Shown: positions 1 to 64,000 of the stretch, piece after piece
How positions within the stretch are numbered: position 1 is the first letter of the stretch
Layout: every line of letters starts with the position of its first letter
Virus record (IMG/VR): IMGVR_UViG_3300032236_000747
Span: 290,681 to 354,680 of that record
Reading direction: 5' to 3' (one strand)
DNA: 64,000 bases
Program-made: the position numbers and the translations under genes
Notes under the pieces: generated by a model
What the model was told of the DNA's origin: nothing
Database searches by the model: none
The model's input: the letters and a program-made list of their open reading frames with translations, nothing else

Positions 1-19
1 GATATCAGTCAGTCAATCT

Positions 20-682
20 ATGGCTATTAAATTAGATGACACATATGTTCAAATTACTCCTGTTGATCAGTATTCTAATAGTACTACCCCTTGGACTTTT
101 AGTAGTACTGGCACACTTACATTCCCTAACGATACTGTGCAAACCACAGCCTATTTAGGAACTGCTACAACTGGAAGAGTTGGTGGAGTTAAGATTGGTA
201 GTGGCATTAGTATAACAGCAGATGGTACCATATCGGCTGCGGCAATTAGCACATCTAGTTTCTTAGTTAATAACTTTACCGCAGTAGGTACAACCACGGT
301 AGGTGTATTTAAAGCAACACAGGTAGCGGAAACATTCACTAGTTTAACTCCTGCCAACGCATCAACTGCTACACTTAACTGTTCAGGTGGTAATGTCTTT
401 AATATCACAATGGGGACATTGGGTCAAAACTGGACTCCATGGTTGACTAACCTTAATGTAACATCAGGCACAGTGGCTACTGTATCTATCATTGTTAACC
501 AAACAGGCACAGCTTACATTCCGACTAGTGTGGTTATTCCGGGCGCTACTAATACTAGTTTTACATGGCAAGGCGGATCTACTCCAACAGGTAGTCCTAA
601 CAAGAAAGATGTTATTGCTTATAACATCTACAGTACAGCAACTAACCAATATGTTGTATTAGCACAGTTGATATCATTCTAA
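20..682 (+). CDS. Putative virion fibre/structural protein (Thr/Ser-rich)
   Basis: 220 aa ORF; motifs GTLTFPNDTVQTTA and GGVKIGSGI recur in the large fibre at 9599. Confidence 0.6.
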   Translation: MAIKLDDTYVQITPVDQYSNSTTPWTFSSTGTLTFPNDTVQTTAYLGTATTGRVGGVKIGSGISITADGTISAAAISTSSFLVNNFTAVGTTTVGVFKATQVAETFTSLTPANASTATLNCSGGNVFNITMGTLGQNWTPWLTNLNVTSGTVATVSIIVNQTGTAYIPTSVVIPGATNTSFTWQGGSTPTGSPNKKDVIAYNIYSTATNQYVVLAQLISF

Positions 683-690
683 GGACTGCA

Positions 691-1509
691 ATGTTTGGAT
701 TTTTTACTAACGCTATAGGTTTTGGGGAACGACCTGCTATTAAGCAGACTGTTACTGCGGCCAACTTAACCGCTACTGTGACTGCTACAGTAGTTTGGTA
801 TGATATGAGTACTACTGGTACAAATTATGTAGATCAATTTGTACAAGCTACTTCTGCTGCTACCCCTATAAACAGCGGAACAGCTATTACTAAGTTTATT
901 AATCGAGCCAATACTGCAACTTATACAATGACAGTGTCGGGTAATCCGCAGTATGTTACTAATGCTAATAATACATTGGGTGCTGTCAAGTTCACAGGCA
1001 GTCAATACGGAACATTAGGTTCTATGTCAACAGTATTTGGTGGCAAGTCGGGGATGACTGCTATTGCTGTGGTCAAGCCCGCTGCAATGTCTACATCAAC
1101 ATCGGGTGGCTTGTGGATATGTGGTTCAGACAACGGTCCAGAGATGGTTATAAAATACGAAACTAGTGTATGGAAATGTACTGTTGCTGGATACACTGGC
1201 GCTACTACAGTTCCTTTGAACACTACTACTTGGCAAGTGTTCAGTTTTGTGTTTGATGGCATAGCACCAGCAACTGCTGGTAGACTGCGATTCCGTTATA
1301 ACAAAGCAGATCAAGTATTAACCTATAGTGGAACTGCTGGTACTGCCACAGGTGGTTCAACAGACAACTACTATATAGGTGGTATGGGATCAGGTCCTTC
1401 AAATCAAATGAGCGGACAGATAGGCGAGTTCTTTATTTGGAATCGTGCTCTTAAAGTTTCTGAAGTAAGTGCTATAGAAACTTATCTCGGAACCAAGTGG
1501 GGTATATAA
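691..1509 (+). CDS. Concanavalin A/LamG-like lectin-fold virion protein
   Basis: VVWYD N-terminal motif and C-terminal GQIGEFFIWNRALKVSEVSAIETYLGTKWGI typical of LamG-like domains. Confidence 0.75.
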   Translation: MFGFFTNAIGFGERPAIKQTVTAANLTATVTATVVWYDMSTTGTNYVDQFVQATSAATPINSGTAITKFINRANTATYTMTVSGNPQYVTNANNTLGAVKFTGSQYGTLGSMSTVFGGKSGMTAIAVVKPAAMSTSTSGGLWICGSDNGPEMVIKYETSVWKCTVAGYTGATTVPLNTTTWQVFSFVFDGIAPATAGRLRFRYNKADQVLTYSGTAGTATGGSTDNYYIGGMGSGPSNQMSGQIGEFFIWNRALKVSEVSAIETYLGTKWGI

Positions 1510-2873
1510 TGGCAATAACAATACGATCAGCACAGACTATCAGCAACGGTATTAAACTCAAAGGTAATTACAATATTAACGAAGGTATAATCTTATGGCT
1601 TGATGCTGCCAACCCAGCAAGTTATCCTGGTTCAGGAACAACCTGGTATGATTTAACCAGCAATCACTATAACGCTACCTTATATGGCGCTACTTATAGC
1701 AACAGGGCCATCAACTTTGACTACACACAAAGCCAGTATGCTGCACTAGCCGCTAACAATATCCTAGGTGGAGACTTTACAGCTATAGGTTGGGTCTATG
1801 TTCGCAGTTATCAAGCCTGGAGTAGACTATTTGATTTTGGTAATGGTGCAGGTGGTGTTAATGTGATTCTAGCAGTTACACAGGGCTCTAGTGGGAATCC
1901 TGTGTGGAGCACTGACGGAGCAGATAATATAAACAGCAGTCAACTATTACCTCTAAATCAATGGGTTCAGTTGTCAGCAACTCAATCAGGACTAACAGGC
2001 ACAATCTACATAAACGGACAACAAGTGGCTAGTGCTACTAATACTGGAATAGCTACTGTAACTCGTAATCTCAACTATATTGGCAAGAGTAACTGGAATG
2101 GTGATGGTTACCTAGATGGTAAGATTAAATCGTTGAAAATGTGGAATAGAACACTGAGTCCTAGTGAGATTAGTTTTGACTATCAAACTAACAATCCTAA
2201 TATTGTTACTACAGGACTCTACGCCAACTATGATGCCACTGCAATAACCAACACCACAACATTCCCAGACTCTAGCGGTAATGGTCGCAATGCTAGCTTG
2301 TTTAATGGTCCTACTACTACAATATTTAATGGTACACAAGTATTACAGTTAAACGGTAGCAGTCAATATTTTGCTAAAAATGATGGGTACGGTTCAGACT
2401 TGGACTCAGCGTTTACATTTGATGTATGGGCGTGTCCTGTAAGTGCTGGCACACCAGGAGTGCTGATAGCCGAATGGTCACCGACGGTTACTGGCGGCTG
2501 GCAAGATACACAGATGGGATTTACTAATGTGGATATCAGAGCAGGTGTTTATAATACTAATGCCGCTGTAGCCAAAGACAGTTGGACTGCTAACACTTGG
2601 TATCATATCGTAACAACATATGACGGGTCTATACTTAGAACCTATGTCAATAGTGTAGCAGGTGCTACTAGTGCAGGAGCAAAACAAAGTCCAACAGGAT
2701 CTAGTGTTGGGCCAACAGTTTTAAGTATGGGTATACCTTGTGCTGATTATCTAGGCGGCGTTAGCGGATACTTTCACGGATTTATTGGTGCTTGGAAAAT
2801 CTACAACCGAGCACTAACACCTGCAGAGGTAAATCAAAACTTTAACGCACTACGCGGTCAGTACGGAGTATAA
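1509..2873 (+). CDS. Tandem LamG/ConA-like domain virion protein
   Basis: Two repeats of LWLDAANPASY..WYDL / WNRTLS and YNRALT; ATG overlaps upstream TAA (TAATG). Confidence 0.8.
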   Translation: MAITIRSAQTISNGIKLKGNYNINEGIILWLDAANPASYPGSGTTWYDLTSNHYNATLYGATYSNRAINFDYTQSQYAALAANNILGGDFTAIGWVYVRSYQAWSRLFDFGNGAGGVNVILAVTQGSSGNPVWSTDGADNINSSQLLPLNQWVQLSATQSGLTGTIYINGQQVASATNTGIATVTRNLNYIGKSNWNGDGYLDGKIKSLKMWNRTLSPSEISFDYQTNNPNIVTTGLYANYDATAITNTTTFPDSSGNGRNASLFNGPTTTIFNGTQVLQLNGSSQYFAKNDGYGSDLDSAFTFDVWACPVSAGTPGVLIAEWSPTVTGGWQDTQMGFTNVDIRAGVYNTNAAVAKDSWTANTWYHIVTTYDGSILRTYVNSVAGATSAGAKQSPTGSSVGPTVLSMGIPCADYLGGVSGYFHGFIGAWKIYNRALTPAEVNQNFNALRGQYGV

Positions 2874-2874
2874 C

Positions 2875-3681
2875 ATGAGCCTAATAATTAATCCAGGATA
2901 CACAATAGGGCCAGGTACTACTCTACATAGTGGCAATCCAGTAATACCAGCACCAACGGGACTAACCAGTAGTAATCCTAGTACAAGTGCGTGGGCTATT
3001 AAACAGGCATATCCAAATAGTCCGGATGGCCGATACTGGATACAGAACGCTAACATTAACGGCGGAGCTCCTGTACAGATTTATGCTGATATGACCACAT
3101 TGGGTGGCGGCTGGACCTTATTAGTACAGAACCCTAGTTCAGACTGGACCACCTCAAATGGCTTATTACGCAATCAAACCTCACCACCTAGCAGTCTAGT
3201 TGACTTTAACAGCAATGGCTCCGGCACGGCCTACAGCATACTAGGTTGGGCAGATTATATCAAACGTAGCGCAAGCGGATTTGATTATATGTTTGATGCT
3301 GGCTACAGAGGACGCAACGGAGCGGCTTATACTGCTAACGAAGCCTATAGTTTTGTTGAAGTATGGAACAATCAATCAGTTGGAAGTGTTGGATTAGCTA
3401 ATAACGGTTGGCGCAAGAACATTACAGAAATTCAGCGTTTCCCAGCAGGTACTTCAAGCGATACTAACTTAACTTGGAACTACGATCAAGACGGTATAGA
3501 AGCTCGTATGCCCTGGTATGCCTACGGAGGCCACGATGCTCAAGCAATATTGACCACAGACGGCCCAGGCAATGGGGGGTGGTGGGGAACTATTATAGCA
3601 ACAGCTGGCTGGGATCCAGCACCATGGCATAACCCCTCAGGTTGGGGTTACCCAAAGGTTATCTGGTACTGGGTTAGATAA
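2875..3681 (+). CDS. Fibrinogen C-terminal-like (lectin) domain protein
   Basis: PDGRYWI...QIYADMTTLGGGWTLL motif characteristic of fibrinogen/intelectin-like domains. Confidence 0.7.
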   Translation: MSLIINPGYTIGPGTTLHSGNPVIPAPTGLTSSNPSTSAWAIKQAYPNSPDGRYWIQNANINGGAPVQIYADMTTLGGGWTLLVQNPSSDWTTSNGLLRNQTSPPSSLVDFNSNGSGTAYSILGWADYIKRSASGFDYMFDAGYRGRNGAAYTANEAYSFVEVWNNQSVGSVGLANNGWRKNITEIQRFPAGTSSDTNLTWNYDQDGIEARMPWYAYGGHDAQAILTTDGPGNGGWWGTIIATAGWDPAPWHNPSGWGYPKVIWYWVR

Positions 3682-3704
3682 CACAAAAACAGGTAAATAC
3701 GCAT

Positions 3705-4886
3705 ATGACACATCCAATACCATTTCCAACAAGCCCTCAAACAGGGCAACAATTTCTAGCAGATAATACAGTGACTTATATCTGGACTGGAGATCGTTGG
3801 TCTTCTAGTCGTGCTCTAGTTAATAGATATACAACATTTACTGTAGAAGAAGGCGCATTTGCAGATTTTGACTACAATCCATCAATTAATAAGTTATTAG
3901 ATAGTGGTGATAGTACTACAGAATCATACCGTTTTATAGATGCAGGCAGTTCTAATGTTGGACTTGAGCAAATAACTGTCACATCATCTTATCTAGCACC
4001 TAGCGGATACGCACCTGGTGATTTTGGCACAGTTACTTACTATATTGTACACGACGGCGCACAAGAAGCTGGTCTAGTTTTCCACGGACTAACCGGCGGT
4101 GGAGACCAAACAATAACAGGCACCTACGCTCAGGGCAGTAATACTTTAGTAATACCTCCATTATATCAGAGTTTATGGTCACAAATAGTATCTGTTAGAG
4201 CTTATGTGGTAGACAGTCTCGGTGATACATATTTTGCTGATGTTAGCGATATGTGGGAAACACCTTATGGTCCGTGTCTAGTAGCAGGCACATTAATGAC
4301 ATTGGCTGATGGAACACATAAGAAGATTGAAGACATTACATATGATGATGTATTGAGTGTATGGAACTTTGATCTAGGTGAAATGTCAGAAGCCCGTCCA
4401 CTATGGGTCAAACGCAAACAAACCGCCGGAGACTATACACTGGTAAAGTTCAGCGATGGTACAGAATTACGCACTGTTGGACACCATATATTCAACAAAC
4501 AAGTAGGCGAGTTTACAAAGATTATCACTGATGATACTCCGGTAGGTACTATCACCGTAAACGAACAAGGACAAGAGATTGCTATTGTTAGCAAAGAACT
4601 AGTGCGAGAAACTGTAGACTACTATAACATCTGGACACAGTATCATTTGAACGCTTATGCTAATGGTCTATTAACTGGCAACAAATATTGTAATATCTAC
4701 CCTGTTGTGGATATGAAGTATGTGAAAGATGACAGAACTTTACGCTCTGTAGAAGAATTTGCGGATATCGATGAGAAATATATCGCAGGTATGAGATTAC
4801 AAGAACAAACATTCGATTTAGCATTTATACAAACTATGGTAGATAGAATAGAATTATTAGACAGCAAGGCTGCTATAACAGCATAA
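3705..4886 (+). CDS. Virion-associated protein with Hint (intein/hedgehog-like) autoprocessing domain
   Basis: P/CLVAGTLMTLADG block A (Cys codon 4275), TVGH block B, YYNI...ANGLLTGN end (Asn codon 4680). Confidence 0.8.
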   Translation: MTHPIPFPTSPQTGQQFLADNTVTYIWTGDRWSSSRALVNRYTTFTVEEGAFADFDYNPSINKLLDSGDSTTESYRFIDAGSSNVGLEQITVTSSYLAPSGYAPGDFGTVTYYIVHDGAQEAGLVFHGLTGGGDQTITGTYAQGSNTLVIPPLYQSLWSQIVSVRAYVVDSLGDTYFADVSDMWETPYGPCLVAGTLMTLADGTHKKIEDITYDDVLSVWNFDLGEMSEARPLWVKRKQTAGDYTLVKFSDGTELRTVGHHIFNKQVGEFTKIITDDTPVGTITVNEQGQEIAIVSKELVRETVDYYNIWTQYHLNAYANGLLTGNKYCNIYPVVDMKYVKDDRTLRSVEEFADIDEKYIAGMRLQEQTFDLAFIQTMVDRIELLDSKAAITA

Positions 4887-4899
4887 TAGGAAAACAACT

Positions 4900-6522
4900 A
4901 TGACAACGAGAATTAAACAAAGACGCGACACAGCGGCAAACTGGTTAGGTTATAACCCAATTCTAGCACTGGGAGAAACAGGCTGGGAAACTGATACCGG
5001 CCGCGTAAAAATAGGCGACGGATCCTCAAACTGGCAAACCCTACAGTATGCAGTAGGTGGCGCAGGACACGGACTAGGTGGTGCTATTCAAATAGGAACG
5101 GTATGTACATCTGGTTCATATTGCGGTTGTTGTAATAACTCAGTGGCTATTGGCACAGGTGCTGGTTCTTGCTGTAGATGCAGCGGCCCGTCGATCGCTA
5201 TAGGACACGATGCAGGACATTGCAAACAACATGGATCTGCGATCGCAATTGGTCGCCAGGCAGGGCGTTGTTGCCAAGCTATGAATACAATAGCCATGGG
5301 TCGTTATGCTGGCTCATACGGTCAAAACTACGGTGCTGTTGCTATTGGTAAGTATGCTGGCAACTATGGTCAACAATCATATGGAGTAGCCATTGGGTAT
5401 GGTGCTCAAAACGGTTATGGTGGATGTAATGCTGTTGCCATCGGACATTATGCAGGCAGCTATGGGCAAAATACTTCTGCCGTAGCTATTGGACATCAAG
5501 CAGGTTCCTGTTGTCAAGGATATCGATCAGTTAGTATTGGACGTTGGGCAGGCCAGTGTTGTCAGTGCTACCAGTCAGTGGCTATCGGTGCATTGGCAGG
5601 AAGAGAATATCAAGGCGAGTGTTCGGTTGCTATCGGTCGTCATGCTGGTCTTGTAAATCAAGGTTCCAACTCTGTAGCTATCGGACATCAAGCAGGACAG
5701 GGATTAGGCGATAGTCAGTACTATTGTCACATAAACGCAACTTATGTATCTGGTGGTGCTAGTGGAGCTACAACATTTGTAGTCAATACTGTTGCAGGCA
5801 TTCACCCAGGTATGTATCCTGAAGGTGCTAACCTTGGCCCTCAAAAGGTCACAGCAGTTAACACAGCAACCAACGAAATCACTTTAGATTTTGGTACCTT
5901 TGGACAGTTAAGTGGTACATACTATTTCTACGGTGCTCAAGGTAGTAATGCTGTTGCTATTGGTGCATATGCTGGTCTTTCAGTTCAACAAGATAATAGC
6001 ATTATTATCAACGCTACAGGCATTGAAGTAAATTCAGCAGGTACAGGCACAACGGTAATTAAACCAGTTGCGCCAACTACTACTGGTAATCCTTTGTATT
6101 ATAATGCCGACACTGGTCAAATTACCTACGGTACTGTTAATCGTTATGTCAGCACTGCTACCAGTACACCTGTCAATGCCCCTGTAATTGATATAACTAG
6201 TAGTAAGGTATTCCTAGCACCGCTATCTGGTGGTAATGCCAGCTATGTAATACCAGGGAATGGATTATATGACGGACAAACTATTGAATTCTACCCACAA
6301 TGGGTCTCTGGCACAAATAACACAGATGTAGCGAACATCTTTATCTATGTGTCAAATATATTTGATATTAATTCAGGAAACGGTCAATACTCCGGTGGCG
6401 GATACTACAACTGGTATCCATTCCAAACTTATAACACAACAGGTGCCGCGAAAGGTACCGCAACTTGGGATGCCCACCAACAACATTGGGTGATTGATCC
6501 AGGTTGGACCAAGTTTGATTAA
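4900..6522 (+). CDS. Tail fibre: Mtd_N-like N-terminus plus Cys-rich YadA-head-like 14-residue repeats
   Basis: RIKQRRDTAANW...GETGWETDTGRVKIGDG N-terminus; repeated AVAIGxxAG units. Confidence 0.8.
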   Translation: MTTRIKQRRDTAANWLGYNPILALGETGWETDTGRVKIGDGSSNWQTLQYAVGGAGHGLGGAIQIGTVCTSGSYCGCCNNSVAIGTGAGSCCRCSGPSIAIGHDAGHCKQHGSAIAIGRQAGRCCQAMNTIAMGRYAGSYGQNYGAVAIGKYAGNYGQQSYGVAIGYGAQNGYGGCNAVAIGHYAGSYGQNTSAVAIGHQAGSCCQGYRSVSIGRWAGQCCQCYQSVAIGALAGREYQGECSVAIGRHAGLVNQGSNSVAIGHQAGQGLGDSQYYCHINATYVSGGASGATTFVVNTVAGIHPGMYPEGANLGPQKVTAVNTATNEITLDFGTFGQLSGTYYFYGAQGSNAVAIGAYAGLSVQQDNSIIINATGIEVNSAGTGTTVIKPVAPTTTGNPLYYNADTGQITYGTVNRYVSTATSTPVNAPVIDITSSKVFLAPLSGGNASYVIPGNGLYDGQTIEFYPQWVSGTNNTDVANIFIYVSNIFDINSGNGQYSGGGYYNWYPFQTYNTTGAAKGTATWDAHQQHWVIDPGWTKFD

Positions 6523-6542
6523 TACACAAAGGATAACATAAA

Positions 6543-6794
6543 ATGGCACAATATAACATTACAGCAACATCAGCTAGTAGAGACATGACAGTGAGTAACA
6601 CCACTATTGACATCTTGGTAGAAAATGAAGAAGGTGGTCGTCCAACAGCGGGCACAAGAATACAATTTCCAAGTCCTGCTGAGTTTGATACACTGGAACT
6701 AGCACAGAAATATGCCAACAGCTATGCTGGACATCTAAATGATCATTATCACGAAGGTGGCGATGATTGGGTTGGACAGGCTACAGCAGTTTAA
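6543..6794 (+). CDS. Hypothetical protein
   Basis: 83 aa ORF with AAGGA RBS. Confidence 0.6.
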   Translation: MAQYNITATSASRDMTVSNTTIDILVENEEGGRPTAGTRIQFPSPAEFDTLELAQKYANSYAGHLNDHYHEGGDDWVGQATAV

Positions 6795-7388
6795 TCAAGC
6801 TCTAATACCAGCGTCCTTCAACTGTAGGCAAGTTTTACATTTGCCGCAGGGTTGGATGCTTTCTTTTGAGTATACTGGAGTGCGGCATGACCAAAACATG
6901 TTCTTTAATGTGTCAGGCAAGCTGTCATAGATCTCACGCTTGGTCAAGTCAAGTACAGGGTAAATCTTCTTTACACTTGTAAAAGCTGACAGTATAGCAT
7001 TAGCACGGACTCTGCGCTCTTCTAGACTGTGATTGCTGTCATCAGACTGCATGCCTAGAGCTACTAGTTTGATATCAGGGTTTACACTACAGATATAGCC
7101 CGCAAAAAAGTTGATGCTGTCCGTGTCATACATATACTGTCCATTATAGGGTTGACTGGCTATTTGGCTTTCACTATAGACAAAACTGTAGCCTAGACGT
7201 TCTAGTTCTCTTAGTGCCATTTCGACTGTAATGGCCTCGGCACGGTGTCTGTCCTCTACATTGTGTTGATGCACGTGATGTATGTGTATCTGGTAGTCTT
7301 GATATTCAGGATCTGTTAATAACTTATAAACAGTACCTAGACTGTCTAGGCCACCTGAATACATTACAAGGATTGTTTTTTGTTCCAT
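6795..7388 (-). CDS. QueC-like adenine nucleotide alpha-hydrolase (7-cyano-7-deazaguanine synthase-like)
   Basis: SGGLDS PP-loop and C-terminal WSC...CGKCKTC zinc site. Confidence 0.8.
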   Translation of the reverse strand: MEQKTILVMYSGGLDSLGTVYKLLTDPEYQDYQIHIHHVHQHNVEDRHRAEAITVEMALRELERLGYSFVYSESQIASQPYNGQYMYDTDSINFFAGYICSVNPDIKLVALGMQSDDSNHSLEERRVRANAILSAFTSVKKIYPVLDLTKREIYDSLPDTLKNMFWSCRTPVYSKESIQPCGKCKTCLQLKDAGIRA

Positions 7389-7825
7389 ATATAAAATGTG
7401 TAAACGTTGTTAACGGGATGCTCTTCTGGCTGTGGATCTAGTTCATAGACACGTGGAAAATACACAGCGTATTTTGTGGGCCAGTTGGGATTTAAAAACG
7501 TGCGTGATATAAATCGATCACAATGATCTAGAACAATGGGCAACAAGCGTTCTGTAAAATCTTTACCCAAGGCTAGTCCGCCGTCGATTATTATAGTGTC
7601 CCAATGTTCGTTCAAACTAAACCAATCTTTGACCCTTATTTTAGGATCATTGTAAACTGGCTCTAGGTCCCATGCTTCTGTACATAAAGGTAATAGTAGC
7701 TTAGTGCTACCCAGCAATAAAACTTTACCTCTACAATATCTTTCAAATACAGCATAATCATCTTGATTAGGAGCAGCGGGCCACTCTAATGTTGTCCAGA
7801 ATTCGGGGTCGTTGATCATGCTCAT
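7364..7825 (-). CDS. Hypothetical protein, possible truncated class I SAM-methyltransferase fold
   Basis: KVLLLGST and DTIIIDGGL segments; preceded by TAAATA-N5-ATG. Confidence 0.4.
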   Translation of the reverse strand: MSMINDPEFWTTLEWPAAPNQDDYAVFERYCRGKVLLLGSTKLLLPLCTEAWDLEPVYNDPKIRVKDWFSLNEHWDTIIIDGGLALGKDFTERLLPIVLDHCDRFISRTFLNPNWPTKYAVYFPRVYELDPQPEEHPVNNVYTFYIWNKKQSL

Positions 7826-7913
7826 GTGGATATTTAAGCGGTAAATAACGGTAGAACATACAATAATGGCTGAGATTACCTAACTAGGTAAATATAGCAA
7901 ACGGAGACAACAA

Positions 7914-8240
7914 ATGTCAGTAAACTTTAGAAAAGGTGCTTATTACCCAGGCACAACCCAGAATCAAACAACAACTAGCACTAATGCTGTGACCAATGCT
8001 TTTAGTTCAACTACGAGCATTATTCGTGTCGCAGTACAAAATGATACATATGTTCAGCCTGTTAACAACTCTAGCACAACGGCCACTGTTAGCAGTATGA
8101 TCATCCCAGGTGGTGGCGTAGAGTTCTTCGCAGTTCGCCCGAATACATATCTAGCACACCTATTAGTGAGTTCGGCGGGTTGGATAAGTGTTACTGAACT
8201 TTCTAATCTAAACAATATTGTAAACGGAACAACTTACTAA
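7914..8240 (+). CDS. Hypothetical small virion protein
   Basis: 108 aa beta-rich ORF, TAAATA at 7889 and GGAG RBS. Confidence 0.6.
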   Translation: MSVNFRKGAYYPGTTQNQTTTSTNAVTNAFSSTTSIIRVAVQNDTYVQPVNNSSTTATVSSMIIPGGGVEFFAVRPNTYLAHLLVSSAGWISVTELSNLNNIVNGTTY

Positions 8241-9289
8241 TGTGGGCAAAACCTGGTCATGTTAAACCAGCTGGAAGTCTACACACCGTAGCCAAAGCTA
8301 TTAATATTAAGAATACTGTGGATCGTTACGGTTTCTTTGAACAGCAACTAGATGGTGGAACTTATATTGATTTTAATCAAAGTATTTCTAGACAACAGGT
8401 AAAGTTTATCTGTACCAACTTCAACGGCAATCCAACACACGGCAGCTATATCAAAGTTAACGGTACACTGATAGCAGGTGACAAGCAGGGTCTTGCCCCG
8501 GACGGTGTTAACACTAACCTTGCACCATTCCAAATGGGTCGCGGACATACCATTGTGGTCATAAACCCAGCTGATGGTTCTATAAGAGCTGGTTATCCAA
8601 AATTATATGATACCTACGGCAACTCCGCACTATGTAGCCAAATGAGACTTGATCTCAATATTGTAGACCCTAATGATATTGTAGCCATTGGCACATATGA
8701 TGCTACCAGCTGTACACAAGATCTTCGCGACGGTCTAACCAATTACTTCGGCGACATTACTTATAGTAACACATGGACCAGCAGTCGTATCAGCCAGATG
8801 TTCTTGGGCAAGCGAAACTCCTTCATTGACTATCTACCAGGTGCGGTTCGCAGAACCTATGGATCATACTATAACGGTACCAAAGCATATTTTAATACAG
8901 CCAGTGTTACAGCAACAACCGTTGCTACAGACTTTCAAGTTAGTACAAACACCGCTAACTTCAGCTATCAGTATCAAGGTTACATACTGGCAGACTATAC
9001 AGGAACTTGGACATTTGCGTTTACCACAGATGACTATTGTCATATCTGGATAGGACCTGAGGCACTTCGTTCACCGGACGTTGCTGGCGCAGAAAATGCT
9101 GCAAGTCCAATCGGCAGTGGTAGTTTTACAGTTAATATGGTATCGGGCACGTACTACCCAATTAAAGTAATGTACGGAAACAGTGGCGGGCCGGGAAATC
9201 TTACATTGTCCTGGAACCGCAACGGATCTGGTGCATCAACTAACTGGACCAACAAACTGTACTTCAACCCAAGAACAAATGGCTTCTAA
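8240..9289 (+). CDS. ILEI/PANDER-like plus PA14 carbohydrate-binding domain protein
   Basis: RGHTIVVINP..YDTYG..DIVAIGTYDA (ILEI-like); GYILADYTGTWTFAFTTDDY..YYPIKVMYGNSGGPGNLTLSW (PA14-like). Confidence 0.7.
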   Translation: MWAKPGHVKPAGSLHTVAKAINIKNTVDRYGFFEQQLDGGTYIDFNQSISRQQVKFICTNFNGNPTHGSYIKVNGTLIAGDKQGLAPDGVNTNLAPFQMGRGHTIVVINPADGSIRAGYPKLYDTYGNSALCSQMRLDLNIVDPNDIVAIGTYDATSCTQDLRDGLTNYFGDITYSNTWTSSRISQMFLGKRNSFIDYLPGAVRRTYGSYYNGTKAYFNTASVTATTVATDFQVSTNTANFSYQYQGYILADYTGTWTFAFTTDDYCHIWIGPEALRSPDVAGAENAASPIGSGSFTVNMVSGTYYPIKVMYGNSGGPGNLTLSWNRNGSGASTNWTNKLYFNPRTNGF

Positions 9290-9300
9290 TAAATACTATC

Positions 9301-9576
9301 ATGAGAGCAAAAGAATTTACAATTAACATTCCTATCAACATTAAGATCAATGGTGATGGCGAGCCTGAAATCAGCACAAGTCAAGATACCGAAGCTGATG
9401 TAGATTCTAACCCTGTATTTGTTCCGCCTCTACAGCAACATTTAGAGCTACACAAAGCAGAACTAGGTAAAGAAAGCCCTGTCATTGACAAACTTACACA
9501 AGATAATGATATTGGCACAGAACCGGACGGAACCGAAGCACAGCTAGCTAGACTCAAGCAACTGATGGCCCGATAA
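9301..9576 (+). CDS. Hypothetical protein, putative internal head protein
   Basis: MRAKEF N-terminus; TAAATA-N5-ATG. Confidence 0.55.
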   Translation: MRAKEFTINIPINIKINGDGEPEISTSQDTEADVDSNPVFVPPLQQHLELHKAELGKESPVIDKLTQDNDIGTEPDGTEAQLARLKQLMAR

Positions 9577-9598
9577 ATACTCAAACTAGGGTATTTTA

Positions 9599-12500
9599 AT
9601 GGCCTTCATTCAGAAGTTATTCACAACACTACAAAACTACGATAATGGCGATACTCGTATTGGCGAGCTCAACCGTATTTGGTATGACTCTAATCGTAAT
9701 GCCTTCTACATATCTGACGGCCAAACAGAAGGCGGTATACTAATTGGTGGCGGTGGTGGTGGCGGAACTTACACACTATTAACAGCAACTACTACCCGCC
9801 TAGGTGGTGTTAGAATCGGTGCTGGTATTCAAGTTGATTATCGCGGTGTTATTAGTGTAAACACATCTACGCTAGCAGGACCACAAGGTCCTAAAGGCGA
9901 CACTGGTCCTAAAGGGGATACTGGAACACAAGGATCAGTTGGGGCTCAAGGCGATCCCGGTATAGGAGTTCCTGTCGGCGGCGTTGCTGGACAAGTGCTG
10001 GCTAAAATTGACGGTGTTGATTATAATACATATTGGGTTGATCAAACTGGTGGTACAGGTAATGGTAGCGTAATACAAAGTGATATAGCTCCTACTCCTG
10101 CAAATACTACGACTCTTTGGTATGATACAGTAGGCGGTCGTAGTTATGTGTATTATTACGGGGGTTGGGTTGACGCTAGCCCAGGAATAGGCGGGATACC
10201 TGGACCAAAAGGCGATACAGGTACGCAAGGACCTACTGGACTACAAGGAGACATAGGTCCAAAAGGTGATACAGGTACTCAGGGACTAATAGGTCCAATG
10301 GGTCCGAAAGGCGATACAGGTACTCGAGGCCTTACTGGTGATATAGGCCCAGTTGGACCAAAGGGAGATACCGGAACACAGGGATTGATAGGACCAACAG
10401 GACCTAAAGGGGACACTGGTACACAAGGTATTCAAGGACCGATTGGTCTAACTGGAAACACTGGAACACAGGGTATACAAGGAATTCCGGGCGAAGGCGT
10501 TCCGGTAGGCGGAACTGCCGGGCAAGTATTAACCAAGATTGACGGTGTTGATTACAATACACACTGGGTTGATGCTAATTTTTCTAGTTCAACTGCTACT
10601 GCTGGTGTAAGTGATATTACCGCAGGGACAGGAACTTATGTATCTGCTAATACAGGTTCAGTGAGCATCTGGGTTGATCCAAACGTAGTCGAAGGCACGG
10701 TAGCTCCTGCATCTACAGCTTCATTTTGGTATGATACTAATGTAGGTCGACTATTCATATATTATAATGGGTCTTGGATTGATGCTAGTCCGGGAACTAC
10801 TGGTATACCTGGTCCAAAGGGAGACACTGGAACTACTGGTCCAACTGGACTACAGGGAGATATTGGCCCTAAAGGTGATACCGGTACAGCAGCTACCCTA
10901 GTTATAGGAACAGTTACCTTAGGAACTTATACAAGTGTAATTAATGTAGGCGATCAATACAATGCTGTGTTTGACTTTGTATTACAGCAAGGACCTAAAG
11001 GTGATGCTGGGCTCAAAGGCGACACAGGAACCACAGGTGCAACTGGCGCACAAGGACCTAAAGGTGATACTGGCACCCAAGGAATACAAGGCATACAAGG
11101 TTTTCAGGGAATACAAGGCATTAAAGGTGATACTGGCACCACCGGAGCAACTGGTGCTACAGGCAGTGTTGGTCCAAAAGGTGATACCGGTACACAGGGT
11201 ATTCAAGGTATTCAGGGACCAAAAGGCGATACAGGAACTACCGGCGCACAAGGTATCCAAGGCATACAAGGTATCCAGGGCGTAACGGGTAGTACAGGTA
11301 CTCAAGGACCAAAAGGCGATACTGGCTCAATTGGCATAGCTACATTAAATTTAGGCACAGGTACATACGGCACACTAACATCGCAGACATTAAGTTTATG
11401 GATCGGCCAAGATGTTTCTGCTACAAGTAATGTAACATTTAACTCTGTGGCTATTAGTAATCTTGGTAGCATTTTATCATCTCAAGTAAACATTGATGCA
11501 TTTATTACAGTCTATACCTTAACTAATGTTGTTGACTATAGTTCTACTGCTACTTTGGCATCGGGTGTTTACGGTAACATCAATGGAGTTCAACCTCCGT
11601 GGACTGTATTTGATCTAAGTCCCGGACCTTCAGGTACTCCTGTAAGTACTATTGCTATTAACGATAAACTAACAGGTGCTGGTATTATTCCTAGTACCGT
11701 AGAAGATCGCGGCACCGGAACTTATGCATCTTATGTTATTGTTAATTTAGATCTAGCTGGCCTAGGACAGATACAACCTTTAGTTGGGGCGGCATTTAAC
11801 CTTGTACGCCCACTACAAAAAGCTGGCTTGGACATTACTACACAAAACAACACAGACATTTTCCTAAACAGCAATGGTCTAGGTGATGTACTAGTTAACA
11901 CCAACATTCTACCAGTTGCCACCAATGTAAGTAATTTAGGAAGTCCAGACTTTAGATGGAAGAGTTTGTATGTTGGCCCAGGTACTATCTATGTCTTAGA
12001 TGAAACATTAGGCAAAGATATTAGCATTGGCGCTCGTGACGGACTACTATATGTACAAAACGGTGCTGGGCTTGTAGTAGGTGAGTTTACTCTTATTGAC
12101 AATCAGATTAAGATTGCCAATCCCGATCGTGATATTATTATTGGAACTACTACTGCTACAGGTAGTGTAGTATTAAATCGTCCTATTAGAGTTAACACAC
12201 TAGCAGGACAAACTTCATTTAGTGTAGATAGACTAGGTCTAACTACAATCCACCCACTTATCTCAATGAGCTCTACTCAATCAGCATTGAATATTGTGGG
12301 CAACACTAGCGGACTACAGCAACCTCGTAATTTTAACGATACAATGTTGCAGATTACAGGTGCAGACAATACTGCTACTCGTGTAAGTTTAGATTCATTT
12401 GGTACAGGCACATATCCAGTTATTGCTGGTCGTCAAGCAGGCGGAACAGTAGCGTCTCCAAGTCAAACAAAATTAAACGATACGCTGTTAAGATTTAGTG

Positions 12501-15500
12501 CCCAGGGTTGGGGGACTACAGGATATGTAAGTACTATTGCTCGTATAAACATGCGAGCTCTACAAGATTTTACTGACACCGCCGCAGGCACAGGAATACG
12601 TTTTCAATTAACTCCTATAAACACAACTACAATACAAACTGTTACAGTAGACATCACTGCTACAGGTATAAGTTTTGTTGGTAACTCTATTGGCGGAATC
12701 ACATTCAGTAACAATGACAGACTAACTTACTTCCCAACACCTGTGGGACAAGCCGGCTTATATTTAAAGTCAGATGGTACTACAATGAGTTGGCAAACAG
12801 GAGGTGCTGGCGCCAAAGGTGATACCGGTACAGCAGCTACAATTACAATAGGTACTGTTACAGTTTCTACAACTACAGCAAGTGTAACCAATGTAGGTAA
12901 CTCTAGTAGTGCTATACTTAATTTTGTCTTACAACAAGGTCCACAAGGTATCCAGGGAGCTACCGGTAGCACAGGAACACAGGGACCCAAAGGCGATACA
13001 GGTACTACTGGCGCACAGGGCATACAAGGTATTCAAGGCATTCAGGGAGCAACCGGAACCAGTGCGACAGTTATGGTTGGACTAGTTACTACAGGTTCAA
13101 CAGCTCTAGTTACTAACACAGGAACAAGTGCTAACGCGGTACTTAACTTCCAAATTCCATGGATACCGGGCCCACAGGGCGCAACTGGTGCTACGGGAAG
13201 TACAGGTACACAAGGACCTAAAGGGGATACCGGAACACAGGGTATTCAAGGACCTATTGGGCCAACTGGAACATTTACAGGTAGTGTAGTTACTCTAGCA
13301 TCTGCTGATACTGCGGCACTGACTTATACATCATCAACTGGCATATTCTCATTCACTCCTAACAATGTCTATAAGACATTGTCTAGTTTAAGTGATGTTA
13401 ATGTTCCAGCACCCGGCAACAATCAAGTACTAACCTGGAGTACCGGCACTAATCGTTGGATTCCTACAACAGTAAACGGTGTTGGTGTTCCTATTACAGG
13501 TATTGCCTACTATGGTACATTCTACGACGTGGGCGCGGATCAAACAGCGCCACTGACAACCAGCAGTTATGTTGTAAGAATAGATCACACTGACGGTAGC
13601 AATGGCATCAGCATTGTTGACAATAATCAAATAACATTTGCCTACGGCGGAACTTATGAAGTAGAGTTTAGCATACAGTTCCAAAATACAGATACTAAAG
13701 ATGCCACTGTTAGTGTATGGTTTAGAAAGAACGGCGCAGACATAGCAGATTCAAACAGCATATTCACAGCGCCAAGTAAGCAAAACGGTAATGGATTCTT
13801 GATAGCAGTCACTCCGTTTATCGTCACAGTCAACGCCGGCGACTATGTACAGATTATGTGGTCAAGTGACAATACAGTAACCAAAATCGTCACAACAGCG
13901 GCTGGAACTACCCCAACTGTTCCACGCACACCGGGCGTTATTATCACAGTGGTGCCGGTTACCTCAGTGGTTATCCCAGGCACCGTTGAGAGTTTAACAG
14001 TAACGGGCAATGCCAGTGCCAATAACTTTATCTCAGCGTATCTGCCCATAGTGTCAAGTGGTACTACTACTGTGCTGTCTGTTACAAGTCCGCACTATAT
14101 ATCAGTAAGTGGTGTATCAACACAGACTATCAAACTGCCAAACGCTACCTTATTGACTGTAGGACAAAGTTACAAGATTGACAACAACTCAAGTGGCAAT
14201 GTTTACATACAAGATGCTACTGGTGCTCAGATTGGCGGTGCTCTGTTACCGGGTGCGGCCACTGAAGGTAGAGTTATTAATGTAGGTACAACAGCAGGCA
14301 CATGGGATGGTTGGAACTATGTTCCTGGCAATGTATCATTTGGCACAAGTCAGATGGTGTTTACTGGCGGGACCATTGTAGCCAGCACATTCACTGGTAG
14401 TTTAGTAGGTACTGCTACCACAGCAACCTACGCACAATCATTTAATACTGCGACTCTAGTAACTACTGCTGTTAGTGCTACTACTGCCACTAACGCTGGT
14501 TACGCATATTCATTTAATACAAACACAGTCGTAACTACAGCAGTTACAGCAACTAACGCTGGGTATGCCTACTCGTTCAACACATCAACCCTAGTATTGA
14601 AAGCAACTACAGCTACACTGGCACAAACTGTTACTGCGGCCGCACAGCCTGCTATCACAAGTGTAGGAACACTAACAAGTCTATCACTTCAGGGCAGTAT
14701 AACATTTAATGATGCCACTACACAATCTACAGCATGGACTGGTAGTACATATAGAATAATCAAAGTTGCTGACGGTTTTGGAGTAGGCCTACCATTCCAG
14801 TCTTATGTAACTGCTGATACCAGCACAGGCATTATTGTTTCCGCATTAACTGGTATTCCAGCAAGCCCTACATATAAAACTTGGACATTTGGGTTTGACG
14901 GAGTCTTAACATTCCCAGATAACTCAACACAAACAGTTGCGTGGAATACAAGCACAGCAGTTTATTATTCACAGATAAGGAATGCGCCTTCTACTACAGG
15001 CACAGCAGTATTCAATATTGTTAGTGCTACTAACATAACAGTTGGCGGAACAACAATACAAAACTTGTTTAGTGTATCAACAGCTACAGTGAGCAATACT
15101 GCTACTAGTCTTGTCTATAATACTAGCACCGGTGTTTATACATTTACACCATTTAGTCTAAACACCAGTACACTAATGGCTCGAGCTGTCACTGTTACAA
15201 GTTCAACACAAGCGGCTATTACCGCACTTGGTACATTAACGTCTCTATCAGTTAGCGGAGCATCAACAGTTAGTGGGCTTGCTACCTTTAACTATACAGG
15301 CGGTGGATCAACTTCAACTATTTCTGTCAGTGGGCAAAATAGCAAAGGTGGCGCACTATATCACGACTTCCTAAGTGCTACTAACGGGTTAGCCACTGCT
15401 ACCAATGCTACCAAATATTTCCGTCTAAACAACGTAGGCACCTTAGAAATATTGAATAGTGCTTATAATGCAACTGTATTCTCAGTAACTGATAACGGAT

Positions 15501-16525
15501 ATATTGCTATCAATGCGGCATCCGGTGTTTCAAACGGTTTGCCTGGTAATAATGCTATAGCGATGAATAACAACAGTTACATCTACGATGATGGTAACTA
15601 TCACCTTACAAGTAAGTCTGGTAGCATTTGGATCAATGCCAACGGTGGTAATGATGTTAATATAAACACACAAGTCCCTAGTGGTACTATGCCAGGCGGG
15701 TTGAATGTACAGGGTGCTATAACAAGTCAAGGCTCTGGTACAGCCGCTACATCGTTTATATCAGGTGTAAACGCATATAGTGGCGTAGCACTACAGCTGA
15801 CTCCAAACGGTACAGGTGCGGCAAACCAAGCTATTCGTGATACATCAAGTGCGGCAAGCACAATGTATTTTGACGTTAATACTGGTGGTAGTGCTCACGG
15901 CCAATTCCAATTTAGATCAAGCAATGCGTTTAGTCAACTCTTGGTTGTAAGTAATAGTGCCGTAACAGTTAACAGACAAATGTTGATAGGTGGTGGTAGT
16001 CAAGGCGCCTATGTTACTATTAACGGAACAAACACTTACAACATCAATGGGCCTTTTGGATACTTAAACGGTGGCGGCGCAGGCGCCATCAACAGCAGTG
16101 GATCAACGGGTAATCAAGGGTTTTCATTACAATGTAGTGGACGTATTCAAGCTAATGAAGTTGACGTTCCTTCAGACGAACGATTAAAAGACATACAGGG
16201 CACTATTCCTTTAGATAAGGCACTACAGTTTGTTCGAGCCGTAGATGGTATCTTGTATACTTGGAAGCCAGGATTTGGCGACAACGGATTAAAGTCAGGG
16301 TTTAATGCTCAAGGTGTATACAAAGCTGGATTTGATCATATGGTTGTTCCTGTGCCAAATGATCGTGTAGCGGGTTCAACTGATGCTGATGGATTTACAA
16401 GCCCAGATAAGTTCCAATTAAGTTTAAACTATCAAGAAGCTATCCCATATCATCACGAAGTTATCAAGCACTTGCTAGATCGTATTGAGCAGCTAGAAGC
16501 TACAGTAGCCAAGTTAACTAAATAA
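9599..16525 (+). CDS. Giant collagen-like tail fibre with C-terminal peptidase S74 intramolecular chaperone
   Basis: Several G-X-Y tracts (GPKGDTG repeats), duplicated modules, C-terminal SDERLKDI...GFNAQ...LNYQ and coiled coil. Confidence 0.9.
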   Translation: MAFIQKLFTTLQNYDNGDTRIGELNRIWYDSNRNAFYISDGQTEGGILIGGGGGGGTYTLLTATTTRLGGVRIGAGIQVDYRGVISVNTSTLAGPQGPKGDTGPKGDTGTQGSVGAQGDPGIGVPVGGVAGQVLAKIDGVDYNTYWVDQTGGTGNGSVIQSDIAPTPANTTTLWYDTVGGRSYVYYYGGWVDASPGIGGIPGPKGDTGTQGPTGLQGDIGPKGDTGTQGLIGPMGPKGDTGTRGLTGDIGPVGPKGDTGTQGLIGPTGPKGDTGTQGIQGPIGLTGNTGTQGIQGIPGEGVPVGGTAGQVLTKIDGVDYNTHWVDANFSSSTATAGVSDITAGTGTYVSANTGSVSIWVDPNVVEGTVAPASTASFWYDTNVGRLFIYYNGSWIDASPGTTGIPGPKGDTGTTGPTGLQGDIGPKGDTGTAATLVIGTVTLGTYTSVINVGDQYNAVFDFVLQQGPKGDAGLKGDTGTTGATGAQGPKGDTGTQGIQGIQGFQGIQGIKGDTGTTGATGATGSVGPKGDTGTQGIQGIQGPKGDTGTTGAQGIQGIQGIQGVTGSTGTQGPKGDTGSIGIATLNLGTGTYGTLTSQTLSLWIGQDVSATSNVTFNSVAISNLGSILSSQVNIDAFITVYTLTNVVDYSSTATLASGVYGNINGVQPPWTVFDLSPGPSGTPVSTIAINDKLTGAGIIPSTVEDRGTGTYASYVIVNLDLAGLGQIQPLVGAAFNLVRPLQKAGLDITTQNNTDIFLNSNGLGDVLVNTNILPVATNVSNLGSPDFRWKSLYVGPGTIYVLDETLGKDISIGARDGLLYVQNGAGLVVGEFTLIDNQIKIANPDRDIIIGTTTATGSVVLNRPIRVNTLAGQTSFSVDRLGLTTIHPLISMSSTQSALNIVGNTSGLQQPRNFNDTMLQITGADNTATRVSLDSFGTGTYPVIAGRQAGGTVASPSQTKLNDTLLRFSAQGWGTTGYVSTIARINMRALQDFTDTAAGTGIRFQLTPINTTTIQTVTVDITATGISFVGNSIGGITFSNNDRLTYFPTPVGQAGLYLKSDGTTMSWQTGGAGAKGDTGTAATITIGTVTVSTTTASVTNVGNSSSAILNFVLQQGPQGIQGATGSTGTQGPKGDTGTTGAQGIQGIQGIQGATGTSATVMVGLVTTGSTALVTNTGTSANAVLNFQIPWIPGPQGATGATGSTGTQGPKGDTGTQGIQGPIGPTGTFTGSVVTLASADTAALTYTSSTGIFSFTPNNVYKTLSSLSDVNVPAPGNNQVLTWSTGTNRWIPTTVNGVGVPITGIAYYGTFYDVGADQTAPLTTSSYVVRIDHTDGSNGISIVDNNQITFAYGGTYEVEFSIQFQNTDTKDATVSVWFRKNGADIADSNSIFTAPSKQNGNGFLIAVTPFIVTVNAGDYVQIMWSSDNTVTKIVTTAAGTTPTVPRTPGVIITVVPVTSVVIPGTVESLTVTGNASANNFISAYLPIVSSGTTTVLSVTSPHYISVSGVSTQTIKLPNATLLTVGQSYKIDNNSSGNVYIQDATGAQIGGALLPGAATEGRVINVGTTAGTWDGWNYVPGNVSFGTSQMVFTGGTIVASTFTGSLVGTATTATYAQSFNTATLVTTAVSATTATNAGYAYSFNTNTVVTTAVTATNAGYAYSFNTSTLVLKATTATLAQTVTAAAQPAITSVGTLTSLSLQGSITFNDATTQSTAWTGSTYRIIKVADGFGVGLPFQSYVTADTSTGIIVSALTGIPASPTYKTWTFGFDGVLTFPDNSTQTVAWNTSTAVYYSQIRNAPSTTGTAVFNIVSATNITVGGTTIQNLFSVSTATVSNTATSLVYNTSTGVYTFTPFSLNTSTLMARAVTVTSSTQAAITALGTLTSLSVSGASTVSGLATFNYTGGGSTSTISVSGQNSKGGALYHDFLSATNGLATATNATKYFRLNNVGTLEILNSAYNATVFSVTDNGYIAINAASGVSNGLPGNNAIAMNNNSYIYDDGNYHLTSKSGSIWINANGGNDVNINTQVPSGTMPGGLNVQGAITSQGSGTAATSFISGVNAYSGVALQLTPNGTGAANQAIRDTSSAASTMYFDVNTGGSAHGQFQFRSSNAFSQLLVVSNSAVTVNRQMLIGGGSQGAYVTINGTNTYNINGPFGYLNGGGAGAINSSGSTGNQGFSLQCSGRIQANEVDVPSDERLKDIQGTIPLDKALQFVRAVDGILYTWKPGFGDNGLKSGFNAQGVYKAGFDHMVVPVPNDRVAGSTDADGFTSPDKFQLSLNYQEAIPYHHEVIKHLLDRIEQLEATVAKLTK

Positions 16526-16549
16526 TATACTAACTTTTAAAGGTTTAAC

Positions 16550-17371
16550 ATGAAGAAGATTTTATTTGCACTATTGCTAGCAGCCACAAGCCTAGCACAC
16601 GCTTGGGACCAACGTGCCCCTAATCCAGTACAAGCCTGTGCTGTCCATAGCCCATATGGCTTTGCTCAAACAGCTCGTACAGCACAACCAATCTGCAGAG
16701 AGGCCTATCTAGTAGCATATGATGCACCAGTTAAAATTCCGGCTTATGTCGCTTATACACTACAGCCACAGAACGCACTTGGATGCTTTCCTCGCACTAA
16801 TGCTTTTGTCGCTGATCAGTCAATCACTGGTGGAGCTCGCCCTGACGACTACGCAGGAACAGGCTACGACAAAGGACACGCAGCCCCAGATGGAGATTTG
16901 TCTTGGTCTGCACAAGTAGAATACGAAAGTTTTTTAATGACAAACATGTATCCACAACACGGTTCTTTAAACAGGGGAATCTGGAAGTTGTTAGAGACAT
17001 CAGTCCGCGGATGGGCCGTCCAACTGAACCAACCATTTACTATATACGTTGGCGCTTTATATGGCGCTGGTGATCCTACTATTGGTAATGGCGTTATCGT
17101 TCCGCACGGTTTCTACAAGATTGTTATTAATAACACAACAGGTCAAGTTGCAGGCTGGATGTTCCCACATACCAAACCTTATGTTAATCTAGGCAACGAC
17201 CTAACCAAGTTCCGTGCTACTATAGCACAGATACAACAGCAAGCAGGAGTACAATATAAGTTTCCTGCCAAGGCTGTTGAACTACAACCTGGTCAAGAAT
17301 GGCCGGTCAACTTTGGCGCACTAACAAACGCTAAAAGAGCAAAGTGCGGCGCTAATGCATCCGCAGATTAA
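16550..17371 (+). CDS. Secreted DNA/RNA non-specific endonuclease (NucA/EndA beta-beta-alpha-metal family)
   Basis: Sec signal peptide MKKILFALLLAATSLAHA; YDKGHAAP and NMYPQHGSLNRGIWKLLE motifs. Confidence 0.9.
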   Translation: MKKILFALLLAATSLAHAWDQRAPNPVQACAVHSPYGFAQTARTAQPICREAYLVAYDAPVKIPAYVAYTLQPQNALGCFPRTNAFVADQSITGGARPDDYAGTGYDKGHAAPDGDLSWSAQVEYESFLMTNMYPQHGSLNRGIWKLLETSVRGWAVQLNQPFTIYVGALYGAGDPTIGNGVIVPHGFYKIVINNTTGQVAGWMFPHTKPYVNLGNDLTKFRATIAQIQQQAGVQYKFPAKAVELQPGQEWPVNFGALTNAKRAKCGANASAD

Positions 17372-17382
17372 GGAAATAAGAA

Positions 17383-17586
17383 ATGCAAGGTACAGTGAAG
17401 TGGTTTAATACCGTAAAAGGGTTTGGTTTTATCACACCCGAAACAGGCGGAGCGGATGTATTTGTACATTATTCGCAAATTCAAGCAGATGGCTATAAAA
17501 ACTTAAAAGAAGGACAACAAGTTCAGTTTGAGCTAGTTAGTACTCCAAAAGGCGATTTAGCAAATTCGGTTACTGTTGTCGGTTAA
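17383..17586 (+). CDS. cspA: Cold shock protein
   Basis: GTVKWFN..KGFGFI..DVFVHYS RNP1/RNP2 motifs. Confidence 0.95.
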
Positions 17587-17636
17587 AATAAATAAAGGAT
17601 ACACTTAAAACTGTATCCTTTACTATTTGCCACACA

Positions 17637-18473
17637 ATGAAAACATTCAAAGACTATCTTAGGGAAGCACAACAGGCCGCAGCAGCGGAACCTGAAGATG
17701 ATGAACCTCCTAAGAAAAGAACACAAACACAAGATCGTCCTAATACCAGTGCCTATGATAGAGCATTCGGACAACAAGGACAAGATCACCCCCTAGCACA
17801 AAATCCTGATCACAATCGCAGAGAACGTGAACCAGAACAGCCAGATGATCCTAGAGGCCGTCAATCTAGCAGAGATAATACTCGCAATAGAACAAGCGGT
17901 CTAAGCACACCGGGTATGTCGGATTTACTTGCTAACCTAAGAGATATAGAGCCACATCCAGATGATGTTCCTAATCCAGACCAAGAACCTAGACAAGACA
18001 TAGAACTAAGAGTAGACACAGAAAACCTACCATCGGTGGCAGGACAGGCTCTACAAGCTTCGGGTATTGTCAATCCAGAATGGCACAAGGTAGCTAACCT
18101 ACCAGGCAACATGAAACGTGCTATACAATCACTAGGTCGACATTTGTTTAGTAGCATGACAAGTACTCCTACAGAAGAAATACAAATGATTGCTAATCTA
18201 GGAGGACAAGGTCCTAACACTACAAGAGAAGTTAACTCTGTGGCTAACTGGATTCGTGAACACGGTGATGATCAAGGACCAGGCAACATAGATTTCGCAA
18301 CTAGCATCCCAGGATACAACGCAGAGATACATAACTATGTAGCAGCAGGAATACATTGGTTGTTGGTTAGAGATGAGTTTGGACAATACATTTATAGTTG
18401 GCCAGAGCAAGATTCTCTAGAGCATCGATCAGCTGCAAGACTAGGCAACGATAGACCAAGATTAGGTAGGTAA
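17637..18473 (+). CDS. Putative internal head protein
   Basis: N-terminus MKTFKDYLREA resembles the T4 internal protein capsid-targeting sequence. Confidence 0.6.
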   Translation: MKTFKDYLREAQQAAAAEPEDDEPPKKRTQTQDRPNTSAYDRAFGQQGQDHPLAQNPDHNRREREPEQPDDPRGRQSSRDNTRNRTSGLSTPGMSDLLANLRDIEPHPDDVPNPDQEPRQDIELRVDTENLPSVAGQALQASGIVNPEWHKVANLPGNMKRAIQSLGRHLFSSMTSTPTEEIQMIANLGGQGPNTTREVNSVANWIREHGDDQGPGNIDFATSIPGYNAEIHNYVAAGIHWLLVRDEFGQYIYSWPEQDSLEHRSAARLGNDRPRLGR

Positions 18474-18480
18474 ATATAAA

Positions 18481-19422
18481 ATGAGACCAGAACGATTAAG
18501 ATTATTTGCTCAACTAGCAGAGCAGTTAATGGAAGCTAGTACCGCCGGCGATTTAGTTAAGCGCCATCCAGGTGGTAATGAGATCATGCAGAAGTTGCAT
18601 AGAGATCTAGGACTACCACACAACGTAACATGGTCCGAACTAGGCATGGGAGAACGTTTCCATTGGACTCCGTTTAAAGAAACCAAGTTCGGTAGCTGGG
18701 TTATTGTTAAAGGACCAAAAGGCACAGGAGCCATTCAAGCTCAGAAAGGCGGCGGCGCATATCTAGGCATGGCTAGCACAGGTGGCCCTATTGAAACAAT
18801 CAGAGATGACCGTGGTGGTAACATTGTAGACTTTCTAGTAAGACATCTAGGCAAGGATCTAAGAAGATATAGCGGAGACACAGTAGGACCAGCGTCGACA
18901 TATCAACGAACTGATAATCCAAGACAAATGACATATCCTGAAAAAACAAAATACAGGAAAGATCTTAAAACACTGGGCGGTTCAAAGAAAACCATGGATG
19001 CTGATGCCATACTAAAAAGATTTAAACCTCTATGGAAATCTGGTGTAGTAAAAGCTATGGCTGACATTCAAGGTTTTGTTTCTCAACAAATCAAAGCAGG
19101 TGCCTATGCCAAAGCTGAAAGTAAAATTCAAAGATTAAAAAAACTTCAATCAATAATGAATATTTTAGACAATGATGAAGAACTACCACCATCAAATGAT
19201 TACAGTGATAGTAATATTCTTTCATCTGCTGTTAAGAGTGCTATTACTCTCGGAGCAGCGCACTACTATCCAGAGTTAACAGGTAATGTAACTAAAAACG
19301 GTTACTCTTATCGTGCAGGTAATGCTGAAGGTACACAAAAGTTATTACAAGATATCGCAGGAGGTGATACAAGTAAAATGTTTACAGTAGCACATTTCTT
19401 TAGAAGGAGTTTAATATCATGA
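18481..19422 (+). CDS. Hypothetical late protein, putative internal head protein
   Basis: LAE/LME motifs near N-terminus; TAAATA-N4-ATG. Confidence 0.55.
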   Translation: MRPERLRLFAQLAEQLMEASTAGDLVKRHPGGNEIMQKLHRDLGLPHNVTWSELGMGERFHWTPFKETKFGSWVIVKGPKGTGAIQAQKGGGAYLGMASTGGPIETIRDDRGGNIVDFLVRHLGKDLRRYSGDTVGPASTYQRTDNPRQMTYPEKTKYRKDLKTLGGSKKTMDADAILKRFKPLWKSGVVKAMADIQGFVSQQIKAGAYAKAESKIQRLKKLQSIMNILDNDEELPPSNDYSDSNILSSAVKSAITLGAAHYYPELTGNVTKNGYSYRAGNAEGTQKLLQDIAGGDTSKMFTVAHFFRRSLIS

Positions 19423-20459
19423 AGCTAGGACAGATTGTTACAGAAGCCAACATAGCCCTTAAGGTATTAAAAGACCCTAAACTACCTAAGCAGTTATACA
19501 TTGCTTTTACTCATGATAGTAGTCTTCCTGGAAACATTATTGCTAGACTAGGAACAAAGCCTACAGTAGAGCAAGTAGTTAAAGCATGGAGTGATCTAAT
19601 AGATAGTTCTCTAAGAGATAGTAACTACGGTGACCTAAGTTCTAATGGTAAGTTTGATGATTGGTTGTTAAGATTGTATATATCCGGTCAAGTTGATTAT
19701 GAAGATATCAACGGAGAAGCAGGAGATGCTCTTGGACTGTGGAGTGCCCTAAGCAGAAGAGGTAGACTTGATGTTAAAGATCAAGACTTCAACAAGTTTA
19801 AAGATATCCATAGCCTTAGAGCAGCAATGAATAAACCTCAGTATCGTGCTGAACTAGAAAGAATTAAAAACTCGGAAATTATTGAAAAACACAAGCGTGC
19901 TAGAAAAGAAGTTGTGTTAATCGACGATGACAGATTCCATGTTATTCTACCATTGAACTATGGTGCTTGTTATACATTTAATAACTCCGAAGGTATTCAA
20001 GCAAACTTCTGTACTGGAGGTAGTAACGGTCTACACTGGTTCCAGAACTATGCTCCTTATACACCTATTATCAGTATTCTAGATAAAACTAATATGAATA
20101 ATAAGTGGGGCAAATGGCAGTTACACGCATGGCCAGCTTTTGGTGCTGCCGGACAGTTAGTTAATGCTGAACAAAATAACAGAGGTGATCTACCGGGAAA
20201 TGATCGTAAGTTTGCTGAACTATTTCCGGGATTAATGAAGAGAATAGTAGCAGCTCTGGCAGAGAAGGGCCCTGAGATTGAACAACTCAGCGGTGAACCG
20301 GATTCTACAGGAACTACACTAATTCGCGGAGGCTACGATATACAAGACGCTATTTCTCGTATTAAACAAACTTTTCCAGCTAGCTATGCTTCGGAAGAGC
20401 CCGGAGCAGAAGAACCGGGCGCCGGCGAACCAGCACCAGGCGGCGAAGAGTTGTACTAA
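19419..20459 (+). CDS. Hypothetical late protein, putative internal head protein
   Basis: MKLGQIVTEA N-terminus; ATGA overlap with upstream gene. Confidence 0.55.
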   Translation: MKLGQIVTEANIALKVLKDPKLPKQLYIAFTHDSSLPGNIIARLGTKPTVEQVVKAWSDLIDSSLRDSNYGDLSSNGKFDDWLLRLYISGQVDYEDINGEAGDALGLWSALSRRGRLDVKDQDFNKFKDIHSLRAAMNKPQYRAELERIKNSEIIEKHKRARKEVVLIDDDRFHVILPLNYGACYTFNNSEGIQANFCTGGSNGLHWFQNYAPYTPIISILDKTNMNNKWGKWQLHAWPAFGAAGQLVNAEQNNRGDLPGNDRKFAELFPGLMKRIVAALAEKGPEIEQLSGEPDSTGTTLIRGGYDIQDAISRIKQTFPASYASEEPGAEEPGAGEPAPGGEELY

Positions 20460-20460
20460 A

Positions 20461-20565
20461 CCCACCTTAGGGCCGTTGTCGCTAACGGTTAGGACGAAAG
20501 TCCAGGCGTCACAAGGCGGCTGCTGCCGACCACATTACTTACGCCAGAGTATTGTGATAAGTGAG
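20461..20565 (+). ncRNA. Candidate structured RNA of unknown class
   Basis: GC-rich intergenic stretch; stems CCGTT/AACGG, GGAC-GAAA-GTCC, GGCGT/ACGCC, CGGC/GCCG; possible pseudoknot TCACAA/TTGTGA. Confidence 0.55.
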
Positions 20566-20579
20566 CAATAAATACTATT

Positions 20580-21863
20580 ATGAAAATACATCATCTCTTA
20601 AATGAAACTGTAGAAACTTATACTACTGTAGATGAGTTCGTGGACATTATGAAGGATTTTTTACCTTTGGCCATGCATCATCTTAAGATAGATGCGCTAC
20701 CTCACATTAGGTTAGAAAAGTATATCAAAGACTCACATCAGCCTACGTTTGGCAAATACGTTAACGAAGAAAATGTGATACACGTAGGCATTGAAAATCG
20801 TCACCCATTAGATGTTCTAAGAACACTAGCACATGAACTAGTACACTTTAAACAAGGAACAGAGAATAGATTAGATGCCAAGAGCGGCGAAACTGGCAGT
20901 CCTATAGAGAATGAAGCACACGAGGTAGCTGGTATTATCATGCGTCATTTTGGTAAAAGATATCCTCATTATTTTACAGACACAGCTATTACTATTTCCG
21001 AAGATTGGAACAAAGTTAATCACCACGATAAAACTAACGGCCTAAGTCGTAAAGCAGTCAAAGCCTATCGTCGTGAACATCCAGGTAGTAAACTACAAAC
21101 AGCAGTTACTACTAAACCTAGTAAGTTAAAGGCGGGTAGTAAGGATGCTAAACGCCGTAAAAGTTTCTGTGCTCGTATGAGTGGCAACAAAGGCCCAATG
21201 AAAAAGCCTAATGGTAAACCTACTCCTAAAGCATTGGCCTTGCGCCGTTGGAACTGTGAGAGCATTGAAGAAATGCGTCAGCTGATCGAAACAGCTGAAC
21301 AGGTTATCATGCAGGAAAAATGGAGCAAGAAGTATAAGAGTAGTATCAACTGCTCACATCCTAAAGGCTTTAGTCAACGTGCCCATTGTGCCGGTAAGAA
21401 GAAGCACAATGAAAGTCATGACGTTATGGAACATGTATGCCCTGATTGCGGTATGTGCCAAACACATGGTACACTTAATGAGATTAAGAAAGGCGCCAAA
21501 GACTCAAACGGCTTTACCAAGTGCTGGCCAGGACATCATGCCGCTGGTACTAAGAAAGGTAAAAATGGTGGACAGGTTCGTAACTGTGTGCCTAACGAAA
21601 GTGTGGCGGAAGGTGGTGGAGCTCAACAAGCAGCCATAGCTATTGCTAAACGTGAAAGCGGCAAGTATACCAAAGACGGCAAGCGAATAAAAGAAAACTT
21701 TGCTGACGGAAAGCATCCCGAAGACAAAGGCGACAGCAAACGCTATGGGGTTCCTACTAAAGCAAGCGTGAGCACACTACGCAAGGTAGCACATCAAGGT
21801 GGTCGTAAAGGACAACTAGCTCATTGGATGGCTAATATGAAAGCAGGCAAAGCCAAAAAATAA
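20580..21863 (+). CDS. Modular late protein: HExxH metallopeptidase-like module plus basic/Cys-His modules separated by x-x-E sites
   Basis: TLAHELVHFKQ; KRRKSFCARM, CSHPKGFSQRAHC, CPDCGMC, KCWPG..NCVP modules; LNE, ISE, MQE, LNE, VAE, IKE linkers. Confidence 0.7.
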   Translation: MKIHHLLNETVETYTTVDEFVDIMKDFLPLAMHHLKIDALPHIRLEKYIKDSHQPTFGKYVNEENVIHVGIENRHPLDVLRTLAHELVHFKQGTENRLDAKSGETGSPIENEAHEVAGIIMRHFGKRYPHYFTDTAITISEDWNKVNHHDKTNGLSRKAVKAYRREHPGSKLQTAVTTKPSKLKAGSKDAKRRKSFCARMSGNKGPMKKPNGKPTPKALALRRWNCESIEEMRQLIETAEQVIMQEKWSKKYKSSINCSHPKGFSQRAHCAGKKKHNESHDVMEHVCPDCGMCQTHGTLNEIKKGAKDSNGFTKCWPGHHAAGTKKGKNGGQVRNCVPNESVAEGGGAQQAAIAIAKRESGKYTKDGKRIKENFADGKHPEDKGDSKRYGVPTKASVSTLRKVAHQGGRKGQLAHWMANMKAGKAKK

Positions 21864-21887
21864 GGACTAGCTGTTACACTAGTCCTT
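21862..21887. terminator. Hairpin between convergent genes (probable terminator)
   Basis: AAGGACTAG/CTAGTCCTT inverted repeat. Confidence 0.55.
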
Positions 21888-21911
21888 GTAGATGCGCTAT
21901 GCGCCTTATAA

Positions 21912-22181
21912 TTATTTTGTTTTGTTTCCGGTGTTAACAAAAGCGTACATTTTTTCCGCAGTCTCTAGAACCTTTTCGATTCCTGGGAACTCTGGCATAG
22001 TAACGCTGCTAACTAGTTGCCCAGTTTTTTCATCACGCTTGCTAGACATTTCCCAACCTTGGAACTTCATAGCATATTCCTGACCAACTAGGTCCTTGGC
22101 CATTGCTAGAATGTCTGTACGGATTTCATATCCGTTTTTATTAAATTTAACTTCTGGTACTTTTGGAGTTAGATCAGTCAT
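21912..22181 (-). CDS. Hypothetical protein
   Basis: 89 aa ORF, coupled to upstream minus-strand gene. Confidence 0.7.
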   Translation of the reverse strand: MTDLTPKVPEVKFNKNGYEIRTDILAMAKDLVGQEYAMKFQGWEMSSKRDEKTGQLVSSVTMPEFPGIEKVLETAEKMYAFVNTGNKTK

Positions 22182-22405
22182 TACACAGTTCCCTTCGTGG
22201 CTTTGTAAAATGAATCGCTGGCATTCTTAACGATTGCTTGAGCGATATCCATAGAACTTTTAACTGAACCTTTTGCAAAGTTAGTTTGTGCGTCGATGAG
22301 TTTGATTAGATCTGCTTTGAACTTAGCATCGGTAACAAAAGTGTTAACGAGCTTCTTTTTACCATCCTGAATGGATTCGATAATTGTATCTTGATTGATA
22401 AACAT
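22181..22405 (-). CDS. Hypothetical helical protein (phasin-like, tentative)
   Basis: 74 aa amphipathic helix pattern; AAGGAG RBS; minus-strand TAAATA promoter. Confidence 0.5.
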   Translation of the reverse strand: MFINQDTIIESIQDGKKKLVNTFVTDAKFKADLIKLIDAQTNFAKGSVKSSMDIAQAIVKNASDSFYKATKGTV

Positions 22406-22476
22406 ATTTTTCTCCTTTGTGTGTATGTTTGTGTGTAGACAGCAATATTGCCGTCTAAGTATTTATTATACAGATA

Positions 22477-23040
22477 TTACTTTAATATTGCAAGTGGTTT
22501 AGCAAAACGTTTGCCCCAATAATCCATAACTGCTATATTACTGTCGGTAGCTTCTGTGAAGTAGGTCTGTAAACTAGGATGGTCTAAGTGAATATTAGCA
22601 AGTGTTTCGCCGTCCTCACTCTCCATATGAATGCCGTGTTTAGTACATAAATGCTTAATGACTCTGTTTGTACTTAAACAGACCATAGTACCTTCTAGGA
22701 AGTTATGTGTCCGGCACCATTGGATAGCACGTTTCATAAGATGTGTACCCATACCTTGCCCTTGATATTCTTTAAGAACACTAAAGGCTAGTTCCATTTC
22801 ACTTTTCTTGTCAATGGCAATGTGTGCCACTGCTATCAAATCTAGGTTATTGTCTTCTATGGCAAATAGGATATTGTGCTCATAATCCTTTTCCCACCCA
22901 TTGCATAGGTTATCGATAACACTATCAGACAGAGGATTGGCAAAACGCAGGGTCTTGCTTTCTCTGTCTAGTGCTTTTAGATGTTTGCGATACTTTGGAT
23001 ACTCATGATGAAGTACCCGCCTTACAGTGGTAAATGGCAT
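22477..23040 (-). CDS. GNAT family N-acetyltransferase
   Basis: ELAFSVLKEYQGQGMGTHLM acetyl-CoA binding motif A. Confidence 0.9.
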   Translation of the reverse strand: MPFTTVRRVLHHEYPKYRKHLKALDRESKTLRFANPLSDSVIDNLCNGWEKDYEHNILFAIEDNNLDLIAVAHIAIDKKSEMELAFSVLKEYQGQGMGTHLMKRAIQWCRTHNFLEGTMVCLSTNRVIKHLCTKHGIHMESEDGETLANIHLDHPSLQTYFTEATDSNIAVMDYWGKRFAKPLAILK

Positions 23041-23041
23041 G

Positions 23042-23155
23042 TTATTGATTCCATACTAGCCAAATGACCATAAGGACAACACCCCATGCTGCTGCCTTGG
23101 GACCCCAATGATCTTCAGTACCAGGCTTTGTAACCGTGCTTTTTGTAGTATTCAT
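23042..23155 (-). CDS. Small membrane protein (37 aa, not in ORF track)
   Basis: MNTTKSTVTKPGTEDHWGPKAAAWGVVLMVIWLVWNQ; AGGAG RBS. Confidence 0.6.
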   Translation of the reverse strand: MNTTKSTVTKPGTEDHWGPKAAAWGVVLMVIWLVWNQ

Positions 23156-23209
23156 GCTTTAACTCTCCTAGTTCTATTAAAAAATTCCAAATAGATTGTG
23201 CTGTTTTGA

Positions 23210-23401
23210 TTAACATGGAAAACCTCCGCATTGGCGATTTGACATCTTGTTGTCAAACTCGCGCATTAAACGATCTACATCTCCGGCGTTTTGTGGATCG
23301 TGACTTACAATATATGCTTCTAACGCTGAGCCATAGGTTAATGGCTTCTCAAATGATTCAGCTAGGCTCTTGACCCAACTTACTAGTGGTTGTATAAACA
23401 T
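23210..23401 (-). CDS. DUF3563-like small protein
   Basis: LEAYIVSHDPQNAGDVDRLMREFD resembles this betaproteobacterial family (from memory). Confidence 0.55.
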   Translation of the reverse strand: MFIQPLVSWVKSLAESFEKPLTYGSALEAYIVSHDPQNAGDVDRLMREFDNKMSNRQCGGFPC

Positions 23402-23559
23402 TTTGTTTTTCCTCTGTGTATAAAATGTGTAGTACTCATGGTTTCTACTGAGTATTTATGCTAGTATACATTGCAGTGCAACAAAAGTCAACGTTGCATT
23501 TTACCAAAATATGTGTTACACTAATAGCAGATAACAATAAATACCAAAAGGGAATAAAA

Positions 23560-23862
23560 GTGCAAAGAAAAACCCGAAGTCTACTAGAAGAACTAAACGA
23601 CATATCTGTTAAAAAAGACAGTGAAGCCTTCATTGAAGCTAGGGCAGGGCATGTTATTGATAGTGCTATCAACTTACTAGCTCTTATAAAAGAAAACTTT
23701 GATCCCGAAACAGCCTACGAACTAGAGCGCAGACTAATAAACAGCATTAAAGGTGCTGATCCCAGTAAGTTTACCAGAGGCATACGTAAACTTAGAGATA
23801 GTAAAGAAACAGCCAAGAACCTTACTATCATAAACGGTAATCTCGAATCCGATTCAAATTAA
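23560..23862 (+). CDS. Hypothetical late protein
   Basis: GTG start after TAAATA (23539) and AAGGGA RBS; shorter than ORF-track call. Confidence 0.6.
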   Translation: MQRKTRSLLEELNDISVKKDSEAFIEARAGHVIDSAINLLALIKENFDPETAYELERRLINSIKGADPSKFTRGIRKLRDSKETAKNLTIINGNLESDSN

Positions 23863-23946
23863 CATATATTGGGCCCTTTTCTCCTAAATGACTAAATAGT
23901 AGTACACCGATCTCGGAGCGAGATCATATATTCAAGGAGAACTAAA

Positions 23947-24414
23947 ATGGGTGGAATTTCAAGAGTACATGGTGGCTTACTAGCACCAAAAAACTTCGCA
24001 GGCGTTAATCTACAAGACTATACACTAACTTTCTGGGTTGGTGACGCAGCAGCAGTTTGGGCTGATTATGTCTATGTTGGTGCTAACTCAACAGGCGCAA
24101 GCATCTATGCTACACAAGGTACATATCCAGGTGGCGCATTTGATCAAATCTTCCGTAATGCTACTGGTAACATTGGCTCTATCAGCCGTGTTGGTACACT
24201 ACAAAGCACAGCTACATCAGCTACACTAAACTTCGCAGTTGAAGTATTGGGCGCTGATTACCTAAGCACAGGTACACTAGGTCAAGGTAGTTCAGAAGAT
24301 ACAACTTACGCATATGCTACAACAGCATTGGCTTTACAAGGTCGTATCCGTGAACTAGGAACAGTTAACGGCGTCCACTTGACAAGCGCAACAGTTGCTG
24401 CATTTGTATATTAA
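23947..24414 (+). CDS. Putative virion structural protein
   Basis: TAAATA, 5' hairpin GATCTCG/CGAGATC, strong AAGGAG RBS, highly biased codons, downstream terminator. Confidence 0.65.
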   Translation: MGGISRVHGGLLAPKNFAGVNLQDYTLTFWVGDAAAVWADYVYVGANSTGASIYATQGTYPGGAFDQIFRNATGNIGSISRVGTLQSTATSATLNFAVEVLGADYLSTGTLGQGSSEDTTYAYATTALALQGRIRELGTVNGVHLTSATVAAFVY

Positions 24415-24441
24415 TCAGTAACACACAGTTTTATTACTGTA

Positions 24442-24472
24442 GAAAGGCATCTTTTTTAGATGCCTTTTTCTT
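24442..24472 (+). terminator. Rho-independent terminator
   Basis: AAAGGCATCT/AGATGCCTTT stem followed by T-tract. Confidence 0.75.
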
Positions 24473-24501
24473 TGACCATAAATATCATAAAGTAGGTACT
24501 T

Positions 24502-24927
24502 ATGGAAAACATAGAAATAAAAACTCTTATAGATATAACAAACACAAACAAGAGTAGGCCAAATCAAGCAAACGGAGTAGAGTACGATCAATACAGAAAC
24601 TATACAACATTGATGCAGACTATAGGACTAAGATGTATTATCACCTACGATAGTAATCCCACTGTAGAAAATATAGATGTTAGCAATCTGGGGTTTGGAT
24701 CAGAGTATACAGGCAAACATAATGTATGGACGTTTCGCTTTAGACCTGATAGGCAACTAGCGTTTGAAGACGAAGGTAATCCTGTGGGCTTGTTAGTGCA
24801 CGACATGCATGAGATACCTGTTATTAAAAAATTAACTGAAACGATAAATATCGATAAGGCTGTATTCTTTACCTATGAATCACAGTACAAAAATACACTC
24901 ATCACGGCACTTTCAGGCAACTCTTAA
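24502..24927 (+). CDS. Hypothetical late protein
   Basis: 141 aa ORF after TAAATA. Confidence 0.65.
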   Translation: MENIEIKTLIDITNTNKSRPNQANGVEYDQYRNYTTLMQTIGLRCIITYDSNPTVENIDVSNLGFGSEYTGKHNVWTFRFRPDRQLAFEDEGNPVGLLVHDMHEIPVIKKLTETINIDKAVFFTYESQYKNTLITALSGNS

Positions 24928-24966
24928 TATTTTTCTATAGCAGTACAACTAAACAGGAGACCTTAA

Positions 24967-25248
24967 ATGGCATCAGTAGCAGAACGAGTAAGCGTGCTAG
25001 AAACGCAGGTATTAAACATAGACGAAAAAATTGACGACATCAAAGAAGATGTTAAACAAAATCATACAGATATCAAGACCCAACTTACTGATATGTATAA
25101 TGCGTCTTGCACCCAACACTCCGAGTTAGCTAAAAAAATAGGCGACATTGAAAAGTTTAAGAACAAATGGATGTATATGATCATTGGCGGTGTTGCAGTA
25201 CTAGGTTACCTAGCAGGACATTCGGGAATACTTAAAATACTTTCATGA
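24967..25248 (+). CDS. Coiled-coil protein with C-terminal TM helix (holin/XhlA-like, tentative)
   Basis: ERVSVLETQV coiled coil; WMYMIIGGVAVLGYLAG TM segment. Confidence 0.5.
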   Translation: MASVAERVSVLETQVLNIDEKIDDIKEDVKQNHTDIKTQLTDMYNASCTQHSELAKKIGDIEKFKNKWMYMIIGGVAVLGYLAGHSGILKILS

Positions 25249-25958
25249 GAGCCTACGAAATATTCCTAGAAGATGTAACTGATCAGATCCAACCTAATCA
25301 AGCTGTAGGTAGTGGACCTGGTAAGATTGCACAGACTCCAGGAAATAAAGCAGCAAAGCCTGCTATGCCTAGTGCTACAACAATAGCAAATGCTGCTCAA
25401 GGAGCAGGAACCACACCGGATGCTACACAACCGGTTGGACAAAAACAAATGATGGGACAAAATGTCCCTGGACAACAACAAACAGGATCTGCTACACAAG
25501 GAACTGTAGGTACTATGGGTACAGCAGGAAGACCAGGTACACCCGATCCCAAGAGTGGCATGACACAAACACCTGCTCAACAACAAAGTCAGTTACAAAA
25601 AGCGCAGAGTCAGCTACAGCAAAAACAACAACAAGATCAAATAGCTCAGAAAAAGACTGATCTAACCAAAGACCTTAATCAACTTAAAACTGTAGCACCT
25701 AGTATTAATGTTTCCAAGGATGCAGATGCTCTAACAAAACCAGCAGATGAAAGATCCCCACAGGACCTTAAAAACATGGCAGGTATCACGAATGATATTG
25801 CCAGCATCATTGGACAACAGAACGGAACACAACAACTAAAACAGTTGTTAATGAAAATGAAAACCCTCGATGCTCAAAAGCAACAAGCACAGCAAGCAGA
25901 TAATCAAGCAGAGTTAGATAGTCTATCTCAACAAAATACCCCAACTCAGGCTAGATAA
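25245..25958 (+). CDS. Gln-rich low-complexity putative internal head protein
   Basis: MRAYEIFLED N-terminus; Q/P/G-rich body. Confidence 0.55.
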   Translation: MRAYEIFLEDVTDQIQPNQAVGSGPGKIAQTPGNKAAKPAMPSATTIANAAQGAGTTPDATQPVGQKQMMGQNVPGQQQTGSATQGTVGTMGTAGRPGTPDPKSGMTQTPAQQQSQLQKAQSQLQQKQQQDQIAQKKTDLTKDLNQLKTVAPSINVSKDADALTKPADERSPQDLKNMAGITNDIASIIGQQNGTQQLKQLLMKMKTLDAQKQQAQQADNQAELDSLSQQNTPTQAR

Positions 25959-25966
25959 ATATCACT

Positions 25967-26182
25967 ATGCGAATACATCATATCATCGATGGAATATCTA
26001 TTATCATTACCAATGAAGAACGCCGATTCATTTCTAAAAATGATGATAAGACTGTGACCATCGAATCACTAGACGATCACGATCAGTGGGTCGCTCAGAA
26101 CCTAGTACGCAAGGGTGTTTACACACTAAGTAAAGATAAGAAACACATTACTAGGATTGACAATGCTAGAGAAAGTCTATAA
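25967..26182 (+). CDS. Hypothetical late protein
   Basis: TAAATA-N5-ATG. Confidence 0.6.
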   Translation: MRIHHIIDGISIIITNEERRFISKNDDKTVTIESLDDHDQWVAQNLVRKGVYTLSKDKKHITRIDNARESL

Positions 26183-26615
26183 ACAGATTGAAAACCTTGC
26201 CCGTGGCGTTAAAACAGATTTACGCCACAAAGGTTTTGTAGTCCCTATTGAAAACAGAGACGGGTCAATAAGTGTAGACCTTTACACTATATCTAAATCA
26301 AAGGCAGGATTCTATAAGATTACTAGCAATGCTGGTGATGTATTAGTAGATCATATTAACTTACCGCAAACCGCTGCCCTATTGGCTAACAGTCTAGCAC
26401 TTGGACGCTGGGTAGATGATAGGCTACTAAACGAAGATAGGCAATATGGATACAGTTTGTTTGAAGAACTTCAGGCCAAACACATAATAGACAAGCGCCG
26501 TGATTGGGATAGGGTAGATATTATGTATACTAAGATGTCATTAGCAAAGCATAGAAAAACTGCCGCTAAACAGGCCATAATGAATAGTTTTGAAAAACTA
26601 CGCAACGTGAGATAA
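26163..26615 (+). CDS. Hypothetical protein
   Basis: ATG after AGGA RBS; 150 aa. Confidence 0.6.
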   Translation: MLEKVYKQIENLARGVKTDLRHKGFVVPIENRDGSISVDLYTISKSKAGFYKITSNAGDVLVDHINLPQTAALLANSLALGRWVDDRLLNEDRQYGYSLFEELQAKHIIDKRRDWDRVDIMYTKMSLAKHRKTAAKQAIMNSFEKLRNVR

Positions 26616-26642
26616 ATATAATATCATTTTCTGGAACCTAGC

Positions 26643-28052
26643 ATGATTACAAACGATTTAAACGCCAAGTTAACAGCGGCCAAACTTAATGAAAATATGT
26701 ACAAGAAGTTTGGCACAAAGATTAACTTTGACAAATACACGAGAGAAGAACTAGAAAACTATCGTAATCTTCTACGTACTAATATTCATCAAGTAGAAAC
26801 TAGCAGCAACTTTAATGATTTGTTAGCCAACGAAACATATCAAAAAGACAAATACATGATGGGTGTATTAAACACTAAGATCAAAGAGATGTTAGGTGAA
26901 GCTAGGATCCTATCAGAAAAGAGCAAAACACAGAAGCAAGCACGTACGATGGCAGCAGCCGCACACGATCCAAAGTTTGCTAAGAAAGTGGGAATCAAAC
27001 AAAGCGTGGCCAAGGAATTCAACAAGGCCGATACAGGAACTAAAAAATTGAGCCAAGCTATGAAAAACAAAAAAACAACCGAAGCCCTAAAAGGCAACCA
27101 ATATAAAATAGATGCCAACAAAAACGGAAAAATAGACGGCGACGACTTTAAAAAGTTACGTGCTAAAAAGACCGAAGGCGCAATGGACACAGTTAAGGCA
27201 GTAGGCAAGAAAGTTGCTGGCGCTGTTAACAAAGCCATCGGTCATGGAAGCGATGAGGAAATGCGCAAAGATCTACAGAAAAAAGTAGGAGTAGCACAAA
27301 CTGGTAAGAAACCAGCAGCTCCTGTCAAAGAAGCCTCTAAGAAAAAGAATGACGGCAATCTGGCCAACAATGCCAAACCATACGACAAAGTAACACGCGG
27401 TGATGTTATCTCCGGTCGCCTTGGTAAAGATGAAATGGGTGGCAAGAGGAAAACAACTATGAAAAAGAAAGCAACTGAATCACAACTAATCTTCCGTAAC
27501 CACGTTAAGATTGTTAATGAAAGTCTAGCATACTTGCTAAACGAAGATGAAGAAGGCAAAGCCAAAGCCATTACCGCTGCCAGTGATATGGTCAATGACT
27601 TTACAACATGGATGCAACGTGTTGGTCAATACCAAACTAAATCTATGATTGAACTAGCTGATAGCATCCGTGCTGAGTTTGGTCAAGCCGAAGCAGAAGC
27701 ATTTAAGAATGCAGTTGCTCCTGCTCTACAAGCTACACTAGAAACAATGACACAACAACGCGAAGCTATTAGTCATGCTGTTGCTGTGCTAGCAGGTGAA
27801 GCCAGCGACATGGACCAAATGGGTGGAATGGGCGGCGGCGAAGTTCCTGACATGACTGGCGGTGCCGATGAGTTCTCTAGCCCATCAGGACAAGACAGCA
27901 TGAATGCAGGCGACGAGTTTGGTGCCAGTGATGCTGCTGCAGGTGGAATGGAAACCAGCGGACGTGAACTACGTGAAAGCCATAAGCGTGCTGCTGCCAA
28001 GAGCCGTATTGCTGAATCACATGCCATCATGAGTATCCTAAGCGGAAAATGA
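26643..28052 (+). CDS. Putative prohead core/scaffold-like protein with many x-x-E sites
   Basis: LNE, LSE, TTE, KTE, VKE, ATE, VNE, LNE, LRE, IAE motifs separating basic segments; late promoter at 26613. Confidence 0.6.
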   Translation: MITNDLNAKLTAAKLNENMYKKFGTKINFDKYTREELENYRNLLRTNIHQVETSSNFNDLLANETYQKDKYMMGVLNTKIKEMLGEARILSEKSKTQKQARTMAAAAHDPKFAKKVGIKQSVAKEFNKADTGTKKLSQAMKNKKTTEALKGNQYKIDANKNGKIDGDDFKKLRAKKTEGAMDTVKAVGKKVAGAVNKAIGHGSDEEMRKDLQKKVGVAQTGKKPAAPVKEASKKKNDGNLANNAKPYDKVTRGDVISGRLGKDEMGGKRKTTMKKKATESQLIFRNHVKIVNESLAYLLNEDEEGKAKAITAASDMVNDFTTWMQRVGQYQTKSMIELADSIRAEFGQAEAEAFKNAVAPALQATLETMTQQREAISHAVAVLAGEASDMDQMGGMGGGEVPDMTGGADEFSSPSGQDSMNAGDEFGASDAAAGGMETSGRELRESHKRAAAKSRIAESHAIMSILSGK

Positions 28053-28435
28053 GATTATTTGAAGTAGAAGGCAACATTGTCAATGATCTTGTTGTCTTGT
28101 TAAGAAACCAGGTAGGCAGGACAGATAGCGTAAGTCATAACAAAGCTCCACAGACTTTAACGTATCCTGCTTTAGCCAGCCTTATGAACAATTTAGGTTA
28201 CCCTGGTATTACCAAAGATAGTTTAAAACAACTATACGATGGTAGTGATGAGCTTAAGAAGTTAATCAGAGATCCAAAACCAGCAGGTGAAGATCCTAAT
28301 GCCAACGCAGCCGACGTTGTCACATTAAAAACATCCGAAGAACGTACCAAAGATGAACCAGCTACAGCAGCCGGGGGCAAGAGTATAGACTCTATGGCTA
28401 AATCTGGTGCTAACTATAAACCCGAACTAAGTTGA
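28049..28435 (+). CDS. Hypothetical putative internal head protein
   Basis: MRLFEV N-terminus; ATGA overlap. Confidence 0.55.
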   Translation: MRLFEVEGNIVNDLVVLLRNQVGRTDSVSHNKAPQTLTYPALASLMNNLGYPGITKDSLKQLYDGSDELKKLIRDPKPAGEDPNANAADVVTLKTSEERTKDEPATAAGGKSIDSMAKSGANYKPELS

Positions 28436-28460
28436 CATTAACTTAGAGAAGTAGTATACT
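28432..28460 (+). promoter_or_regulatory. Sigma70-like promoter, probably leaderless
   Basis: TTGACA-N17-TATACT, ATG 5 nt downstream, no SD. Confidence 0.75.
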
Positions 28461-28465
28461 CAAGT

Positions 28466-29188
28466 ATGATATACACTCCTCCGCCTTTTATTGAGCGGTT
28501 CCAATACAAAAACTGTAAACAAATAAACGATCCTGTTACACGCAAGCGTGTATACCTAACACCAGACGGCGAAAGTCTTCCAAGCGTTACAACTATCCTT
28601 AGTGCTACTAAAGATATGACCCATTTAAATGAATGGAAAAAGCGTGTTGGTGTAGAAAACGCACAACGTATAACCACCGAAGCTGCTGGAGTAGGCACAG
28701 CAATGCACGCCAATCTAGAACGTTTTATCATTGGTGAACAACGTCAACCCGGCAACAATGTAGTGCATGTACAAGCCAACAAAATGGCTGATGTTATTAT
28801 CGAAAATGGACTAAGCAAGGTAAACGAAGTATGGGCCATGGAACAGAGCTTGTACTTTCCGGGCTTGTTTTCAGGCACCACTGACCTAGTAGGTGTATAC
28901 GAAGATGAACCAGCAGTAATGGACTACAAACAAACTAATAAGCCTAAGAAAGCAGAGTGGGTAGACGACTACTATATGCAGCTAATGGCCTATATATTAG
29001 CACATAACGAAGTATACGGCACCGACATTCGCAAAGGTGTTATCTTTATGTGTAGTAGAGACTTCCAATACCAGCAGTTTACTCTAGAGCCCAAAGACTT
29101 TAACAAGTGGCAAGATGCTTGGTTAAACAAAGTAGAAGAGTATTACACAACAGGTATGAAAGGCCTCAAGCAACTACTCACGCAGTAA
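28466..29188 (+). CDS. PD-(D/E)XK exonuclease (Cas4/MGME1-like phage family)
   Basis: LPSVTTIL, GTAMH, EQSL...GTTDL...DYKQ motifs. Confidence 0.85.
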   Translation: MIYTPPPFIERFQYKNCKQINDPVTRKRVYLTPDGESLPSVTTILSATKDMTHLNEWKKRVGVENAQRITTEAAGVGTAMHANLERFIIGEQRQPGNNVVHVQANKMADVIIENGLSKVNEVWAMEQSLYFPGLFSGTTDLVGVYEDEPAVMDYKQTNKPKKAEWVDDYYMQLMAYILAHNEVYGTDIRKGVIFMCSRDFQYQQFTLEPKDFNKWQDAWLNKVEEYYTTGMKGLKQLLTQ

Positions 29189-29215
29189 GATAAATATCTA
29201 ACTAGGGGATATTAT

Positions 29216-30964
29216 ATGGCTGTTATAGAGATTGCTAAGATACAAGTACGCAGAGGAAATGAAGGTGATGTTGGAATGCCTCAACTCGACAGCGGTGAGT
29301 TCGGTTGGGCTATAGACACACAAACACTTTACATCGGTAATGGTAGTGTAGCAGAAGGAGCGCCAGCAGTTGGCAATACAGAGGTTATTACAGCTAATAA
29401 CATATCAAACTTCTTTAACTTAAATGCTGTTTATACATACGGATCTAGCTACGGAAATCCGTATTCTATTGTAGATTCAAACATAAGAAAAGCTGTTACT
29501 AGATCTGTTTCGTCAAAGTTAGATGACTTTGTTAATGTTGTAGACTTTGGCGCAGTAGCAGACTGGAACGGAGTTAGTGGTACTGATAATACACAAGCGT
29601 TTCAAACAGCGATAGATAACCTATATCTAACAAACACATCTACAAATGGTCAGCTATTAAGAATACCAGCAGGTACTTATTATATTGCCGGAACTATATA
29701 CGTACCACCTAACGCTACTATAACAGGTGACGGACCCGACAAGACTGTACTAGTAGGTGTTTCTGGAAGTAACCCATTGATTCAACTATGCGACGGTAGC
29801 AGCCCAGGCAACGGATCATATATTATATTTGTACCAGGGCAGGTTAATATAACAGGACCCGGAAAACCAACTAACATATATATAGAAGGAATGACCTTCA
29901 CCTATACTACAGATCCTAGTTCTTTCAGTCCATTAACATCTTATTCTCCTTTGTTAAGCCTGGACTGTGTTACAACTTGCCGAGTCGTCAACTGTAAGTT
30001 TTTAGGATTATATACAGCACAAACTATATACACTAGCGATACTAACGACCAATATAATGGATACACCGGTATAGACATCAGGAGTCAAGGTACTTCTATT
30101 AGTGTACTAACTTCGGATAATATATTGATTAAAGATTGTGTGTTTATTGGATTAAAATACGGTATCACTTCAAACTATAACTGTTCTGATATACTGATTG
30201 TTAATAACCTATTTGAAATATTGAATAGGGGAGTTAACTGGGCAACCAACCTTGCTAACTACAACACAGAAGGTCCTATTAGATCAAGAATCAATAGTAA
30301 TATTTTTGACTACATTTATAACGAAGGTATCTACGCAGGATCTAGTATTAATCAAACACAGCACATATCTAGTTTTAACTCGTTTTTTACAGTAGGAACA
30401 CACTTAGATAGCGCACCATTTGACGATACAAATGCCATTACACCTAGTATTAGATTTAACAGCGCAGGTAACGTATCTGTTGAAGATAAGTTTTATAGAG
30501 ACGAAAAGGTAGCAAGACTAACAACGGCCCCTACAAAATATGTACCTAGTATACTAGGTAAGGTATCTGTGTCATCTAATGTAGCATACACCAAGACTTG
30601 GGATATAACCGGCATTCCAACTTTGCCAACGGCACTAGTCTATATTCCATATGCTGGCAATGATCAAACAATCAACATACCTTATCTATATACTACATCC
30701 GGTGTTGGGGCTACTCCTAATGTGTATGTGACTAGAAAAGGAGTACTGTCAATATCTGTTTCTACTATAGCAGGAGCAGGACCACAACCAGTAACTGATA
30801 CATTTACATACACCTATACAGGTGGTGGTGGCACTGACCCGGAACCATTAAACGGTTTAACATTTACAGCAACGTTGGATACCACAGGCAACTTTATCAA
30901 AGTAGCCTACACAGGTAACTACAACGCAGGCACAATAGAATATCAATACAACTATCTAGGTTAA
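29216..30964 (+). CDS. Tail/baseplate protein with pectate-lyase-like beta-helix (putative depolymerase)
   Basis: IQVRRG..GEFGWAIDTQTLYIGNG N-terminus; VNVVDFGA..DNTQAFQTAID..IPAGTY motif. Confidence 0.75.
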   Translation: MAVIEIAKIQVRRGNEGDVGMPQLDSGEFGWAIDTQTLYIGNGSVAEGAPAVGNTEVITANNISNFFNLNAVYTYGSSYGNPYSIVDSNIRKAVTRSVSSKLDDFVNVVDFGAVADWNGVSGTDNTQAFQTAIDNLYLTNTSTNGQLLRIPAGTYYIAGTIYVPPNATITGDGPDKTVLVGVSGSNPLIQLCDGSSPGNGSYIIFVPGQVNITGPGKPTNIYIEGMTFTYTTDPSSFSPLTSYSPLLSLDCVTTCRVVNCKFLGLYTAQTIYTSDTNDQYNGYTGIDIRSQGTSISVLTSDNILIKDCVFIGLKYGITSNYNCSDILIVNNLFEILNRGVNWATNLANYNTEGPIRSRINSNIFDYIYNEGIYAGSSINQTQHISSFNSFFTVGTHLDSAPFDDTNAITPSIRFNSAGNVSVEDKFYRDEKVARLTTAPTKYVPSILGKVSVSSNVAYTKTWDITGIPTLPTALVYIPYAGNDQTINIPYLYTTSGVGATPNVYVTRKGVLSISVSTIAGAGPQPVTDTFTYTYTGGGGTDPEPLNGLTFTATLDTTGNFIKVAYTGNYNAGTIEYQYNYLG

Positions 30965-31399
30965 ATGCAATATCAAGAAGTAGAAGAAAACCTTGACGAG
31001 TGGGTCAAGTTTAGAAATAATCTCACTCATAGTACCACTCCATTGGGTGATGTAGCAGACTTTTGGGGCAAGGTAAAACAAATCCAGTTCAACCACAAAA
31101 TAGATCCTCATCATCCTGCAAGTTGGCCTACCCCTTGGTCAATCATAGCAGACGGACAATACGATGATCTGACCACAGCCATAATGATTGGTTATACCAT
31201 TAAGCTAACAGATCAGTACAAAGATAGTAAAGTAGAAATCCGTATTCAAGTTGACGAAGACCGAACTAGGTTGTATAATCTAGTATACGTGGATGATATG
31301 TATGTACTAAATTACGAAAGGTTTAGAGTAGTTAAAGCCCAAGACATAGATGATTCGTTTTTTATAGAAAATCTAGTTGAGCTAGCAAGACCTAGGTAA
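30965..31399 (+). CDS. Hypothetical protein
   Basis: 144 aa ORF directly after the tail gene. Confidence 0.6.
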   Translation: MQYQEVEENLDEWVKFRNNLTHSTTPLGDVADFWGKVKQIQFNHKIDPHHPASWPTPWSIIADGQYDDLTTAIMIGYTIKLTDQYKDSKVEIRIQVDEDRTRLYNLVYVDDMYVLNYERFRVVKAQDIDDSFFIENLVELARPR

Positions 31400-31452
31400 A
31401 TATCTTCCTAGGTAAGTCGATCCCAAGAACAATAACAAAAAGAAGGTAAAGT

Positions 31453-33783
31453 ATGATCACAGTTGTTAAGCGCAACGGAGAGAGAGTTCCATTAGATATC
31501 AACAAGATACAGAGACAAGTAGCACACGCATGTAAGGGGATAGACGGAGTAAGCCCTAGCATGATTGAAATCAAAGCCCAGATTGAAATACATGATGGGA
31601 TGACAACACAGACCATAGACGAGCTCTTGCTCAAGGCAATGGTTGACTTAATAGACGAGTCAGAGAATCCAGAGATTAACAACGTTAACTATCAATATGT
31701 GGCAGGCCGTCAAAAGGTCAGTATGTTGCGTAAAGAAATCTACGGAGAGTACGAACCTCCTAGACTTTTTGATATAGTTAAGAAAAATACTGAATCGGGT
31801 CTATACAGCAAAGAACTACTACAATGGTATACAGAAGATGAGTGGAACATTATCGACTTATTCATTGATCATGCCAAGGACGAAACATATACGTTTGCTG
31901 CTATTGCGCAGCTAGCAGAAAAATATCTTGTGCAGAATCGGGCCACTGGTCAAATCTACGAAACTCCGCAAGTACGTTATGCAGTTGCAGCGGCAACCGC
32001 TTTCCATAATGAACCTAAAGAAAAGAGATTAAAATATGTTAAAGAATATTATGAGTGCGCATCTGATGGTCACTTTACTTTGGCTACTCCTGTACTTGCT
32101 GGCCTTGGTACTCCTACCAAACAGTTCAGTTCATGTGTTCTTATTAGTTCTGACGATACACTCGACTCTATTTTTGCCGCCGGAGAAATGATGGCCAAGT
32201 ATGCTAGCAAGCGTGCTGGCATTGGTTTAGAGATTGGACGCATAAGACCTGTTGGAGCCCCTATTAGAAATGGAGAGATCAAACATACAGGTTTAATCCC
32301 ATTCCTTAAGAAATGGTTTGCTGACCTTCGTAGTTGTAGTCAAGGCGGCATTCGTAACGCAAGCTGTACAGTTACATTCCCTGTCTGGCATTATCAGTTT
32401 GAAGACCTTATCGTTCTAAAGAACAATCAAGGCACTGAAGAAGTGCGTGTTCGTCAAATGGATTATAGTGTAGTTGTCAACAAGATGTTTTGGAATCGTT
32501 ATAAGAACAATGAAATGATTACATTGTTTGATCCGCATGACGTACCAGATCTCTATGAATCTTATTATCGTAATAGCACAGAGTTTGAAAAGTTATATAC
32601 AAAATATGAGCAAGATAAGAACATTAAAAAGAAAGTTGTATCGGCAGATGCGATATTCAAAGGTGGAATCCTTAAGGAGAGGACTGATACGGGGCGTATA
32701 TATCTTGTCAATATCGACAACGTTATTGGCCAGGGACCGTTTGATACTACCACAGATCCAATATATCAATCAAATTTATGCCAAGAGATACTTTTACCCA
32801 CAAAGCCTTTCCAGAGAATTGAAGATCCAGAGGGACGAATTGCTCTTTGCACTCTTGGCAGCGTAAACTGGGGAGCGTTCCGTAACCCACAAGAAATGCG
32901 CAAAGCCTGTAGAGTATTACTACGTTCGTTGTCTAATCTACTAAGCTATCAAGATTTTTTAAGTGTTCAAAGTCAGTTAGCTAATAATGAGTTTGAGCCA
33001 CTAGGCATCGGTGTAACCAACCTTGCTTATTGGCATGCCAAACGTAACCTGAAGTACGGAAACCCTGACTCACTTGCTGAAGTCAAGCGTTGGATGGAAC
33101 ATCAAGCATTTTACTTGACAGAAGTCAGCGTTGAACTAGCACAAGAGAGAGGAGCTTGCGAGCGTAGCTCATACACATATTACGGTAAAGGTATTTTTCC
33201 TTGGGAACGACGTAACCCAGGAGTTAATGAGCTAACTGACTTTACTCCTAGTTTAGATTGGGAACCACTACGTGCTCGTATGAAACAATACGGTATTCGT
33301 AATGCTACACTAATGGCCGTGGCACCGGTCGAATCCAGCTCAGTTGTGTTAAACTCCACCAACGGAATTGAAATGCCGATGGAATTGATTTCTGTGAAGG
33401 AATCGAAAGCTGGATCGTTTGTACAAGTCGTGCCAGAGTACAAACGTCTAAAAAATCGTTATCAGCTAATGTGGGATCAAATGGACTGCGTTGATTACTT
33501 GAAGACAGCATGTGTGCTAGGAGCATACATTGACCAAAGTCTAAGTACCAATACATTCTACAATCCAGCACACTTTGTAGGTAACAAGGTTCCTGCTACT
33601 TTGGTTGCTAAAAACCTAATGCTGGCTTACAAATGGGGTTTGAAGACAGTATACTATAGTTTAATCAATAAGGTTGGCGCTAAAGCAGAAATAACAGGCA
33701 CCAATGTTATACCCGGCATTGCTATTAGCTCTGCTGACAACGTTCTATTAATAGACGAAGACTGCGAGGCATGTAAGTTATGA
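31453..33783 (+). CDS. nrdA: Class Ia ribonucleotide reductase alpha subunit
   Basis: N-terminal ATP cone VVKRNG; FSSCVL, SNLCQEI, C-terminal CEACKL. Confidence 0.98.
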   Translation: MITVVKRNGERVPLDINKIQRQVAHACKGIDGVSPSMIEIKAQIEIHDGMTTQTIDELLLKAMVDLIDESENPEINNVNYQYVAGRQKVSMLRKEIYGEYEPPRLFDIVKKNTESGLYSKELLQWYTEDEWNIIDLFIDHAKDETYTFAAIAQLAEKYLVQNRATGQIYETPQVRYAVAAATAFHNEPKEKRLKYVKEYYECASDGHFTLATPVLAGLGTPTKQFSSCVLISSDDTLDSIFAAGEMMAKYASKRAGIGLEIGRIRPVGAPIRNGEIKHTGLIPFLKKWFADLRSCSQGGIRNASCTVTFPVWHYQFEDLIVLKNNQGTEEVRVRQMDYSVVVNKMFWNRYKNNEMITLFDPHDVPDLYESYYRNSTEFEKLYTKYEQDKNIKKKVVSADAIFKGGILKERTDTGRIYLVNIDNVIGQGPFDTTTDPIYQSNLCQEILLPTKPFQRIEDPEGRIALCTLGSVNWGAFRNPQEMRKACRVLLRSLSNLLSYQDFLSVQSQLANNEFEPLGIGVTNLAYWHAKRNLKYGNPDSLAEVKRWMEHQAFYLTEVSVELAQERGACERSSYTYYGKGIFPWERRNPGVNELTDFTPSLDWEPLRARMKQYGIRNATLMAVAPVESSSVVLNSTNGIEMPMELISVKESKAGSFVQVVPEYKRLKNRYQLMWDQMDCVDYLKTACVLGAYIDQSLSTNTFYNPAHFVGNKVPATLVAKNLMLAYKWGLKTVYYSLINKVGAKAEITGTNVIPGIAISSADNVLLIDEDCEACKL

Positions 33784-34880
33784 GTAAAGCACAATACGAT
33801 TTTAGTAAACCAACTAACTATTTAAAACGACATATGTTTCTGGACCCAGCTGGTCCAGTTACTGTTCAAAGATTTGAAGAAGTTAAATATCCAAAAATAC
33901 AAAAGTACGAGGAACTTGCTCGTGGGTTCTTTTGGGTACCTGAAGAAATATCTTTAACTAAAGACAAGATTGATCATAAGGAAGCTAGCGATGCTGTTAA
34001 ACATATCTTTACTAGCAATCTATTGCGCCAGACTGCTTTGGACTCCATTCAGGGTCGTGCGCCTTTCCAAGTATTTGGACCAGTCAGTTCAATCCCAGAG
34101 CTTGAAGCACTAACACTTACATGGAGTTTCTTTGAAACAAGTATCCATAGTAAGAGTTATAGTCACATCATTCGTAATGTCTACGGTGTGCCTAAAGAAG
34201 AGTTTAACAAGATCCACGATACTAAAGAAATCATAGGCATGGCGGCCAGTGTCGGTCGTTACTATGAAGAACTGCACATACTTAACAGCCGTAAAGAGCT
34301 AGGCGAAGAAGTTGCTCTACGCACGCATAAGCGAGCCATTTGGATGGCCTTACACGCTAGCTATGCTCTAGAAGCTCTACGCTTTATGGTATCCTTTGCT
34401 ACAAGTCTAGCCATGGTTGAGAATAAGATCTACATCGGCAACGGTAACATTATTTCATTGATTCTACAAGACGAGTTACTACATACAGAATGGACAGGCT
34501 GGTTAATCAACCAAGTACCAAAAGATGATCCAGACTTTATTTCCATTGCTGAAGAATGTGCTGCTGAAGTGTATGCTCTATACATGGACGTTATCCGTGA
34601 AGAAAAAGAGTGGGCTACCTACTTGTTTAAACTAGGTCCAGTTATTGGATTGAATGCTATTATCCTACAAGACTTTGTAGACTATACAGCATTTACTAGA
34701 TTAAAAGAAATCGGAATCAAGTACCTTGAAGATCATCCACGCCAGAGTCCTATCCCGTGGTTTAACAAGCATGTAAATATCAATAAGAAACAAACCGCTC
34801 TACAAGAAAACGAATCAACAAACTATGTTATTGGTGTAATGAGCGATGCGGTAGAGTACGCAGAACTACCAGATTTATAA
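33780..34880 (+). CDS. nrdB: Class Ia ribonucleotide reductase beta subunit
   Basis: FFWVPEEI, ETSIHSKSY, EALRF, DELLH di-iron ligands. Confidence 0.98.
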   Translation: MSKAQYDFSKPTNYLKRHMFLDPAGPVTVQRFEEVKYPKIQKYEELARGFFWVPEEISLTKDKIDHKEASDAVKHIFTSNLLRQTALDSIQGRAPFQVFGPVSSIPELEALTLTWSFFETSIHSKSYSHIIRNVYGVPKEEFNKIHDTKEIIGMAASVGRYYEELHILNSRKELGEEVALRTHKRAIWMALHASYALEALRFMVSFATSLAMVENKIYIGNGNIISLILQDELLHTEWTGWLINQVPKDDPDFISIAEECAAEVYALYMDVIREEKEWATYLFKLGPVIGLNAIILQDFVDYTAFTRLKEIGIKYLEDHPRQSPIPWFNKHVNINKKQTALQENESTNYVIGVMSDAVEYAELPDL

Positions 34881-34893
34881 TAAGGAAGAACAA

Positions 34894-35124
34894 ATGAATG
34901 CGATTGTATGGAGTAAGTATCACTGCCCTTTTTGCGACCAAGCAAAGGCATTGTTAAAATCAAAAGGATATACTATTGAAGAACGCAAGATCGGAGATGG
35001 CTATACCAAAGAAGAGTTGCTAGAAGCAGTTCCTAGCGCACGTACAGTACCACAAATATTTTTAGATGGTGCTCATGTTGGTGGATTTGATGAACTGAAG
35101 AGACATTTTAATACGGTGATCTAA
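34894..35124 (+). CDS. grxC: Glutaredoxin
   Basis: CPFC active site, TVPQIF, GGFDEL. Confidence 0.95.
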   Translation: MNAIVWSKYHCPFCDQAKALLKSKGYTIEERKIGDGYTKEELLEAVPSARTVPQIFLDGAHVGGFDELKRHFNTVI

Positions 35125-35597
35125 TGTCACAGTCTTTACCTTCTAGCGATGAAAGAAAGATGGAAGATCTTACAGACGACGATTTTGATATCAATAGCCA
35201 GACGATTAACATCAATGGTGGTAATAGTTGGCCTTATACTATGTCTACACTTAACACAGCTAGCTATTCTTGGCAACCAAGTTTAGGTAATATAACTGTT
35301 AGCAGTACACCTTCTAGTGGTAGCTGGTTAACTTCTAACGGAAGCGGAAGCACAGTATATACATCTAGTAATCTTAACGGATCAAATCTAAAGGTTTCGG
35401 GAGATGCTGAAGTCGACGGCGATATAAAAATCAAAGGTAAGAGCCTCGGTGAGTTTATGGATACCCTAGAAAGGCGCCTTGCTATATTAACTCCTGATCC
35501 TGATAAACTAGCACACTTCGAAGCTCTCAAGAAAGCATATAACCATTACAAGGTATTGGAAGCACTATGTGAGCTTCCAAATAAAAAAGATGAGTGA
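35124..35597 (+). CDS. Hypothetical protein
   Basis: Ser/Thr-rich N-half, helical C-terminus. Confidence 0.7.
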   Translation: MSQSLPSSDERKMEDLTDDDFDINSQTININGGNSWPYTMSTLNTASYSWQPSLGNITVSSTPSSGSWLTSNGSGSTVYTSSNLNGSNLKVSGDAEVDGDIKIKGKSLGEFMDTLERRLAILTPDPDKLAHFEALKKAYNHYKVLEALCELPNKKDE

Positions 35598-35733
35598 ATC
35601 CAATAAAATCAACGAGCTAGAAAAACAAATAAGATTTCTAACACAACAAGTTAGTAACTTAAATAAACGAGTAGACTTTTTAGAGCGTGAAAACAAACGC
35701 CGTAGAAGTGAAATACAACAACAGAAAAAATAA
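35590..35733 (+). CDS. Small coiled-coil protein (47 aa, not in ORF track)
   Basis: MSESNKINELEKQIRFLTQQVSNLNKRVDFLERENKRRRSEIQQQKK. Confidence 0.6.
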   Translation: MSESNKINELEKQIRFLTQQVSNLNKRVDFLERENKRRRSEIQQQKK

Positions 35734-35740
35734 GGACAGT

Positions 35741-36028
35741 ATGTTATTAAGTAAACCAATCGCTGCTAATGATATTATCAGCATTAAACTAATCAACGGT
35801 GATGAACTCATCACACGTTTTGTGGGTGAAGATGCTACCAGCATTGAAATCGAGCGCCCGCTAGCATTAACTATGGGAGCACAAGGGCTAGGTATGATTC
35901 CTTGGGTATTCTTAGGTGATAAGAATGTAATGTCACTAAAGAAAGATCATGTGTTTGTAATGGTACCTGCTAAAAAGGATGCCGCTGATCAGTACACGGA
36001 AGGCACTACTGGCATTGCGTTGAGATAA
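35741..36028 (+). CDS. Hypothetical protein, Sm-like fold (tentative)
   Basis: IISIKLINGDELITR pattern; AAGGA RBS places the start at 35741. Confidence 0.55.
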   Translation: MLLSKPIAANDIISIKLINGDELITRFVGEDATSIEIERPLALTMGAQGLGMIPWVFLGDKNVMSLKKDHVFVMVPAKKDAADQYTEGTTGIALR

Positions 36029-36029
36029 C

Positions 36030-37397
36030 ATGGCAACTAGTAATCAAGATACTGGTAGTGTTAATGCTGCAGGATCGGCTGCTAGTTATGCCACACAACC
36101 TGCAGGTACTGTAACCGGCGTTTCTAGACTATGGACTAGTGGTCAGGCTGCGCCTGTTGTTGAACGGTCGGTGTCTGTAGTCGGAGCATCAACTGATATT
36201 ACTACAGGGATTACTAGTGTAAATGCAGGAGTAGAAGCAACTAGCGCAGCAACTGTCGCAGCACCTAGTGTAACTTCTACTTTGGGTGCTGCTGCTGGTA
36301 CTGTTGGTACAGCCTTGGCAGCGGCTAGTGCTGTGGCAATAGGCGGTGGGGCAGTAATGGGGTTGATTAAATCAGTGTTAGGCCCTTGGAGAATAGCACC
36401 TTCTGTGAGTCTTACTGTCGGCGGCCTGCCTGCCATGAAGCAGTTATCTGGATTAGGTGCTCTCAAACAGTTTGCTAATAATATAACTAGTGGAGCCAAG
36501 GCAGGTTACAAAGGTCTACAAGCAATAGAAGGAAAAGTTTTAGGAACAGTTATTTCTGCAGTAGCAGGACAGGGTAGCAGTAATCCAAACGCAGCATCAA
36601 CTCCAGTTACTACGGCTAGTAACATTGTTGCGGCCAGTGCTATTGCCAACGTTGATACAACTAAGGTCAATCCGTATTCTACAGCACTTATAGAAGACAT
36701 GGTTTTCTGTAAAGTCTTGTCAACTGCTACAACTAGTACAGTTATATACCTAGCAGGTAATACAGGTACATCAGCTGGCGCTGTATTTTGGCAAGTACAA
36801 CAAGACTTTGCTAGTACTGCTACAGGATCTTATCAAAGTATTTTTTATTCAGCAAAACTCTTAACTGACGGATTATGCGGAGTATCCCAAACATCGGGGA
36901 TTATGAGTCTTGAAGATATTATTAAATCTAGTTCAACTAGTACGTTCGGCTCTGGTGTAATAACAATGCCTTCTGTTGGAACTTTTGCCGGAACACTCTA
37001 CTACTCGGATTTTATAAATTCTTCTACCGTGGCATTAGCTAACCTAATCATTGCGGCTAATACTTCTACTAGCACAGTTGCTCAAATAACTACACTTAGA
37101 AGCAATCTTAATCTTTATACTCAAAACTTATCAAATAGAGTTAACGCAGATATAAACAATCAAATAACTTATCTTACACAGATGGGTAACATAGGTAGTG
37201 TTGCTAATGCTGCTAAGACATTAACTGAGATTAGAAGCAATCAACCATTAGATATTATTAATCTCTACCAAAGTACGATCAACCCTGCTCTATATAATCA
37301 TATTAATACACTTTCGATACTAAGTTATATAGATTCATCTAACACAGCAACAGCAGCAGCGGCTGTATCTGTTCTAACAGCAACTACTGCTACATAA
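36030..37397 (+). CDS. Ala/Thr/Ser-rich hypothetical (probably virion) protein
   Basis: 455 aa open frame, low complexity. Confidence 0.55.
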   Translation: MATSNQDTGSVNAAGSAASYATQPAGTVTGVSRLWTSGQAAPVVERSVSVVGASTDITTGITSVNAGVEATSAATVAAPSVTSTLGAAAGTVGTALAAASAVAIGGGAVMGLIKSVLGPWRIAPSVSLTVGGLPAMKQLSGLGALKQFANNITSGAKAGYKGLQAIEGKVLGTVISAVAGQGSSNPNAASTPVTTASNIVAASAIANVDTTKVNPYSTALIEDMVFCKVLSTATTSTVIYLAGNTGTSAGAVFWQVQQDFASTATGSYQSIFYSAKLLTDGLCGVSQTSGIMSLEDIIKSSSTSTFGSGVITMPSVGTFAGTLYYSDFINSSTVALANLIIAANTSTSTVAQITTLRSNLNLYTQNLSNRVNADINNQITYLTQMGNIGSVANAAKTLTEIRSNQPLDIINLYQSTINPALYNHINTLSILSYIDSSNTATAAAAVSVLTATTAT

Positions 37398-37416
37398 ACT
37401 AGTAATAAATACCTAC

Positions 37417-37479
37417 ATCCAAATAGCATCCCGGCGTAGCCAGGGCTAGATAGGGCTAGGCGAAGCTAACTGTTTGGAT
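37417..37479 (+). ncRNA. Candidate small structured RNA or leader transcribed from a late promoter
   Basis: TAAATA 37406-11 predicts +1 at 37417, the first base of the closing stem ATCCAAATAG/CTGTTTGGAT; two internal hairpins. Confidence 0.45.
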
Positions 37480-37486
37480 CGTCGGG

Positions 37487-37515
37487 TTGACAACATTCCT
37501 TGATTGTTGTATAAT
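37487..37515 (+). promoter_or_regulatory. Sigma70 promoter for the tmRNA precursor
   Basis: TTGACA-N17-TATAAT perfect consensus. Confidence 0.9.
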
Positions 37516-37520
37516 AAAAG

Positions 37521-37586
37521 TTATTGCTGTATGAAGCAAAGAGAAAAGTGTTCTGGACGCGGGTTCGACTCCCGCCAGGTCCACCA
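37521..37586 (+). ncRNA. ssrA: Permuted two-piece tmRNA, acceptor piece
   Basis: T-arm GCGGG-TTCGACT-CCCGC, acceptor 3' strand CAGGTCC-A-CCA. Confidence 0.93.
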
Positions 37587-37597
37587 TAAGGAAGTTT

Positions 37598-37840
37598 GTG
37601 AAAGAGTATTACATAGTTAATGGTAAAAAGTGTAAAAGAGATTCATTGCAAGATGACCTCATTTGGTCCATGAAACAATCCGATAACACTTTCAAACATT
37701 ATTGGATAGACGAACAGCAAGGATTAGGAAACAGTCACGGTGGACAATATATGCCTCCGTGGATTATGAATCGTAATCGTTATGTTGTTGATGATTTTGG
37801 AACGGTTGTAAAATATCTTCCATACAAAGTTTCTTTATGA
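37598..37840 (+). CDS. 80-aa ORF inside the tmRNA intervening segment
   Basis: AAGGA RBS plus GTG right after CCA; stop ends 1 nt before tmRNA G1. Confidence 0.7.
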   Translation: MKEYYIVNGKKCKRDSLQDDLIWSMKQSDNTFKHYWIDEQQGLGNSHGGQYMPPWIMNRNRYVVDDFGTVVKYLPYKVSL

Positions 37841-37841
37841 T

Positions 37842-38030
37842 GGGCCTGCCATGGTTTCGACAGGGCAAAGAGTAACAGAGTGGACAGCAGGGCAAAGCAG
37901 AAGCCCTTAGGGTTGGGGATTCCCGGCCGTAGACGCAAAAAAAGTAAATGCAAACGACTCACAGTTTCTAATGGTTGCCTGATAAAGGCTTCCGGGGTAG
38001 GAAATACCTTGCAACAGAAAATAACAGAAC
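37842..38030 (+). ncRNA. ssrA: Permuted two-piece tmRNA, coding piece; tag ANDSQFLMVA*
   Basis: GGGCCTG pairs with CAGGTCC giving G3.U70; GGTTTCGAC; TAAAT-GCA resume at 37950; TGA TAA at 37980-85; 3' end approximate. Confidence 0.92.
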
Positions 38031-38049
38031 CCGCTTCGGCGGGTTTCTT
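38026..38049. terminator. Bidirectional Rho-independent terminator
   Basis: AACCCGC-TTCG-GCGGGTT between convergent transcripts. Confidence 0.85.
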
Positions 38050-38728
38050 ATGTTTTCTTAGAAGCCCATTGTTTAACTGCTGGATAGTATGTTGTAAACA
38101 GTTGATGACGTTTTTTGATTTCAGCAGCAGGCGCAGCTTTTCCATTAATGGCTCTTGTAACTGAAGCAGTATCAGCAAAGTCCTTTATACGTCTTTTAAC
38201 ATTTTGATCCCAAAACCATTTAGCAATCTTTGCCGCTTCGTGGGGATCTGCTGCCTTACTAGGATGTTCAACATAATATGATTCATCGCCATGCACGCCT
38301 GCGCCAGCAGCAATATAGTTACCCTTGCCTGTTAACTGAATGAATCCACGTCCGGCATATTCCAAAGCATCATTTGCGCCTTGGTTACCTGTGCTACGTG
38401 CATATTTGTGAGCTGCTTTATTAGGCCGACCTATCTCGCCGAGGTGTTTAAAGTTACCTGTTTCTGCGCTACACTGTGCTAGAAACTGTGCTAGTTCTGT
38501 TGGCTCGGTCATACCGCTGTTAATAGCATGTGAAGACAGTATTTTACGTGCTACATCGGCATCAACTTTTGGTGCTTGAACTAGTGGTTGCACTTTTGTA
38601 CTACGTGGATCTATTTTTTGGGGATGTTGAACAGGCTTGGCTTGTGCTATACCTGCTGCCATTGCGGCTGCTCCACCAAGGAATCCCCTGCGTGTTAAAT
38701 CTTCTCTAGTAATTTCGTATATTCGCAT
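38048..38728 (-). CDS. Glycoside hydrolase family 19 (endolysin/chitinase-like) with twin-arginine-like N-terminus
   Basis: FLAQCSAETG and YAGRGFIQLTGKGNY motifs; TRRGFLGG; TAAATA-N4-ATG. Confidence 0.88.
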   Translation of the reverse strand: MRIYEITREDLTRRGFLGGAAAMAAGIAQAKPVQHPQKIDPRSTKVQPLVQAPKVDADVARKILSSHAINSGMTEPTELAQFLAQCSAETGNFKHLGEIGRPNKAAHKYARSTGNQGANDALEYAGRGFIQLTGKGNYIAAGAGVHGDESYYVEHPSKAADPHEAAKIAKWFWDQNVKRRIKDFADTASVTRAINGKAAPAAEIKKRHQLFTTYYPAVKQWASKKT

Positions 38729-38757
38729 CAAGTATTTAGTTATGGATAAAAGATGAC

Positions 38758-38786
38758 TTTACAACCGACGATTTCTTGTGTATAAT
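38758..38786 (+). promoter_or_regulatory. Sigma70-like early promoter (leaderless ORF 38793)
   Basis: TTTACA-N17-TATAAT, ATG 6 nt downstream. Confidence 0.7.
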
Positions 38787-38792
38787 ATTACT

Positions 38793-38912
38793 ATGATAGC
38801 TTATTGGATAGTCGCAGGATTTTTTACCGCATTCGGGTGGCATTATGGTGAAAAGTTTATTGTGACATATGTTGACAAACCCGAAACTAAAATAGAACAA
38901 CTGGAAAAGTAA
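38793..38912 (+). CDS. Small membrane protein (39 aa)
   Basis: MIAYWIVAGFFTAFGWHYGEKF... Confidence 0.55.
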   Translation: MIAYWIVAGFFTAFGWHYGEKFIVTYVDKPETKIEQLEK

Positions 38913-38913
38913 T

Positions 38914-39138
38914 ATGGCAACAAAGAAAAAAGCCAAACAGTTTAACTATGCTGTAGGTCACTACTGGGAAGGCGAAAGCGGATCAGTAGGTACTTATGCT
39001 TACGGCAATGATATCTTCTACGGCACTATGGAACAAGCACAAAGCTTCTTGAAATATGTACAGGAAGAGAACAAAAAGAAAAAAGTAGCTGATCGCAGAG
39101 ATTGGCGTATCTTTCAACTAATCGAAGTTCCGGTATGA
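38914..39138 (+). CDS. Hypothetical early protein
   Basis: 74 aa, coupled array. Confidence 0.65.
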   Translation: MATKKKAKQFNYAVGHYWEGESGSVGTYAYGNDIFYGTMEQAQSFLKYVQEENKKKKVADRRDWRIFQLIEVPV

Positions 39139-39251
39139 CAGAATTTAGCTGGGGGCCAATCATTGGCACAGTTATTGCTATTGCGGGTATGTTGTTTGCG
39201 TTGGTATTGGGTTATATCATCGGTTATAGTGATGCCAAGGAAGGCAGATGA
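39135..39251 (+). CDS. Small membrane protein (38 aa)
   Basis: ATGA overlaps both ends; hydrophobic segment. Confidence 0.55.
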   Translation: MTEFSWGPIIGTVIAIAGMLFALVLGYIIGYSDAKEGR

Positions 39252-39457
39252 ATGAATCCGAGAACACCATGCGAGCCTTGGCAGAAAAGCCGTTGCTGGT
39301 CAAAAGCCGCTGGTGCTTGGTTGGATGGCATCGTTGGACACAGTGGGGTAAACCACTAATCCGAGAAGAAGGCGCCTATACAGTAGACTATCAAACTCGA
39401 GTTTGTGCCAGTTGTAATGTGTATAATGTTAAAGTTTTGAGAAGGGTATGGAAATGA
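39248..39457 (+). CDS. Hypothetical protein with C-x4-H-x-W and CxxC motifs
   Basis: WCLVGWHRW...VCASC. Confidence 0.6.
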   Translation: MNESENTMRALAEKPLLVKSRWCLVGWHRWTQWGKPLIREEGAYTVDYQTRVCASCNVYNVKVLRRVWK

Positions 39458-39470
39458 TGCAAGATTTAGA

Positions 39471-39495
39471 AGTTTTTTATGAGGATGACGAATGA
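39471..39495 (+). repeat. 25-bp direct repeat copy 1 (gene junction)
   Basis: AGTTTTTTATGAGGATGACGAATGA identical to 40255-40279. Confidence 0.9.
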
Positions 39496-39941
39496 AAACA
39501 CAAACAGTTGAAACATACGATTGGCAAGAAGATGTTGAGCCTATTCTTCGTGCCAATCTAAATGAACTACTTGTTGCTAAAGGTATTGACCCATTAGATG
39601 ACTTACACGGCGGTACCTTCAAAGATGGCAAGTGGGTTAGTGTTAGTGAATCACGGGACTATCGTAACTACTGGCATGCCTATGTTGAGATGTGGGGTGA
39701 GCGACTACATAACGACAGTTATCAAAATGTTTGGTTCAATGACGCCGATGATGACGAAGAATGGCACTACTGTGTCAAACATCTACGTCAATGGGCTAAC
39801 CATACCTATCGTCAGTATAATCACACTGACCCTAACTGGACAGATGACTTAGTTATTGCGTTGCGTAAGGTAGTGAAAGAACATTTCCCTAAAGATGAAG
39901 TACATGGTGGTCATCCTGTTGTATTCTGGTGGAGTTGGTAA
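39492..39941 (+). CDS. Hypothetical protein
   Basis: 149 aa, GAGGA RBS inside repeat. Confidence 0.7.
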   Translation: MKTQTVETYDWQEDVEPILRANLNELLVAKGIDPLDDLHGGTFKDGKWVSVSESRDYRNYWHAYVEMWGERLHNDSYQNVWFNDADDDEEWHYCVKHLRQWANHTYRQYNHTDPNWTDDLVIALRKVVKEHFPKDEVHGGHPVVFWWSW

Positions 39942-40279
39942 TGATTACACTACAACTATTGGAAGCTGATGATGTTGTACATCCAGATGATTGGTGCCGT
40001 CCTTTAAGCATTGTATCAATGAGCGGTGGACACAGTGATTACTATTCATTTACTAATCAATACACGGGCGCACCTGAGAACAATGTCAAATGGGTCAAAG
40101 TCAAATATATTCTTGGCAAACCTTGGCACGGCAAAACAGTCAAAGAGATTGACGCAGGTCTAGGTAAGTTTATAAAATATGAATATGTAAGGGGAGATAT
40201 CCCAATACGAAGCCGACTGAGTCTGAGTGGTTACAACATCACTGACTATACAAAAGTTTTTTATGAGGATGACGAATGA
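39941..40279 (+). CDS. Hypothetical protein
   Basis: TAATG overlap, GGAG RBS. Confidence 0.65.
   Translation: MITLQLLEADDVVHPDDWCRPLSIVSMSGGHSDYYSFTNQYTGAPENNVKWVKVKYILGKPWHGKTVKEIDAGLGKFIKYEYVRGDIPIRSRLSLSGYNITDYTKVFYEDDE
40255..40279 (+). repeat. 25-bp direct repeat copy 2
   Basis: Identical to 39471-39495. Confidence 0.9.
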
Positions 40280-40455
40280 TGATTCCACACACTGAATATG
40301 AAAAACTTGCCCTCCTTGAAGAAATTCAACGAGGGGACAAGGTCGTTCTTCCTACCAGTATGGAACACGCTAGGTTTATGGTGATGGTTGGGCAGGCCTA
40401 TATCAATGAGCATCATCAGGCTTTAATGGATACCATTAAATACTCTGATAAATAA
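40276..40455 (+). CDS. Hypothetical protein (59 aa, not in ORF track)
   Basis: ATGA overlap; MMIPHTEYEKLALLEEIQRGDKVVLP... Confidence 0.6.
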   Translation: MMIPHTEYEKLALLEEIQRGDKVVLPTSMEHARFMVMVGQAYINEHHQALMDTIKYSDK

Positions 40456-40456
40456 A

Positions 40457-40513
40457 TTTGCGGGTGGTCCGCAAACCCACAGACTTTAATAATAAGCGTT
40501 TAGTCTGTACGCT
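40457..40513 (+). promoter_or_regulatory. Structured 5' leader: hairpin plus H-type pseudoknot
   Basis: TTTGCGG/CCGCAAA; ACAGACT/AGTCTGT whose loop AGCGT pairs with adjacent ACGCT, just upstream of AAGGAG. Confidence 0.5.
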
Positions 40514-40528
40514 GTATAAGGAGATACC

Positions 40529-41425
40529 ATGATGTATCAATCAAAACTCGTTGCGAGTCTAAAAGCTAACGGCAAAATTCTACGTGAATTTAAAGACACA
40601 GTATACATTCCATTCGGCAGTGAATACTCATTCCTAATCAAGAACCTTCATACACAACGAGCATGTGTTAATATTTTTATTGACGGTGAAGATGTTGTAG
40701 AGGGCGGACTTGTTGTTAACGCAGGACAAGAAGTTAACCTAGAACGTTATGTAAAGAACGGTAACCTCACAGCAGGTAACAAGTTTAAGTTTATTGAACG
40801 CACAGGTGCAGTTGAAGAGCACCGAGGTATAAAACTAGAAGATGGTCTAGTGCGCATTGAGTTCCAATACGAAAAGTATACACCACCATTGGTTACAACG
40901 AAATGGGTTCCGGGACATTATGAGTACGACACTAGCCTTACTCGCGGCCTGTTTAACAATCCAATGTATGGTGGTATGACTGGCATTAGCAATAGCACCG
41001 GAGATCGTTTCAGCGTAACTGCTAGCGGTGCTAGCTATTCAACTAATGTTAACGGCCAAATGCGTGGTGTTGATTTTAGCAAAGGAGAAAGTGTAAAAGC
41101 AACTGCTGCGGCCGCAATCAACAAAGTAGCACCTCAGTCTAGCGAAGTACACGATGGTATGGCCACTTGTGATTGGAACGATGTTGGTATTACTGTTCCC
41201 GGTAGCAAGTCAGATCAACGTTTCACTCATATTACAATGGGGGCAATGGAAATAGAAAAGCATAGTATTGTTCTTAAACTACTAGGCGAAACCCCTGATA
41301 ACAAACCTGTACTACAGCCCGTTACAGTTGAACGCAAGCCCGAGTGTGTGACCTGCGGCAAGAAGAACAAGGCTACTGCTAAGTTTTGCGCAGAGTGTGG
41401 TACAGCACTAGAAATATTTGCTTAA
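40529..41425 (+). CDS. Hypothetical protein with C-terminal double zinc ribbon
   Basis: CVTCGKK...FCAECGT at C-terminus; strong RBS. Confidence 0.75.
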   Translation: MMYQSKLVASLKANGKILREFKDTVYIPFGSEYSFLIKNLHTQRACVNIFIDGEDVVEGGLVVNAGQEVNLERYVKNGNLTAGNKFKFIERTGAVEEHRGIKLEDGLVRIEFQYEKYTPPLVTTKWVPGHYEYDTSLTRGLFNNPMYGGMTGISNSTGDRFSVTASGASYSTNVNGQMRGVDFSKGESVKATAAAAINKVAPQSSEVHDGMATCDWNDVGITVPGSKSDQRFTHITMGAMEIEKHSIVLKLLGETPDNKPVLQPVTVERKPECVTCGKKNKATAKFCAECGTALEIFA

Positions 41426-41439
41426 TATTTTAGTACTAC

Positions 41440-41459
41440 AAATCCGCTTCGGCGGATTT
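41440..41459 (+). terminator. Rho-independent terminator
   Basis: AAATCCGC-TTCG-GCGGATTT. Confidence 0.75.
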
Positions 41460-41462
41460 CTA

Positions 41463-41491
41463 TTGACTATTTGATAAAACCACTGTATAAT
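41463..41491 (+). promoter_or_regulatory. Early promoter with TAAAACCA(C/G)TG spacer motif
   Basis: TTGACT-N17-TATAAT; ATG at 41498 (leaderless). Confidence 0.8.
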
Positions 41492-41497
41492 AATAAC

Positions 41498-41905
41498 ATG
41501 GAATACAAAGTTCAATGCCGTAGCACTAAGACAAAGCGTTATGTGGAATCACTAATGCCTAGTTTAATCAAACAGCTGAAACTTGAAAATAGTCGCAGAT
41601 TTGTGTTGATCGACATATCTAAAAATGCTCCTAATCCACTAGCACTCGGTAGCACCACTACGTTGCCTGGATTAGATAGCTATGTTATAGCATTGCGTCC
41701 TCAAAAGTTATTAGAACTAGGCTCTACCCTAGCACATGAAATGATTCATGTTAAACAGTTTGCCAAGGGACAGTTTCAGATTGTAGACGGCAAGTATTTC
41801 TGGATGGGCAAGCGTGTTACAAAACGTACAAAATACTTAGACCAACCCTGGGAAGTAGATGCTTACAGTAAACAAGAAATCGTTTTTCGAAAGGCCTTAG
41901 AATGA
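41498..41905 (+). CDS. HExxH zinc metallopeptidase-like protein
   Basis: TLAHEMIHVKQF ... PWEVDAY. Confidence 0.8.
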   Translation: MEYKVQCRSTKTKRYVESLMPSLIKQLKLENSRRFVLIDISKNAPNPLALGSTTTLPGLDSYVIALRPQKLLELGSTLAHEMIHVKQFAKGQFQIVDGKYFWMGKRVTKRTKYLDQPWEVDAYSKQEIVFRKALE

Positions 41906-42105
41906 ACATCCAAACCGTAGCAGACAATCTGCGTAACACAATCTCCGGCAAGGAATACATGCTCCAAGAACTTGAAGGAATGAAGTTCAACGAGATAGGC
42001 AAGAACATTGCCAATGATGCAACAATCAAGTTTCTTACTATCAACATCGGCGAACTCCGGCGTATCTTAGAGGATGTGGAACAGTGTATCGGAGTTGAAG
42101 AATGA
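41902..42105 (+). CDS. Hypothetical protein ending GVEE
   Basis: Ends in TCGGAGTTGAAGAATGA, shared with 58785 and 59203. Confidence 0.65.
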   Translation: MNIQTVADNLRNTISGKEYMLQELEGMKFNEIGKNIANDATIKFLTINIGELRRILEDVEQCIGVEE

Positions 42106-42115
42106 ATAAAAAGCC

Positions 42116-42144
42116 TTGACATCTTGGTAAAACCAGTGTATAAT
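42116..42144 (+). promoter_or_regulatory. Early promoter
   Basis: TTGACA-N17-TATAAT with GGTAAAACCAGTG spacer. Confidence 0.9.
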
Positions 42145-42170
42145 AATATACATCGCAACAAGGAGTTAAC

Positions 42171-42551
42171 ATGGCACGTTTAACCAAAGCAGAAAAACTG
42201 GCACTTGAGCACGCAGAGCGTGAAGAGCGTGAGGCAACTGCCGCTGCACATTACTTTCCACGCTTAATGGCAGCATTAGCCACAGCTACAAACTATCCAA
42301 ATAACTTTGAGCTCAAAGTTAAAGACGGAATGTTTTTACTATATAATCGCAATACGGAAGAAACTTATGCGTTAAGCCCTTCTTGGAATCGCGAAGTATG
42401 GGAGTTAGACAACTTAGAAACAGAGCTTGAACATGCCGAACAAGCTCGCATTGAAGCCAAGCGTATTGATGATCTTGCTAGGGCCGCTTTTAACAAGCTG
42501 ACCAAAGAAGAACAACAAGCTCTGGGATTGAATAGCCGTTACAACTGGTAA
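42171..42551 (+). CDS. Hypothetical early protein
   Basis: AAGGAG RBS, 126 aa. Confidence 0.75.
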   Translation: MARLTKAEKLALEHAEREEREATAAAHYFPRLMAALATATNYPNNFELKVKDGMFLLYNRNTEETYALSPSWNREVWELDNLETELEHAEQARIEAKRIDDLARAAFNKLTKEEQQALGLNSRYNW

Positions 42552-42561
42552 GGAGTCCAAA

Positions 42562-42729
42562 ATGGATGAACTTAAAATTCGCTTCGACGAGGACGAAGGT
42601 AAGTATTATGTATACTTTAATGGACCTTGGGGGCAATGTGCTTATCAAAGTGATCCTTTTGATACTCTAGAAGAAGCCGAGGCTTTTAAGCAAGAACAAG
42701 AAGATTCTGCCGATTATTCTGGCGAATAA
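42562..42729 (+). CDS. Small acidic hypothetical protein (55 aa)
   Basis: AAGGAG RBS; MDELKIRFDEDEGKYYVYF... Confidence 0.65.
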   Translation: MDELKIRFDEDEGKYYVYFNGPWGQCAYQSDPFDTLEEAEAFKQEQEDSADYSGE

Positions 42730-42732
42730 TGG

Positions 42733-42761
42733 TTGACAATACGGTAAAACCAGTGTATAAT
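42733..42761 (+). promoter_or_regulatory. Early promoter for rIIA
   Basis: TTGACA-N17-TATAAT with GGTAAAACCAGTG spacer. Confidence 0.9.
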
Positions 42762-42799
42762 AAACACATACAGACAAACACACAACTGAAAGGTAAAAA

Positions 42800-44998
42800 A
42801 TGATTCTTAACACAGCACCACAAGACCAAGCTATTTTAAGCAACGTCGGTGAAATTGGCGACTTTAAGATTAAAGCAAGTGCCAAGGCATTCAGTATCTT
42901 GAGCTCAGGCTTGTATGCTAACAAGATCCGTGCTATTGTGCGTGAGTTGTCGTGTAATGCGGTAGACAGTCATGTGGCTGCAGGCAAAGAAGAGGTACCG
43001 TTTGAAGTACATTTGCCTAACCAACTTAGTCCACATTTTAGTGTGCGTGACTTTGGTACTGGTTTAAGCCACGAGCAAGTTACACAAATCTATACAACTT
43101 ACTTTGAAAGTACCAAGACTGACAGTAACTCCTTTATTGGTGCATTGGGCCTAGGCTCAAAGAGCCCGTTCTCTTACACAGATAACTTCACTGTTACTGC
43201 TATCAAAGATGGTCGTAAGGGCATTTACTCTGCGTTCATCAACAACGACGGTGTGCCTAGCATTGCGTTGATGATGGAAGAACAAACTGACGAACCAGCA
43301 GGTGTTGAAGTTAAGTTTGCCGTTGAAGATCGCTATGACACTTCTAAGTTTGCTGAAGAAGCTCGTCATGTGTTTATCAACTTCAAGTTGCGTCCAACTA
43401 TCCTAGGTAGCTCAGGATTCCAGTTCTATGAGCGCAAATATGAATCCAAGGACATTATTCCAGGCGTACACAACTTTACTACACGTGGCTATGATAAGAG
43501 TATTGCTGTTATGGGCAATATTGGTTATCCGATCGATGTTCCTAACGCAGAAAAGAATCTAGGTGAACTAGAAAACTTGTTGAGCTGTGGTTTGGAAATG
43601 CACTTTGCTATCGGTGAGCTTGACTTCCAAGCAAGCCGCGAAGGTTTGTCATACATTCCTAGTACCATTGAAGCTATTCGTAAAAAGTTAAAAGATGTTA
43701 ATGAAGCATTAACTGTAGTGTTAGCTAAAGAAGCAGACGCTATTGTTAATCTCTGGGAACGTGCAGACTTTTTGAATCGTCGTTCAAACAACTATCTGTG
43801 GCGAGCCGCTGTTGAGAAATATGTAACTGACTCGAAATTTGAGTTGATTGAAAAGACTCATAACTATTTGCGTACACGAGTATTTGAACTCGGTGTATCC
43901 GATCTGGCATCTAAGTTCAATATTTCATTAAACGGCTTTATCAAACAACAGAGTTATTCAGCTTGTACTAAGATGAGTTCTCACAGCAAGAGCATCGGCC
44001 CTGACCCTGATCGTCCTGGTTATTACCTTACTAAACAAGTGTGGGACGTTAGTGCCAGTTTAGACACGGGCTTTGTAATCAACGATACAAAAGTTGGTGC
44101 CACAGAGCGTGCCAAGTATCATTGGAGAAATACTCCCCGCAAGAATGATGACGGTACAACTATTCCTTCAAATGTCTTTGTGTTAGAAAAAGCTGACCGT
44201 AGTAAAGAAATGAAACTCAAGGAATTCTTTGATTACATTTCTAGTCCACCAACTGCCAATGTCTTTACGGCATCTGATTTGAAGGAAAAGCCACGCCAAA
44301 CATCATCTGCCTTGGGTCGTAATGTTAGCCTAATGCGCATGGAAGAACGTGGCATGGGCGGTTACTATCGTGAAAAGGAAATGGTATGGCGTGATGCTGG
44401 AAAGCTCGACTCTTACGACAATAGCAAGACCTACTACTATTTGCCTTTGAGTGGATACACTGTTCAAAGTGCGTATGGGTACACTAGTGCTACAGAGATG
44501 TATAAAGATCTCAACGAGTGTGGTATCGGTGGTTTGATTCCAGAAACTGTTTTTGGTGTTCGTAAGATCGACATCGAAGCTGTTAAGGCCAAGAAGAACT
44601 GGGTCAACCTTGAAAAGTTTGTTTTGGATAAACTGACCAAGCAGAATCCCAATGATTTGATGTCGTTGGCTGTTAGTGCCATTGACGACTACGAAAGAGT
44701 CAAGTATAATAGTAAGATCGTCAACAAAGTCTCTGATCCTAAGAGTCCGTACTCGGTATTGGCAAATAAGTTCAAAGGCGTAACAGCAAAACGTTACAGT
44801 AGTCATCGTTTGAATAGTGTGTGTTCTAAGTTTATTCCTAAGAACCCTATTAATCCAGACAAGATTATTGCATCGTTTGTTAAAGAATCAAAGGATGTGA
44901 TTGCCCGGTATCCTTTGTTAGAAATCATGCGTTCGGATTCGAAACATGAAGCAGTGGCAGAGTACATTAACATGATTGACGCAAAGAAAGGTGTCTAA
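42800..44998 (+). CDS. rIIA: T4 rIIA-like protein (N-terminal GHKL/HSP90-like ATPase)
   Basis: RELSCNAVDSH, VRDFGTGL, STK, GALGLGSKSPF motifs; adjacent rIIB-like gene. Confidence 0.88.
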   Translation: MILNTAPQDQAILSNVGEIGDFKIKASAKAFSILSSGLYANKIRAIVRELSCNAVDSHVAAGKEEVPFEVHLPNQLSPHFSVRDFGTGLSHEQVTQIYTTYFESTKTDSNSFIGALGLGSKSPFSYTDNFTVTAIKDGRKGIYSAFINNDGVPSIALMMEEQTDEPAGVEVKFAVEDRYDTSKFAEEARHVFINFKLRPTILGSSGFQFYERKYESKDIIPGVHNFTTRGYDKSIAVMGNIGYPIDVPNAEKNLGELENLLSCGLEMHFAIGELDFQASREGLSYIPSTIEAIRKKLKDVNEALTVVLAKEADAIVNLWERADFLNRRSNNYLWRAAVEKYVTDSKFELIEKTHNYLRTRVFELGVSDLASKFNISLNGFIKQQSYSACTKMSSHSKSIGPDPDRPGYYLTKQVWDVSASLDTGFVINDTKVGATERAKYHWRNTPRKNDDGTTIPSNVFVLEKADRSKEMKLKEFFDYISSPPTANVFTASDLKEKPRQTSSALGRNVSLMRMEERGMGGYYREKEMVWRDAGKLDSYDNSKTYYYLPLSGYTVQSAYGYTSATEMYKDLNECGIGGLIPETVFGVRKIDIEAVKAKKNWVNLEKFVLDKLTKQNPNDLMSLAVSAIDDYERVKYNSKIVNKVSDPKSPYSVLANKFKGVTAKRYSSHRLNSVCSKFIPKNPINPDKIIASFVKESKDVIARYPLLEIMRSDSKHEAVAEYINMIDAKKGV

Positions 44999-45231
44999 TG
45001 AAAACATTTGATACATTTGAAGAGGTAGTAGAAATGCTACCTTGTATGAAAAAACCGATTGTAGTTCACACAAAGCGTATTGACGAAGAGTTTCGAGTTA
45101 ATACACTGGAAGGTAATTACAAACAAGGCAAGCCCGGAGACTATTTGATGAAGGGCATCGACGGAGAGTTGTATATTTGCGACGGTCCGATTTTTGAGAA
45201 AACTTACGATATTTTGAAAGAAGGCAAGTAA
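44998..45231 (+). CDS. Small hypothetical protein (PGDY-motif)
   Basis: TLEG...GKPGDYLMKGIDGELY. Confidence 0.7.
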   Translation: MKTFDTFEEVVEMLPCMKKPIVVHTKRIDEEFRVNTLEGNYKQGKPGDYLMKGIDGELYICDGPIFEKTYDILKEGK

Positions 45232-45232
45232 A

Positions 45233-46042
45233 ATGGCATACCCATATTTGATCCAAGGTAAGAACATTGTTGTTGTTATTGGCAATAACAGTCATACTAT
45301 TAACAAGAGTCACATTAACTATCAGAAGGTTCTTGATGCTATTAAAGCTGATGATTGGGACACAGTTAAGAATGTGATTGAACCACAGAAGGTTGTCCTT
45401 AACTATGGCGCTGGCAATATCAGCATCAAAGGTGATGTACTGTATTGGAAGAATGAAGAACTTCATACTAGCCTTACAGTTCGTATCATCGAGATGTTGG
45501 AAGAAGGCTTTCCGATTGAGCCAATGGTTAACTTTATGGAAAACTTGATGTCTAACCCAAGTAAGCGTGCCGTTAGTGAGTTGTATGGTTTCTTGTCAAA
45601 GAATAACTTGCCAATCACTCCAGATGGTCACTTCTTGGCCTACAAGAAAGTACGCGATACTTACTTCGACGTCCACAGCAACACCATGGACAATAGCGTT
45701 GGTAAAGTTCTTGAAATGGAACGTAATCAAGTTGACGATGATCAGAACAATACTTGTTCAACAGGTCTGCACTTCTGTAGTCAAAGCTATTTGAATCACT
45801 TTGGTGGAGAGCGTACAGTTATTGTTAAGATCAATCCACGTGACGTTGTAAGTATTCCTACTGACTACAATGACAGCAAAGGTCGCACTTGCCGCTATGA
45901 AGTTATCGGCGAGTTGGGCGTTGATGCCGACGAAGCGTTTACAGCGCCTGTACAAGAAAATGCCAATCAACCAGTGTTTGATAATGTCAACTACGGTGCT
46001 GGTACTTCAAACATGCCATTTGGTTCTCCAAACGGTGGTTAA
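45233..46042 (+). CDS. rIIB: T4 rIIB-like protein
   Basis: ITPDGHFLAYKKV, MERNQVDDD, CSTGLHFCS, VKINPRDVVSIPTDYN..KGRTCRYEV. Confidence 0.88.
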   Translation: MAYPYLIQGKNIVVVIGNNSHTINKSHINYQKVLDAIKADDWDTVKNVIEPQKVVLNYGAGNISIKGDVLYWKNEELHTSLTVRIIEMLEEGFPIEPMVNFMENLMSNPSKRAVSELYGFLSKNNLPITPDGHFLAYKKVRDTYFDVHSNTMDNSVGKVLEMERNQVDDDQNNTCSTGLHFCSQSYLNHFGGERTVIVKINPRDVVSIPTDYNDSKGRTCRYEVIGELGVDADEAFTAPVQENANQPVFDNVNYGAGTSNMPFGSPNGG

Positions 46043-46065
46043 AAAAGGGGCTTAGACCCCTTTTT
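46041..46065 (+). terminator. Rho-independent terminator
   Basis: AAAAAAGGGG/CCCCTTTTT. Confidence 0.75.
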
Positions 46066-46338
46066 ATGTTGTAAAAGGACAGCGCGGTAAGGTTGGCGCC
46101 CGTGGCAAAATGTAACTCGGATTCCATAGGATGCGGCGATGCTTAAATGCTCCCCGAGGTAGAATATGCCTAAGTTACGATCAACCCTTCCAGCAGTCGG
46201 GAAAAAGCGAAAACGCGAAAGCGGTCAGTAAAGGTTGGCAAATATGGACAAGGCACCCGCTTTTAGGAACCCCCATATAACCGTTGTAAAACTGGCAAGT
46301 GAGGTTACCACCGGTCAAATCCAAGACTGCTACAACAT
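46066..46338 (+). ncRNA. Candidate large (about 270 nt) structured RNA of unknown class
   Basis: ORF-free, GC-rich; terminal stem ATGTTGTA/TACAACAT and nested long-range stems. Confidence 0.65.
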
Positions 46339-46357
46339 ATTTTGAATAATAAATCAC

Positions 46358-46415
46358 TTTACAACGTGATTAAATGATAGTATAATAAATACATACAGCA
46401 AAGAGATAGACTCTG
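46358..46415 (+). promoter_or_regulatory. Composite sigma70/late promoter plus GAUAGAC-loop leader hairpin
   Basis: TTTACA-N17-TATAAT overlapping TAAATA; AATCAC-N8-GTGATT palindrome; AGAG-ATAGA-CTCT hairpin. Confidence 0.7.
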
Positions 46416-46441
46416 AGCACATTTATACAAAGGATTTTTGT

Positions 46442-47461
46442 ATGTCAAAACAATATAACACTCTAGTCCTCATCGGACGTTTTCAACCCTTACACAATGC
46501 TCACCTTGAGATTATCAAGCGAGCCACAGCACTTACAGATGAACTAGTTATCATCGCTGGTAGCGCAAACCAACCACGTACTTATAAGAACCCGTTTACG
46601 TTTGATGAGCGTGTTGCAATGATCAAGGCTGCTACTAGCGGTTTAGCAATGCGGGTCCATGTTGAATCTAACATTGATACTATCTATAATGATCAAGCAT
46701 GGGCAGTTCGTATCCAAAGCATTGTTAGCAAGTACCGTGTCCTAGGTGGTCGTACTGCTGTTATCGGTCATAAGAAAGATGCTAGCTCATTCTACTTGGA
46801 TATGTTCCCCCAATGGGAATACGTAGATGTAGAAAAGATCGAGCCACTGGGTGCCACTGACATCCGAGACTTGTACTTCAAACAAAGTTTCAACAGCAAC
46901 TTTATTAAGAATGTTGTTCCAACTACTACCTACGACTTCTTAATGGAATTCCGCCAAACCGAAGAGTTCCAACAAATCATTCGTGAGCGTGAGTTCGTCG
47001 AAACCTACAAGAAGCAGTATGCTAGTTTGCCATATCCTCCAATCTTCAGTACTGCTGACGCTGTTGTTATTCAAAGCGGCCACGTGCTAATGATTAAACG
47101 TAGAGCAGAGCCAGGTAAGGGCCTGTGGGCATTGCCAGGTGGTTACGTTAACGCTAACACAGACCGTACAGTAGAAGATGCCGCTATCCGTGAACTCCGT
47201 GAGGAAACAATGATTAAGGTGCCTGCGCCTGTACTGCGTGGCAACATTGTTCGCAGTAAAGTATTTGATGCTATTGACCGTAGCCCACGTGGACGCATTA
47301 TTACACACGCCTTCTTTATCCAACTGCCAGATGGTGAGTTGCCTCGAGTAAAAGGTAGCGACGATGCTGAGAAAGCACGTTGGGTTCCGATCGCAGAGGT
47401 CAAATCAGAGGAATGCTTTGAAGACCACTACGAAATCATTCAACACTTTCTTGGAGCATAA
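46442..47461 (+). CDS. natV: Bifunctional NMN adenylyltransferase / Nudix ADP-ribose pyrophosphatase (NadM-Nudix)
   Basis: GRFQPLHNAH (HxGH-like), GSAN..KNPF, GATDIR; Nudix box GGYV..EDAAIRELREETM. Confidence 0.95.
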   Translation: MSKQYNTLVLIGRFQPLHNAHLEIIKRATALTDELVIIAGSANQPRTYKNPFTFDERVAMIKAATSGLAMRVHVESNIDTIYNDQAWAVRIQSIVSKYRVLGGRTAVIGHKKDASSFYLDMFPQWEYVDVEKIEPLGATDIRDLYFKQSFNSNFIKNVVPTTTYDFLMEFRQTEEFQQIIREREFVETYKKQYASLPYPPIFSTADAVVIQSGHVLMIKRRAEPGKGLWALPGGYVNANTDRTVEDAAIRELREETMIKVPAPVLRGNIVRSKVFDAIDRSPRGRIITHAFFIQLPDGELPRVKGSDDAEKARWVPIAEVKSEECFEDHYEIIQHFLGA

Positions 47462-47462
47462 T

Positions 47463-47792
47463 ATGAACTGGAAAGTTAAAATCAAGCTAGATGATATTAC
47501 ATACGGTCCTAAAGATGAAGAACTCGACGAGCTGACTGTAATGACCTTTGCTCATGAACTTATGAAGCAAGGCTATCGCAAGACCAGTAATGCCTACTGC
47601 ATGGTTAGTCGCATTGATCGTAAAGATTGGGTAGAAGTTATGGCTAAAGAGCGTCACTGTAGTGTAGCAGACTTTTACAATCTAGACGGTAGCGGAATAA
47701 GAGACAGCCACCGTGATCATTATATTCGTTGTTTCAGCAACGACACACTAACTGTGCATCCGTTGATTCACAGAAAAATGAAAGGTTATTAA
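47463..47792 (+). CDS. Hypothetical protein
   Basis: ATG after GGAG; 109 aa. Confidence 0.7.
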   Translation: MNWKVKIKLDDITYGPKDEELDELTVMTFAHELMKQGYRKTSNAYCMVSRIDRKDWVEVMAKERHCSVADFYNLDGSGIRDSHRDHYIRCFSNDTLTVHPLIHRKMKGY

Positions 47793-47943
47793 AATGAAAG
47801 ATAAGATAGACATAGCGGTTTTTATCTGTTTATTTGTAGCTCTCTATGTTAACCTAACAAGTATTCCTAAGAAAGAATATCCTCGAGAAGTGCGTGGAGC
47901 ATTGATAAGATTAGAAACAAAATGAAAGGTTATTAAAATGAAA
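47775..47943 (+). repeat. Pair of 25-bp direct repeats (47775-47799, 47919-47943) flanking a 43-aa ORF
   Basis: AAAATGAAAGGTTATTAAAATGAAA twice. Confidence 0.9.
47794..47925 (+). CDS. Small membrane protein (43 aa)
   Basis: MKDKIDIAVFICLFVALYVNLTSIPKK... Confidence 0.55.
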   Translation: MKDKIDIAVFICLFVALYVNLTSIPKKEYPREVRGALIRLETK

Positions 47944-48129
47944 TTTATTTTAGTTGCGTATTTGATATCAGGCGTACCTAGTACAGGAATGTCTATTAAC
48001 TGGGAAGTCAAGGGTGATTATGACACAAGGGCTGAATGTATCTACGCAAGATCACAGTTGATTAAATCTGTTCAAACAGGACCTAAGAAAAAATACGAAT
48101 GCCACGCCATGGAGGTAAGTGTAGAATGA
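47938..48129 (+). CDS. Small hypothetical protein with two Cys
   Basis: 63 aa; hydrophobic N-terminus. Confidence 0.6.
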   Translation: MKFILVAYLISGVPSTGMSINWEVKGDYDTRAECIYARSQLIKSVQTGPKKKYECHAMEVSVE

Positions 48130-48605
48130 CACTAAAGCACACAAAAGGTAATCTCCTCAACCTAGCAGAAGCAGGCGAGTTTGATGTTGTGGTACAAGGC
48201 TGTAATTGCTTTAACACAATGGGTGGTGGTATTGCTCGAGAGATTCGCGAACGCTATCCTCATGTAGCCGCAGTAGACAGCAAAACTGTTCGCGGTGACT
48301 ACAACAAGTTAGGCACGTGGACCAGTGAAAATGTTATTGTAAAAAATGGTACAGTTACATTTGATATTATCAACGCCTACACTCAATACAATATGAGTAC
48401 AGGTGAAGATGTATTTGAGTATACTGCTTTCTTGTTGATTCTAGAAAAACTTTTATACGCTCACGGCGATAAACGAATTGGCTTGCCATACATTGGTATG
48501 GGACTAGCAGGTGGTGATCGAGAAACGATCATTCCGATGATTGAGGAATTTGCCTACCGTGTTGCTGATAAAGGTGGTACAGTCACTTTGGTAGAATTTG
48601 GTTGA
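48126..48605 (+). CDS. Macrodomain (ADP-ribose binding/hydrolase) protein
   Basis: KGNLL..DVVVQGCNCFNTMGGGIA..IINAYTQ..LPYIGMGLAGG; ATGA-coupled start. Confidence 0.9.
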   Translation: MTLKHTKGNLLNLAEAGEFDVVVQGCNCFNTMGGGIAREIRERYPHVAAVDSKTVRGDYNKLGTWTSENVIVKNGTVTFDIINAYTQYNMSTGEDVFEYTAFLLILEKLLYAHGDKRIGLPYIGMGLAGGDRETIIPMIEEFAYRVADKGGTVTLVEFG

Positions 48606-48659
48606 CACAATAATGATGTTGTGTTATGCTGATAACAAGTCCACTAGATAGACTGGTGG
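48602..48659 (+). promoter_or_regulatory. Sigma70 promoter plus GAUAGAC-loop leader hairpin
   Basis: TTGACA-N17-TATGCT with TG extension; ACACAA-N8-TTGTGT palindrome; CCACTAG-ATAGA-CTGGTGG. Confidence 0.75.
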
Positions 48660-48683
48660 CATTTTAAATAAAGGAACTTTATT

Positions 48684-50081
48684 ATGAAACTCGCAAAAAA
48701 CATTATTCTGAACACTGACTCATACAAAGTGAGCATGTTCAAACAATACCCAGCAGGTACTACAGGTGTATATTCTTACATTGAATCACGAGGCGGACGT
48801 TACGATCAGACAGTATTCTTCGGACTCCAAGCGTTCATTAAAGAGTACTTACTCGACCCCATCACACAGGCAGACATTGATGTGGCTGACGAAATCCTTA
48901 CCGCGCACGGTGAGCCTTTCAACCGAGCAGGATGGCAATACATTCTTGACAAGCACAATGGACGCCTCCCAGTTGTCATTCGGGCCGTCCCTGAAGGAAC
49001 ACTTGTACCTGTCAAAAACGTACTCGCTACTATTGAAAACACTGACCCAGAATGCTTCTGGTTAACTACTTGGCTTGAAACAGCCTTGCTTCGTGCTATT
49101 TGGTATCCTACCACAGTAGCTACTCAATCTTACACAATCAAGAAAGTTATTCTTGACTATTTGGAGAAAACAGGTGAAACTAGTACAATCAATTTTAAAC
49201 TGCACGATTTCGGTGCTCGTGGTGTATCTAGCTTTGAGTCAGCGGGCATCGGAGGCGCAGCACACTTGGTTAACTTCATGGGTAGTGATACTATTTCTGG
49301 TGTTCTTTATGCTCGTGAATACTATGATGCTGGGATTGCAGGTTTTAGTATCCCTGCCGCCGAGCACTCAACAATCACTAGTTGGGGCCGTGCTGGTGAA
49401 GTCGATGCCTACAGAAACATGCTCAAACAGTTTGGACGAGAAGGATCAATCTTCGCAGTTGTCTCCGACAGTTACGACATTTTCAATGCCGCAAGCAAAC
49501 TCTGGGGTGAAGAACTCCGAGATGAAGTAATCGCTAGCGGAGCAACAGTTGTTATTCGACCAGACAGCGGTGATCCTGTTACTGTTAACCGTCAGTTGAT
49601 TGCTATCTTAGATCAAAAGTTTGGACACACAGTTAACAGCAAAGGATTCAAAGTCCTTAACAATGTTCGCCTCATTCAAGGAGATGGTGTAAATGAACTT
49701 ACTATTCGCGGGATTCTGGGTGCTTTTATGGCTCTTGGGTATAGTGCTGATAATATTGCTTTTGGCATGGGTGGAGCGTTGTTGCAAATCGTGGACCGCG
49801 ACACACAACGATTCGCAATGAAGTGCAGTTCCATGCAAGTGGGCGATAAGTGGGTAGATGTACAAAAAGATCCAATCACTGACGCCGGTAAGAAGTCTAA
49901 AGCAGGTAGTGTAACTCTTTGGGAGAGCGGTGGAGAATGGGTAAGTGCTGTTGATCAACCAAAAGGTTGGACAGATAAAGGATTTGGCCCATTCACCGAA
50001 ATGCTTGAAGAAGTTTACCGTGATGGTCGCCTAATCAAAGAAATTACTTTTGACCAGGTTCGGGCAAACAGCAATAAATAA
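48684..50081 (+). CDS. nadV: Nicotinamide phosphoribosyltransferase (NAMPT)
   Basis: TDSYKVS, LHDFGARG, IPAAEHSTIT, VVSDSYD, VVIRPDSGDP, LIQGDGV motifs. Confidence 0.97.
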   Translation: MKLAKNIILNTDSYKVSMFKQYPAGTTGVYSYIESRGGRYDQTVFFGLQAFIKEYLLDPITQADIDVADEILTAHGEPFNRAGWQYILDKHNGRLPVVIRAVPEGTLVPVKNVLATIENTDPECFWLTTWLETALLRAIWYPTTVATQSYTIKKVILDYLEKTGETSTINFKLHDFGARGVSSFESAGIGGAAHLVNFMGSDTISGVLYAREYYDAGIAGFSIPAAEHSTITSWGRAGEVDAYRNMLKQFGREGSIFAVVSDSYDIFNAASKLWGEELRDEVIASGATVVIRPDSGDPVTVNRQLIAILDQKFGHTVNSKGFKVLNNVRLIQGDGVNELTIRGILGAFMALGYSADNIAFGMGGALLQIVDRDTQRFAMKCSSMQVGDKWVDVQKDPITDAGKKSKAGSVTLWESGGEWVSAVDQPKGWTDKGFGPFTEMLEEVYRDGRLIKEITFDQVRANSNK

Positions 50082-50086
50082 TTTGC

Positions 50087-50115
50087 TTGACAAGCGTCAC
50101 TATAAGTTGTATACT
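50087..50115 (+). promoter_or_regulatory. Sigma70 promoter
   Basis: TTGACA-N17-TATACT. Confidence 0.85.
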
Positions 50116-50167
50116 CAACACAGTGACGTAAGTCATTTATTTTAATATATTAAAAGGAAACTTAAAA

Positions 50168-50620
50168 ATGAAAAAAATCGCATTCGCAACAATCTTGGCT
50201 GTAGCAGCAATGGCAGCATCAGCGGTTGAAGTTGGTGTAGTTGGCGTTGAACAAACAACTCCAAACCCAAATCGTTATGGTTATGGTGTTACTGTTGGTG
50301 AGAACTTCGGTGCTTACAATGTAACAGCAGGTGTTAGCCGTTTCATCCGTGAAGCAAATGACCAAACTCGTGTTACCCTAGTTGGTAGCAAAGAAGTTGC
50401 TAAGTTGGGCCCAGTTGCAGTCAGCGGTCGCGTTGGCTATGCTTACTTGAATAACCGTACAGGTGATGATGGTTCAGCATTAACAGTTGGTGTTGGAGCA
50501 AGTGTTCCAGTTACAAAGACTGTAGCAGTTGGCGTAAGCGTTGATCGTCAATACGGCCAAAACCGTGTTAGCTCATTTGACGGTAACGTTGTAACAGCTG
50601 GTGTTAAAGTAGGATTCTAA
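50168..50620 (+). CDS. Outer-membrane beta-barrel protein (8-stranded, Ail/Lom/OmpA-like)
   Basis: Signal peptide, alternating beta strands, C-terminal VKVGF BAM signal. Confidence 0.8.
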   Translation: MKKIAFATILAVAAMAASAVEVGVVGVEQTTPNPNRYGYGVTVGENFGAYNVTAGVSRFIREANDQTRVTLVGSKEVAKLGPVAVSGRVGYAYLNNRTGDDGSALTVGVGASVPVTKTVAVGVSVDRQYGQNRVSSFDGNVVTAGVKVGF

Positions 50621-50637
50621 TCCACGATTTAATTAGC

Positions 50638-50659
50638 AGAGGCTCTTCGGAGCCTTTTT
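50638..50659 (+). terminator. Rho-independent terminator
   Basis: AGGCTC-TTCG-GAGCCT plus T-tract. Confidence 0.85.
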
Positions 50660-50674
50660 ATTTGAAAGACTATA

Positions 50675-50923
50675 ATGACCTACGCTGAATATTTCGACCT
50701 AGTAACCTATAAAGCAACATATCACCTAGGTGATAGAATCATAGGTAAGCATAATGGTATTCCATTTGTAGGCACTGTTGGCAATGATAGACAACTTAAT
50801 CCAACGGAAGGTCCACGTATTAGTGTTCATTTAGATTTGCCATTAAAGGTTGACGGAACAGTTAAATGTGTTATACTAGTTAAACACAAAGATGTTAAAC
50901 GTCTTAAAGAATTAAGCGTCTGA
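50675..50923 (+). CDS. Hypothetical SH3-like small protein
   Basis: 82 aa; last 8 nt overlap tRNA 5' end. Confidence 0.6.
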   Translation: MTYAEYFDLVTYKATYHLGDRIIGKHNGIPFVGTVGNDRQLNPTEGPRISVHLDLPLKVDGTVKCVILVKHKDVKRLKELSV

Positions 50924-50990
50924 GGCTAAGTGGTATTGCAAGGGCTTCTAAAACCCGAGACAGCAGGTTCGAACCCTGTCAGGCGCACCA
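50916..50990 (+). tRNA. tRNA with CUA anticodon (amber suppressor-like)
   Basis: 75 nt; GCGTCTG/CAGGCGC-ACCA acceptor; D-loop AGTGGTA; loop TTCTAAA; T-loop TTCGAAC; anticodon stem only 3 WC pairs. Confidence 0.75.
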
Positions 50991-51005
50991 AACAAAAGAA
51001 AAAAT

Positions 51006-51299
51006 ATGAATGTAACTGTAATGGGTGATCGTGTATTGATCAAACGAGTTGTTAATGAAGCTAAAACAACAGGCGGTATTATTTTCTCCTGGAATGGTGA
51101 AGATAAAACCAGCGAAGGGATTGTAATGGAAGTTGGTCCTGGCCATAAGACTGACGAAGATATTATTATTCCTACAGGTGTTGAAGTTGGAGACAGAGTT
51201 CTCTATAATGTCACAGCTGGTGTACCAGTAAAGGTAGACGGCGAGGATATGACTATGTTAAAAGCAGAAGATATCTACGCTGTAGTTGGAGAAGAGTAA
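51006..51299 (+). CDS. groES: Co-chaperonin GroES
   Basis: GDRVLIKR..TTGGII..VMEVGPG..VGDRVLY. Confidence 0.93.
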   Translation: MNVTVMGDRVLIKRVVNEAKTTGGIIFSWNGEDKTSEGIVMEVGPGHKTDEDIIIPTGVEVGDRVLYNVTAGVPVKVDGEDMTMLKAEDIYAVVGEE

Positions 51300-51325
51300 A
51301 AATGGAAAATCCAAGGAGAAACGCA

Positions 51326-51685
51326 ATGCGTAGTGTAAAAGTAAACAAAAAAGAGTTAATGACTATTCTAGCAGACAATAAAAAGAAACATGTCAAAGAG
51401 TTTGAAGAAGCAGTCAAAGATTATAAAAAGGCCGCCCTTAAGGTAGCCAAGGAACACGTAGAACTAGCCAAGACAGGCGAGCTAGATAAGATTGCTAAGA
51501 TCCGTAGTATGCCAAACGGGCCTATAAGCTATGAAGACAGCTATAATCGTGCTATCCGTATGATGGAACTAAGCGTAGACGAAGTCATCGAACTTGAAGA
51601 ACAGATCTTTAATCAGCTGGTCCTTGATGAGTGGATGTGGAAGCAGGCATTTGTCGCTTCTGCTAGTTTGTATAAAACAATTTAA
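51326..51685 (+). CDS. Hypothetical helical protein
   Basis: AAGGAG RBS places the start at 51326. Confidence 0.7.
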   Translation: MRSVKVNKKELMTILADNKKKHVKEFEEAVKDYKKAALKVAKEHVELAKTGELDKIAKIRSMPNGPISYEDSYNRAIRMMELSVDEVIELEEQIFNQLVLDEWMWKQAFVASASLYKTI

Positions 51686-51763
51686 AGAACCTGGGTTTGA
51701 CAGTTTTTCCTGCACCCCCTAAAAACTGTCACTAAATATATTGTCAACTAAGGAGAAACTAAA

Positions 51764-52336
51764 ATGACAAAATCGTAGATTGAATATAGTTGTAAGGACC
51801 TAGTGTTCCATTTTAACAAAAAACATCTAGAAGATCCGACCATACCTATGTGGGTCGTTAAAGCACATGGCGTCACGTTCTACGTCAATCACGTAACAGC
51901 AGATATGCCTTGGAGTACCAAAGAAACTCCTGACAATGATAAAACCAAAGGCAGTATCAAGTTCCAGAAATGTAAACTAGTCATTGACGATGATAACTGT
52001 GCTACTATCTCTAAGTTAGGTGTACTTGAATCTCTTACCTTAGATCATCCCAGAGTAGTACACGCTCGTATCATGGCTGCTAATGGCGGAAAGTTTCACT
52101 GTGCTTTAAAGCTAGGCGAGTTCAAGCACAGCAAAATCAAATTCATCCAAGGCGCTTGTAGTAGTGGGTATATTATCTGCGACTTACTTGAACCTAAAGA
52201 GATTACTATGGCTAGTTTAAAGTATACTCGTGACTTCCGTATATTAAGTGCCAACGAAGTATACTACAAGGAATATGCCAAGACTGGGGATTTTATCGAC
52301 GAAGATGCCTTGTGGGATGAAGACGAAGATGATTAA
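51764..52336 (+). CDS. Hypothetical protein with in-frame TAG at codon 5 (readthrough candidate; code-11 alternative start GTG 51803)
   Basis: TAAATA 51733, AAGGAG-N8-ATG ACA AAA TCG TAG ATT GAA..., in frame with ORF 51803-52336. Confidence 0.65.
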
Positions 52337-52443
52337 TAGTTTGCCTATTACAGGCATTGAAAAATACAATAGCTTTTTCCTATAAAATCGTTGATTTCAT
52401 TAGTAAATACTATTATAATATAACTTTACAAGGAGAGACACAC

Positions 52444-52893
52444 ATGTCTATTACAATAAAAAATCTCGAAAGCGCACTTGCTGGTGAGTCACAAGCTCAC
52501 ATCAAGTACCGTTACTTTGCCAAACTAGCAAGAGCAGAGGGCCATGAAGAAGTTGCTAAACACTTTGAACACACAGCGGACCAAGAGTTGCTACACGCAT
52601 GGGGGCATTTAGAGTTGCTTATCGGTAAGCCAACAACTAAAGAGTGTTTGGAAAAAGCCATTGAAGGTGAAACATACGAGTTTACCGAAATGTATCCAAA
52701 GATGGAAGAAGAAGCCGAACTCGAAGGCAACGACGAAGCATTGCTCGAAGCACGTCTTCAAACAGCAGAAAGCAAAGAACACGCAGAGCAATTTGCCCAA
52801 GTTCTAGCCAAAGCTGAAAAACGTTTTGCAGCATTGACCAAGGTCGAGAAGAGACACGCATTAGCATATCAACAAGTAAAGGAGACACTATAA
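52444..52893 (+). CDS. rbr: Rubrerythrin (ferritin-like di-iron domain)
   Basis: AGESQAHIKY, QELLHA, GETYEFTEMYP, EHA motifs; AAGGAG RBS. Confidence 0.92.
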   Translation: MSITIKNLESALAGESQAHIKYRYFAKLARAEGHEEVAKHFEHTADQELLHAWGHLELLIGKPTTKECLEKAIEGETYEFTEMYPKMEEEAELEGNDEALLEARLQTAESKEHAEQFAQVLAKAEKRFAALTKVEKRHALAYQQVKETL

Positions 52894-53024
52894 TGGATCG
52901 CATTTGTATTGTATGTGGACACGTTCACGATGAAGAACTAGAAGGTAAGTGGGAAGAACTAGCAGAAACATTTGAATGTCCAGAATGTGGTGTGGGCAAA
53001 GAAGACTACGTGTTAATGGAATAA
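52893..53024 (+). CDS. Rubredoxin (43 aa, not in ORF track)
   Basis: CIVCGHVHDE...WEEL..TFECPECGVGKEDY. Confidence 0.92.
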   Translation: MDRICIVCGHVHDEELEGKWEELAETFECPECGVGKEDYVLME

Positions 53025-53048
53025 TATCTTATATTATTATTGGTAAAG

Positions 53049-53095
53049 AAATGGTAAACTTGTCTCTTGACAGTTTACCATTTTTCGTTTATAAT
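53049..53095 (+). promoter_or_regulatory. Terminator-like 12-bp inverted repeat overlapping a sigma70 promoter
   Basis: AAATGGTAAACT/AGTTTACCATTT plus T-tract; TTGACA 53067-N17-TATAAT 53090. Confidence 0.7.
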
Positions 53096-53116
53096 AATAC
53101 AAAGGAGAGATAGTTT

Positions 53117-53449
53117 ATGTCATCTAATAAAACAATCGAAAGTCTAATGGAGTTTTGTAAAAAGAATTCCGGTGACGAGCAGATTTGGTCCGGCAAGAGT
53201 GGTACATACTTTTGGAACACAGGTAAGACAACAGCAGATATGGTACTTAACGGTGTAGTACGAAAGTTAGCAGGCATCGACGCAAGCGGCAGGAAGATTT
53301 GGACTGTAGCAGGTTCATTCAAGATTGCAGAAAATGGCACTATTCTACGTTTTACAGGTCTTGCTAAAAAAGATCAAGTAACCATTGCCCGTGTTGGTCA
53401 AATCAAAGTTGAAGCTAAAGCCACTGTAGCAGAAACAGCCCTAGTATGA
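53117..53449 (+). CDS. Hypothetical protein
   Basis: AAGGAG RBS, 110 aa. Confidence 0.7.
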   Translation: MSSNKTIESLMEFCKKNSGDEQIWSGKSGTYFWNTGKTTADMVLNGVVRKLAGIDASGRKIWTVAGSFKIAENGTILRFTGLAKKDQVTIARVGQIKVEAKATVAETALV

Positions 53450-53841
53450 GTATGCATCTACATCACCCATCCTTGTCTTATAATGGTAAGAAAAAAGGCA
53501 AGCAAAAGTTCCGCAATGCTGACGAGGCCGCAAGATCACGCGAGCTCGATGCTAGCTGGAAAGAAATGCAAAAGAAATGGGGAGTTGAAGCAGAAGAAAA
53601 GAAACGTAGTCGAGCAATGAATGCTGAACCGTTGACCTATAAGTTATCTGTTCCAGCTGGTCGTGCAACTAACTCTGCTATCCCTAGTAGAGACACAGGG
53701 CACCTTGGCACAGTTCGTTCTAAGGACATTCCTAAATACACCGGTACCAAAGTTATCGGTATCGGTACTATGCATAAATCAAACGCAGTACCTATCTTCA
53801 GCGATGAGGAAGCTATAGATATCAGTAAGATGCGACGATAA
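53446..53841 (+). CDS. Conserved T4-like phage hypothetical protein
   Basis: YTGTKVIGIGTMHKSNAVPIF motif. Confidence 0.7.
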   Translation: MSMHLHHPSLSYNGKKKGKQKFRNADEAARSRELDASWKEMQKKWGVEAEEKKRSRAMNAEPLTYKLSVPAGRATNSAIPSRDTGHLGTVRSKDIPKYTGTKVIGIGTMHKSNAVPIFSDEEAIDISKMRR

Positions 53842-53849
53842 ATATCCCT

Positions 53850-55199
53850 ATGAAACCATCATTCAACGACAAACTAATAGCATATCTAGTATTATTCAGT
53901 GGACTGGCGATTTCCGGTGTAGCAGAATATTACTCCATTATGGGCCTAATGGCCATCTACCCTGCTGCACTTATTCCTATTGTTATCATGGGTGTAGTGC
54001 TAGGCATTGGGAAGATTAGCGGAACTGTTTGGCTCAAACAAAACTGGGAATGGTCACCGTTCTTTCTTAAAGCATATGTGTTACCTGCTATTGTTGTCTT
54101 GATGTTGATTACAAGTTTAGGTGTATTTGGTTTCCTAAGTAAAGCACACAGTGATCAAAGTTTAGTTAGCGGTGATGTACTAAGTAAGATTGCGGTATAC
54201 GACGAAAAGATTAAGGTAGCAAAGGAAAATATCGATGCTAATCGCAAAGCTCTCAAACAGATGGATGAGTCTGTGGACCAAGTTATGGGTCGAAGTCAAG
54301 ACGAAAAAGGTGCGGACAAAGCGGTTGCGCTACGTAAAGGGCAGGCCAAAGAACGCACTCGATTACTTTCTGAGATTACAGCCGAACAGAAAGCTATTGC
54401 CCAGCTTAGTGAAGAACGGGCACCCATTGCCGCAGAAGTGCGTAAGGTGGAAGCAGAAGTTGGTCCGATAAAATACATTGCACACTTACTCTATGGAGAA
54501 AATCCAGATGCTAATATTCTTGAAAAAGCGGTTATTTGGGTCACTGTTCTTATTGTTATCGTTCTCGATCCTTTGGCTGTTGTCTTATTGTTAGCAAGTC
54601 AATACAGTTTCCAACGCTTCCGTGAATACGAAGAAAGTAGCTGGTTAGATGATCAAGCAGACGAGTTAACAGAAGCTTTTTATGTGGCAGATGTAGGAGA
54701 AAAACCTACAGCAGAAGAAAAAGTTCCTGAAGAGGAAGATCTCCTAGTTGAAAACGAACCAGAAAAGGCTTATCTAAAACAACCATTTGTGCATTTTAGA
54801 AATCTAACTCCTATGCCAGCGCCTTCAAATGATATTACATCTGGGTTTGGTAGGTCAGAGATTGTAGAGATTCCAGACATGGAACGTCCTGGCGATTACC
54901 TAACACCGCCCGACGATACTCCGAACTTTGAAGGTGTTAAGATAGACGGTGAGTGGGTACAAACAGGCCCAGCGATTGAGCCGGACCCATTTGAGGGCAA
55001 AGAATATGTAATGATGGATGGACAGCAAATGCATGTCAGTGCCGCTAGAACAGTACTTGCTCATAAAAATCGTGAAAACAGCGGATACGTTCAAAATGAA
55101 GAACAGGGCGAAGGCACTAAGTGGAACCGTGTTATCAGTGAAGCAGAATACAGAGACAAAATAAATGACAATAAAGATAACCCTAGTAACACCGCCTGA
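53850..55199 (+). CDS. Membrane protein with coiled-coil and acidic tail
   Basis: Three N-terminal TM helices, central coiled coil, further TM; TAAATA-N5-ATG. Confidence 0.75.
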   Translation: MKPSFNDKLIAYLVLFSGLAISGVAEYYSIMGLMAIYPAALIPIVIMGVVLGIGKISGTVWLKQNWEWSPFFLKAYVLPAIVVLMLITSLGVFGFLSKAHSDQSLVSGDVLSKIAVYDEKIKVAKENIDANRKALKQMDESVDQVMGRSQDEKGADKAVALRKGQAKERTRLLSEITAEQKAIAQLSEERAPIAAEVRKVEAEVGPIKYIAHLLYGENPDANILEKAVIWVTVLIVIVLDPLAVVLLLASQYSFQRFREYEESSWLDDQADELTEAFYVADVGEKPTAEEKVPEEEDLLVENEPEKAYLKQPFVHFRNLTPMPAPSNDITSGFGRSEIVEIPDMERPGDYLTPPDDTPNFEGVKIDGEWVQTGPAIEPDPFEGKEYVMMDGQQMHVSAARTVLAHKNRENSGYVQNEEQGEGTKWNRVISEAEYRDKINDNKDNPSNTA

Positions 55200-55566
55200 T
55201 ATATACCAGAACGACAATGAGGGTATATTTTTAGCCAACTTATCAGAAGATGAACAAACAGCAGCCACACAGTGGTTGAGCAAGTTTGAAACCGAGCAAG
55301 ATATTAATATATACTTCTATCAAGGTGAGGTAGAAGTGCCTTGGTTTTTGCACAGCATGGCCGCCAGCAAGTATAAGTACATTGAGCTAGATACTAAAAT
55401 AGACGTCGGACTATTATTAGCAGGTTACTTGTTAGGTAAACCAAATACATTTTATGCTAGTAAAAATCCCAACATTTTAGCTGTTTACAATCACATCAAT
55501 CAAAATCAAGTTAGGGGTGTGGTTGAATTTTTTGAAAGAACACTAGGTGCAGAAAAACAACGATAA
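55165..55566 (+). CDS. Hypothetical protein
   Basis: 133 aa, precedes clpX. Confidence 0.65.
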   Translation: MTIKITLVTPPDIYQNDNEGIFLANLSEDEQTAATQWLSKFETEQDINIYFYQGEVEVPWFLHSMAASKYKYIELDTKIDVGLLLAGYLLGKPNTFYASKNPNILAVYNHINQNQVRGVVEFFERTLGAEKQR

Positions 55567-56788
55567 TAATCACAGTTGTGATTTTTGTGGGAAAAGTAAA
55601 GACGATGTAGAAAAACTTATAGTAGGAGAAAGCTCTGCTATATGTAATGACTGTGTTGAACTTTGCGTAGACATCCTCAAGGATGATAAAGTTAAAAAGT
55701 TTCCAGCAGATGAAACTAAACAACTATTCAATCCTGTGTCCATTAAAGACTTTCTTGACAACTATATCATTGGACAAGACGAAGCTAAGATTGCTATCAG
55801 TGTTGCTGTATGCCAACACTTTAAGCGCATTAACAATCCCAATAAAGATATACAGTTAGAAAAGACCAACGTATTAATGATGGGTCCGACTGGTTGTGGT
55901 AAAACACTAATGGCCAAGAAGATAGCTGAATATCTAGATCTACCATTTGCTATATGTGATGCTACAGGTATAACTGAAGCAGGATACGTAGGTGACGATG
56001 TGGAAAGCGTTCTAACACGTTTATTAAATGCCGCTGACGGAGATGTTGAAAAAGCACAGCGTGGCATTGTTTATATCGACGAAATCGATAAGCTAAGTCG
56101 TAAAGGTGAAAACGTTAGTACCACAAGAGATGTAGGCGGAGAGGGCGTCCAGCAAGCTCTACTTAAAATGGTAGAAGGCACTATCATGCGTTTGCCCAGC
56201 GATAATAAACGCAAGCACCCCAGGGGTGAAATGAACGAAATCGATACAAGTCAAATCTTGTTTATCTGCGGTGGGGCTTTTGTTGGCTTAGATAAGATTA
56301 TTCAAAAGCGTACAAGTTCCAGTAGCATTGGATTCCACGGTACTCCAACTAAGAAAGACGAAGTGTTGGCTAGCTATCATGATGTTACTACCAAAGATTT
56401 GATTAACTTTGGACTTATTCCTGAGTTTATTGGACGCTTTGGTCTTATCACAGCAGTTGACGAGCTAGGCGAAACTCAGTTAATATCTATTCTAAAAGAA
56501 CCTAAGAATAGTTTGATATCGCAATATCAATATCTGTTTCAGTTAGATGGCGTAGAACTAGCATTTGAAGATACAGCATATTCTGCTATTGCTGACAAAG
56601 CCAAAGAGATGAAGACTAATGCTAGGGGCTTAAAGAGCATTTTAGAAAAAACATTATTGCCCTATCAGTTTGAAGCTATCGATCTTGTAGCACGAGGTTT
56701 AACAAAGATTGTTATAAGTAAAGATACAGTAGAAGGAAAACCTGCTACACTTATATTTGAACAACAGAATGAGAAAACCAAACAGTAA
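55547..56788 (+). CDS. clpX: ClpX AAA+ unfoldase
   Basis: CDFCGK zinc domain, [34 protein letters not shown] loop. Confidence 0.97.
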
Positions 56789-57002
56789 ACGAGGCTTGGC
56801 AGTTGAAGTAAGAGACGACAATGTTAATGTTGCTCTTAGGAAATTCAAAAGAAAGATAGACGATAGTGAACGTTTGATAGATTATCTTGCACACGAGTTC
56901 TATGAGAAACCAACTACTGAACGCAAACGTAAAGCAGGCGCTGCCAAAGCCCGCTGGAAAAAGAAACTAAGAGAACAACAGTTACCTAAGAAACTATACT
57001 AA
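56769..57002 (+). CDS. rpsU: Ribosomal protein S21
   Basis: [11 protein letters not shown]...[14 protein letters not shown]. Confidence 0.9.
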
Positions 57003-57007
57003 AAGTA

Positions 57008-57901
57008 ATGAAGCAGTACCACATTATTTGTAGCGACAATGTTTCCGCTTTGGCACAACTGCCTGAGAATAGCATTGATGCCTGTATCACTGATCCTCCA
57101 TACGGCATGGATATTGCGGGCGCAGGATGGGATAAGAATGTCCCTCCAAGAGCAACTTGGGAAGCTGTATTTCGTGTGCTCAAGCCCGGCGCATTTGTAC
57201 TAAGCTTCTGTAATCCAGAGTTCTATCATAGAATGGCCGTAAACGTAGAAGACGCAGGATTTATTCCTAAAGATATGATTATCTGGATGGTCACTACAAA
57301 GATGGCCAAGGCAAACAGACTTAAGCCAGCACACGAGCCTATATTTGTAGCACAGAAGCCCCTAGACGGTACCATTGAAAATAATGTAGCTACATGGGGA
57401 TGCGGGCGCATTAACACAACTACTACTCGTGTACCTTGGGACGGCAAACCTCCCAAAGGATGGATCAAGGGAGGAGTTAAGCGCAGAGCATTCGGCGGTG
57501 ATGTTGCTAAGGCAGCAGACGCAGTCACCGAAACTGAAGACGCTAATCCAAATGGCCGTTATCCCACAGATATTATTGGTCATTTTGACGAACCCGATCA
57601 TCAAAAGTATTTCTATGCTCCTAGAGCAACACGCAAAGAACGTGGAGAGTATAATGACCATCCTACTCCCAAACCTATTAATCTAATGCGTTATCTGTGT
57701 AGAGTGTATGCTCCTCAAGGCGGAGTAGTGCTTGACCCATTCATGGGCAGTGGTAGCACAGGCATTGCTGCTCTACAAGAGGGCATGGAGTTCTACGGTA
57801 TAGATTTAAGTCAACATTACTGCGATATTGTACACAAACGTATTACAGATCATGTTGTAAATCAGTTGCCCGCTGATAAACTATTTGACTACGAACCCTA
57901 A
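57008..57901 (+). CDS. DNA N6-adenine/N4-cytosine methyltransferase (beta class)
   Basis: DPPY motif IV, HPTPKP, VLDPFMGSGSTG motif I. Confidence 0.93.
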   Translation: MKQYHIICSDNVSALAQLPENSIDACITDPPYGMDIAGAGWDKNVPPRATWEAVFRVLKPGAFVLSFCNPEFYHRMAVNVEDAGFIPKDMIIWMVTTKMAKANRLKPAHEPIFVAQKPLDGTIENNVATWGCGRINTTTTRVPWDGKPPKGWIKGGVKRRAFGGDVAKAADAVTETEDANPNGRYPTDIIGHFDEPDHQKYFYAPRATRKERGEYNDHPTPKPINLMRYLCRVYAPQGGVVLDPFMGSGSTGIAALQEGMEFYGIDLSQHYCDIVHKRITDHVVNQLPADKLFDYEP

Positions 57902-57913
57902 GTGTGTTATAAT
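57885..57913 (+). promoter_or_regulatory. Sigma70-like promoter
   Basis: TTGACT-N17-TATAAT with TG extension. Confidence 0.75.
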
Positions 57914-57939
57914 ATTATATACATTTTAGAAAGATACTC

Positions 57940-58470
57940 ATGGCAAAACATTTAATGGTTGACTTGGAAACTATGGCAGTTACCCCAAGAGCAACAATAC
58001 TTACACTAGGTGCAGTTCATTTTAATCCACACGGTAACGGTATCGGTGAACAGTTATACTTTCGCATTGACATTGATGCTCAGGATGCACTAGGTCGTGA
58101 AGTAGATCCAAACACTCTCGATTGGTGGAGCAAGCAAGATCCTGCTATCATGGAAGAAGCATTTAGTCCAGACAATCGTTTGCCGTTAGATGAAGCTGTT
58201 GACAAGTTTCATAAGTTTGCTTGGGGATGCGATGCGTTTTGGAGTCACGGTGCTGTGTTCGACTTAATCATTATTGAAGATTTGTATCGTCAAATGGGGC
58301 GTGTTCTTCCTTGGCAGTTCTGGCAATGTCGTGACACACGCACATTGTTTGATCTAGGATTTGACCCGGATATGCCACAAGGGGGCAAACACGATGCCTT
58401 ACAGGATGCTATAAGACAAGCAGTTGGTGTTCAAAATATGTACACTAAACTAAAAATCAGGCCTCGTTAA
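57940..58470 (+). CDS. DEDDh 3'-5' exonuclease (DUF5051/Rv2179c-like)
   Basis: MVDLETM, FDLII, RDTRT, HDALQDA. Confidence 0.88.
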   Translation: MAKHLMVDLETMAVTPRATILTLGAVHFNPHGNGIGEQLYFRIDIDAQDALGREVDPNTLDWWSKQDPAIMEEAFSPDNRLPLDEAVDKFHKFAWGCDAFWSHGAVFDLIIIEDLYRQMGRVLPWQFWQCRDTRTLFDLGFDPDMPQGGKHDALQDAIRQAVGVQNMYTKLKIRPR

Positions 58471-58521
58471 ACCTCAAGTTCCGGATTGGTACGTAGTTGC
58501 TGAGTATGCTGGAGAAGTTCG

Positions 58522-58785
58522 ATGAATCAACAAATTAAAAAACTTGCCGGTCGAGCATTAGACGCCTCAGTACCGCAAACTTGGACAACCTTGACTGCTT
58601 ACGATTTAAATAAGTTTACAGAAAAATTCGCCGAGTTGATTGTCAAGGAATGTATTGAACGAATTACCACATATGATTTGGTGCCCGGTCATTCTGCTAA
58701 ATGGGAAGACATTTACGATATTCATGCTAGGTTGTTACAAGACTTAGGCGAAGATTTGAAAGAACATTTCGGAGTTGAAGAATGA
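58522..58785 (+). CDS. Hypothetical protein, FAELIV-EC/HFGVEE family
   Basis: Paralog of 58967-59203. Confidence 0.7.
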   Translation: MNQQIKKLAGRALDASVPQTWTTLTAYDLNKFTEKFAELIVKECIERITTYDLVPGHSAKWEDIYDIHARLLQDLGEDLKEHFGVEE

Positions 58786-58970
58786 ACGAATATTTCACAA
58801 AACAAATTGAACAAGGTGCCACAGAAATGTTTTTCTATGGACTAGAACGACCGGAACCTTTTACTGTAAGCATTATGAGTCACAAAGGCTCATTGGATAC
58901 ATTTCCTACCAACTTGAAATATGTGCGTCATTTAACTGATGGTATGCCCTTGTTCAAGGAAACAGTATGA
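58782..58970 (+). CDS. Hypothetical protein
   Basis: ATGA overlaps. Confidence 0.6.
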   Translation: MNEYFTKQIEQGATEMFFYGLERPEPFTVSIMSHKGSLDTFPTNLKYVRHLTDGMPLFKETV

Positions 58971-59203
58971 ACGAACGAATTCAACAACTTGCTCTACAGG
59001 CTAGAGAATATGCTAATTCTAAAGAGCCATATGAAAAGATAAAAAACAAAGCCTGGATCGATGTTTATGATGAAAAGTTCGCCGAGTTGATTGTTCGTGA
59101 ATGTATCAACCAGTGTGCCGATAATGATAGCAATGACGAATGGGATAAAGGTGTTCGTTGGGCGGCGGCACAGATTAAACAACATTTCGGAGTCGAAGAA
59201 TGA
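58967..59203 (+). CDS. Hypothetical protein, FAELIV-EC/HFGVEE family
   Basis: Paralog of 58522-58785. Confidence 0.7.
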   Translation: MNERIQQLALQAREYANSKEPYEKIKNKAWIDVYDEKFAELIVRECINQCADNDSNDEWDKGVRWAAAQIKQHFGVEE

Positions 59204-60018
59204 TAACGATTAATCTAGTTTCGGATTTACATTTAGACGTCTCTGGGTATTTAGATTTACCAGGCGGGGATGTTCTCATTTTAGCAGGCGACATCTGTGA
59301 AGCGAAAGAACTACACAAAGAGTTTCATAGTACTAAAGTAGTAGATCGAGAGCCCGGCGCTTTTCCCTGCCACGATTTCTTCGAGTTTGTCGTTCCACGC
59401 TATAAAAAAGTCTTTATGGTAATGGGCAATCACGAACACTATCGCGGCCGCTTTGACAAGACCTATAATCAACTTAAATCTATTCTTCCGCCTAATGTAA
59501 CTCTATTAGAAAACGAAGTAGTAGAATACGAAGGTGTGATGTTCCTTGGTGCTACATTGTGGACTGACCTTAACAAAGGCGATCCTATTACTGTGTATAC
59601 TATCAAGAATATGATGAATGAGTACAAGTGTGTGCAGAACTTCTATGAAGAAAAAGGTCTGTATCATAAACTGACTCCTGACCATACCGCCATGGTTCAT
59701 AGAGAAACCAAAGCGTATTTTAAAAAAGTTCTAGAAGAACACAAAGATAAACCTTTTGTTGTTATCACACACATGGCTCCTAGTTTCCAAAGCGTAAACT
59801 GGAAGTATGAAGGTCAAACAACCAGCAACGGTGGTTACTGTTCTAGCATGGAAGAGTTTATTTTGGATCACGAAAACATCAAAGTTTGGGTACACGGTCA
59901 TGTGCATGATCCGGTAGATTACACAATCGGTTGGGCCCGTGTACTTTGTAATCCACGTGGCTACCTACCTTGGGAAGCCGGTAATGGATTTGACCCAACA
60001 TTTACATTTGATATATGA
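59200..60018 (+). CDS. Calcineurin-like metallophosphoesterase
   Basis: SDLH, AGD, GNHE, THMAP, HGHVH motifs. Confidence 0.93.
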   Translation: MITINLVSDLHLDVSGYLDLPGGDVLILAGDICEAKELHKEFHSTKVVDREPGAFPCHDFFEFVVPRYKKVFMVMGNHEHYRGRFDKTYNQLKSILPPNVTLLENEVVEYEGVMFLGATLWTDLNKGDPITVYTIKNMMNEYKCVQNFYEEKGLYHKLTPDHTAMVHRETKAYFKKVLEEHKDKPFVVITHMAPSFQSVNWKYEGQTTSNGGYCSSMEEFILDHENIKVWVHGHVHDPVDYTIGWARVLCNPRGYLPWEAGNGFDPTFTFDI

Positions 60019-60242
60019 CCGCCGACTGGGGCGCCAAAGACAAATACAATGACTATCCTTACAAGATAGAAATATTTCCCATGGGCGGGCTCAAGGATAG
60101 TTGGGCACGTCAAGGTTGGTGTGCTGACAATGTAGGCGAAAGAGAAGAAGCCTGGGATTTTTACAGCGAACGATATGATCAGCAGGTATATGTATTTGCT
60201 AGACAGAAAGATGCTGTTAACTTTGCTTTAATATGGGTGTAA
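60015..60242 (+). CDS. Small protein, F-x-L-x-W C-terminal family
   Basis: Ends DAVNFALIWV. Confidence 0.65.
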   Translation: MTADWGAKDKYNDYPYKIEIFPMGGLKDSWARQGWCADNVGEREEAWDFYSERYDQQVYVFARQKDAVNFALIWV

Positions 60243-60243
60243 A

Positions 60244-60534
60244 GTGATCTCAAGTATTGTATGGGGAAGAAGTATTGGTTGGAATCTTGATTTTAGAAGT
60301 TCAAAGAAAAAAGGAATGGAATACACAATCATAGTAGATGGCCCAGGCTGTTATCCTTGGACCAAACATTTTGCTTGGCTTCCAGTTAAAACAATCACAG
60401 GTCTACGTGCTTGGGGTGTTACAGTTTACAAACGTAGGGTGTGGTTAGTGTGGGGCACAGGATTCCACATGGAACCACATGTAGAGTATGCTACATTATT
60501 TGAAGTACTAGCAGATGGCAGACGCGGTTACTAA
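60244..60534 (+). CDS. Small Trp-rich protein (FAWxPV family)
   Basis: KHFAWLPVK...EYATLFEVL; paralog of 60999. Confidence 0.65.
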   Translation: MISSIVWGRSIGWNLDFRSSKKKGMEYTIIVDGPGCYPWTKHFAWLPVKTITGLRAWGVTVYKRRVWLVWGTGFHMEPHVEYATLFEVLADGRRGY

Positions 60535-60790
60535 ACACCATAAAAAACTTAAAGGTACAATTCCACCTGTGGTCTTGCCACCGGGCGAGCATTTTGTTAT
60601 ATTAACTAAAGCAGACGTTGATGGAGAGCCGTGGTACACTGTGCGTATAAGCCCTAAAGTCCGAGATTGGTTAGTTAAACAACCTACTAATCAATGGTAT
60701 GAGCATTTTGGTAACAACCACTATAGGGTTGCGTGTACCTTTGACCTTAGTGAAAAACTATATACAACTATGTTGTTAACTTGGCTATGA
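60515..60790 (+). CDS. Small protein, F-x-L-x-W C-terminal family
   Basis: Ends LYTTMLLTWL. Confidence 0.65.
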   Translation: MADAVTKHHKKLKGTIPPVVLPPGEHFVILTKADVDGEPWYTVRISPKVRDWLVKQPTNQWYEHFGNNHYRVACTFDLSEKLYTTMLLTWL

Positions 60791-61002
60791 AAAAAGTAAC
60801 ACTCACAGATAAGTCTCCCAACGAAGTTATTGACATTGTTCGTGCTTTGCGAGAAGAAGGTCTAGTACAAGGCACTAACTTTGATTTTGCTTATCATCAA
60901 AGCAAATGGGACGAAATGATAGGAGAAATTCCTACGCAGGCTACGTTTACATTTTATAATGACAAGTATGCTACATTTTTTATATTAAAATATTGTAAAT
61001 GA
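60787..61002 (+). CDS. Small protein, F-x-L-K-Y C-terminal family
   Basis: Ends YATFFILKYCK; ATGA-coupled. Confidence 0.65.
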   Translation: MKKVTLTDKSPNEVIDIVRALREEGLVQGTNFDFAYHQSKWDEMIGEIPTQATFTFYNDKYATFFILKYCK

Positions 61003-61205
61003 AAAAAGAAATATTTGTTGCTAGGAAAATAGAAATACTATCTTGGAAAAAATGGTTTGCTTGGTATCCTGTAAAGATACACGGAAAAAGGGTATGGCTT
61101 AAAAATGTATATCGTCGTTGCATTAACACCTATGTTGATTACGATGATTGGAGTCGTTATGAGTATGGTACTTTATTTGATATATTGAAAGAAGACATAA
61201 CATGA
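60999..61205 (+). CDS. Small Trp-rich protein (FAWxPV family)
   Basis: KWFAWYPVK...EYGTLFDIL. Confidence 0.65.
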   Translation: MKKEIFVARKIEILSWKKWFAWYPVKIHGKRVWLKNVYRRCINTYVDYDDWSRYEYGTLFDILKEDIT

Positions 61206-61501
61206 AAGTTAACCCTAAAATAGAAGATGCTTTTCTTCCCATGTACGAAGATGATATTATTCCTCTTGAAGAAATAAAGAAAAAACGTGATCGATATTGG
61301 GCCATGTTGCGCAGAGCTAAAAACGAGTATTTAAGTCTAGTAGACGGCACAGAGTACAACGATGGTATTAATGGTTTCTATTATTTCATGCAGCAGAACT
61401 ACGGTCTTCAACCAGAGTTGATTGACGGCAACCTAGGATCAACGTATAATATAGTTGACGAAAAGAAATATCTATTGTTTTTACTAAAGTACGGATCATA
61501 G
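61202..61501 (+). CDS. Small protein ending in TAG, in frame with next ORF
   Basis: Ends KKYLLFLLKYGS-TAG-GCA-ACC-GCC-ATG. Confidence 0.7.
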   Translation: MKVNPKIEDAFLPMYEDDIIPLEEIKKKRDRYWAMLRRAKNEYLSLVDGTEYNDGINGFYYFMQQNYGLQPELIDGNLGSTYNIVDEKKYLLFLLKYGS

Positions 61502-61510
61502 GCAACCGCC

Positions 61511-61759
61511 ATGGAGTTAAAAATAAGTGAAGGTCGTGTATACGGTTCACGATATTATACAGTTGAAGTTGTTACTGGTCTGTTCTCCAGAGAAAAACTA
61601 ATAAAGATAGACGATGTAAAAAACTGGGTCACTGAAGCATTTGGCTCAACCTCTGCAAAAAGTATATTAGAACCCGGTAGCCGATGGTATTATACCTATG
61701 ATACTTTCTGGTTTCGTAATCAGAAAGATCTAACATTATTTGTGTTGAGATGGTCATGA
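61511..61759 (+). CDS. Small protein, LRWS family
   Basis: Ends KDLTLFVLRWS. Confidence 0.7.
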   Translation: MELKISEGRVYGSRYYTVEVVTGLFSREKLIKIDDVKNWVTEAFGSTSAKSILEPGSRWYYTYDTFWFRNQKDLTLFVLRWS

Positions 61760-61947
61760 GAGTTTTAAATAAAAAATACTGGCCTCACCAGTTCAATGTT
61801 AATCCCGATAAAATATCCGAAGCACGTAAATGGTGCTATAGTAGTTTTAAAAGCGGCAACTGGAAATCGTTTGATGTCGGTAATAATACAAAGTTTGCTT
61901 TTAAAAGAGGCATCGATGCTACTATGTTTTCACTGAGGTGGTCATGA
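61756..61947 (+). CDS. Small protein, LRWS family
   Basis: Ends DATMFSLRWS. Confidence 0.7.
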   Translation: MRVLNKKYWPHQFNVNPDKISEARKWCYSSFKSGNWKSFDVGNNTKFAFKRGIDATMFSLRWS

Positions 61948-62192
61948 AACCCGATAAACTAGAAACAATATTGGCACGAGCCGTATTAGAAGTAGGAGTA
62001 GGACGAAATGGTCGTTGGCAACTTACACCGGAGGCAAGGGTAATCACTGGCAATCCAAAATATGATGCACAAATTCATCATGTGTTGGTTGAGTATGGTA
62101 TAGAAGTAAAGTTAGACAAAAATAACAATATGGAAGATTACCGTGTAGTTGATGAAAAAAAGTTTATAATGTTTTTACTGAGGTGGTCATGA
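61944..62192 (+). CDS. Small protein, LRWS family
   Basis: Ends KKFIMFLLRWS. Confidence 0.7.
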   Translation: MKPDKLETILARAVLEVGVGRNGRWQLTPEARVITGNPKYDAQIHHVLVEYGIEVKLDKNNNMEDYRVVDEKKFIMFLLRWS

Positions 62193-62581
62193 TTGAGTGG
62201 ATTAAAGATAAATGGCTTACCTGGCGCACAGGCAAGGACAAAGATCAGCGTGATTGGGAAGCGTGGTATGAAACTAATGTAGTTTATCGTGCGTCTACAA
62301 TCCCTAACATGTTTATGAACTTTAAACATGTTATTGAAGTTTCACACGAAAAGTTTTTAGACTACTGCGAACCATTTGACTGGGTCCCTTGCGAAGATGC
62401 ACTACAATACTTCTGGCCACAACGCGAACTAGGCAATAACGCTGTCTGGAGATTTGAACGAGTCATTTGGGACAAGTGGGAACAAAGATGGCACATAAGC
62501 TCACTCGGCGACGAAGACAAAGTGTTTGTAGCAACAAATAATCAACGAGATGCTGTAATGATAGCATTAAAATATGCATGA
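62189..62581 (+). CDS. Hypothetical protein, same C-terminal family
   Basis: Ends RDAVMIALKYA. Confidence 0.7.
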   Translation: MIEWIKDKWLTWRTGKDKDQRDWEAWYETNVVYRASTIPNMFMNFKHVIEVSHEKFLDYCEPFDWVPCEDALQYFWPQRELGNNAVWRFERVIWDKWEQRWHISSLGDEDKVFVATNNQRDAVMIALKYA

Positions 62582-62784
62582 AACTCAAAGTTAAATCATT
62601 GAGCTCTATAGAACAGTGGTGCGAAAAGCATCTGGGCCCACGGTTATACTATATTCATGATCGTCGAGGTGGCATGGTATGGAGAATAAAAAAGGATCCT
62701 GCGGGCGGCTGGGAACTAGAAATAGACAATGACCATCAAGCACTATTGTTGATATTAAAATTCAGTGATGAAATATCAACCTAA
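62578..62784 (+). CDS. Small protein, same C-terminal family
   Basis: QALLLILKF near the C-terminus. Confidence 0.65.
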   Translation: MKLKVKSLSSIEQWCEKHLGPRLYYIHDRRGGMVWRIKKDPAGGWELEIDNDHQALLLILKFSDEIST

Positions 62785-63067
62785 CGAATCCTATGATGAA
62801 TGGGCTACCCGAGTTTCTATGTATGAAAAGGGTAGAGCTCTTCAGCGAATCGCCAGCGGAGAAAACATAGAAGAAGTAATGGAAGAAATGAGTCGTAGAA
62901 TCACTGACAAACTATTACATCCAATCCGCAAAGTTATAACAGAATCCGGACCTAAAACAACCGAAGCAGAAATGGAAGAAAGCAGGCAACGTTATAAAGC
63001 AGAAATGGATAAAAAAGGGCTAACTGCTGATCAAGTTGATGGCCAAATATTTGACAAAAATCAATAA
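62768..63067 (+). CDS. Hypothetical protein (C-terminal half resembles the glutamyl-tRNA reductase dimerisation helix, tentative)
   Basis: EEMSRRITDKLLHP motif. Confidence 0.5.
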   Translation: MKYQPNESYDEWATRVSMYEKGRALQRIASGENIEEVMEEMSRRITDKLLHPIRKVITESGPKTTEAEMEESRQRYKAEMDKKGLTADQVDGQIFDKNQ

Positions 63068-63113
63068 ACTGTGTATAAATATATTTGTAAGATACTTTTA
63101 AGGTCTTACAAAT
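63051..63113 (+). promoter_or_regulatory. Composite sigma70/late promoter and leader hairpin for dnaK
   Basis: TTGACA-N17-TATAAA with full TATAAATA; ATTTGTAAGA/TCTTACAAAT inverted repeat. Confidence 0.7.
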
Positions 63114-63135
63114 CTTACTTTTTAAGGAGAATATT

Positions 63136-64000
63136 ATGAGTAAAGTAATCGGTATCGACTTGGGTACCACAAACAGTTGCGTAGCTATTATTGAAAATGG
63201 AACCACAAAGGTTATTGAAAATAGTGAAGGCGCAAGAACAACACCCTCAATCATAGCTTACACTGACAGTGAAATACTAGTTGGCGCAACAGCTAAAAGA
63301 CAAGCAGTAACAAACCCCAAAAACACAATCTACGCAGCCAAGCGTTTAATCGGACGCAAGTTTAAAGAACAGGCTGTACAGAAAGACATCGACTTAATGC
63401 CCTATGAAATCGTCGAAGCAAGCAACGGCGACGCATGGGTAAAAGCACAAGGCAAAGAACTAGCACCTCCACAAATCAGTGCTGAAGTTCTACGCAAAAT
63501 GAAACAAACTGCTGAGGATTATCTAGGTGAGACAGTTACACAAGCGGTTATCACAGTACCTGCGTACTTTAATGATAGCCAAAGACAAGCGACTAAGGAT
63601 GCTGGAAAAATCGCCGGCTTGGAAGTACTCCGTATTATTAACGAGCCTACTGCGGCAGCTCTTGCTTATGGCGTTGATAAAGCTACTAAAGGTGACAGGA
63701 AAGTTGCTGTTTACGATCTTGGTGGCGGTACATTCGATGTTTCGATCATTGAAATCGCGGATTTGGACGGCGAAAAACAAATCGAAGTATTAAGCACTAA
63801 CGGAGATACATTCCTCGGTGGTGAAGATTTTGACCAACGCATCATGGACTACCTAGTTGACGAGTTTAAGCGTGATACTGGTGTTAATCTCAAGAATGAT
63901 ATGCTGGCCTTACAGCGTTTGAAAGAAGCTGCTGAAAAAGCCAAGATTGAACTTTCTAGCTCACAACAAACTGATGTCAACTTGCCATACATCACAGCAG
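63136..64000 (+). CDS. dnaK: DnaK/Hsp70 chaperone (runs off the window end; not in ORF track)
   Basis: [50 protein letters not shown]. Confidence 0.99.

What the first reader, a model, noticed from the sequence alone, without database searches (positions are those of the whole stretch)
3694..53852. Fixed TAAATA-N5-ATG spacing implies systematic leaderless late mRNAs
Seen: TAAATA followed by exactly 5 nt and then ATG, without an SD, at genes starting 3705, 7825(-), 9301, 20580, 25967 and 53850, and by 4 nt at 18481 and 38728(-). Known: T4 gp55 late promoters (TATAAATA) start about 6 nt after the motif. Inference: +1 coincides with the A of AUG, so a class of late genes (mostly putative internal head proteins) is leaderless. 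Sigma70 promoters at 28432, 38758 and 41463 show the same geometry. This could decouple these genes from SD-dependent initiation, which is interesting next to a phage-encoded S21.
Basis: partly seen in the sequence, partly recalled or inferred. Interest (0 to 1): 0.6.

Follow-up and report, generated by a model that had tools for sequence, protein, structure and literature searches.

The report
Phage late promoters abutting start codons
In this uncultured 355-kb jumbo phage and its environmental relatives, the T4-type late-promoter box TAAATA sits 4-5 bases before the ATG of about 28 late genes (terminase, tail tube, endolysin and others). Their mRNAs therefore most likely start at the AUG with no leader and no ribosome-binding site; this is unusual for a T4-like late system, has a precedent in another phage, and is not yet backed by RNA data.

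Summary
All eight listed sites exist. Across the whole 354,680-bp phage genome, the TAAATA-to-ATG distance has a sharp peak at N5 (25 sites, 21 opening ORFs of at least 60 aa) and N4 (10 sites, 8 with ORFs), against about 1.6-3.6 per bin.

The phage encodes a gp55-like late sigma factor. TAAATA is depleted 3-4 fold inside genes on both strands and concentrated in intergenic DNA. It also occurs 17-25 nt upstream of SD-bearing genes, and in three cases directly behind intrinsic terminators.

The base before the ATG is a pyrimidine at 22 of 22 N5 sites, the usual start-site signature. Sigma70-like promoters show the matching peak at N6, their own canonical +1. The geometry is conserved gene by gene in dozens of uncultured relatives while the spacer letters vary. 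It is absent from T4, PA5oct, GAP32 and Phosso.

The genes are late functions (TerL, tail tube, baseplate, endolysin), not "mostly internal head proteins". The S21 link is not supported: S21 also occurs in PA5oct and Phosso, which lack the pattern.

No RNA run was found, so the start sites are inferred. Phage phiYS40 is a precedent for leaderless late mRNAs, so this is a new variant of a known kind.

The parts
3694..3707 (+). GTAAATA-N5-ATG; start of a 393-aa ORF (3705-4886), function unknown
   Evidence: First start after an in-frame stop 30 nt upstream. The orthologue in relative L108 has TAAATA-N6-ATG.
7823..7836 (-). TTAAATA-N5-ATG; start of a 153-aa ORF (7364-7825, minus strand)
   Evidence: The orthologue in L108 is 68% identical from residue 1 and has the same TAAATA-N5-ATG.
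9290..9303 (+). ATAAATA-N5-ATG; start of a 91-aa ORF (9301-9576) beginning MRAKEF
18471..18483 (+). GTAAATA-N4-ATG; start of a 313-aa ORF (18481-19422). The TAA of the motif is also the stop of the upstream ORF.
20569..20582 (+). ATAAATA-N5-ATG; start of a 427-aa ORF (20580-21863), PHROG families of unknown function
25956..25969 (+). ATAAATA-N5-ATG; start of a 71-aa ORF (25967-26182), virion structural protein family phrog_16215. The TAA doubles as the upstream stop.
38726..38738 (-). CTAAATA-N4-ATG; start of the 226-aa endolysin-like ORF (38048-38728, minus strand)
   Evidence: (phrog_181 E 4e-29)
53839..53852 (+). ATAAATA-N5-ATG; start of a 449-aa ORF (53850-55199), function unknown
28432..28468 (+). 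sigma70-like TTGACA-17-TATACT-N5-ATG; 240-aa ORF 28466-29188 (candidate leaderless early/middle mRNA)
38758..38795 (+). sigma70-like TTTACA-17-TATAAT-N6-ATG; 39-aa hydrophobic ORF 38793-38912, divergent from the endolysin-like gene
41463..41500 (+). sigma70-like TTGACT-17-TATAAT-N6-ATG, directly behind a terminator-like hairpin; 135-aa ORF from ATG 41498
7889..7916 (+). GTAAATA-N19-ATG with a GGAG leader (gene 7914-8240): an example of the leadered class of the same promoter
   Evidence: Conserved in L108 (N22) and in a pond strain.
9574..9601 (+). ATAAATA-N19-ATG before the 2308-aa ORF (9599-16525): leadered class
29191..29218 (+). ATAAATA-N19-ATG with a GGGG/AGG leader before the 582-aa tail-fibre-like ORF (29216-30964): leadered class
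56769..57002 (+). phage-encoded ribosomal protein S21 (the frame opens at TTG 56757; first ATG at 56769)

Best explanation
(R)TAAATA is the -10-like box of this phage's late promoters. It is read by host RNA polymerase carrying the phage's gp55-like sigma factor, with no -35 element. Transcription starts at the 5th or 6th base after the box. In about 28 late genes the box lies 4 or 5 bases before the ATG, so the mRNA begins with AUG and has no leader and no Shine-Dalgarno sequence. In about 30 other genes the same box lies 17-25 bases upstream, leaving just enough room for an SD. A smaller set (about 8-12) of sigma70-type promoters is fused to start codons in the same way, at their own canonical spacing (N6). 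Translation of these mRNAs would then start by direct binding of ribosomes to the 5'-terminal AUG. Shown here: the motif, its geometry, its statistics, its conservation, the gp55 homologue and the gene functions. Inferred: that gp55-RNAP uses this box, the exact +1, and leaderless translation.
For: (1) Sharp genome-wide N5/N4 peak; the ATG is the first possible start. (2) A gp55-like sigma is encoded at genome 128223-129131 (phrog_12791 E 2.6e-85, phrog_234 E 6.6e-27, 33% identity to T4 gp55 residues 23-115). It is itself expressed from a TTGACA-17-TATACT promoter with an SD leader. (3) The T4 late box TATAAATA spans -13 to -6 (PMC1524935), so TAAATA-N5 puts +1 on the A. (4) It is a DNA-level signal. 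Inside genes TAAATA is depleted on both strands (60 sense against 164+-11 expected; 45 antisense against 171+-12; codon-shuffle control). It is the 14th most under-represented of 4096 hexamers, and 109 of its 223 copies lie in or at the edge of the 11% of the genome that is intergenic. (5) Leaderless and leadered sites share a purine before the box (27/30 and 24/31), whereas in-gene copies have a pyrimidine there (85/111). (6) Three sites (tail tube, TerL, genome 145188) lie 8-10 nt behind a hairpin plus T-run, leaving no room for a -35 element or a leader. (7) Start-site signature: the base before the ATG is T/C in 22/22 own N5 sites (P 6e-8), and T74 C14 A3 G0 in 91 distinct N5 sites of this phage plus relatives. 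N7 sites carry A/G at the 5th base after the box, preceded by Y. (8) Sigma70-like promoters show their own ATG peak at N6, the canonical +1 (12 against about 3 per bin, P 9e-5). (9) Gene-by-gene conservation in uncultured relatives with varying spacers: tail tube 22/24 N5; TerL 41/62 N5 plus 7 N4; a virion protein 63/65 within N4-7; operon-internal genes never carry the box. (10) The genes have late functions. (11) The first 36 nt of these ORFs fold more weakly than those of SD-led ORFs (P 0.0015). (12) 20 of 28 have no SD-preceded in-frame start within the first 50 codons; the peptide deformylase and phrog_17776 proteins align to their families from residue 1-2.
Against: There is no transcript evidence. 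The only runs that hold this phage are DNA metagenomes kept as contigs. T4-type co-factors were not detected: gp45 clamp (PF09116, phrog_223) and gp33 (phrog_254) gave no match, so the activation mechanism may differ from T4's. In the leadered class the enriched A lies at the 5th, not the 6th, base after the box, so at N5 sites the start could be the preceding pyrimidine, giving a 1-nt leader. Spacing drifts between N4 and N7 among orthologues, so some mRNAs would carry 1-3 nt. The host is unknown, so its ability to translate leaderless mRNAs is unknown. Counts from relatives are not phylogenetically independent.
Confidence: 0.72

Rival explanations
1. TAAATA is a late promoter, but the adjacent gene is not translated from that transcript. 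It would be made mainly from longer read-through or polycistronic mRNAs by translational coupling or SD-independent initiation. The box would lie against the ATG only because the genome is compact, and would serve the downstream genes.
For: In 7 of 33 sites the TAA of the box is the in-frame stop of a long upstream ORF, so coupling is conceivable there. Genes are tightly packed (88.6% coding). Terminators are rarely fully efficient.
Against: Most sites (about 23 of 30) do not overlap an upstream stop. TerL, tail tube and genome 145188 lie directly behind terminators. Compaction does not predict an exact N5 or N4 spacing, a pyrimidine at -1 in 22/22 sites, or the parallel N6 peak for sigma70 promoters. 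Compaction also does not explain why T4 and PA5oct, equally compact, lack the peak.
Confidence: 0.12
2. TAAATA acts in the RNA as a translation-initiation signal that replaces the SD at an SD-like spacing. It might be read by phage-modified ribosomes (S21, IF1), rather than acting as a promoter.
For: A spacing of 4-5 nt from the start codon is within the SD range. The phage encodes S21 and IF1.
Against: The motif is avoided on the antisense strand of genes at least as strongly as on the sense strand, which an RNA signal does not predict. The same box with the same upstream purine lies 17-25 nt ahead of genes that have their own SD. It matches the known gp55 box, and a gp55 homologue is present. 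Sigma70 -10 boxes show the same fusion at their own +1 spacing. S21 is also present in PA5oct and Phosso, which lack the pattern.
Confidence: 0.05
3. The pattern is an artefact: chance in AT-rich DNA, duplicated paralogues carrying the same 5' end, or wrongly chosen start codons.
For: Four of the ORFs begin with similar residues (M-R-x-x-E-F). My gene caller is home-made.
Against: Poisson P is about 6e-17. BLASTP finds no similarity among the 28 proteins at E < 1e-3. The histogram needs no gene calls. Orthologues in relatives keep the arrangement while the spacer and early codons change. The more AT-rich T4 and PA5oct show no peak.
Confidence: 0.02

Closest known systems
T4-type late promoters (gp55 sigma, with gp33 and gp45)
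   Same: An A/T box without a -35 element. TAAATA is the last six bases of T4's TATAAATA (-13 to -6; PMC1524935). It stands before structural, packaging and lysis genes, followed by an AT-rich stretch (PMC2988020). A gp55 homologue is encoded.
   Different: In T4 the box lies 13-34 nt (mode 28) before the ATG and there is no N4/N5 peak, so T4 late mRNAs have SD-bearing leaders. Here about half of the boxes abut the ATG. The first two T4 positions are reduced to a single purine. gp33 and gp45 homologues were not detected.
Thermus thermophilus phage phiYS40 middle/late transcripts
   Same: A large lytic phage whose middle and late mRNAs are mostly leaderless, giving a temporal class independent of the SD (summarised in PMC3594737; primary paper Sevostyanova et al. 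2007, not held).
   Different: phiYS40 infects a host phylum in which -10 boxes next to ORFs and leaderless mRNAs are the norm (PMC12340547). From memory, it is not reported to use a gp55-type sigma. Here the promoter type is T4-like, SDs are used by about half of the genes, and the host is unknown.
Pseudomonas phage PA5oct (Arenbergviridae), the closest cultured relative
   Same: TerL is 56% identical. It is a jumbo myovirus that depends on host RNAP (PMC7318152). It encodes S21. TAAATA boxes lie about 21-24 nt before SD-led structural genes.
   Different: There is no N4/N5 peak (3 and 0 ORF-linked sites), and TerL and its neighbours have SDs. The published promoter set consists of TATAATA/TTGAC motifs, and the word 'leaderless' does not occur in the paper.
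Lambda cI mRNA from PRM, and leaderless mRNAs in general
   Same: Transcription would start at the A of the AUG, so translation would begin by recognition of a 5'-terminal AUG. All sites use ATG. The 5' ends are weakly structured.
   Different: Lambda has a single regulatory gene of this kind. Here it is a whole temporal class including essential virion and packaging genes.

Membership tests
T4-type (gp55-dependent) late promoter | Phage encodes a gp55-family late sigma factor | tested here: met
   302-aa ORF at genome 128223-129131; phrog_12791 E 2.6e-85, phrog_234 E 6.6e-27; BLASTP against T4 gp55 33% identity, E 3e-10
T4-type (gp55-dependent) late promoter | TATAAATA-like box at about -10, with no conserved -35 element | tested here: met
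   Core (R)TAAATA. No information upstream of -13 in the logos. Three sites lie 8-10 nt behind terminators. The full octamer TATAAATA is rare.
T4-type (gp55-dependent) late promoter | Located before late (virion, packaging, lysis) genes | tested here: met
   TerL, TerS-like, tail tube, adaptor, baseplate wedge, virion proteins and endolysin-like protein. Timing itself was not measured.
T4-type (gp55-dependent) late promoter | Co-activator gp33 and sliding clamp gp45 | tested here: not met
   No match to phrog_254, phrog_223 or PF09116 at E <= 1 in the complete genome. Divergent analogues cannot be excluded.
T4-type (gp55-dependent) late promoter | Transcription starts about 6 nt after the box, dependent on gp55 | not testable with these tools
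   No RNA run. Indirect: a Y-R step at the 5th/6th base after the box.
Leaderless mRNA | Primary 5' end at (or within about 3 nt of) the start codon | not testable with these tools
   Only DNA contigs were available. Inferred from promoter geometry for two promoter classes.
Leaderless mRNA | No SD; the start codon is AUG | tested here: met
   The spacer is 4-5 nt and G-poor. All 28 called genes start with ATG, against 9% GTG/TTG among SD-led genes, which is only weakly significant.
Leaderless mRNA | The annotated start codon is the true start | tested here: met
   It is the first start after a nearby in-frame stop. Family profiles align from residue 1-2 for PDF and phrog_17776. Orthologues align from residue 1. 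20/28 have no SD-preceded alternative.
Leaderless mRNA | The host or phage can translate 5'-terminal AUGs efficiently | not tested
   The host is unknown. The phage encodes IF1 and S21 but no IF2 or IF3.

The most novel reading that the evidence does not exclude
This clade of uncultured jumbo phages runs a two-channel translation programme. Essential late genes (and some early ones) would be expressed as true leaderless mRNAs, while the phage alters the initiation machinery late in infection (through its own IF1 or S21, or an unidentified factor). Leaderless phage messages would then be favoured over SD-led host messages, making this a T4-like counterpart of the IF2/IF3 shift reported for phiYS40.
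Probability: 0.15. Interest if true: 0.8.

Novelty: new variant of a known kind. Interest (0 to 1): 0.55.

Why it matters
T4-type late transcription is a textbook system, and its mRNAs are taken to carry SD-bearing leaders. Here a widespread environmental lineage with the same sigma family appears to have fused about half of its late promoters to start codons. Essential virion, packaging and lysis proteins would then depend on leaderless initiation.

If RNA data confirm this, four things follow:
- It gives a natural, phylogenetically graded series (N4 to N7, and switches to N17-23 plus SD in orthologues) for studying how promoter geometry and leaderless translation co-evolve.
- It offers a simple rule for calling start codons and late genes in such metagenomic phages.
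- It hints at a host, or a phage-modified ribosome, that handles 5'-terminal AUGs well.
- It shows that promoter-to-ATG distance histograms can reveal expression strategy from sequence alone.

Tried and rejected
RNA evidence: the look-up of sequencing runs found only DNA metagenome runs (the probable source plus pond metagenomes), and read laying returned contigs only, so no 5' ends could be read.

DNA similarity: megablast of window 3000-9600 against the phage collection gave nothing.

T4 co-factors: PF09116, phrog_223 (gp45) and phrog_254 (gp33) gave no match. IF3_C and IF-2 gave no match.

Host: a genome-contig scan with the ClpX-like protein gave about 50% identity to many phyla, so the host remains unknown.

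S21 link: rejected as an explanation, because S21 is also present in PA5oct and Phosso, which lack the pattern. IF1 is present in this phage, in G001 and in Phosso, so it does not track the pattern either.

Stop-codon overlap or coupling as the cause: only about 7 of 33 sites overlap an upstream stop.

Paralogy: none found by BLASTP.

Cultured model: the refined pattern RTAAATA-N4-Y-ATG is absent or at control level in Phosso, GAP32 and Vibrio phage 2.275.O. Plain TAAATA-N5-ATG shows no excess in PA5oct or T4.

Literature: no paper in the held library combines TATAAATA-type late promoters with leaderless mRNAs. The phiYS40 primary paper is not held.

The big protein searches, structure prediction and complex prediction were not used, because the claim does not rest on them.
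Full report
CONTEXT. The window is the last 64 kb of a single-contig, 354,680-bp IMG/VR virus record (CheckV 100% complete, GC 40.4%). Window coordinate = genome coordinate minus 290,680. By TerL the closest cultured relative is Pseudomonas jumbo phage PA5oct (56% identity), followed by Sinorhizobium phage Phosso and the Rak2/GAP32 group. The DNA is found in its probable source metagenome and, as a ~96% identical strain, in pond metagenomes. No RNA run holds it.

OBSERVATION.
- There is a sharp peak at N5 (25 sites, 21 opening ORFs of at least 60 aa) and N4 (10 sites, 8 with ORFs). Background is about 3.6 (all ATG) or 1.6 (ORF-linked) per bin. Poisson P is about 6e-17 for N5 and 2e-4 for N4.
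- A second, broad hump lies at 17-25 nt.
- With a home-made gene caller (318 genes, 88.6% coding), 28 of the N4/N5 ATGs start called or conserved genes. In nearly all of them the ATG is the first start after an in-frame stop 6-75 nt upstream.
- TAAATA at offset -11 is the commonest hexamer at any fixed offset before starts, ahead of any SD hexamer.
- About half of the remaining genes carry AAGGA/AGGAG at -12 to -8, so SD-dependent initiation is the default here and the N4/N5 genes are a distinct class.

IS TAAATA A PROMOTER? Several independent lines say yes.
1. The phage encodes a gp55-family late sigma: phrog_12791 E 2.6e-85, phrog_234 E 6.6e-27, and 33% identity to T4 gp55 residues 23-115. 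Its own gene has a TTGACA-17-TATACT promoter and an AAGGAG leader, as expected for a factor made before late genes.
2. TAAATA is the 3' six bases of the T4 late box TATAAATA, which spans -13 to -6 (PMC1524935).
3. The word is avoided inside genes on both strands. There are 60 sense copies against 164+-11 expected and 45 antisense copies against 171+-12, measured against synonymous-codon shuffles. It is the 14th most under-represented of 4096 hexamers, and 109 of its 223 copies lie in or at the edge of the 11% intergenic DNA. Avoidance on the antisense strand points to a DNA signal, not an RNA signal.
4. Sites next to the ATG and sites 13-35 nt upstream share a purine just before the box (27/30 and 24/31). 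The surviving in-gene copies mostly have a pyrimidine there (85/111).
5. At the tail tube gene, TerL and genome 145188, the box lies 8-10 nt behind a GC hairpin plus T-run. That leaves no room for a -35 element or a leader.
6. The genes have late functions: TerL, a TerS-like protein, tail tube, head-tail adaptor, baseplate wedge, several virion proteins and an endolysin-like protein, plus peptide deformylase, an HNH endonuclease and unknowns.

WHERE IS +1? There are no RNA data, so this is inference.
- With the T4 numbering, TAAATA-N5 puts +1 on the A of ATG.
- The base before the ATG is T or C in 22 of 22 N5 sites of this genome (P 6e-8). In 91 distinct N5 sites of this phage plus relatives it is T74 C14 A3 G0. 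N4 sites have T23 C2 of 32.
- N7 sites have A27 G2 at the 5th base after the box, preceded by a pyrimidine. Leadered sites have A at that 5th base in 23 of 31.
- A pyrimidine-purine step at the 5th/6th base after the box is the usual start-site signature. At N4 and N5 the purine is the A of AUG. N6/N7 variants in relatives would give 2-3 nt leaders.
- The spacer is AT-rich and almost free of G, like the melting segment of T4 late promoters (PMC2988020).
- As an internal control, sigma70-like promoters (TTGACA, at most 1 mismatch; N16-18; TATAAT, at most 1 mismatch) have their own ATG peak at N6, the canonical +1 for a -12 to -7 hexamer. The count is 12 against about 3 per bin (P 9e-5); 8 of them open ORFs of at least 30 aa. 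The window cases are 28466 (N5), 38793 and 41498 (N6).
- Two promoter classes each place the A of ATG at their own expected +1. That is hard to explain except by leaderless transcripts.

CONSERVATION.
- Upstream of TerL, most relatives keep hairpin, T-run, TAAATA, N5 and ATG, while the five spacer letters and the first codons vary.
- Taken gene by gene: tail tube 22/24 N5; TerL 41/62 N5 plus 7 N4; virion protein 229137 63/65 within N4-7. Operon-internal genes never have the box.
- One gene (genome 225328) switches among relatives between N5/N7 and N17-23 with an SD.
- Over 884 kb of relatives' loci the histogram again peaks at N5 (116), N4 (39) and N7 (36).
- The window gene 7825(-) has a 68% identical orthologue with the same N5. 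Gene 3705 has N6 in that relative.
- Whole-genome histograms of ORF-linked sites give: own N5 21 / N4 8; relative G001 (322 kb) 12 / 5; PA5oct 3 / 0; T4 3 / 0. T4's TATAAATA lies 13-34 nt (mode 28) before the ATG.
- The refined pattern RTAAATA-N4-Y-ATG gives 10 against 0 (control) in G004 and 3 against 0 in G005. It gives 0 in Phosso, 2 against 1 in GAP32 and 0 in Vibrio phage 2.275.O.
- The fusion is therefore a trait of the uncultured clade and not of T4-like late systems in general. These counts are not phylogenetically independent.

OTHER SUPPORT.
- There is no BLASTP similarity among the 28 proteins.
- 20 of 28 have no SD-preceded in-frame start within 50 codons.
- The PDF and phrog_17776 proteins align to their families from residue 1-2.
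- All 28 use ATG (one search gives the comparison set).
- The first 36 nt fold more weakly than in SD-led genes (-0.99 against -2.08 kcal/mol, P 0.0015), and the +4 base is A or C in 25/28.

WHAT IS NOT SUPPORTED.
- "Mostly internal head proteins": the functions are diverse late functions. Only four ORFs share an M-R-x-x-E-F start.
- The S21 link: S21 is confirmed at window 56769-57002, but it is also encoded by PA5oct, Phosso, G001 and G004, so it does not track the pattern. In E. coli, ribosomes lacking uS2/bS21 translate the leaderless lambda cI mRNA better (PMC10491246).
- The phage also encodes IF1. IF1 is present in G001 and Phosso but not in PA5oct or GAP32. There is no IF2 or IF3.
- gp33 and gp45 homologues were not found.

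COMPARISON WITH WHAT IS KNOWN. Leaderless middle/late mRNAs as a class are reported for Thermus phage phiYS40, together with an IF2/IF3 shift (PMC3594737). In Deinococcus-Thermus, -10 boxes next to ORFs are common (PMC12340547). Early phiKZ transcripts include no leaderless mRNA, and AR9 UTRs are 26-491 nt. The PA5oct paper reports TATAATA/TTGAC promoters and does not mention leaderless mRNAs. I found no paper linking gp55-type late promoters with leaderless mRNAs.

VERDICT. The core interpretation is well supported by sequence evidence but unproven by RNA. It is a new variant of known kinds (T4-type late promoter plus leaderless class expression). My confidence in leaderless or near-leaderless late mRNAs is about 0.7.

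Noticed in passing
genome 281533-281724 (+), outside the window: Phage-encoded translation initiation factor IF1 homologue (PF01176, E 2.1e-25). Also found in relative G001 and Sinorhizobium phage Phosso, not in PA5oct or GAP32.
   Followed up: partly
window 38048-38728 (-) and 38793-38912 (+): The endolysin-like protein begins with a Tat-like signal (…TRRGFLGGAAAMAAG…). A divergent 39-aa hydrophobic ORF next to it starts 6 nt after a sigma70-like -10 box and may be a small membrane or lysis protein.
   Followed up: no
whole genome: Strong word avoidance resembling restriction-site avoidance. ACGCGT, GCGCGC, CGCGCG and ACGCGC are absent. AGCGCT and AAGCTT are very low. Hexamers containing AATT are about 4-fold depleted on both strands against codon shuffles.
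   Followed up: no
genome 63745-64248 (+): Phage peptide deformylase (phrog_2890, E 4.8e-37, aligned from residue 1) is itself one of the TAAATA-N5-ATG genes.
   Followed up: partly
window 9301; genome 57916 (-), 265181, 258376: Four leaderless-class ORFs begin M-R-(A/Y)-x-E-F, with no further similarity by BLASTP. From memory, this resembles the short N-terminal capsid-targeting peptide of T4 internal proteins. Untested.
   Followed up: no
genome 128223-129131 (+): The gp55-like sigma is 302 aa against 185 aa in T4. The extra length is mainly an N-terminal extension of unknown role: its residues 155-245 align with T4 residues 23-115. Its gene has a consensus sigma70-type promoter and an SD.
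   Followed up: partly
window 3652-7398: Pond-metagenome contigs (X2, X3) carry a strain about 96% identical over this stretch that becomes unlike it beyond, which suggests mosaic exchange among co-occurring relatives.
   Followed up: no
window 46442-50081: An NAD salvage pair: a NMN adenylyltransferase-like (CTP_transf_like) plus Nudix protein, and a NAMPT/NAPRTase-family protein. A ClpX-like ATPase lies at 55547-56788, next to S21.
   Followed up: no

Follow-up and report, generated by a model that had tools for sequence, protein, structure and literature searches.

The gene considered here, ORF 20580-21863, lies within a window of 64,000 nucleotides (positions 290,681 to 354,680 of IMG/VR record IMGVR_UViG_3300032236_000747), which is part of the 354,680-bp genome of a T4-related aquatic jumbo phage. 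It is the first-start ORF of its frame and encodes a protein of 427 aa, in which a short leader is followed by a predicted zincin-like domain and a string of small, mostly very basic modules (Table 1). The gene lies far from the head genes, among nuclease, GNAT and exonuclease genes, and is accompanied by several neighbors whose products carry a similar leader. A megablast of the region against cultured phages found no match.

Table 1. Coordinates of the features at the locus, with the observations specific to each (a caret marks a junction)
Position	Strand	Feature	Observations
16550..17371	+	Endonuclease_NS gene, synteny anchor of the variable locus	PF01223 at 2.2e-38; the same gene lies directly upstream of the DUF6321 polyprotein gene in three other metagenomic lineages
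19419..20459	+	Neighboring gene, leader MKLGQIVTE (346 aa, no family)	Leader PSSM score 11.6
20568..20574	+	ATAAATA motif, 5 nt upstream of the ATG	Matches the core of the T4 late promoter; role here unproven
20580..20606	+	Leader MKIHHLLNE (aa 1-9), predicted capsid-targeting sequence ending in an L-x-E cleavage site	Leader PSSM score 18.5
20607..21002	+	Predicted zincin-like metallopeptidase domain (aa 10-141), ending in ISE141	HELVH at aa 85-89 (nt 20832-20846); AF2 pLDDT 84.6 on aa 1-141
21003..21269	+	Module A (aa 142-230), DUF6321	pI 10.8, 2 Cys; PF19846 61.1 bits against a cut-off of 28.5, over aa 148-224; in 81 unique internal contexts preceded by Glu in 100% and by a hydrophobic P3 in 89%
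21270..21317	+	Acidic linker EMRQLIETAEQVIMQE (aa 231-246)	Sites IEE231, LIE237 and MQE246; looks like a fossil leader (MRQLIE..)
21318..21482	+	Module B1-B2 (aa 247-301), KWSKKY..CSHPKGFSQRAHC..CPDCGMC..LNE	pI 8.9, 5 Cys and 6 His; in 46 unique contexts preceded by Glu in 100% and by a hydrophobic P3 in 93%
21483..21611	+	Module B3 (aa 302-344), IKKGAKD..CWPGHH..RNCVPNESVAE	pI 9.7; in 36 contexts the site before IxKGxKD has Glu in 97% and L/I/V/M at P3 in 97%, with a variable P2
21612..21695	+	Module C1 (aa 345-372), GGGAQQAAIAIAK..IKE	pI 10.0; usually preceded by the linker GVAE or SVAE
21696..21863	+	Module C2 (aa 373-427), NFADGK..HWMANMKAGKAKK, followed by the stop codon	pI 10.4; preceded by Glu in 19 of 19 contexts; AF2 models a helical hairpin with pLDDT 83-93 over aa 380-427
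25245..25958	+	Neighboring gene, leader MRAYEIFLE (237 aa, Gln-rich)	Leader PSSM score 17.8
26643..28052	+	Second leader-bearing gene (469 aa): 17-residue leader ending LNE17, conserved N-domain, variable basic middle with a DUF3008-like module, conserved acidic C-domain	LNE17, IKE82, LGE86, VNE293 and LNE301 invariant

Sequence features of the protein

A preliminary description of the sequence had listed an HExxH module and six short basic or Cys/His modules bounded by ISE, MQE, HNE, LNE, VAE or IKE. What it observed is borne out, since HELVH, the strings KRRKSFCARM..RRWNC, KWSKKY..CSHPKGFSQRAHC, CPDCGMC, KCWPG..NCVP, AQQAAIAIAK and NFADGK..HWMANMK, and the triplets ISE141, MQE246, HNE278, LNE301, VAE344 and IKE372 are all present. 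[LIVM]-x-E occurs 11 times in the protein, against 5.0 +/- 2.0 in 20,000 shuffles (P=0.005), and 8 times against 2.1 expected in residues 139-427 (P=0.0002). The N-terminal LNE9, which ends the leader, and the additional sites IEE231 and LIE237 in the acidic linker had been overlooked, whereas HNE278 keeps its Glu in homologs but never has a hydrophobic P3, and is thus not a canonical gp21-type site.

The HExxH part is modelled as a folded domain of about 130 residues and not as a short module. H85, E86, H89, E110, N111 and H114 are invariant in 12 homologs, and with them HELVH and the downstream ENEAHE. The best Foldseek matches in the PDB are minigluzincins, Wss1, IrrE/PprI and CapP, all of them weak (E>=0.013, TM 0.3-0.5), and a profile search against PDB sequences gave only E>=0.11, so no peptidase family was assigned. 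Pfam Peptidase_M78 (PF06114, 14.1 bits against 22), MPTase-PolyVal (PF18818, 12.4 against 27.5 bits) and DUF3920 all score below threshold, although 14% of the members of two related Atlas clusters carry PF06114. An hhalign comparison of the zincin profile with PBECO4 gp455, a virion protein with HExxH and the start MKYNQLQE, matched only the HExxH motif at a probability of 2.7%, and homology was rejected. No other enzymatic domain was found in the protein. Most of the small modules are modelled with low confidence (pLDDT below 60), and metal or DNA binding by them is at most inferred.

Predicted targeting leader and prohead protease

In T4, the first 10 residues of IPIII suffice for targeting, and processing by gp21 follows the rule L/I-X-E (PMC9026906); Alt, for example, is cut at ITE-6 and LTE-619 (PMC5694885). 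The leader MKIHHLLNE and those of its relatives (MKAKEFITE, MRANEFLTE, MKINELLNE) resemble MKTYQEFIAE, with which T4 IPII and IPIII start (NC_000866). With a PSSM built from 58 homolog leaders, nine first-Met ORFs of the genome score 11.6 or more, and the next best scores 5.1. A strict DNA pattern for the leader found nothing useful in PBECO4, T4, S-CREM2 or B23. The genome encodes one gp21-type prohead protease (Peptidase_S77, PF03420, 2.3e-26, 90.1 bits against a cut-off of 27), which lies outside the window next to the scaffold and MCP genes (G000:C1:141584-142012, G000 being the record of this genome). The MCP of the genome has YLAE^A in its N-terminal region, and T4 gp23 is cut at FLTE^A in the presumed equivalent region.

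Upstream sequences were also considered. ATAAATA lies exactly 4-5 nt before the ATG of 16 genes of the genome, six of which have leader-like N-termini, and occurs 52 times on the + strand and 12 times on the - strand. It was rejected as a general partner of leader-bearing genes, because it precedes only 4 of 54 such genes in other loci. The motif GGTCTAAAATAA before the MCP and scaffold genes looked like a late promoter, but is the shared coding end (..GLK and stop) of the preceding genes and was likewise rejected.

Module order and junctions in homologs

Among 119 close homologs the modules occur in 22 different orders, and the same module starts with the same residues (DWNKVN.., KWSQKY..) whether it follows a leader or another module. 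In 211 unique internal junction contexts before six module types, P1 is Glu in 96%, and a hydrophobic residue (L/I/V/M/F) occupies P3 in 88%, P2 in 7% and P4 in 20%, in agreement with the gp21 rule, although these contexts are not phylogenetically independent. In the query, only the inter-module sites keep the motif in homologs, whereas sites inside the zincin fold do not. The coincidence of module boundaries with Glu sites in homologs had been set beforehand as a point on which the idea could fail, and the boundaries do coincide with [LIVMF]-x-E. AF2 places the junctions in low-confidence segments, so they are probably exposed. Some homologs carry a complete embedded leader at a junction like that of the acidic linker (...MKATEFVTE^KWTQK).

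A natural control is provided by the DUF6321 module. In 20 of 20 leader-bearing DUF6321 ORFs, [hydrophobic]-x-E precedes the domain, whereas none of fifteen ORFs without a leader-like N-terminus has it; these are mostly stand-alone proteins of about 90-170 aa (MAK^TAAW.., GGS^TAAW..), plus one 2190-aa ORF (locus L039). All four S77-positive records are of the Glu type, though in L052 the Glu lies four residues upstream and L091 was not classified. The two complete S77-negative records whose ORF was classified (G011, G021) lack the Glu, as does G010 (82% complete), with G013 left unclassified. Pelagibacter podophage versions also lack both leader and Glu. In cyanophage S-CREM2, ORF137, which carries DUF6321 after MNE^, and ORF136, which starts MQTFSMFFSE^, were found in CsCl-purified virions by mass spectrometry (PMC10665884, Table 3), ORF137 with only 4 peptides and 4.1% coverage, without peptide positions. 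The DUF3008-like module also occurs in 201phi2-1 gp383, which is not annotated as a virion protein and thus gives no support.

The preliminary description had ascribed the same architecture to ORF 26643-28052. This ORF exists as described and shares the grammar of leader and sites, but it belongs to a colinear, full-length conserved family and is not a shuffled string. Its homologs start MKTFDFTNTVTAATLNE^SMFKK, compared with MKTFKEFTSTTTPVSTITE^A in T4 IPI.

A proposed head-internal cargo polyprotein

We propose that ORF 20580-21863 most likely encodes a head-internal cargo polyprotein, a reading to which we assign a probability of roughly 0.6. In this view, the 9-residue leader acts like the T4 capsid-targeting sequence and brings the protein into the prohead core, where the gp21-type serine protease would cut after Glu at the leader and at the [L/I/V/M]-x-E joints (E9, E141, E231/E237/E246, E301, E344, E372). 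This would release a zincin-like metallopeptidase of roughly 130 residues and four to five small, very basic peptides (pI 8.9-10.8, several with Cys/His pairs), which would stay with the packed DNA and are probably injected with it. Our analysis establishes the leader, the site grammar, the protease gene, the module shuffling, the absence of leader and Glu in protease-less phages within the records classified above, and the virion association of one cultured relative; targeting, cleavage, DNA association and injection, as well as any effector or peptidase activity, are inferred, in the absence of proteomic or N-terminal sequence data for this phage or any direct ortholog, and the specificity of the protease is assumed from T4. 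DUF6321 also works in phages without this protease, so its function does not depend on processing. New polyproteins probably arise by fusion of neighboring leader-bearing genes, because complete leaders are found embedded at junctions. The earlier interpretation, namely that gp21-type cleavage liberates several DNA-binding or effector peptides from a cassette-like polyprotein with swappable modules, is largely supported by comparison, although not in every part.

More tentatively, aquatic jumbo T4-related phages (about 350 kb, Rak2/121Q/GAP32 MCP lineage) and cyanomyoviruses may use a plug-and-play cargo grammar, in which any module placed behind a T4-like targeting leader or an L/I/V-x-E joint is packed into the head and freed by the prohead protease. 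Thousands of the conserved hypothetical basic Cys/His motifs of marine viromes (DUF6321, KWSQKY..C, CWxGY..NCV, NFADGK.., DUF3008-like) would then be head-internal, DNA-associated peptides made from shuffled polyproteins, and candidate building blocks of the unexplained inner body of this phage lineage.

If the proposed reading is correct, a large class of uncharacterized aquatic phage proteins gains a location and a maturation route, as about 7,000 database proteins matched the query at E<=0.001 among the 8,000 candidates scored. It would also show that the T4 capsid-targeting leader and cleavage rule are conserved far outside the T-even phages, and that a dsDNA phage uses a polyprotein strategy with exchangeable modules. 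Furthermore, it offers concrete candidates for the inner-body proteins of 121Q/phAPEC6-type jumbo phages, which are currently unidentified (PMC7247149), and the leader and joints are short, portable signals that could be tested directly for packaging foreign proteins into such capsids. In the literature searched, no paper mentions DUF6321, and none links capsid-targeting sequences to cyanophages beyond one review.

Alternative explanations

It remains possible, though unlikely, that only the leader is removed and that the multi-module protein stays in one piece in the head and is injected intact, as a small polyvalent protein, the internal [LIVM]-x-E motifs being leftovers of the leaders of once-separate genes. 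Such fusion relics are expected, given that complete leaders are embedded at some junctions and that leader-bearing genes sit in tandem 1-2 nt apart, and polyvalent virion proteins that travel as one chain are known (PMC5512222). However, the motif is kept at junctions that do not look like leaders (GVAE^, NLKE^, ALDE^, SINE^), and P1 and P3 are conserved while P2 and P4-P6 vary, which points to selection on the site itself; the acidic linker moreover holds several sites in a row, as cleared propeptides do.

Less likely still, the proteins may not be virion cargo but cytoplasmic nucleic-acid-binding or regulatory proteins, with the shared N-terminus and the upstream ATAAATA forming a mobile expression and recombination cassette that promotes gene shuffling. 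The six leader-like genes preceded by ATAAATA, the shared start ATGAGAGC of the genome's leaders, the position outside the head gene cluster and the location of podophage DUF6321 among small early-type genes speak for this view. Yet the leader is conserved at the protein level, as a physicochemical pattern, across very different DNA, ATAAATA is mostly absent before leader-bearing genes of other loci, and a cassette explains neither Glu and hydrophobic P3 at internal joints, nor their absence in protease-less phages; S-CREM2 ORF136 and ORF137 are, in addition, found in virions. The least likely alternative is that the HExxH domain, or its stand-alone paralogs, cuts the string in cis or in trans, as proposed for the zincin MPTases of polyvalent proteins, without the prohead protease. 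The invariant HExxH and ENxAH motifs, the weak, below-threshold hit to MPTase-PolyVal and the N-terminal fusion of the zincin domain to various cargo enzymes in phage clusters are compatible with this idea, but about 100 of the 119 closest homologs have the same junction grammar without a zincin domain, L/I-x-E with cleavage after Glu is the documented signature of gp21-type serine proteases, and the leader itself ends in the same motif.

Relation to known systems

The closest counterparts are the T4 internal proteins IPI, IPII, IPIII and Alt, with which the protein shares a short leader of the same pattern ending in L/I-x-E, a gp21-type protease encoded by the phage, basic and hypervariable mature parts behind a conserved leader, and a gene position away from the head cluster; the family leader of ORF 26643 resembles the 19-residue IPI propeptide. 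The T4 proteins carry a single cargo with one N-terminal cut (Alt also has a C-terminal cut), whereas here several unrelated modules are strung together with a site at every joint and are shuffled among phages, and the leader is 9 residues instead of 10. The mature parts show no sequence similarity to IPI-III (no BLASTP hit better than E=0.17), which is not required, because IPs share only the CTS (PMC3012670).

The polyvalent proteins of phages and conjugative elements (Iyer et al. 2017, PMC5512222) are multi-domain, virion-delivered proteins with combinatorial architectures and an embedded zincin-like peptidase, in which they resemble the polyprotein proposed here with its predicted zincin-like domain, and were compared by those authors with viral polyproteins. 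They are, however, very large and made of enzymatic conflict domains, with processing proposed to be by their own MPTase, while the modules described here are basic peptides of 28-90 residues whose joints carry the prohead-protease motif.

In phiKZ-like giant phages (201phi2-1, phiKZ, SPN3US), many head-internal proteins, including processed inner-body and ejection proteins, are cut after Glu at a three-residue motif by a gp21-related protease, with redundant sites in propeptides, and the jumbo coliphages 121Q and phAPEC6, of the same MCP lineage as this phage, have an inner body as well. The motif in the phiKZ-like phages is S/A-x-E, the propeptides are long (over 100 aa), there is no shared sequence, and no string-of-modules design has been reported. 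Finally, the T4 prohead core proteins gp22, gp67 and gp68 are cut at several L/I-x-E sites into small peptides inside the head, but they are acidic scaffold components whose fragments mostly leave the head, and they are not shuffled cassettes.

The ORF and its genome

ORF 20580-21863 encodes 427 residues and starts at the first start codon of its frame. All features that the preliminary description listed for it are present, namely the HExxH motif (HELVH, residues 85-89), six short modules and the triplets ISE141, MQE246, HNE278, LNE301, VAE344 and IKE372. The triplet [LIVM]-x-E occurs 11 times, as compared with 5.0 +/- 2.0 in 20,000 shuffles (P=0.005), and within residues 139-427 it occurs 8 times against 2.1 expected (P=0.0002). 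The observation as originally made is therefore real and beyond chance.

The IMG/VR virus record, of which the window is the last 64 kb, comprises 354,680 bp and is rated complete by CheckV. It contains one gene of a T4 gp21-type prohead protease (Peptidase_S77, 90 bits), which is located next to a scaffold gene and a gp23-type major capsid protein gene. The capsid protein is about 70% identical to those of the Rak2/GAP32/121Q/PBECO4-type jumbo myoviruses, such as Sinorhizobium phage Phosso, Vibrio phage 2.275.O, GAP32 and Serratia BF, and carries YLAE/A in its N-terminal region (here and below, a slash marks a cut, a predicted cut or a module start). T4 gp23 is cut at FLTE/A in the equivalent region, a correspondence that does not rest on an alignment. 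The window itself holds rIIA, NrdAB and NadV/NatV-type genes as well as collagen-like tail fibre genes.

The ORF lies a few kilobases downstream of an Endonuclease_NS gene, and in three other metagenomic lineages the gene of the DUF6321 polyprotein sits directly after the same nuclease gene. Those genes carry either the short leader described below or a different leader of about 22-30 residues (MKTTVLEDKLFKMLKDNLADLWQDDLIAE/, MKKTLEQQLLENLASNLTNLWE/), which also ends in L/I-x-E. The heptamer ATAAATA, matching the core of the T4 late promoter, lies exactly 4-5 nt before the ATG of 16 genes of the record, including the ORF studied here and, for example, the genes at record positions 265169, 299969, 316635 and 344518, and six of the 16 genes have leader-like N-termini. 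The motif occurs 52 times on the + strand and 12 times on the - strand. If it acts as a late promoter, these mRNAs would be leaderless or nearly so and would have no Shine-Dalgarno sequence.

Coordinates of the ORF and of other features of the genome (window positions unless marked as record positions)
Feature	Position	Strand	Description
Tail-fibre ORF	9599-16525	+	2308 residues, many collagen-like tail-fibre repeats (PHROG tail fibre families down to 1.7e-67)
Endonuclease_NS gene	16550-17371		
ORF without family	18481-19422	+	313 residues, directly upstream of the finding, no Pfam or PHROG family
Leader-bearing ORF	19419-20459	+	346 residues, directly upstream of the finding, no Pfam or PHROG family, leader MKLGQIVTE, acidic Pro/Glu-rich tail
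ATAAATA motif	20568-20574		Before the ATG of ORF 20580-21863
ORF studied here	20580-21863	+	427 residues, leader MKIHHLLNE
GNAT acetyltransferase	22477-23040	-	1.5e-09, inside the otherwise + strand block between the two leader-bearing gene groups
Leader-bearing ORF	25245-25958	+	237 residues, leader MRAYEIFLE/, extremely rich in Gln, Thr and Pro, no family match, another candidate head-internal protein
Second ORF with leader and sites	26643-28052		17-residue leader
Glyco_hydro_19 ORF	38051-38728	-	Chitinase/lysozyme-like, 2.6e-06, leader-like start
Further small leader-bearing ORFs	record 72617 and 73009, 265181, 57916	+, +, -	Outside the window; MRAKEFIIKE/, MRAKEFIVE/, MRAQEFTKE/ and MRAKEFTTS..; several followed by His/Pro-rich motifs (GHNPDH, HTHPDHD)

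A predicted capsid-targeting leader

The protein begins with MKIHHLLNE and its homologs with MKAKEFITE, MRANEFLTE, MKINELLNE, MRAYQFITE and similar sequences. T4 IPII and IPIII, as read from NC_000866, begin with MKTYQEFIAE/A, and IPI begins with MKTFKEFTSTTTPVSTITE/A. The first ten residues of IPIII are sufficient for capsid targeting and gp21 cuts after L/I-X-E (PMC9026906), while Alt is cut at ITE-6 and LTE-619 (PMC5694885).

A position matrix built from 58 homolog leaders separates the ORF starts of the genome cleanly, since nine first-Met ORFs score 11.6 or more and the next best scores 5.1. Three of the nine, starting at 19419, 20580 and 25245, lie within 6 kb in the window. In 80 related IMG/VR loci we found 54 further leader-bearing first-Met ORFs, which are often arranged in tandem, some of them starting one or two bases after the stop of a DUF6321 gene. 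In addition, the Glyco_hydro_19 ORF starts with MRIYEITRE/DLTRRGFLGGAAAMAAG, a capsid-targeting-like leader followed directly by a twin-arginine-like signal, and a similar start, MRASEIIAEDLTRR, recurs in two IMG/VR loci (L013 and L050).

Module shuffling and conserved joints

A word search returned about 7,000 proteins at E<=0.001 among the 8,000 candidates scored, of which the best are 80-90% identical but cover only 24-69% of the query. Mapping these matches defines the modules N, A, B1-B3, C1 and C2. Among the 119 closest homologs there are 22 different module orders, none of which equals that of the query. Cultured cyanomyoviruses (S-SSM7, DSL-LC02, S-SCSM2R, P-TIM68 and S-CREM2) have 'beads on a string' ORFs of 428-994 residues, which contain the same modules among others.

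Modules defined by homology and fragments predicted after cutting
Module	Residues	Content	Predicted fragment	Predicted pI
N	1-141	Zincin-like domain	10-141	5.8
A	142-230	DUF6321 (Pfam 61 bits)	142-230	10.8
B1-B3	247-344	Cys/His-rich	B1-B2, 247-301 (five Cys)	8.9
			B3, 302-344	9.7
C1	345-372	GGGAQQAAIAIAK..	345-372	10.0
C2	373-427	NFADGK..	373-427	10.4

Each module starts with the same residues whether it follows a leader or another module, as exemplified by ..LLNE/DWNKVN, ..NLWE/DWNKVN, ..QGVAE/DWNKVN, ..FITE/KWTQKY and ..IMQE/KWSKKY. Over 211 unique internal contexts before six module heads, P1 is Glu in 96% and P3 is L/I/V/M/F in 88%, whereas P2 is hydrophobic in 7% and P4 in 20%, and this is the published gp21 rule. 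In the query, only the inter-module sites keep the motif in homologs (9, 141, 231, 246, 301, 344 and, partly, 372), while the two sites inside the predicted zincin-like fold (19 and 63) do not. HNE278, which the preliminary description had counted among the module boundaries, keeps Glu without a hydrophobic P3, and the same applies to NCE227 and PNE340.

Some homologs carry a whole leader embedded at a joint (..TRMKATEFVTE/KWTQK), and the linker of the query itself, EMRQLIETAEQVIMQE, looks like a decayed leader. Fusion of neighbouring leader-bearing genes is therefore the likely origin of the strings.

DUF6321 in phages without the protease

DUF6321 also occurs in phages without this protease. 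In the Pelagibacter podophages Skadi-1 and HTVC023P it is a stand-alone basic protein of 94-105 residues, with no leader and no Glu-Asp-Trp head. Among 61 ORFs from IMG/VR, all 20 with a leader have [hydrophobic]-x-E directly before the domain, whereas 15 ORFs without a leader-like N-terminus, mostly stand-alone proteins of about 90-170 residues plus one ORF of 2190 residues (MAK/TAAW.., GGS/TAAW.., LRK/TAAW..), have no Glu there. All four records in which S77 was found carry the Glu type, although in one of them (L052) the Glu lies four residues upstream and another (L091) was not classified. The number of complete genomes in this comparison is small: the two complete records without S77 whose ORF was classified (68 kb and 122 kb) carry the other type, with a third complete record (118 kb) left unclassified. 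CheckV completeness places the leader-type fragments in genomes of about 350 kb. The Glu is therefore not intrinsic to the domain, but travels with the leader and the protease.

Virion proteome of cyanophage S-CREM2

In Synechococcus phage S-CREM2 the DUF6321 match lies in ORF137 (108049-109521), between terS and terL, and the domain follows ..SSMNE/DWQKAN. The virion proteome of this phage, obtained from CsCl-purified particles, lists ORF137 with 4 unique peptides and 4.1% coverage, as well as ORF136, which starts with MQTFSMFFSE/, with 8 peptides and 24.1% coverage, without peptide positions (PMC10665884, Table 3).

Predicted structure

AlphaFold2 models residues 10-133 as a compact alpha/beta domain (pLDDT 84.6). 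The nearest solved folds are all small zincins, namely abylysin and selecase, Wss1, IrrE/PprI and CapP, but every match is weak (E>=0.013), and the Pfam families M78, MPTase-PolyVal and DUF3920 score below threshold. H85, E86, H89, E110, N111 and H114 are invariant. In the ESM Atlas the same domain is seen alone (122-178 aa) or N-terminal to NT5C, cytidylyltransferase-like and nucleotidyltransferase domains in phage clusters. In the full-length model the joints and most small modules have low confidence, and only C2 forms a confident helical hairpin.

Escherichia phage PBECO4 has two adjacent genes annotated as virion structural proteins, gp455, which starts with MKYNQLQE/ and contains HEAQH, and gp454, which starts with the DUF3008-like module that also occurs in ORF 26643-28052. 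An hhalign comparison of gp455 with the zincin-like domain of the query showed no homology (probability 2.7%).

ORF 26643-28052

This ORF, to which the preliminary description had ascribed the same architecture, has more than 90 full-length colinear homologs (45-63% identity) with a conserved 17-residue leader, MKTxDFNxxxTAAQLNE/SMFKK, which resembles the T4 IPI propeptide. LNE17, IKE82, LGE86, VNE293 and LNE301 are invariant and frame a variable basic middle, which holds a DUF3008-like module, an EF-hand-like motif and another small module, while the C-terminal 170 residues are acidic and conserved. It shares the grammar of leader plus sites. However, it is a conserved core-type protein with a variable insert and not a shuffled string.

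Interpretation

The best explanation, to which we assign a probability of roughly 0.6, is a capsid-targeted cargo polyprotein that the prohead protease cuts into a zincin-like peptidase and several basic peptides, which would stay with the DNA and probably enter the host with it. The leader, the conserved joints, the shuffling of the modules and the presence of the protease gene are established by the sequence comparisons, whereas targeting, cleavage, peptidase activity, association with the DNA and entry into the host are inferred. In particular, the designation of the modules as DNA-binding, as proposed in the preliminary description, rests only on their charge and on the T4 precedent. The earlier interpretation is supported in part.

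Other readings remain possible but appear less likely. The leader alone might be removed while the chain stays intact, which we consider unlikely. Still less probable is a role outside the virion, with the leader acting as an expression or recombination cassette, and the least probable is processing by the zincin-like domain.

Comparison with known systems

The closest known systems are the T4 internal proteins with their capsid-targeting sequence (PMC3012670, PMC9026906), the polyvalent proteins of Iyer et al. 2017 (PMC5512222) and the processed inner-body proteins of phiKZ-like phages. None of these systems describes strings of small modules that are joined by prohead-protease sites and shuffled between phages. 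DUF6321 is mentioned in no paper of the literature library searched. Jumbo coliphages of the same capsid lineage (121Q, phAPEC6) have an inner body whose proteins are unknown (PMC7247149), so that the leader-bearing basic modules are testable candidates for it.

What the first reader, a model, noticed from the sequence alone, without database searches (positions are those of the whole stretch)
37487..38049. Phage-encoded circularly permuted (two-piece) tmRNA
Seen: promoter, then the 3' acceptor piece ending CCA (37586), then an intervening segment, then the 5' piece starting GGGCCTG (37842) with the G3.U70 alanine identity pair, a tag frame and a terminator. Known: permuted tmRNAs occur in Alphaproteobacteria and some cyanobacterial and betaproteobacterial lineages. 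A phage-borne permuted form is unusual, and ORF-only annotation would miss it.
Basis: partly seen in the sequence, partly recalled or inferred. Interest (0 to 1): 0.8.

Follow-up and report, generated by a model that had tools for sequence, protein, structure and literature searches.

The report
Phage two-piece tmRNA carrying a gene
A giant lake phage carries a genuine split (two-piece) ribosome-rescue RNA gene, which is already known in phages, but the "spacer" between its two halves holds a real small protein gene, and in related phages the same slot holds dozens of different small genes.

Summary
Window 37487-38052 (+) holds a complete circularly permuted tmRNA gene (ARAGORN tmRNA*; Rfam RF04321, 106.9 bits against a threshold of 47). 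It has a perfect sigma-70 promoter, an acceptor piece ending in CCA at 37586, a coding piece starting at G37842 with G3.U70, a tag frame and a terminator. The window is part of a 354,680-bp IMG/VR phage contig.

A phage-borne permuted tmRNA is not rare. It is published for Melnitz and is annotated in Menderavirus genomes. I found at least 145 IMG/VR loci of this same beta-type lineage.

A Shine-Dalgarno site follows CCA directly. An 80-codon ORF (37598-37840) follows it, and its UGA stop ends 1 nt before the predicted RNase P site. The ORF has free-standing homologues elsewhere.

Across the lineage, 20 of 22 unique IVSs of 120 nt or more carry such an ORF (0.83 expected by chance). These ORFs fall into about 30 unrelated families, one of them a thioredoxin, with dN/dS mostly 0.1-0.25. 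A covarying 11-bp stem closes every IVS and is weaker where an ORF is present. Cargo changes almost at random on the neighbouring NrdB tree.

Processing, alanine charging and translation are inferred, not shown.

The parts
37487..37515 (+). Sigma-70 consensus promoter (TTGACA, 17 nt, TATAAT). The transcription start is inferred at about 37520-37523.
   Evidence: 12/12 match. It belongs to an array of 14 near-consensus promoters, all on the + strand, against 0.97 expected.
37520..37586 (+). Acceptor piece of the two-piece tmRNA. It comprises the 5' strand of helix P2, T-arm 37559-37575, acceptor 3' strand 37576-37582, discriminator A37583 and encoded CCA 37584-37586.
   Evidence: ARAGORN tmRNA*. 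Rfam RF04321 alignment. Sequence. A 65-nt contig from an RNA library spans exactly 37522-37586, but a contig end may be an assembly branch point.
37587..37841 (+). Intervening sequence (IVS, 255 nt), which is removed from the mature tmRNA. Its closing stem pairs 37587-37597 with 37827-37837. The 4-nt leader UGAU is 37838-37841, and the predicted RNase P site lies between U37841 and G37842.
   Evidence: The stem appears in the minimum-free-energy fold of the precursor. Across 89 unique IVSs, 92% of the stem cells are paired, against 41-59% in slid registers. RNAalifold finds 9 pairs with compensatory double changes in 55 sequences.
37588..37593 (+). Shine-Dalgarno sequence (AAGGAA) for the IVS gene. 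It lies on the 5' strand of the closing stem, directly after CCA.
   Evidence: Sequence. An SD-like motif occurs in the first 14 nt of 29 of 39 ORF-bearing IVSs against 4 of 50 ORF-less IVSs.
37598..37840 (+). ORF80, an 80-aa protein gene inside the IVS. It starts with GTG. Its stop is UGA 37838-37840, 1 nt before G1 of the coding piece. The protein family is uncharacterised.
   Evidence: ORF listing. An ORF filling 80% or more of this IVS arises in 0.5% of dinucleotide shuffles. Homologues P0003 (51% identity, E 5e-21), P0004 and P0006 are ordinary free-standing genes with no tmRNA nearby. 13 columns of the alignment are invariant.
37842..38052 (+). Coding piece of the tmRNA. It comprises acceptor 5' strand 37842-37848 (G3 is 37844), the D-loop analogue and P2 3' strand, and the tag frame 37935 or 37950 to 37979, followed by stops at 37980-37985.
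   Evidence: Tags of relatives follow AND..[FY].[LM][AV]A.
38027..38052 (+). Intrinsic terminator (8-bp stem with 5 G-C pairs, then a U run). It works in both directions and is shared with the convergent endolysin gene 38048-38731 (-).
   Evidence: The terminator is conserved in L145 although the tag region has diverged.

Best explanation
This is an early-expressed phage gene for a beta-type two-piece tmRNA whose excised intervening sequence doubles as the messenger for a small protein.

Proposed mechanism:
1. Host sigma-70 RNA polymerase makes a precursor of about 530 nt, running from about 37520 to 38052.
2. The two tRNA-like half-strands pair (37576-82 with 37842-48). An 11-bp stem (37587-97 with 37827-37) closes the IVS.
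3. RNase P cuts before G37842, and 3' trimming exposes the encoded CCA at 37586.
4. The two pieces stay base-paired. They are charged with alanine (G3.U70, A73), and with host SmpB they rescue stalled ribosomes, adding a tag such as ANDSQFLMVA.
5. The 255-nt IVS carries its own Shine-Dalgarno site, a GTG start and a stop that abuts the RNase P site. It encodes an 80-aa protein of unknown function.
6. Translation most likely starts on the nascent transcript, before the 3' strand of the closing stem is made and sequesters the SD. Alternatively it starts on the released IVS.

In this phage lineage the IVS acts as an exchangeable slot. The near-invariant tmRNA halves flank it, and different phages carry different small genes there, or none.

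Shown here: the gene anatomy, membership of the tmRNA family, covariation of the stem, the coding nature of ORF80 and of the cargo in relatives, and the turnover of cargo.

Inferred: transcription start, processing, aminoacylation, tagging, translation and its timing.
For: The tmRNA is genuine. Relatives with a short IVS pass the betaproteobacterial model RF01850 at 110-135 bits against a threshold of 84. Tags in relatives keep a degron-like form. The T-stem shows a compensatory change in L145.

It is an early gene: consensus promoter. There is no promoter or terminator on the + strand inside the IVS.

ORF80 is a real gene:
- SD at the right spacing, and the ORF fills 95% of the IVS (P about 0.005).
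- HMMER homologues occur as ordinary genes in phage-like gene arrays without any tmRNA.
- The IVS is 97% identical in L145, while the tag and pseudoknot part of that tmRNA has diverged.

The pattern holds across the lineage:
- 20 of 22 unique IVSs of 120 nt or more have an ORF starting within 30 nt of CCA and covering at least 80%, against 0.83 expected. IVSs under 80 nt show no excess.
- The cargo includes a thioredoxin (PF00085, E 4e-21) and a member of phrog_13558 (E 1e-12).
- There are about 52 unique ORF-bearing IVSs in about 30 families, up to 133 aa. dN/dS is 0.11-0.23 in all but one pair of the 123-aa family (0.40 in a pair with five differences), and 0.08-0.24 in three smaller families.
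- In 41 cases the stop is the UGA of the UGAU leader.

Stem: covariation. Stems are weaker in ORF-bearing IVSs, median -6.3 against -12.3 kcal/mol, p = 9e-14.

Turnover:
- Some coding pieces are 96-100% identical while their IVSs differ.
- Two IVSs hold tandem cassettes.
- More than 50 loci share nrdB-grx-p113 synteny.
- Cargo needs 20 changes on the NrdB tree, against a shuffled mean of 21.4. The window's own clade is otherwise free of ORFs that fit inside the IVS.

RNA libraries from lakes hold contigs spanning the acceptor piece, ORF80 and the coding piece at word depth up to 94.
Against: - No experiment or read-level data shows processing, charging, tagging or translation.
- The RNA-library evidence comes from assembled contigs. 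It may include DNA, and contig ends coincide with points where relatives diverge.
- ORF80 has no known family, fold or function.
- Between the window and L145 there are only 3 synonymous and 3 non-synonymous changes plus loss of the stop codon (TGA to TGC). Selection on this particular ORF is therefore weakly documented, and the stop is dispensable in some relatives.
- The SD lies within the closing stem, which could block initiation.
- The window fails the beta_tmRNA model on its own (30.2 bits against 84).
- Whether the phage or its host supplies SmpB was not examined.
- The loci were found with exact patterns. The second pattern selected for SD-bearing IVSs, so frequencies are not population estimates.
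Confidence: 0.75

Rival explanations
1. The tmRNA is functional but the IVS is only a long spacer. On this view ORF80 is a chance or decayed reading frame that is never translated.
For: ORF80 matches no Pfam or PHROG family. The structure model is poor, with pLDDT 48. The stop codon is lost in close relatives. The SD is base-paired in the predicted precursor fold.
Against: Free-standing homologues at 39-72% identity share 13 invariant columns. The ORF fills the IVS with P about 0.005. The same SD, ORF and UGA layout recurs in about 50 other IVSs, with dN/dS mostly 0.1-0.25 and one a clear thioredoxin. The IVS is the best-conserved part between the window and L145.
Confidence: 0.07
2. The locus is mainly an expression and processing platform for small early proteins. 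The tRNA-like halves serve as RNase P and 3'-end processing signals and as recombination anchors. Ribosome rescue by the phage tmRNA is weak, lost, or acts as a decoy on the host system.
For: The tRNA-like parts are nearly invariant (an identical 26-mer and 20-mer in more than 100 phages), while the tag and pseudoknot region varies widely, even between the window and L145. A CDS-less phage tmRNA that inhibits the host tmRNA is on record (phage DS6A, cited in PMC11915505). The window's tag ends in MVA rather than LAA.
Against: About half of the lineage has an ORF-less IVS yet keeps the whole tmRNA. Tags keep the AND... start, the hydrophobic-plus-alanine end and double stops across relatives. 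Relatives with a short IVS pass the full beta_tmRNA model, including the mRNA-like domain.
Confidence: 0.13
3. The element is not a working phage gene. It would be a remnant of host ssrA picked up by imprecise prophage excision, or an attachment-site fragment.
For: tmRNA genes are common prophage integration sites, and ssrA fragments occur in prophages (PMC9004378, PMC11915505).
Against: The gene is complete, with its own consensus promoter and terminator. It keeps a fixed place after nrdB-grx-p113 in more than 50 related phage contigs. The exact acceptor 26-mer was found in no permuted tmRNA among 185,579 bacterial species genomes; all 21 hits were standard tmRNA genes, tRNA-Ala genes or, in one case, no RNA gene call. 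No integrase was seen near it.
Confidence: 0.03

Closest known systems
Two-piece (circularly permuted) tmRNA of Betaproteobacteria (Rfam RF01850; merged permuted model RF04321)
   Same: Acceptor piece lies before coding piece. The tRNA-like domain has G3.U70, A73 and an encoded CCA. The tag is of the AND..F..AA type. Relatives with a short IVS score 110-135 bits on RF01850, and the window scores 106.9 bits on RF04321.
   Different: It is carried by a phage. The exact acceptor 26-mer was seen in no bacterial permuted tmRNA. The IVS is 255 nt and protein-coding, against about 24 nt in the Rfam consensus. The window alone scores only 30.2 bits on RF01850.
Phage-borne two-piece tmRNAs: Methylophilales phage Melnitz and pelagimyophages (PMC9004378); Menderavirus and Xanthomonas phages
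   Same: They are permuted ssrA genes in lytic phages, near early promoters and nucleotide-metabolism genes. In Melnitz another functional element, a predicted glutamine riboswitch, rides in the ssrA gene.
   Different: Melnitz is reported as alpha-type. The cultured Xanthomonas and Stenotrophomonas phage IVSs examined here (86-127 nt) are G+C-rich hairpins without an SD or a convincing ORF. I found no report of a protein gene in the IVS.
tmRNA genes interrupted by group I introns, some carrying homing-endonuclease ORFs (PMC11915505: 36 of 883)
   Same: A protein-coding ORF lies inside a tmRNA gene, in RNA that is removed from the mature molecule.
   Different: The intron sits in the T-loop of a standard-order gene and splices itself, and its ORF is a mobility enzyme. 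Here the ORF sits at the permutation junction. Removal is by ordinary tRNA-end processing. No intron model matches. The cargo is diverse and is not endonucleases.
Permuted tmRNA with an intact tRNA-Ala gene in its IVS (noted as unique in PMC11915505)
   Same: A separate functional gene is lodged in the IVS of a permuted tmRNA.
   Different: That cargo is an RNA gene in a single MAG. Here the cargo is protein-coding, recurrent and of many families.
Dual-function RNA genes (SgrS/SgrT, RNAIII/hld) and small ORFs interspersed in phage tRNA clusters or T4 hyperplastic regions (from my own knowledge, not checked here)
   Same: One transcript yields both a structured functional RNA and a small protein. 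Small phage ORFans are shuffled between conserved, structured boundaries.
   Different: In dual-function sRNAs the same mature RNA does both jobs. Here the coding part is the excised segment, and the two flanking halves must re-associate as one RNA machine.

Membership tests
tmRNA (SsrA) | tRNA-like domain: 7-bp acceptor stem with G3.U70, discriminator A, 3' CCA, T-arm with a GTTCGA-type loop | tested here: met
   G37842-G37848 pairs with C37576-C37582. G37844.U37580 is present, as are A37583, CCA 37584-86 and T-arm 37559-75.
tmRNA, permuted (two-piece) form, Rfam RF04321 | Acceptor (3') piece encoded upstream of the coding (5') piece, and a score at or above the curated threshold | tested here: met
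   ARAGORN reports tmRNA*. RF04321 scores 106.9 bits against 47, over model positions 1-213.
tmRNA (SsrA) | Internal tag reading frame that resumes on an alanine codon and ends in stop codon(s), with a degron-like C-terminus | tested here: met
   The frame 37935 or 37950 to 37979 gives (AKKVN)ANDSQFLMVA followed by UGA UAA. Relatives read AND..[FY].[LM][AV]A. Which GCA is the resume codon is not settled.
tmRNA (SsrA) | Maturation into two base-paired pieces, alanine charging, and SmpB-dependent tagging | not testable with these tools
   Contigs from RNA libraries cover the locus, including one spanning 37522-37586. Contig ends may reflect assembly branching, and DNA carry-over is not excluded.
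Betaproteobacterial two-piece tmRNA, Rfam RF01850 | Score at or above the gathering threshold of 84 bits on the full beta model | tested here: inconclusive
   The window scores 30.2 bits, for the 3' part only, because the 255-nt IVS splits the match. Syntenic relatives with a short IVS (L069, L079, L014) score 110.6-134.9 bits.
Intron-form tmRNA with homing endonuclease | Group I intron inserted in the T-loop, with an endonuclease ORF | tested here: not met
   The T-loop is uninterrupted. No intron family matches at gathering score or at E up to 1. ORF80 has no endonuclease domain.
ORF80 protein family (unnamed, uncharacterised) | Shared conserved core (G.G..HG...PPW ... V.DD.G) with significant sequence similarity | tested here: met
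   phmmer gives P0003 at 4.7e-21, P0004 at 3.1e-16 and P0006 at 7e-4. The alignment has 13 invariant columns. The homologues are free-standing genes with no tmRNA nearby.
Thioredoxin (cargo of relatives L055, L178 and L197, not of the window) | Pfam PF00085 above threshold, with the WCGPC motif | tested here: met
   L055 IVS ORF: 75.4 bits against 23.5, E 4e-21, WCGPC present. phrog_22 matches at 2e-13.

The most novel reading that the evidence does not exclude
In a widespread lineage of freshwater phages, the intervening sequence of a two-piece tmRNA gene may have become a dedicated, exchangeable expression slot for small early proteins. Cargo translation and tmRNA maturation would then be mechanically coupled.

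The basis for coupling is anatomical. The Shine-Dalgarno site forms one strand of the processing stem. The stop codon is the UGA of the RNase P leader. Each precursor would therefore yield one rescue RNA plus a short, self-limiting burst of protein. In variants that have lost the stop codon, the released messenger would be a non-stop substrate for the very tmRNA it came from.
Probability: 0.35. Interest if true: 0.8.

Novelty: new variant of a known kind. Interest (0 to 1): 0.62.

Why it matters
Two-piece tmRNA genes have been catalogued by the thousand. In the 2025 census (PMC11915505), a single tRNA gene inside an IVS was singled out as unique. Here the IVS of a phage tmRNA lineage regularly holds protein genes of about 30 families, with a fixed layout of SD, stem and stop. 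This has three consequences.

1. Annotation pipelines miss or mis-call these genes. The window's ORF80 relatives were called as 96-98-aa fusions running into the tmRNA.
2. It gives a compact natural system for testing how RNA processing and translation compete on one transcript.
3. It marks a hot spot where small early "host-takeover" genes are swapped between phages, flanked by near-invariant RNA halves.

It also shows that phage tmRNAs of the beta type form a large clade of their own rather than being recent captures from hosts.

Tried and rejected
1. Function of ORF80. Pfam, PHROGs, a profile search of the PDB and the ESM Atlas gave nothing usable. AlphaFold on a 5-sequence alignment gave pLDDT 48 and pTM 0.29, so no fold search was run.

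2. Close relatives among cultured phages. There are none. blastn found only the roughly 70-nt acceptor piece in Stenotrophomonas and Xanthomonas phages.

3. Bacterial counterpart. The exact acceptor 26-mer hit 21 bacterial contigs, none with a permuted tmRNA.

4. RNA evidence for processing. Lake metatranscriptome contigs cover the locus, but they are assemblies whose ends coincide with points of divergence between relatives, and no silent control stretch could be laid. I therefore count them only as presence in RNA libraries.

5. TAG recoding, suggested by the CUA tRNA. Rejected for this window, because reading TAG as sense lengthens ORFs no more than reading TGA or TAA as sense.

6. A 13-member cargo "family" was discarded as an artefact. 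Its ORFs run into the tmRNA 5' strand and share only that translated stretch.

7. The flank motifs are not generic signals of this genome. Each has a single exact match in the window, at the IVS; the only other hits carry 1-2 mismatches and are no more than chance.

8. Literature. Four full-text searches found no description of protein genes in a tmRNA IVS. Sharkady and Williams 2004 could not be opened.

Full report
**Observation**

ARAGORN calls one permuted tmRNA (tmRNA*) at 37494-38073, with tag AKKVNANDSQFLMVA and two stops. Rfam's tmRNA_permuted model (RF04321) matches 37525-37982 at 106.9 bits (gathering score 47, E 7e-20), end to end and with a long insert between the two halves.

The acceptor stem is G37842-G37848 paired with C37576-C37582. 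It includes G37844.U37580 (the G3.U70 pair), discriminator A37583 and the encoded CCA at 37584-37586. The promoter at 37487-37515 is a 12/12 match to TTGACA-17-TATAAT, and an intrinsic terminator lies at 38027-38046. The promoter belongs to an array of 14 near-consensus sites, all on the + strand, against 0.97 expected. The gene is therefore most likely transcribed early by the host polymerase.

By alignment with the Rfam consensus and with relatives, the resume codon is more likely GCA at 37950 (tag ANDSQFLMVA) than ARAGORN's GCA at 37935.

**Context**

The window is phage DNA. It holds tail-fibre and tail-spike proteins, a GH19 endolysin, RIIA and ribonucleotide reductase. Over the 701-nt stretch compared it is identical to IMG/VR contig UViG_3300032236_000747, which is 354,680 bp long, so this is a jumbo phage. 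No cultured phage is close; only the roughly 70-nt acceptor piece matches Stenotrophomonas and Xanthomonas phages. Sequencing runs that hold the stretch are freshwater and lake metagenomes.

**How unusual is a phage-borne permuted tmRNA?**

It is not unusual. PMC9004378 reports that 53 of 133 unique phage tmRNA structures are two-piece and describes one in phage Melnitz. Menderavirus genomes annotate ssrA at a gene that ARAGORN calls permuted, and Xanthomonas phages carry them too.

A second pattern scan gave 87 loci. Together these yield 145 loci with the whole gene and 121 unique IVSs.

The same 26-mer in 185,579 bacterial species genomes hit only standard tmRNA genes, tRNA-Ala genes and one contig with no RNA gene call. 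Relatives with a short IVS pass the betaproteobacterial model RF01850 at 110-135 bits. The window alone scores 30.2 bits because its IVS splits the match. This is therefore a large, phage-resident branch of the beta-type two-piece tmRNA.

**The intervening sequence is a gene**

The IVS (37587-37841, 255 nt) begins with UAAGGAAGUUU immediately after CCA. A GTG follows at 37598, opening an 80-codon frame. Its UGA stop (37838-37840) ends one base before G37842, the predicted RNase P site. An ORF filling at least 80% of this IVS arises in 0.5% of dinucleotide shuffles.

The word-index search found only near-copies. An exhaustive HMMER search found P0003 (51% identity, E 5e-21), P0004 (72% over the C-terminal part) and P0006 (39%). 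These are ordinary genes packed in arrays of small phage-like genes, with no tmRNA nearby. They share 13 invariant columns with ORF80, including the N-terminal residues, which supports the GTG start. ORF80 is thus a member of a real but uncharacterised protein family.

A 3-kb ENA scaffold (L145) carries the same IVS at 97% identity inside a tmRNA whose T-stem has a compensatory change. Its tag (ANASNDEIYALAA) and pseudoknot region have diverged, and its upstream flank is unrelated. In that copy, and in P0002, the stop is TGC, so gene callers produced 96-98-aa products running into the tmRNA.

**The pattern across the lineage**

- Among unique IVSs from the first, unselected scan, 20 of 22 that are 120 nt or longer have an ORF starting within 30 nt of CCA and covering at least 80% (0.83 expected from shuffles). 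For 80-119 nt the count is 20 of 33 (5.4 expected). Below 80 nt it is 5 of 34 (6.3 expected). Long IVSs are long because they are coding.
- The cargo includes a thioredoxin with WCGPC (PF00085, 75 bits, E 4e-21), a member of phrog_13558 (E 1e-12), several single-pass hydrophobic peptides of 22-26 aa, and many ORFans of up to 133 aa.
- After discarding ORFs that merely run into the tmRNA, about 52 unique ORF-bearing IVSs fall into about 30 families.
- dN/dS is 0.11-0.23 in all but one pair of the 123-aa family (0.40 in a pair with only five differences), 0.13 and 0.08 in two smaller families, and 0.16-0.58 for the 24-aa peptides.
- In 41 cases the stop is the UGA of the 4-nt UGAU leader. 38 of 39 ORF-bearing IVSs end in UGAU, against 24 of 50 ORF-less ones. 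An SD-like motif lies in the first 14 nt of 29 of 39 against 4 of 50.

**A conserved stem closes every IVS**

Nucleotides 1-11 after CCA pair with nucleotides -5 to -15 before G1. Across 89 unique IVSs, 92% of these cells are paired, against 41-59% in slid registers, and each position shows three to six pair types. RNAalifold on 55 short IVSs recovers the stem, with 9 pairs showing compensatory double changes. The stem also appears in the minimum-free-energy fold of the window's precursor.

In ORF-bearing IVSs the 5' strand of the stem is the SD and the 3' strand encodes the last residues (often VSL). These stems are weaker, with a median of -6.3 against -12.3 kcal/mol (p = 9e-14; relatedness between sequences was not corrected for). 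The flank motifs have no other exact match in the window; the only other hits carry 1-2 mismatches and are at chance level.

**Turnover of cargo**

More than 50 loci share the order nrdB, glutaredoxin, p157 and/or p113, then tmRNA, with NrdB 70-86% identical to the window's. On an NrdB tree of 39 loci the IVS state needs 20 changes, where the minimum is 12 and the shuffled mean is 21.4, so it is nearly uncorrelated with the tree. Loci with identical NrdB carry different IVSs. The window's well-supported clade (100/100) otherwise has no ORF contained within the IVS; its members' IVSs are 64-108 nt.

Some pairs have coding pieces 96-100% identical while their IVSs differ. L195 holds two cargo genes in tandem, and the junction between them repeats both flank motifs. 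L111 also holds two. The near-invariant tmRNA halves are the obvious homology arms for such exchange, but this is an inference.

**Expression**

Four lake metatranscriptome assemblies contain contigs on the locus. One, at word depth 94, spans 37566-37874 in the L145-like variant. Another spans 37561-37889. A 65-nt contig covers exactly 37522-37586.

These are assemblies, DNA carry-over is not excluded, and contig ends coincide with the places where relatives diverge. I take this only as presence in RNA libraries. It does not prove processing.

**Mechanism proposed**

One early transcript folds so that the two tRNA-like strands and the IVS stem form. RNase P and 3' trimming release a two-piece tmRNA, which is charged with alanine and works with SmpB. 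The IVS messenger is translated either co-transcriptionally, before the stem's 3' strand exists, or after release.

Anatomy, homology, covariation and selection are shown. Every biochemical step is inferred from what is established for two-piece tmRNAs (my own knowledge of Keiler et al. 2000 in Caulobacter, and PMC11915505).

**Comparison with known systems**

The closest known cases are:
- bacterial beta-type two-piece tmRNAs;
- phage two-piece tmRNAs such as that of Melnitz, where a predicted riboswitch rides in the gene;
- intron-form tmRNAs with homing-endonuclease ORFs;
- one permuted tmRNA with a tRNA-Ala gene in its IVS (PMC11915505).

None of these has a recurrent, diverse protein cargo at the permutation junction. 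Four full-text searches found no such report. The library is incomplete, so prior description cannot be excluded.

**Verdict**

The coding IVS, and the slot-like behaviour of that position across a large freshwater phage lineage, make it a new variant of a known kind that deserves experimental follow-up.

Noticed in passing
window 50916-50987 (+): A tRNA-like gene (Rfam tRNA, 46 bits) has the anticodon loop UUCUAAA, so its anticodon is CUA, an amber suppressor. ARAGORN misses it here but calls tRNA (cta) near the tmRNA in related jumbo contigs L007, L013, L052, L066 and L080. None of the 57 plus-strand ORFs of 100 aa or more ends in TAG (45 TAA, 12 TGA). Controls show no sign that TAG is read as sense in this window. 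A link between read-through of host stops and the need for extra ribosome rescue is only a thought.
   Followed up: partly
window 28432-63079 (+): There are 14 sites matching TTGACA-N17-TATAAT with at most one mismatch, all on the + strand, against 0.97 expected. This is a dense array of host-type promoters through the region of small genes.
   Followed up: partly
window 38048-38731 (-): The GH19 endolysin converges on the tmRNA terminator. Its N-terminus (…TRRGFLGGAAAMAAGIAQA) looks like a twin-arginine export signal.
   Followed up: no
window 37840; L145:2395-2400; P0001, P0002: In close relatives the ORF80 stop is TGC instead of TGA, so the frame runs into the tmRNA 5' strand. In P0002 it stays open and in frame up to the tag's own stop. 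After RNase P cleavage such an IVS would be a non-stop messenger. The same variant appears in an RNA-library contig (run X17).
   Followed up: partly
L195 IVS (376 nt); L111 IVS (273 nt): Two cargo ORFs sit in tandem within one IVS. In L195 the junction repeats the 3' flank motif followed by the 5' flank motif with its own SD, as if cassettes were stacked.
   Followed up: partly
window 37780-38178 (-) and 37880-38164 (+): Mechanical ORFs of 132 and 94 aa overlap the tmRNA coding piece. They are almost certainly spurious and would mislead ORF-only annotation.
   Followed up: no
window 4900-6522 and 29216-30964 (+): Two tail-fibre-like proteins start with the Mtd_N domain (major tropism determinant N-terminal domain). 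I did not look for a diversity-generating retroelement.
   Followed up: no
window 9599-16525 (+): A 2308-aa ORF was not examined.
   Followed up: no
L024, L027, L116, L012, L114, L045, L052 IVSs (83-89 nt): A family of 22-24-aa hydrophobic single-pass peptides (for example MNDNLG.LAIGV.VVLV.FALVLL) is encoded in otherwise short IVSs. It is conserved at the protein level, with dN/dS 0.16-0.58.
   Followed up: partly
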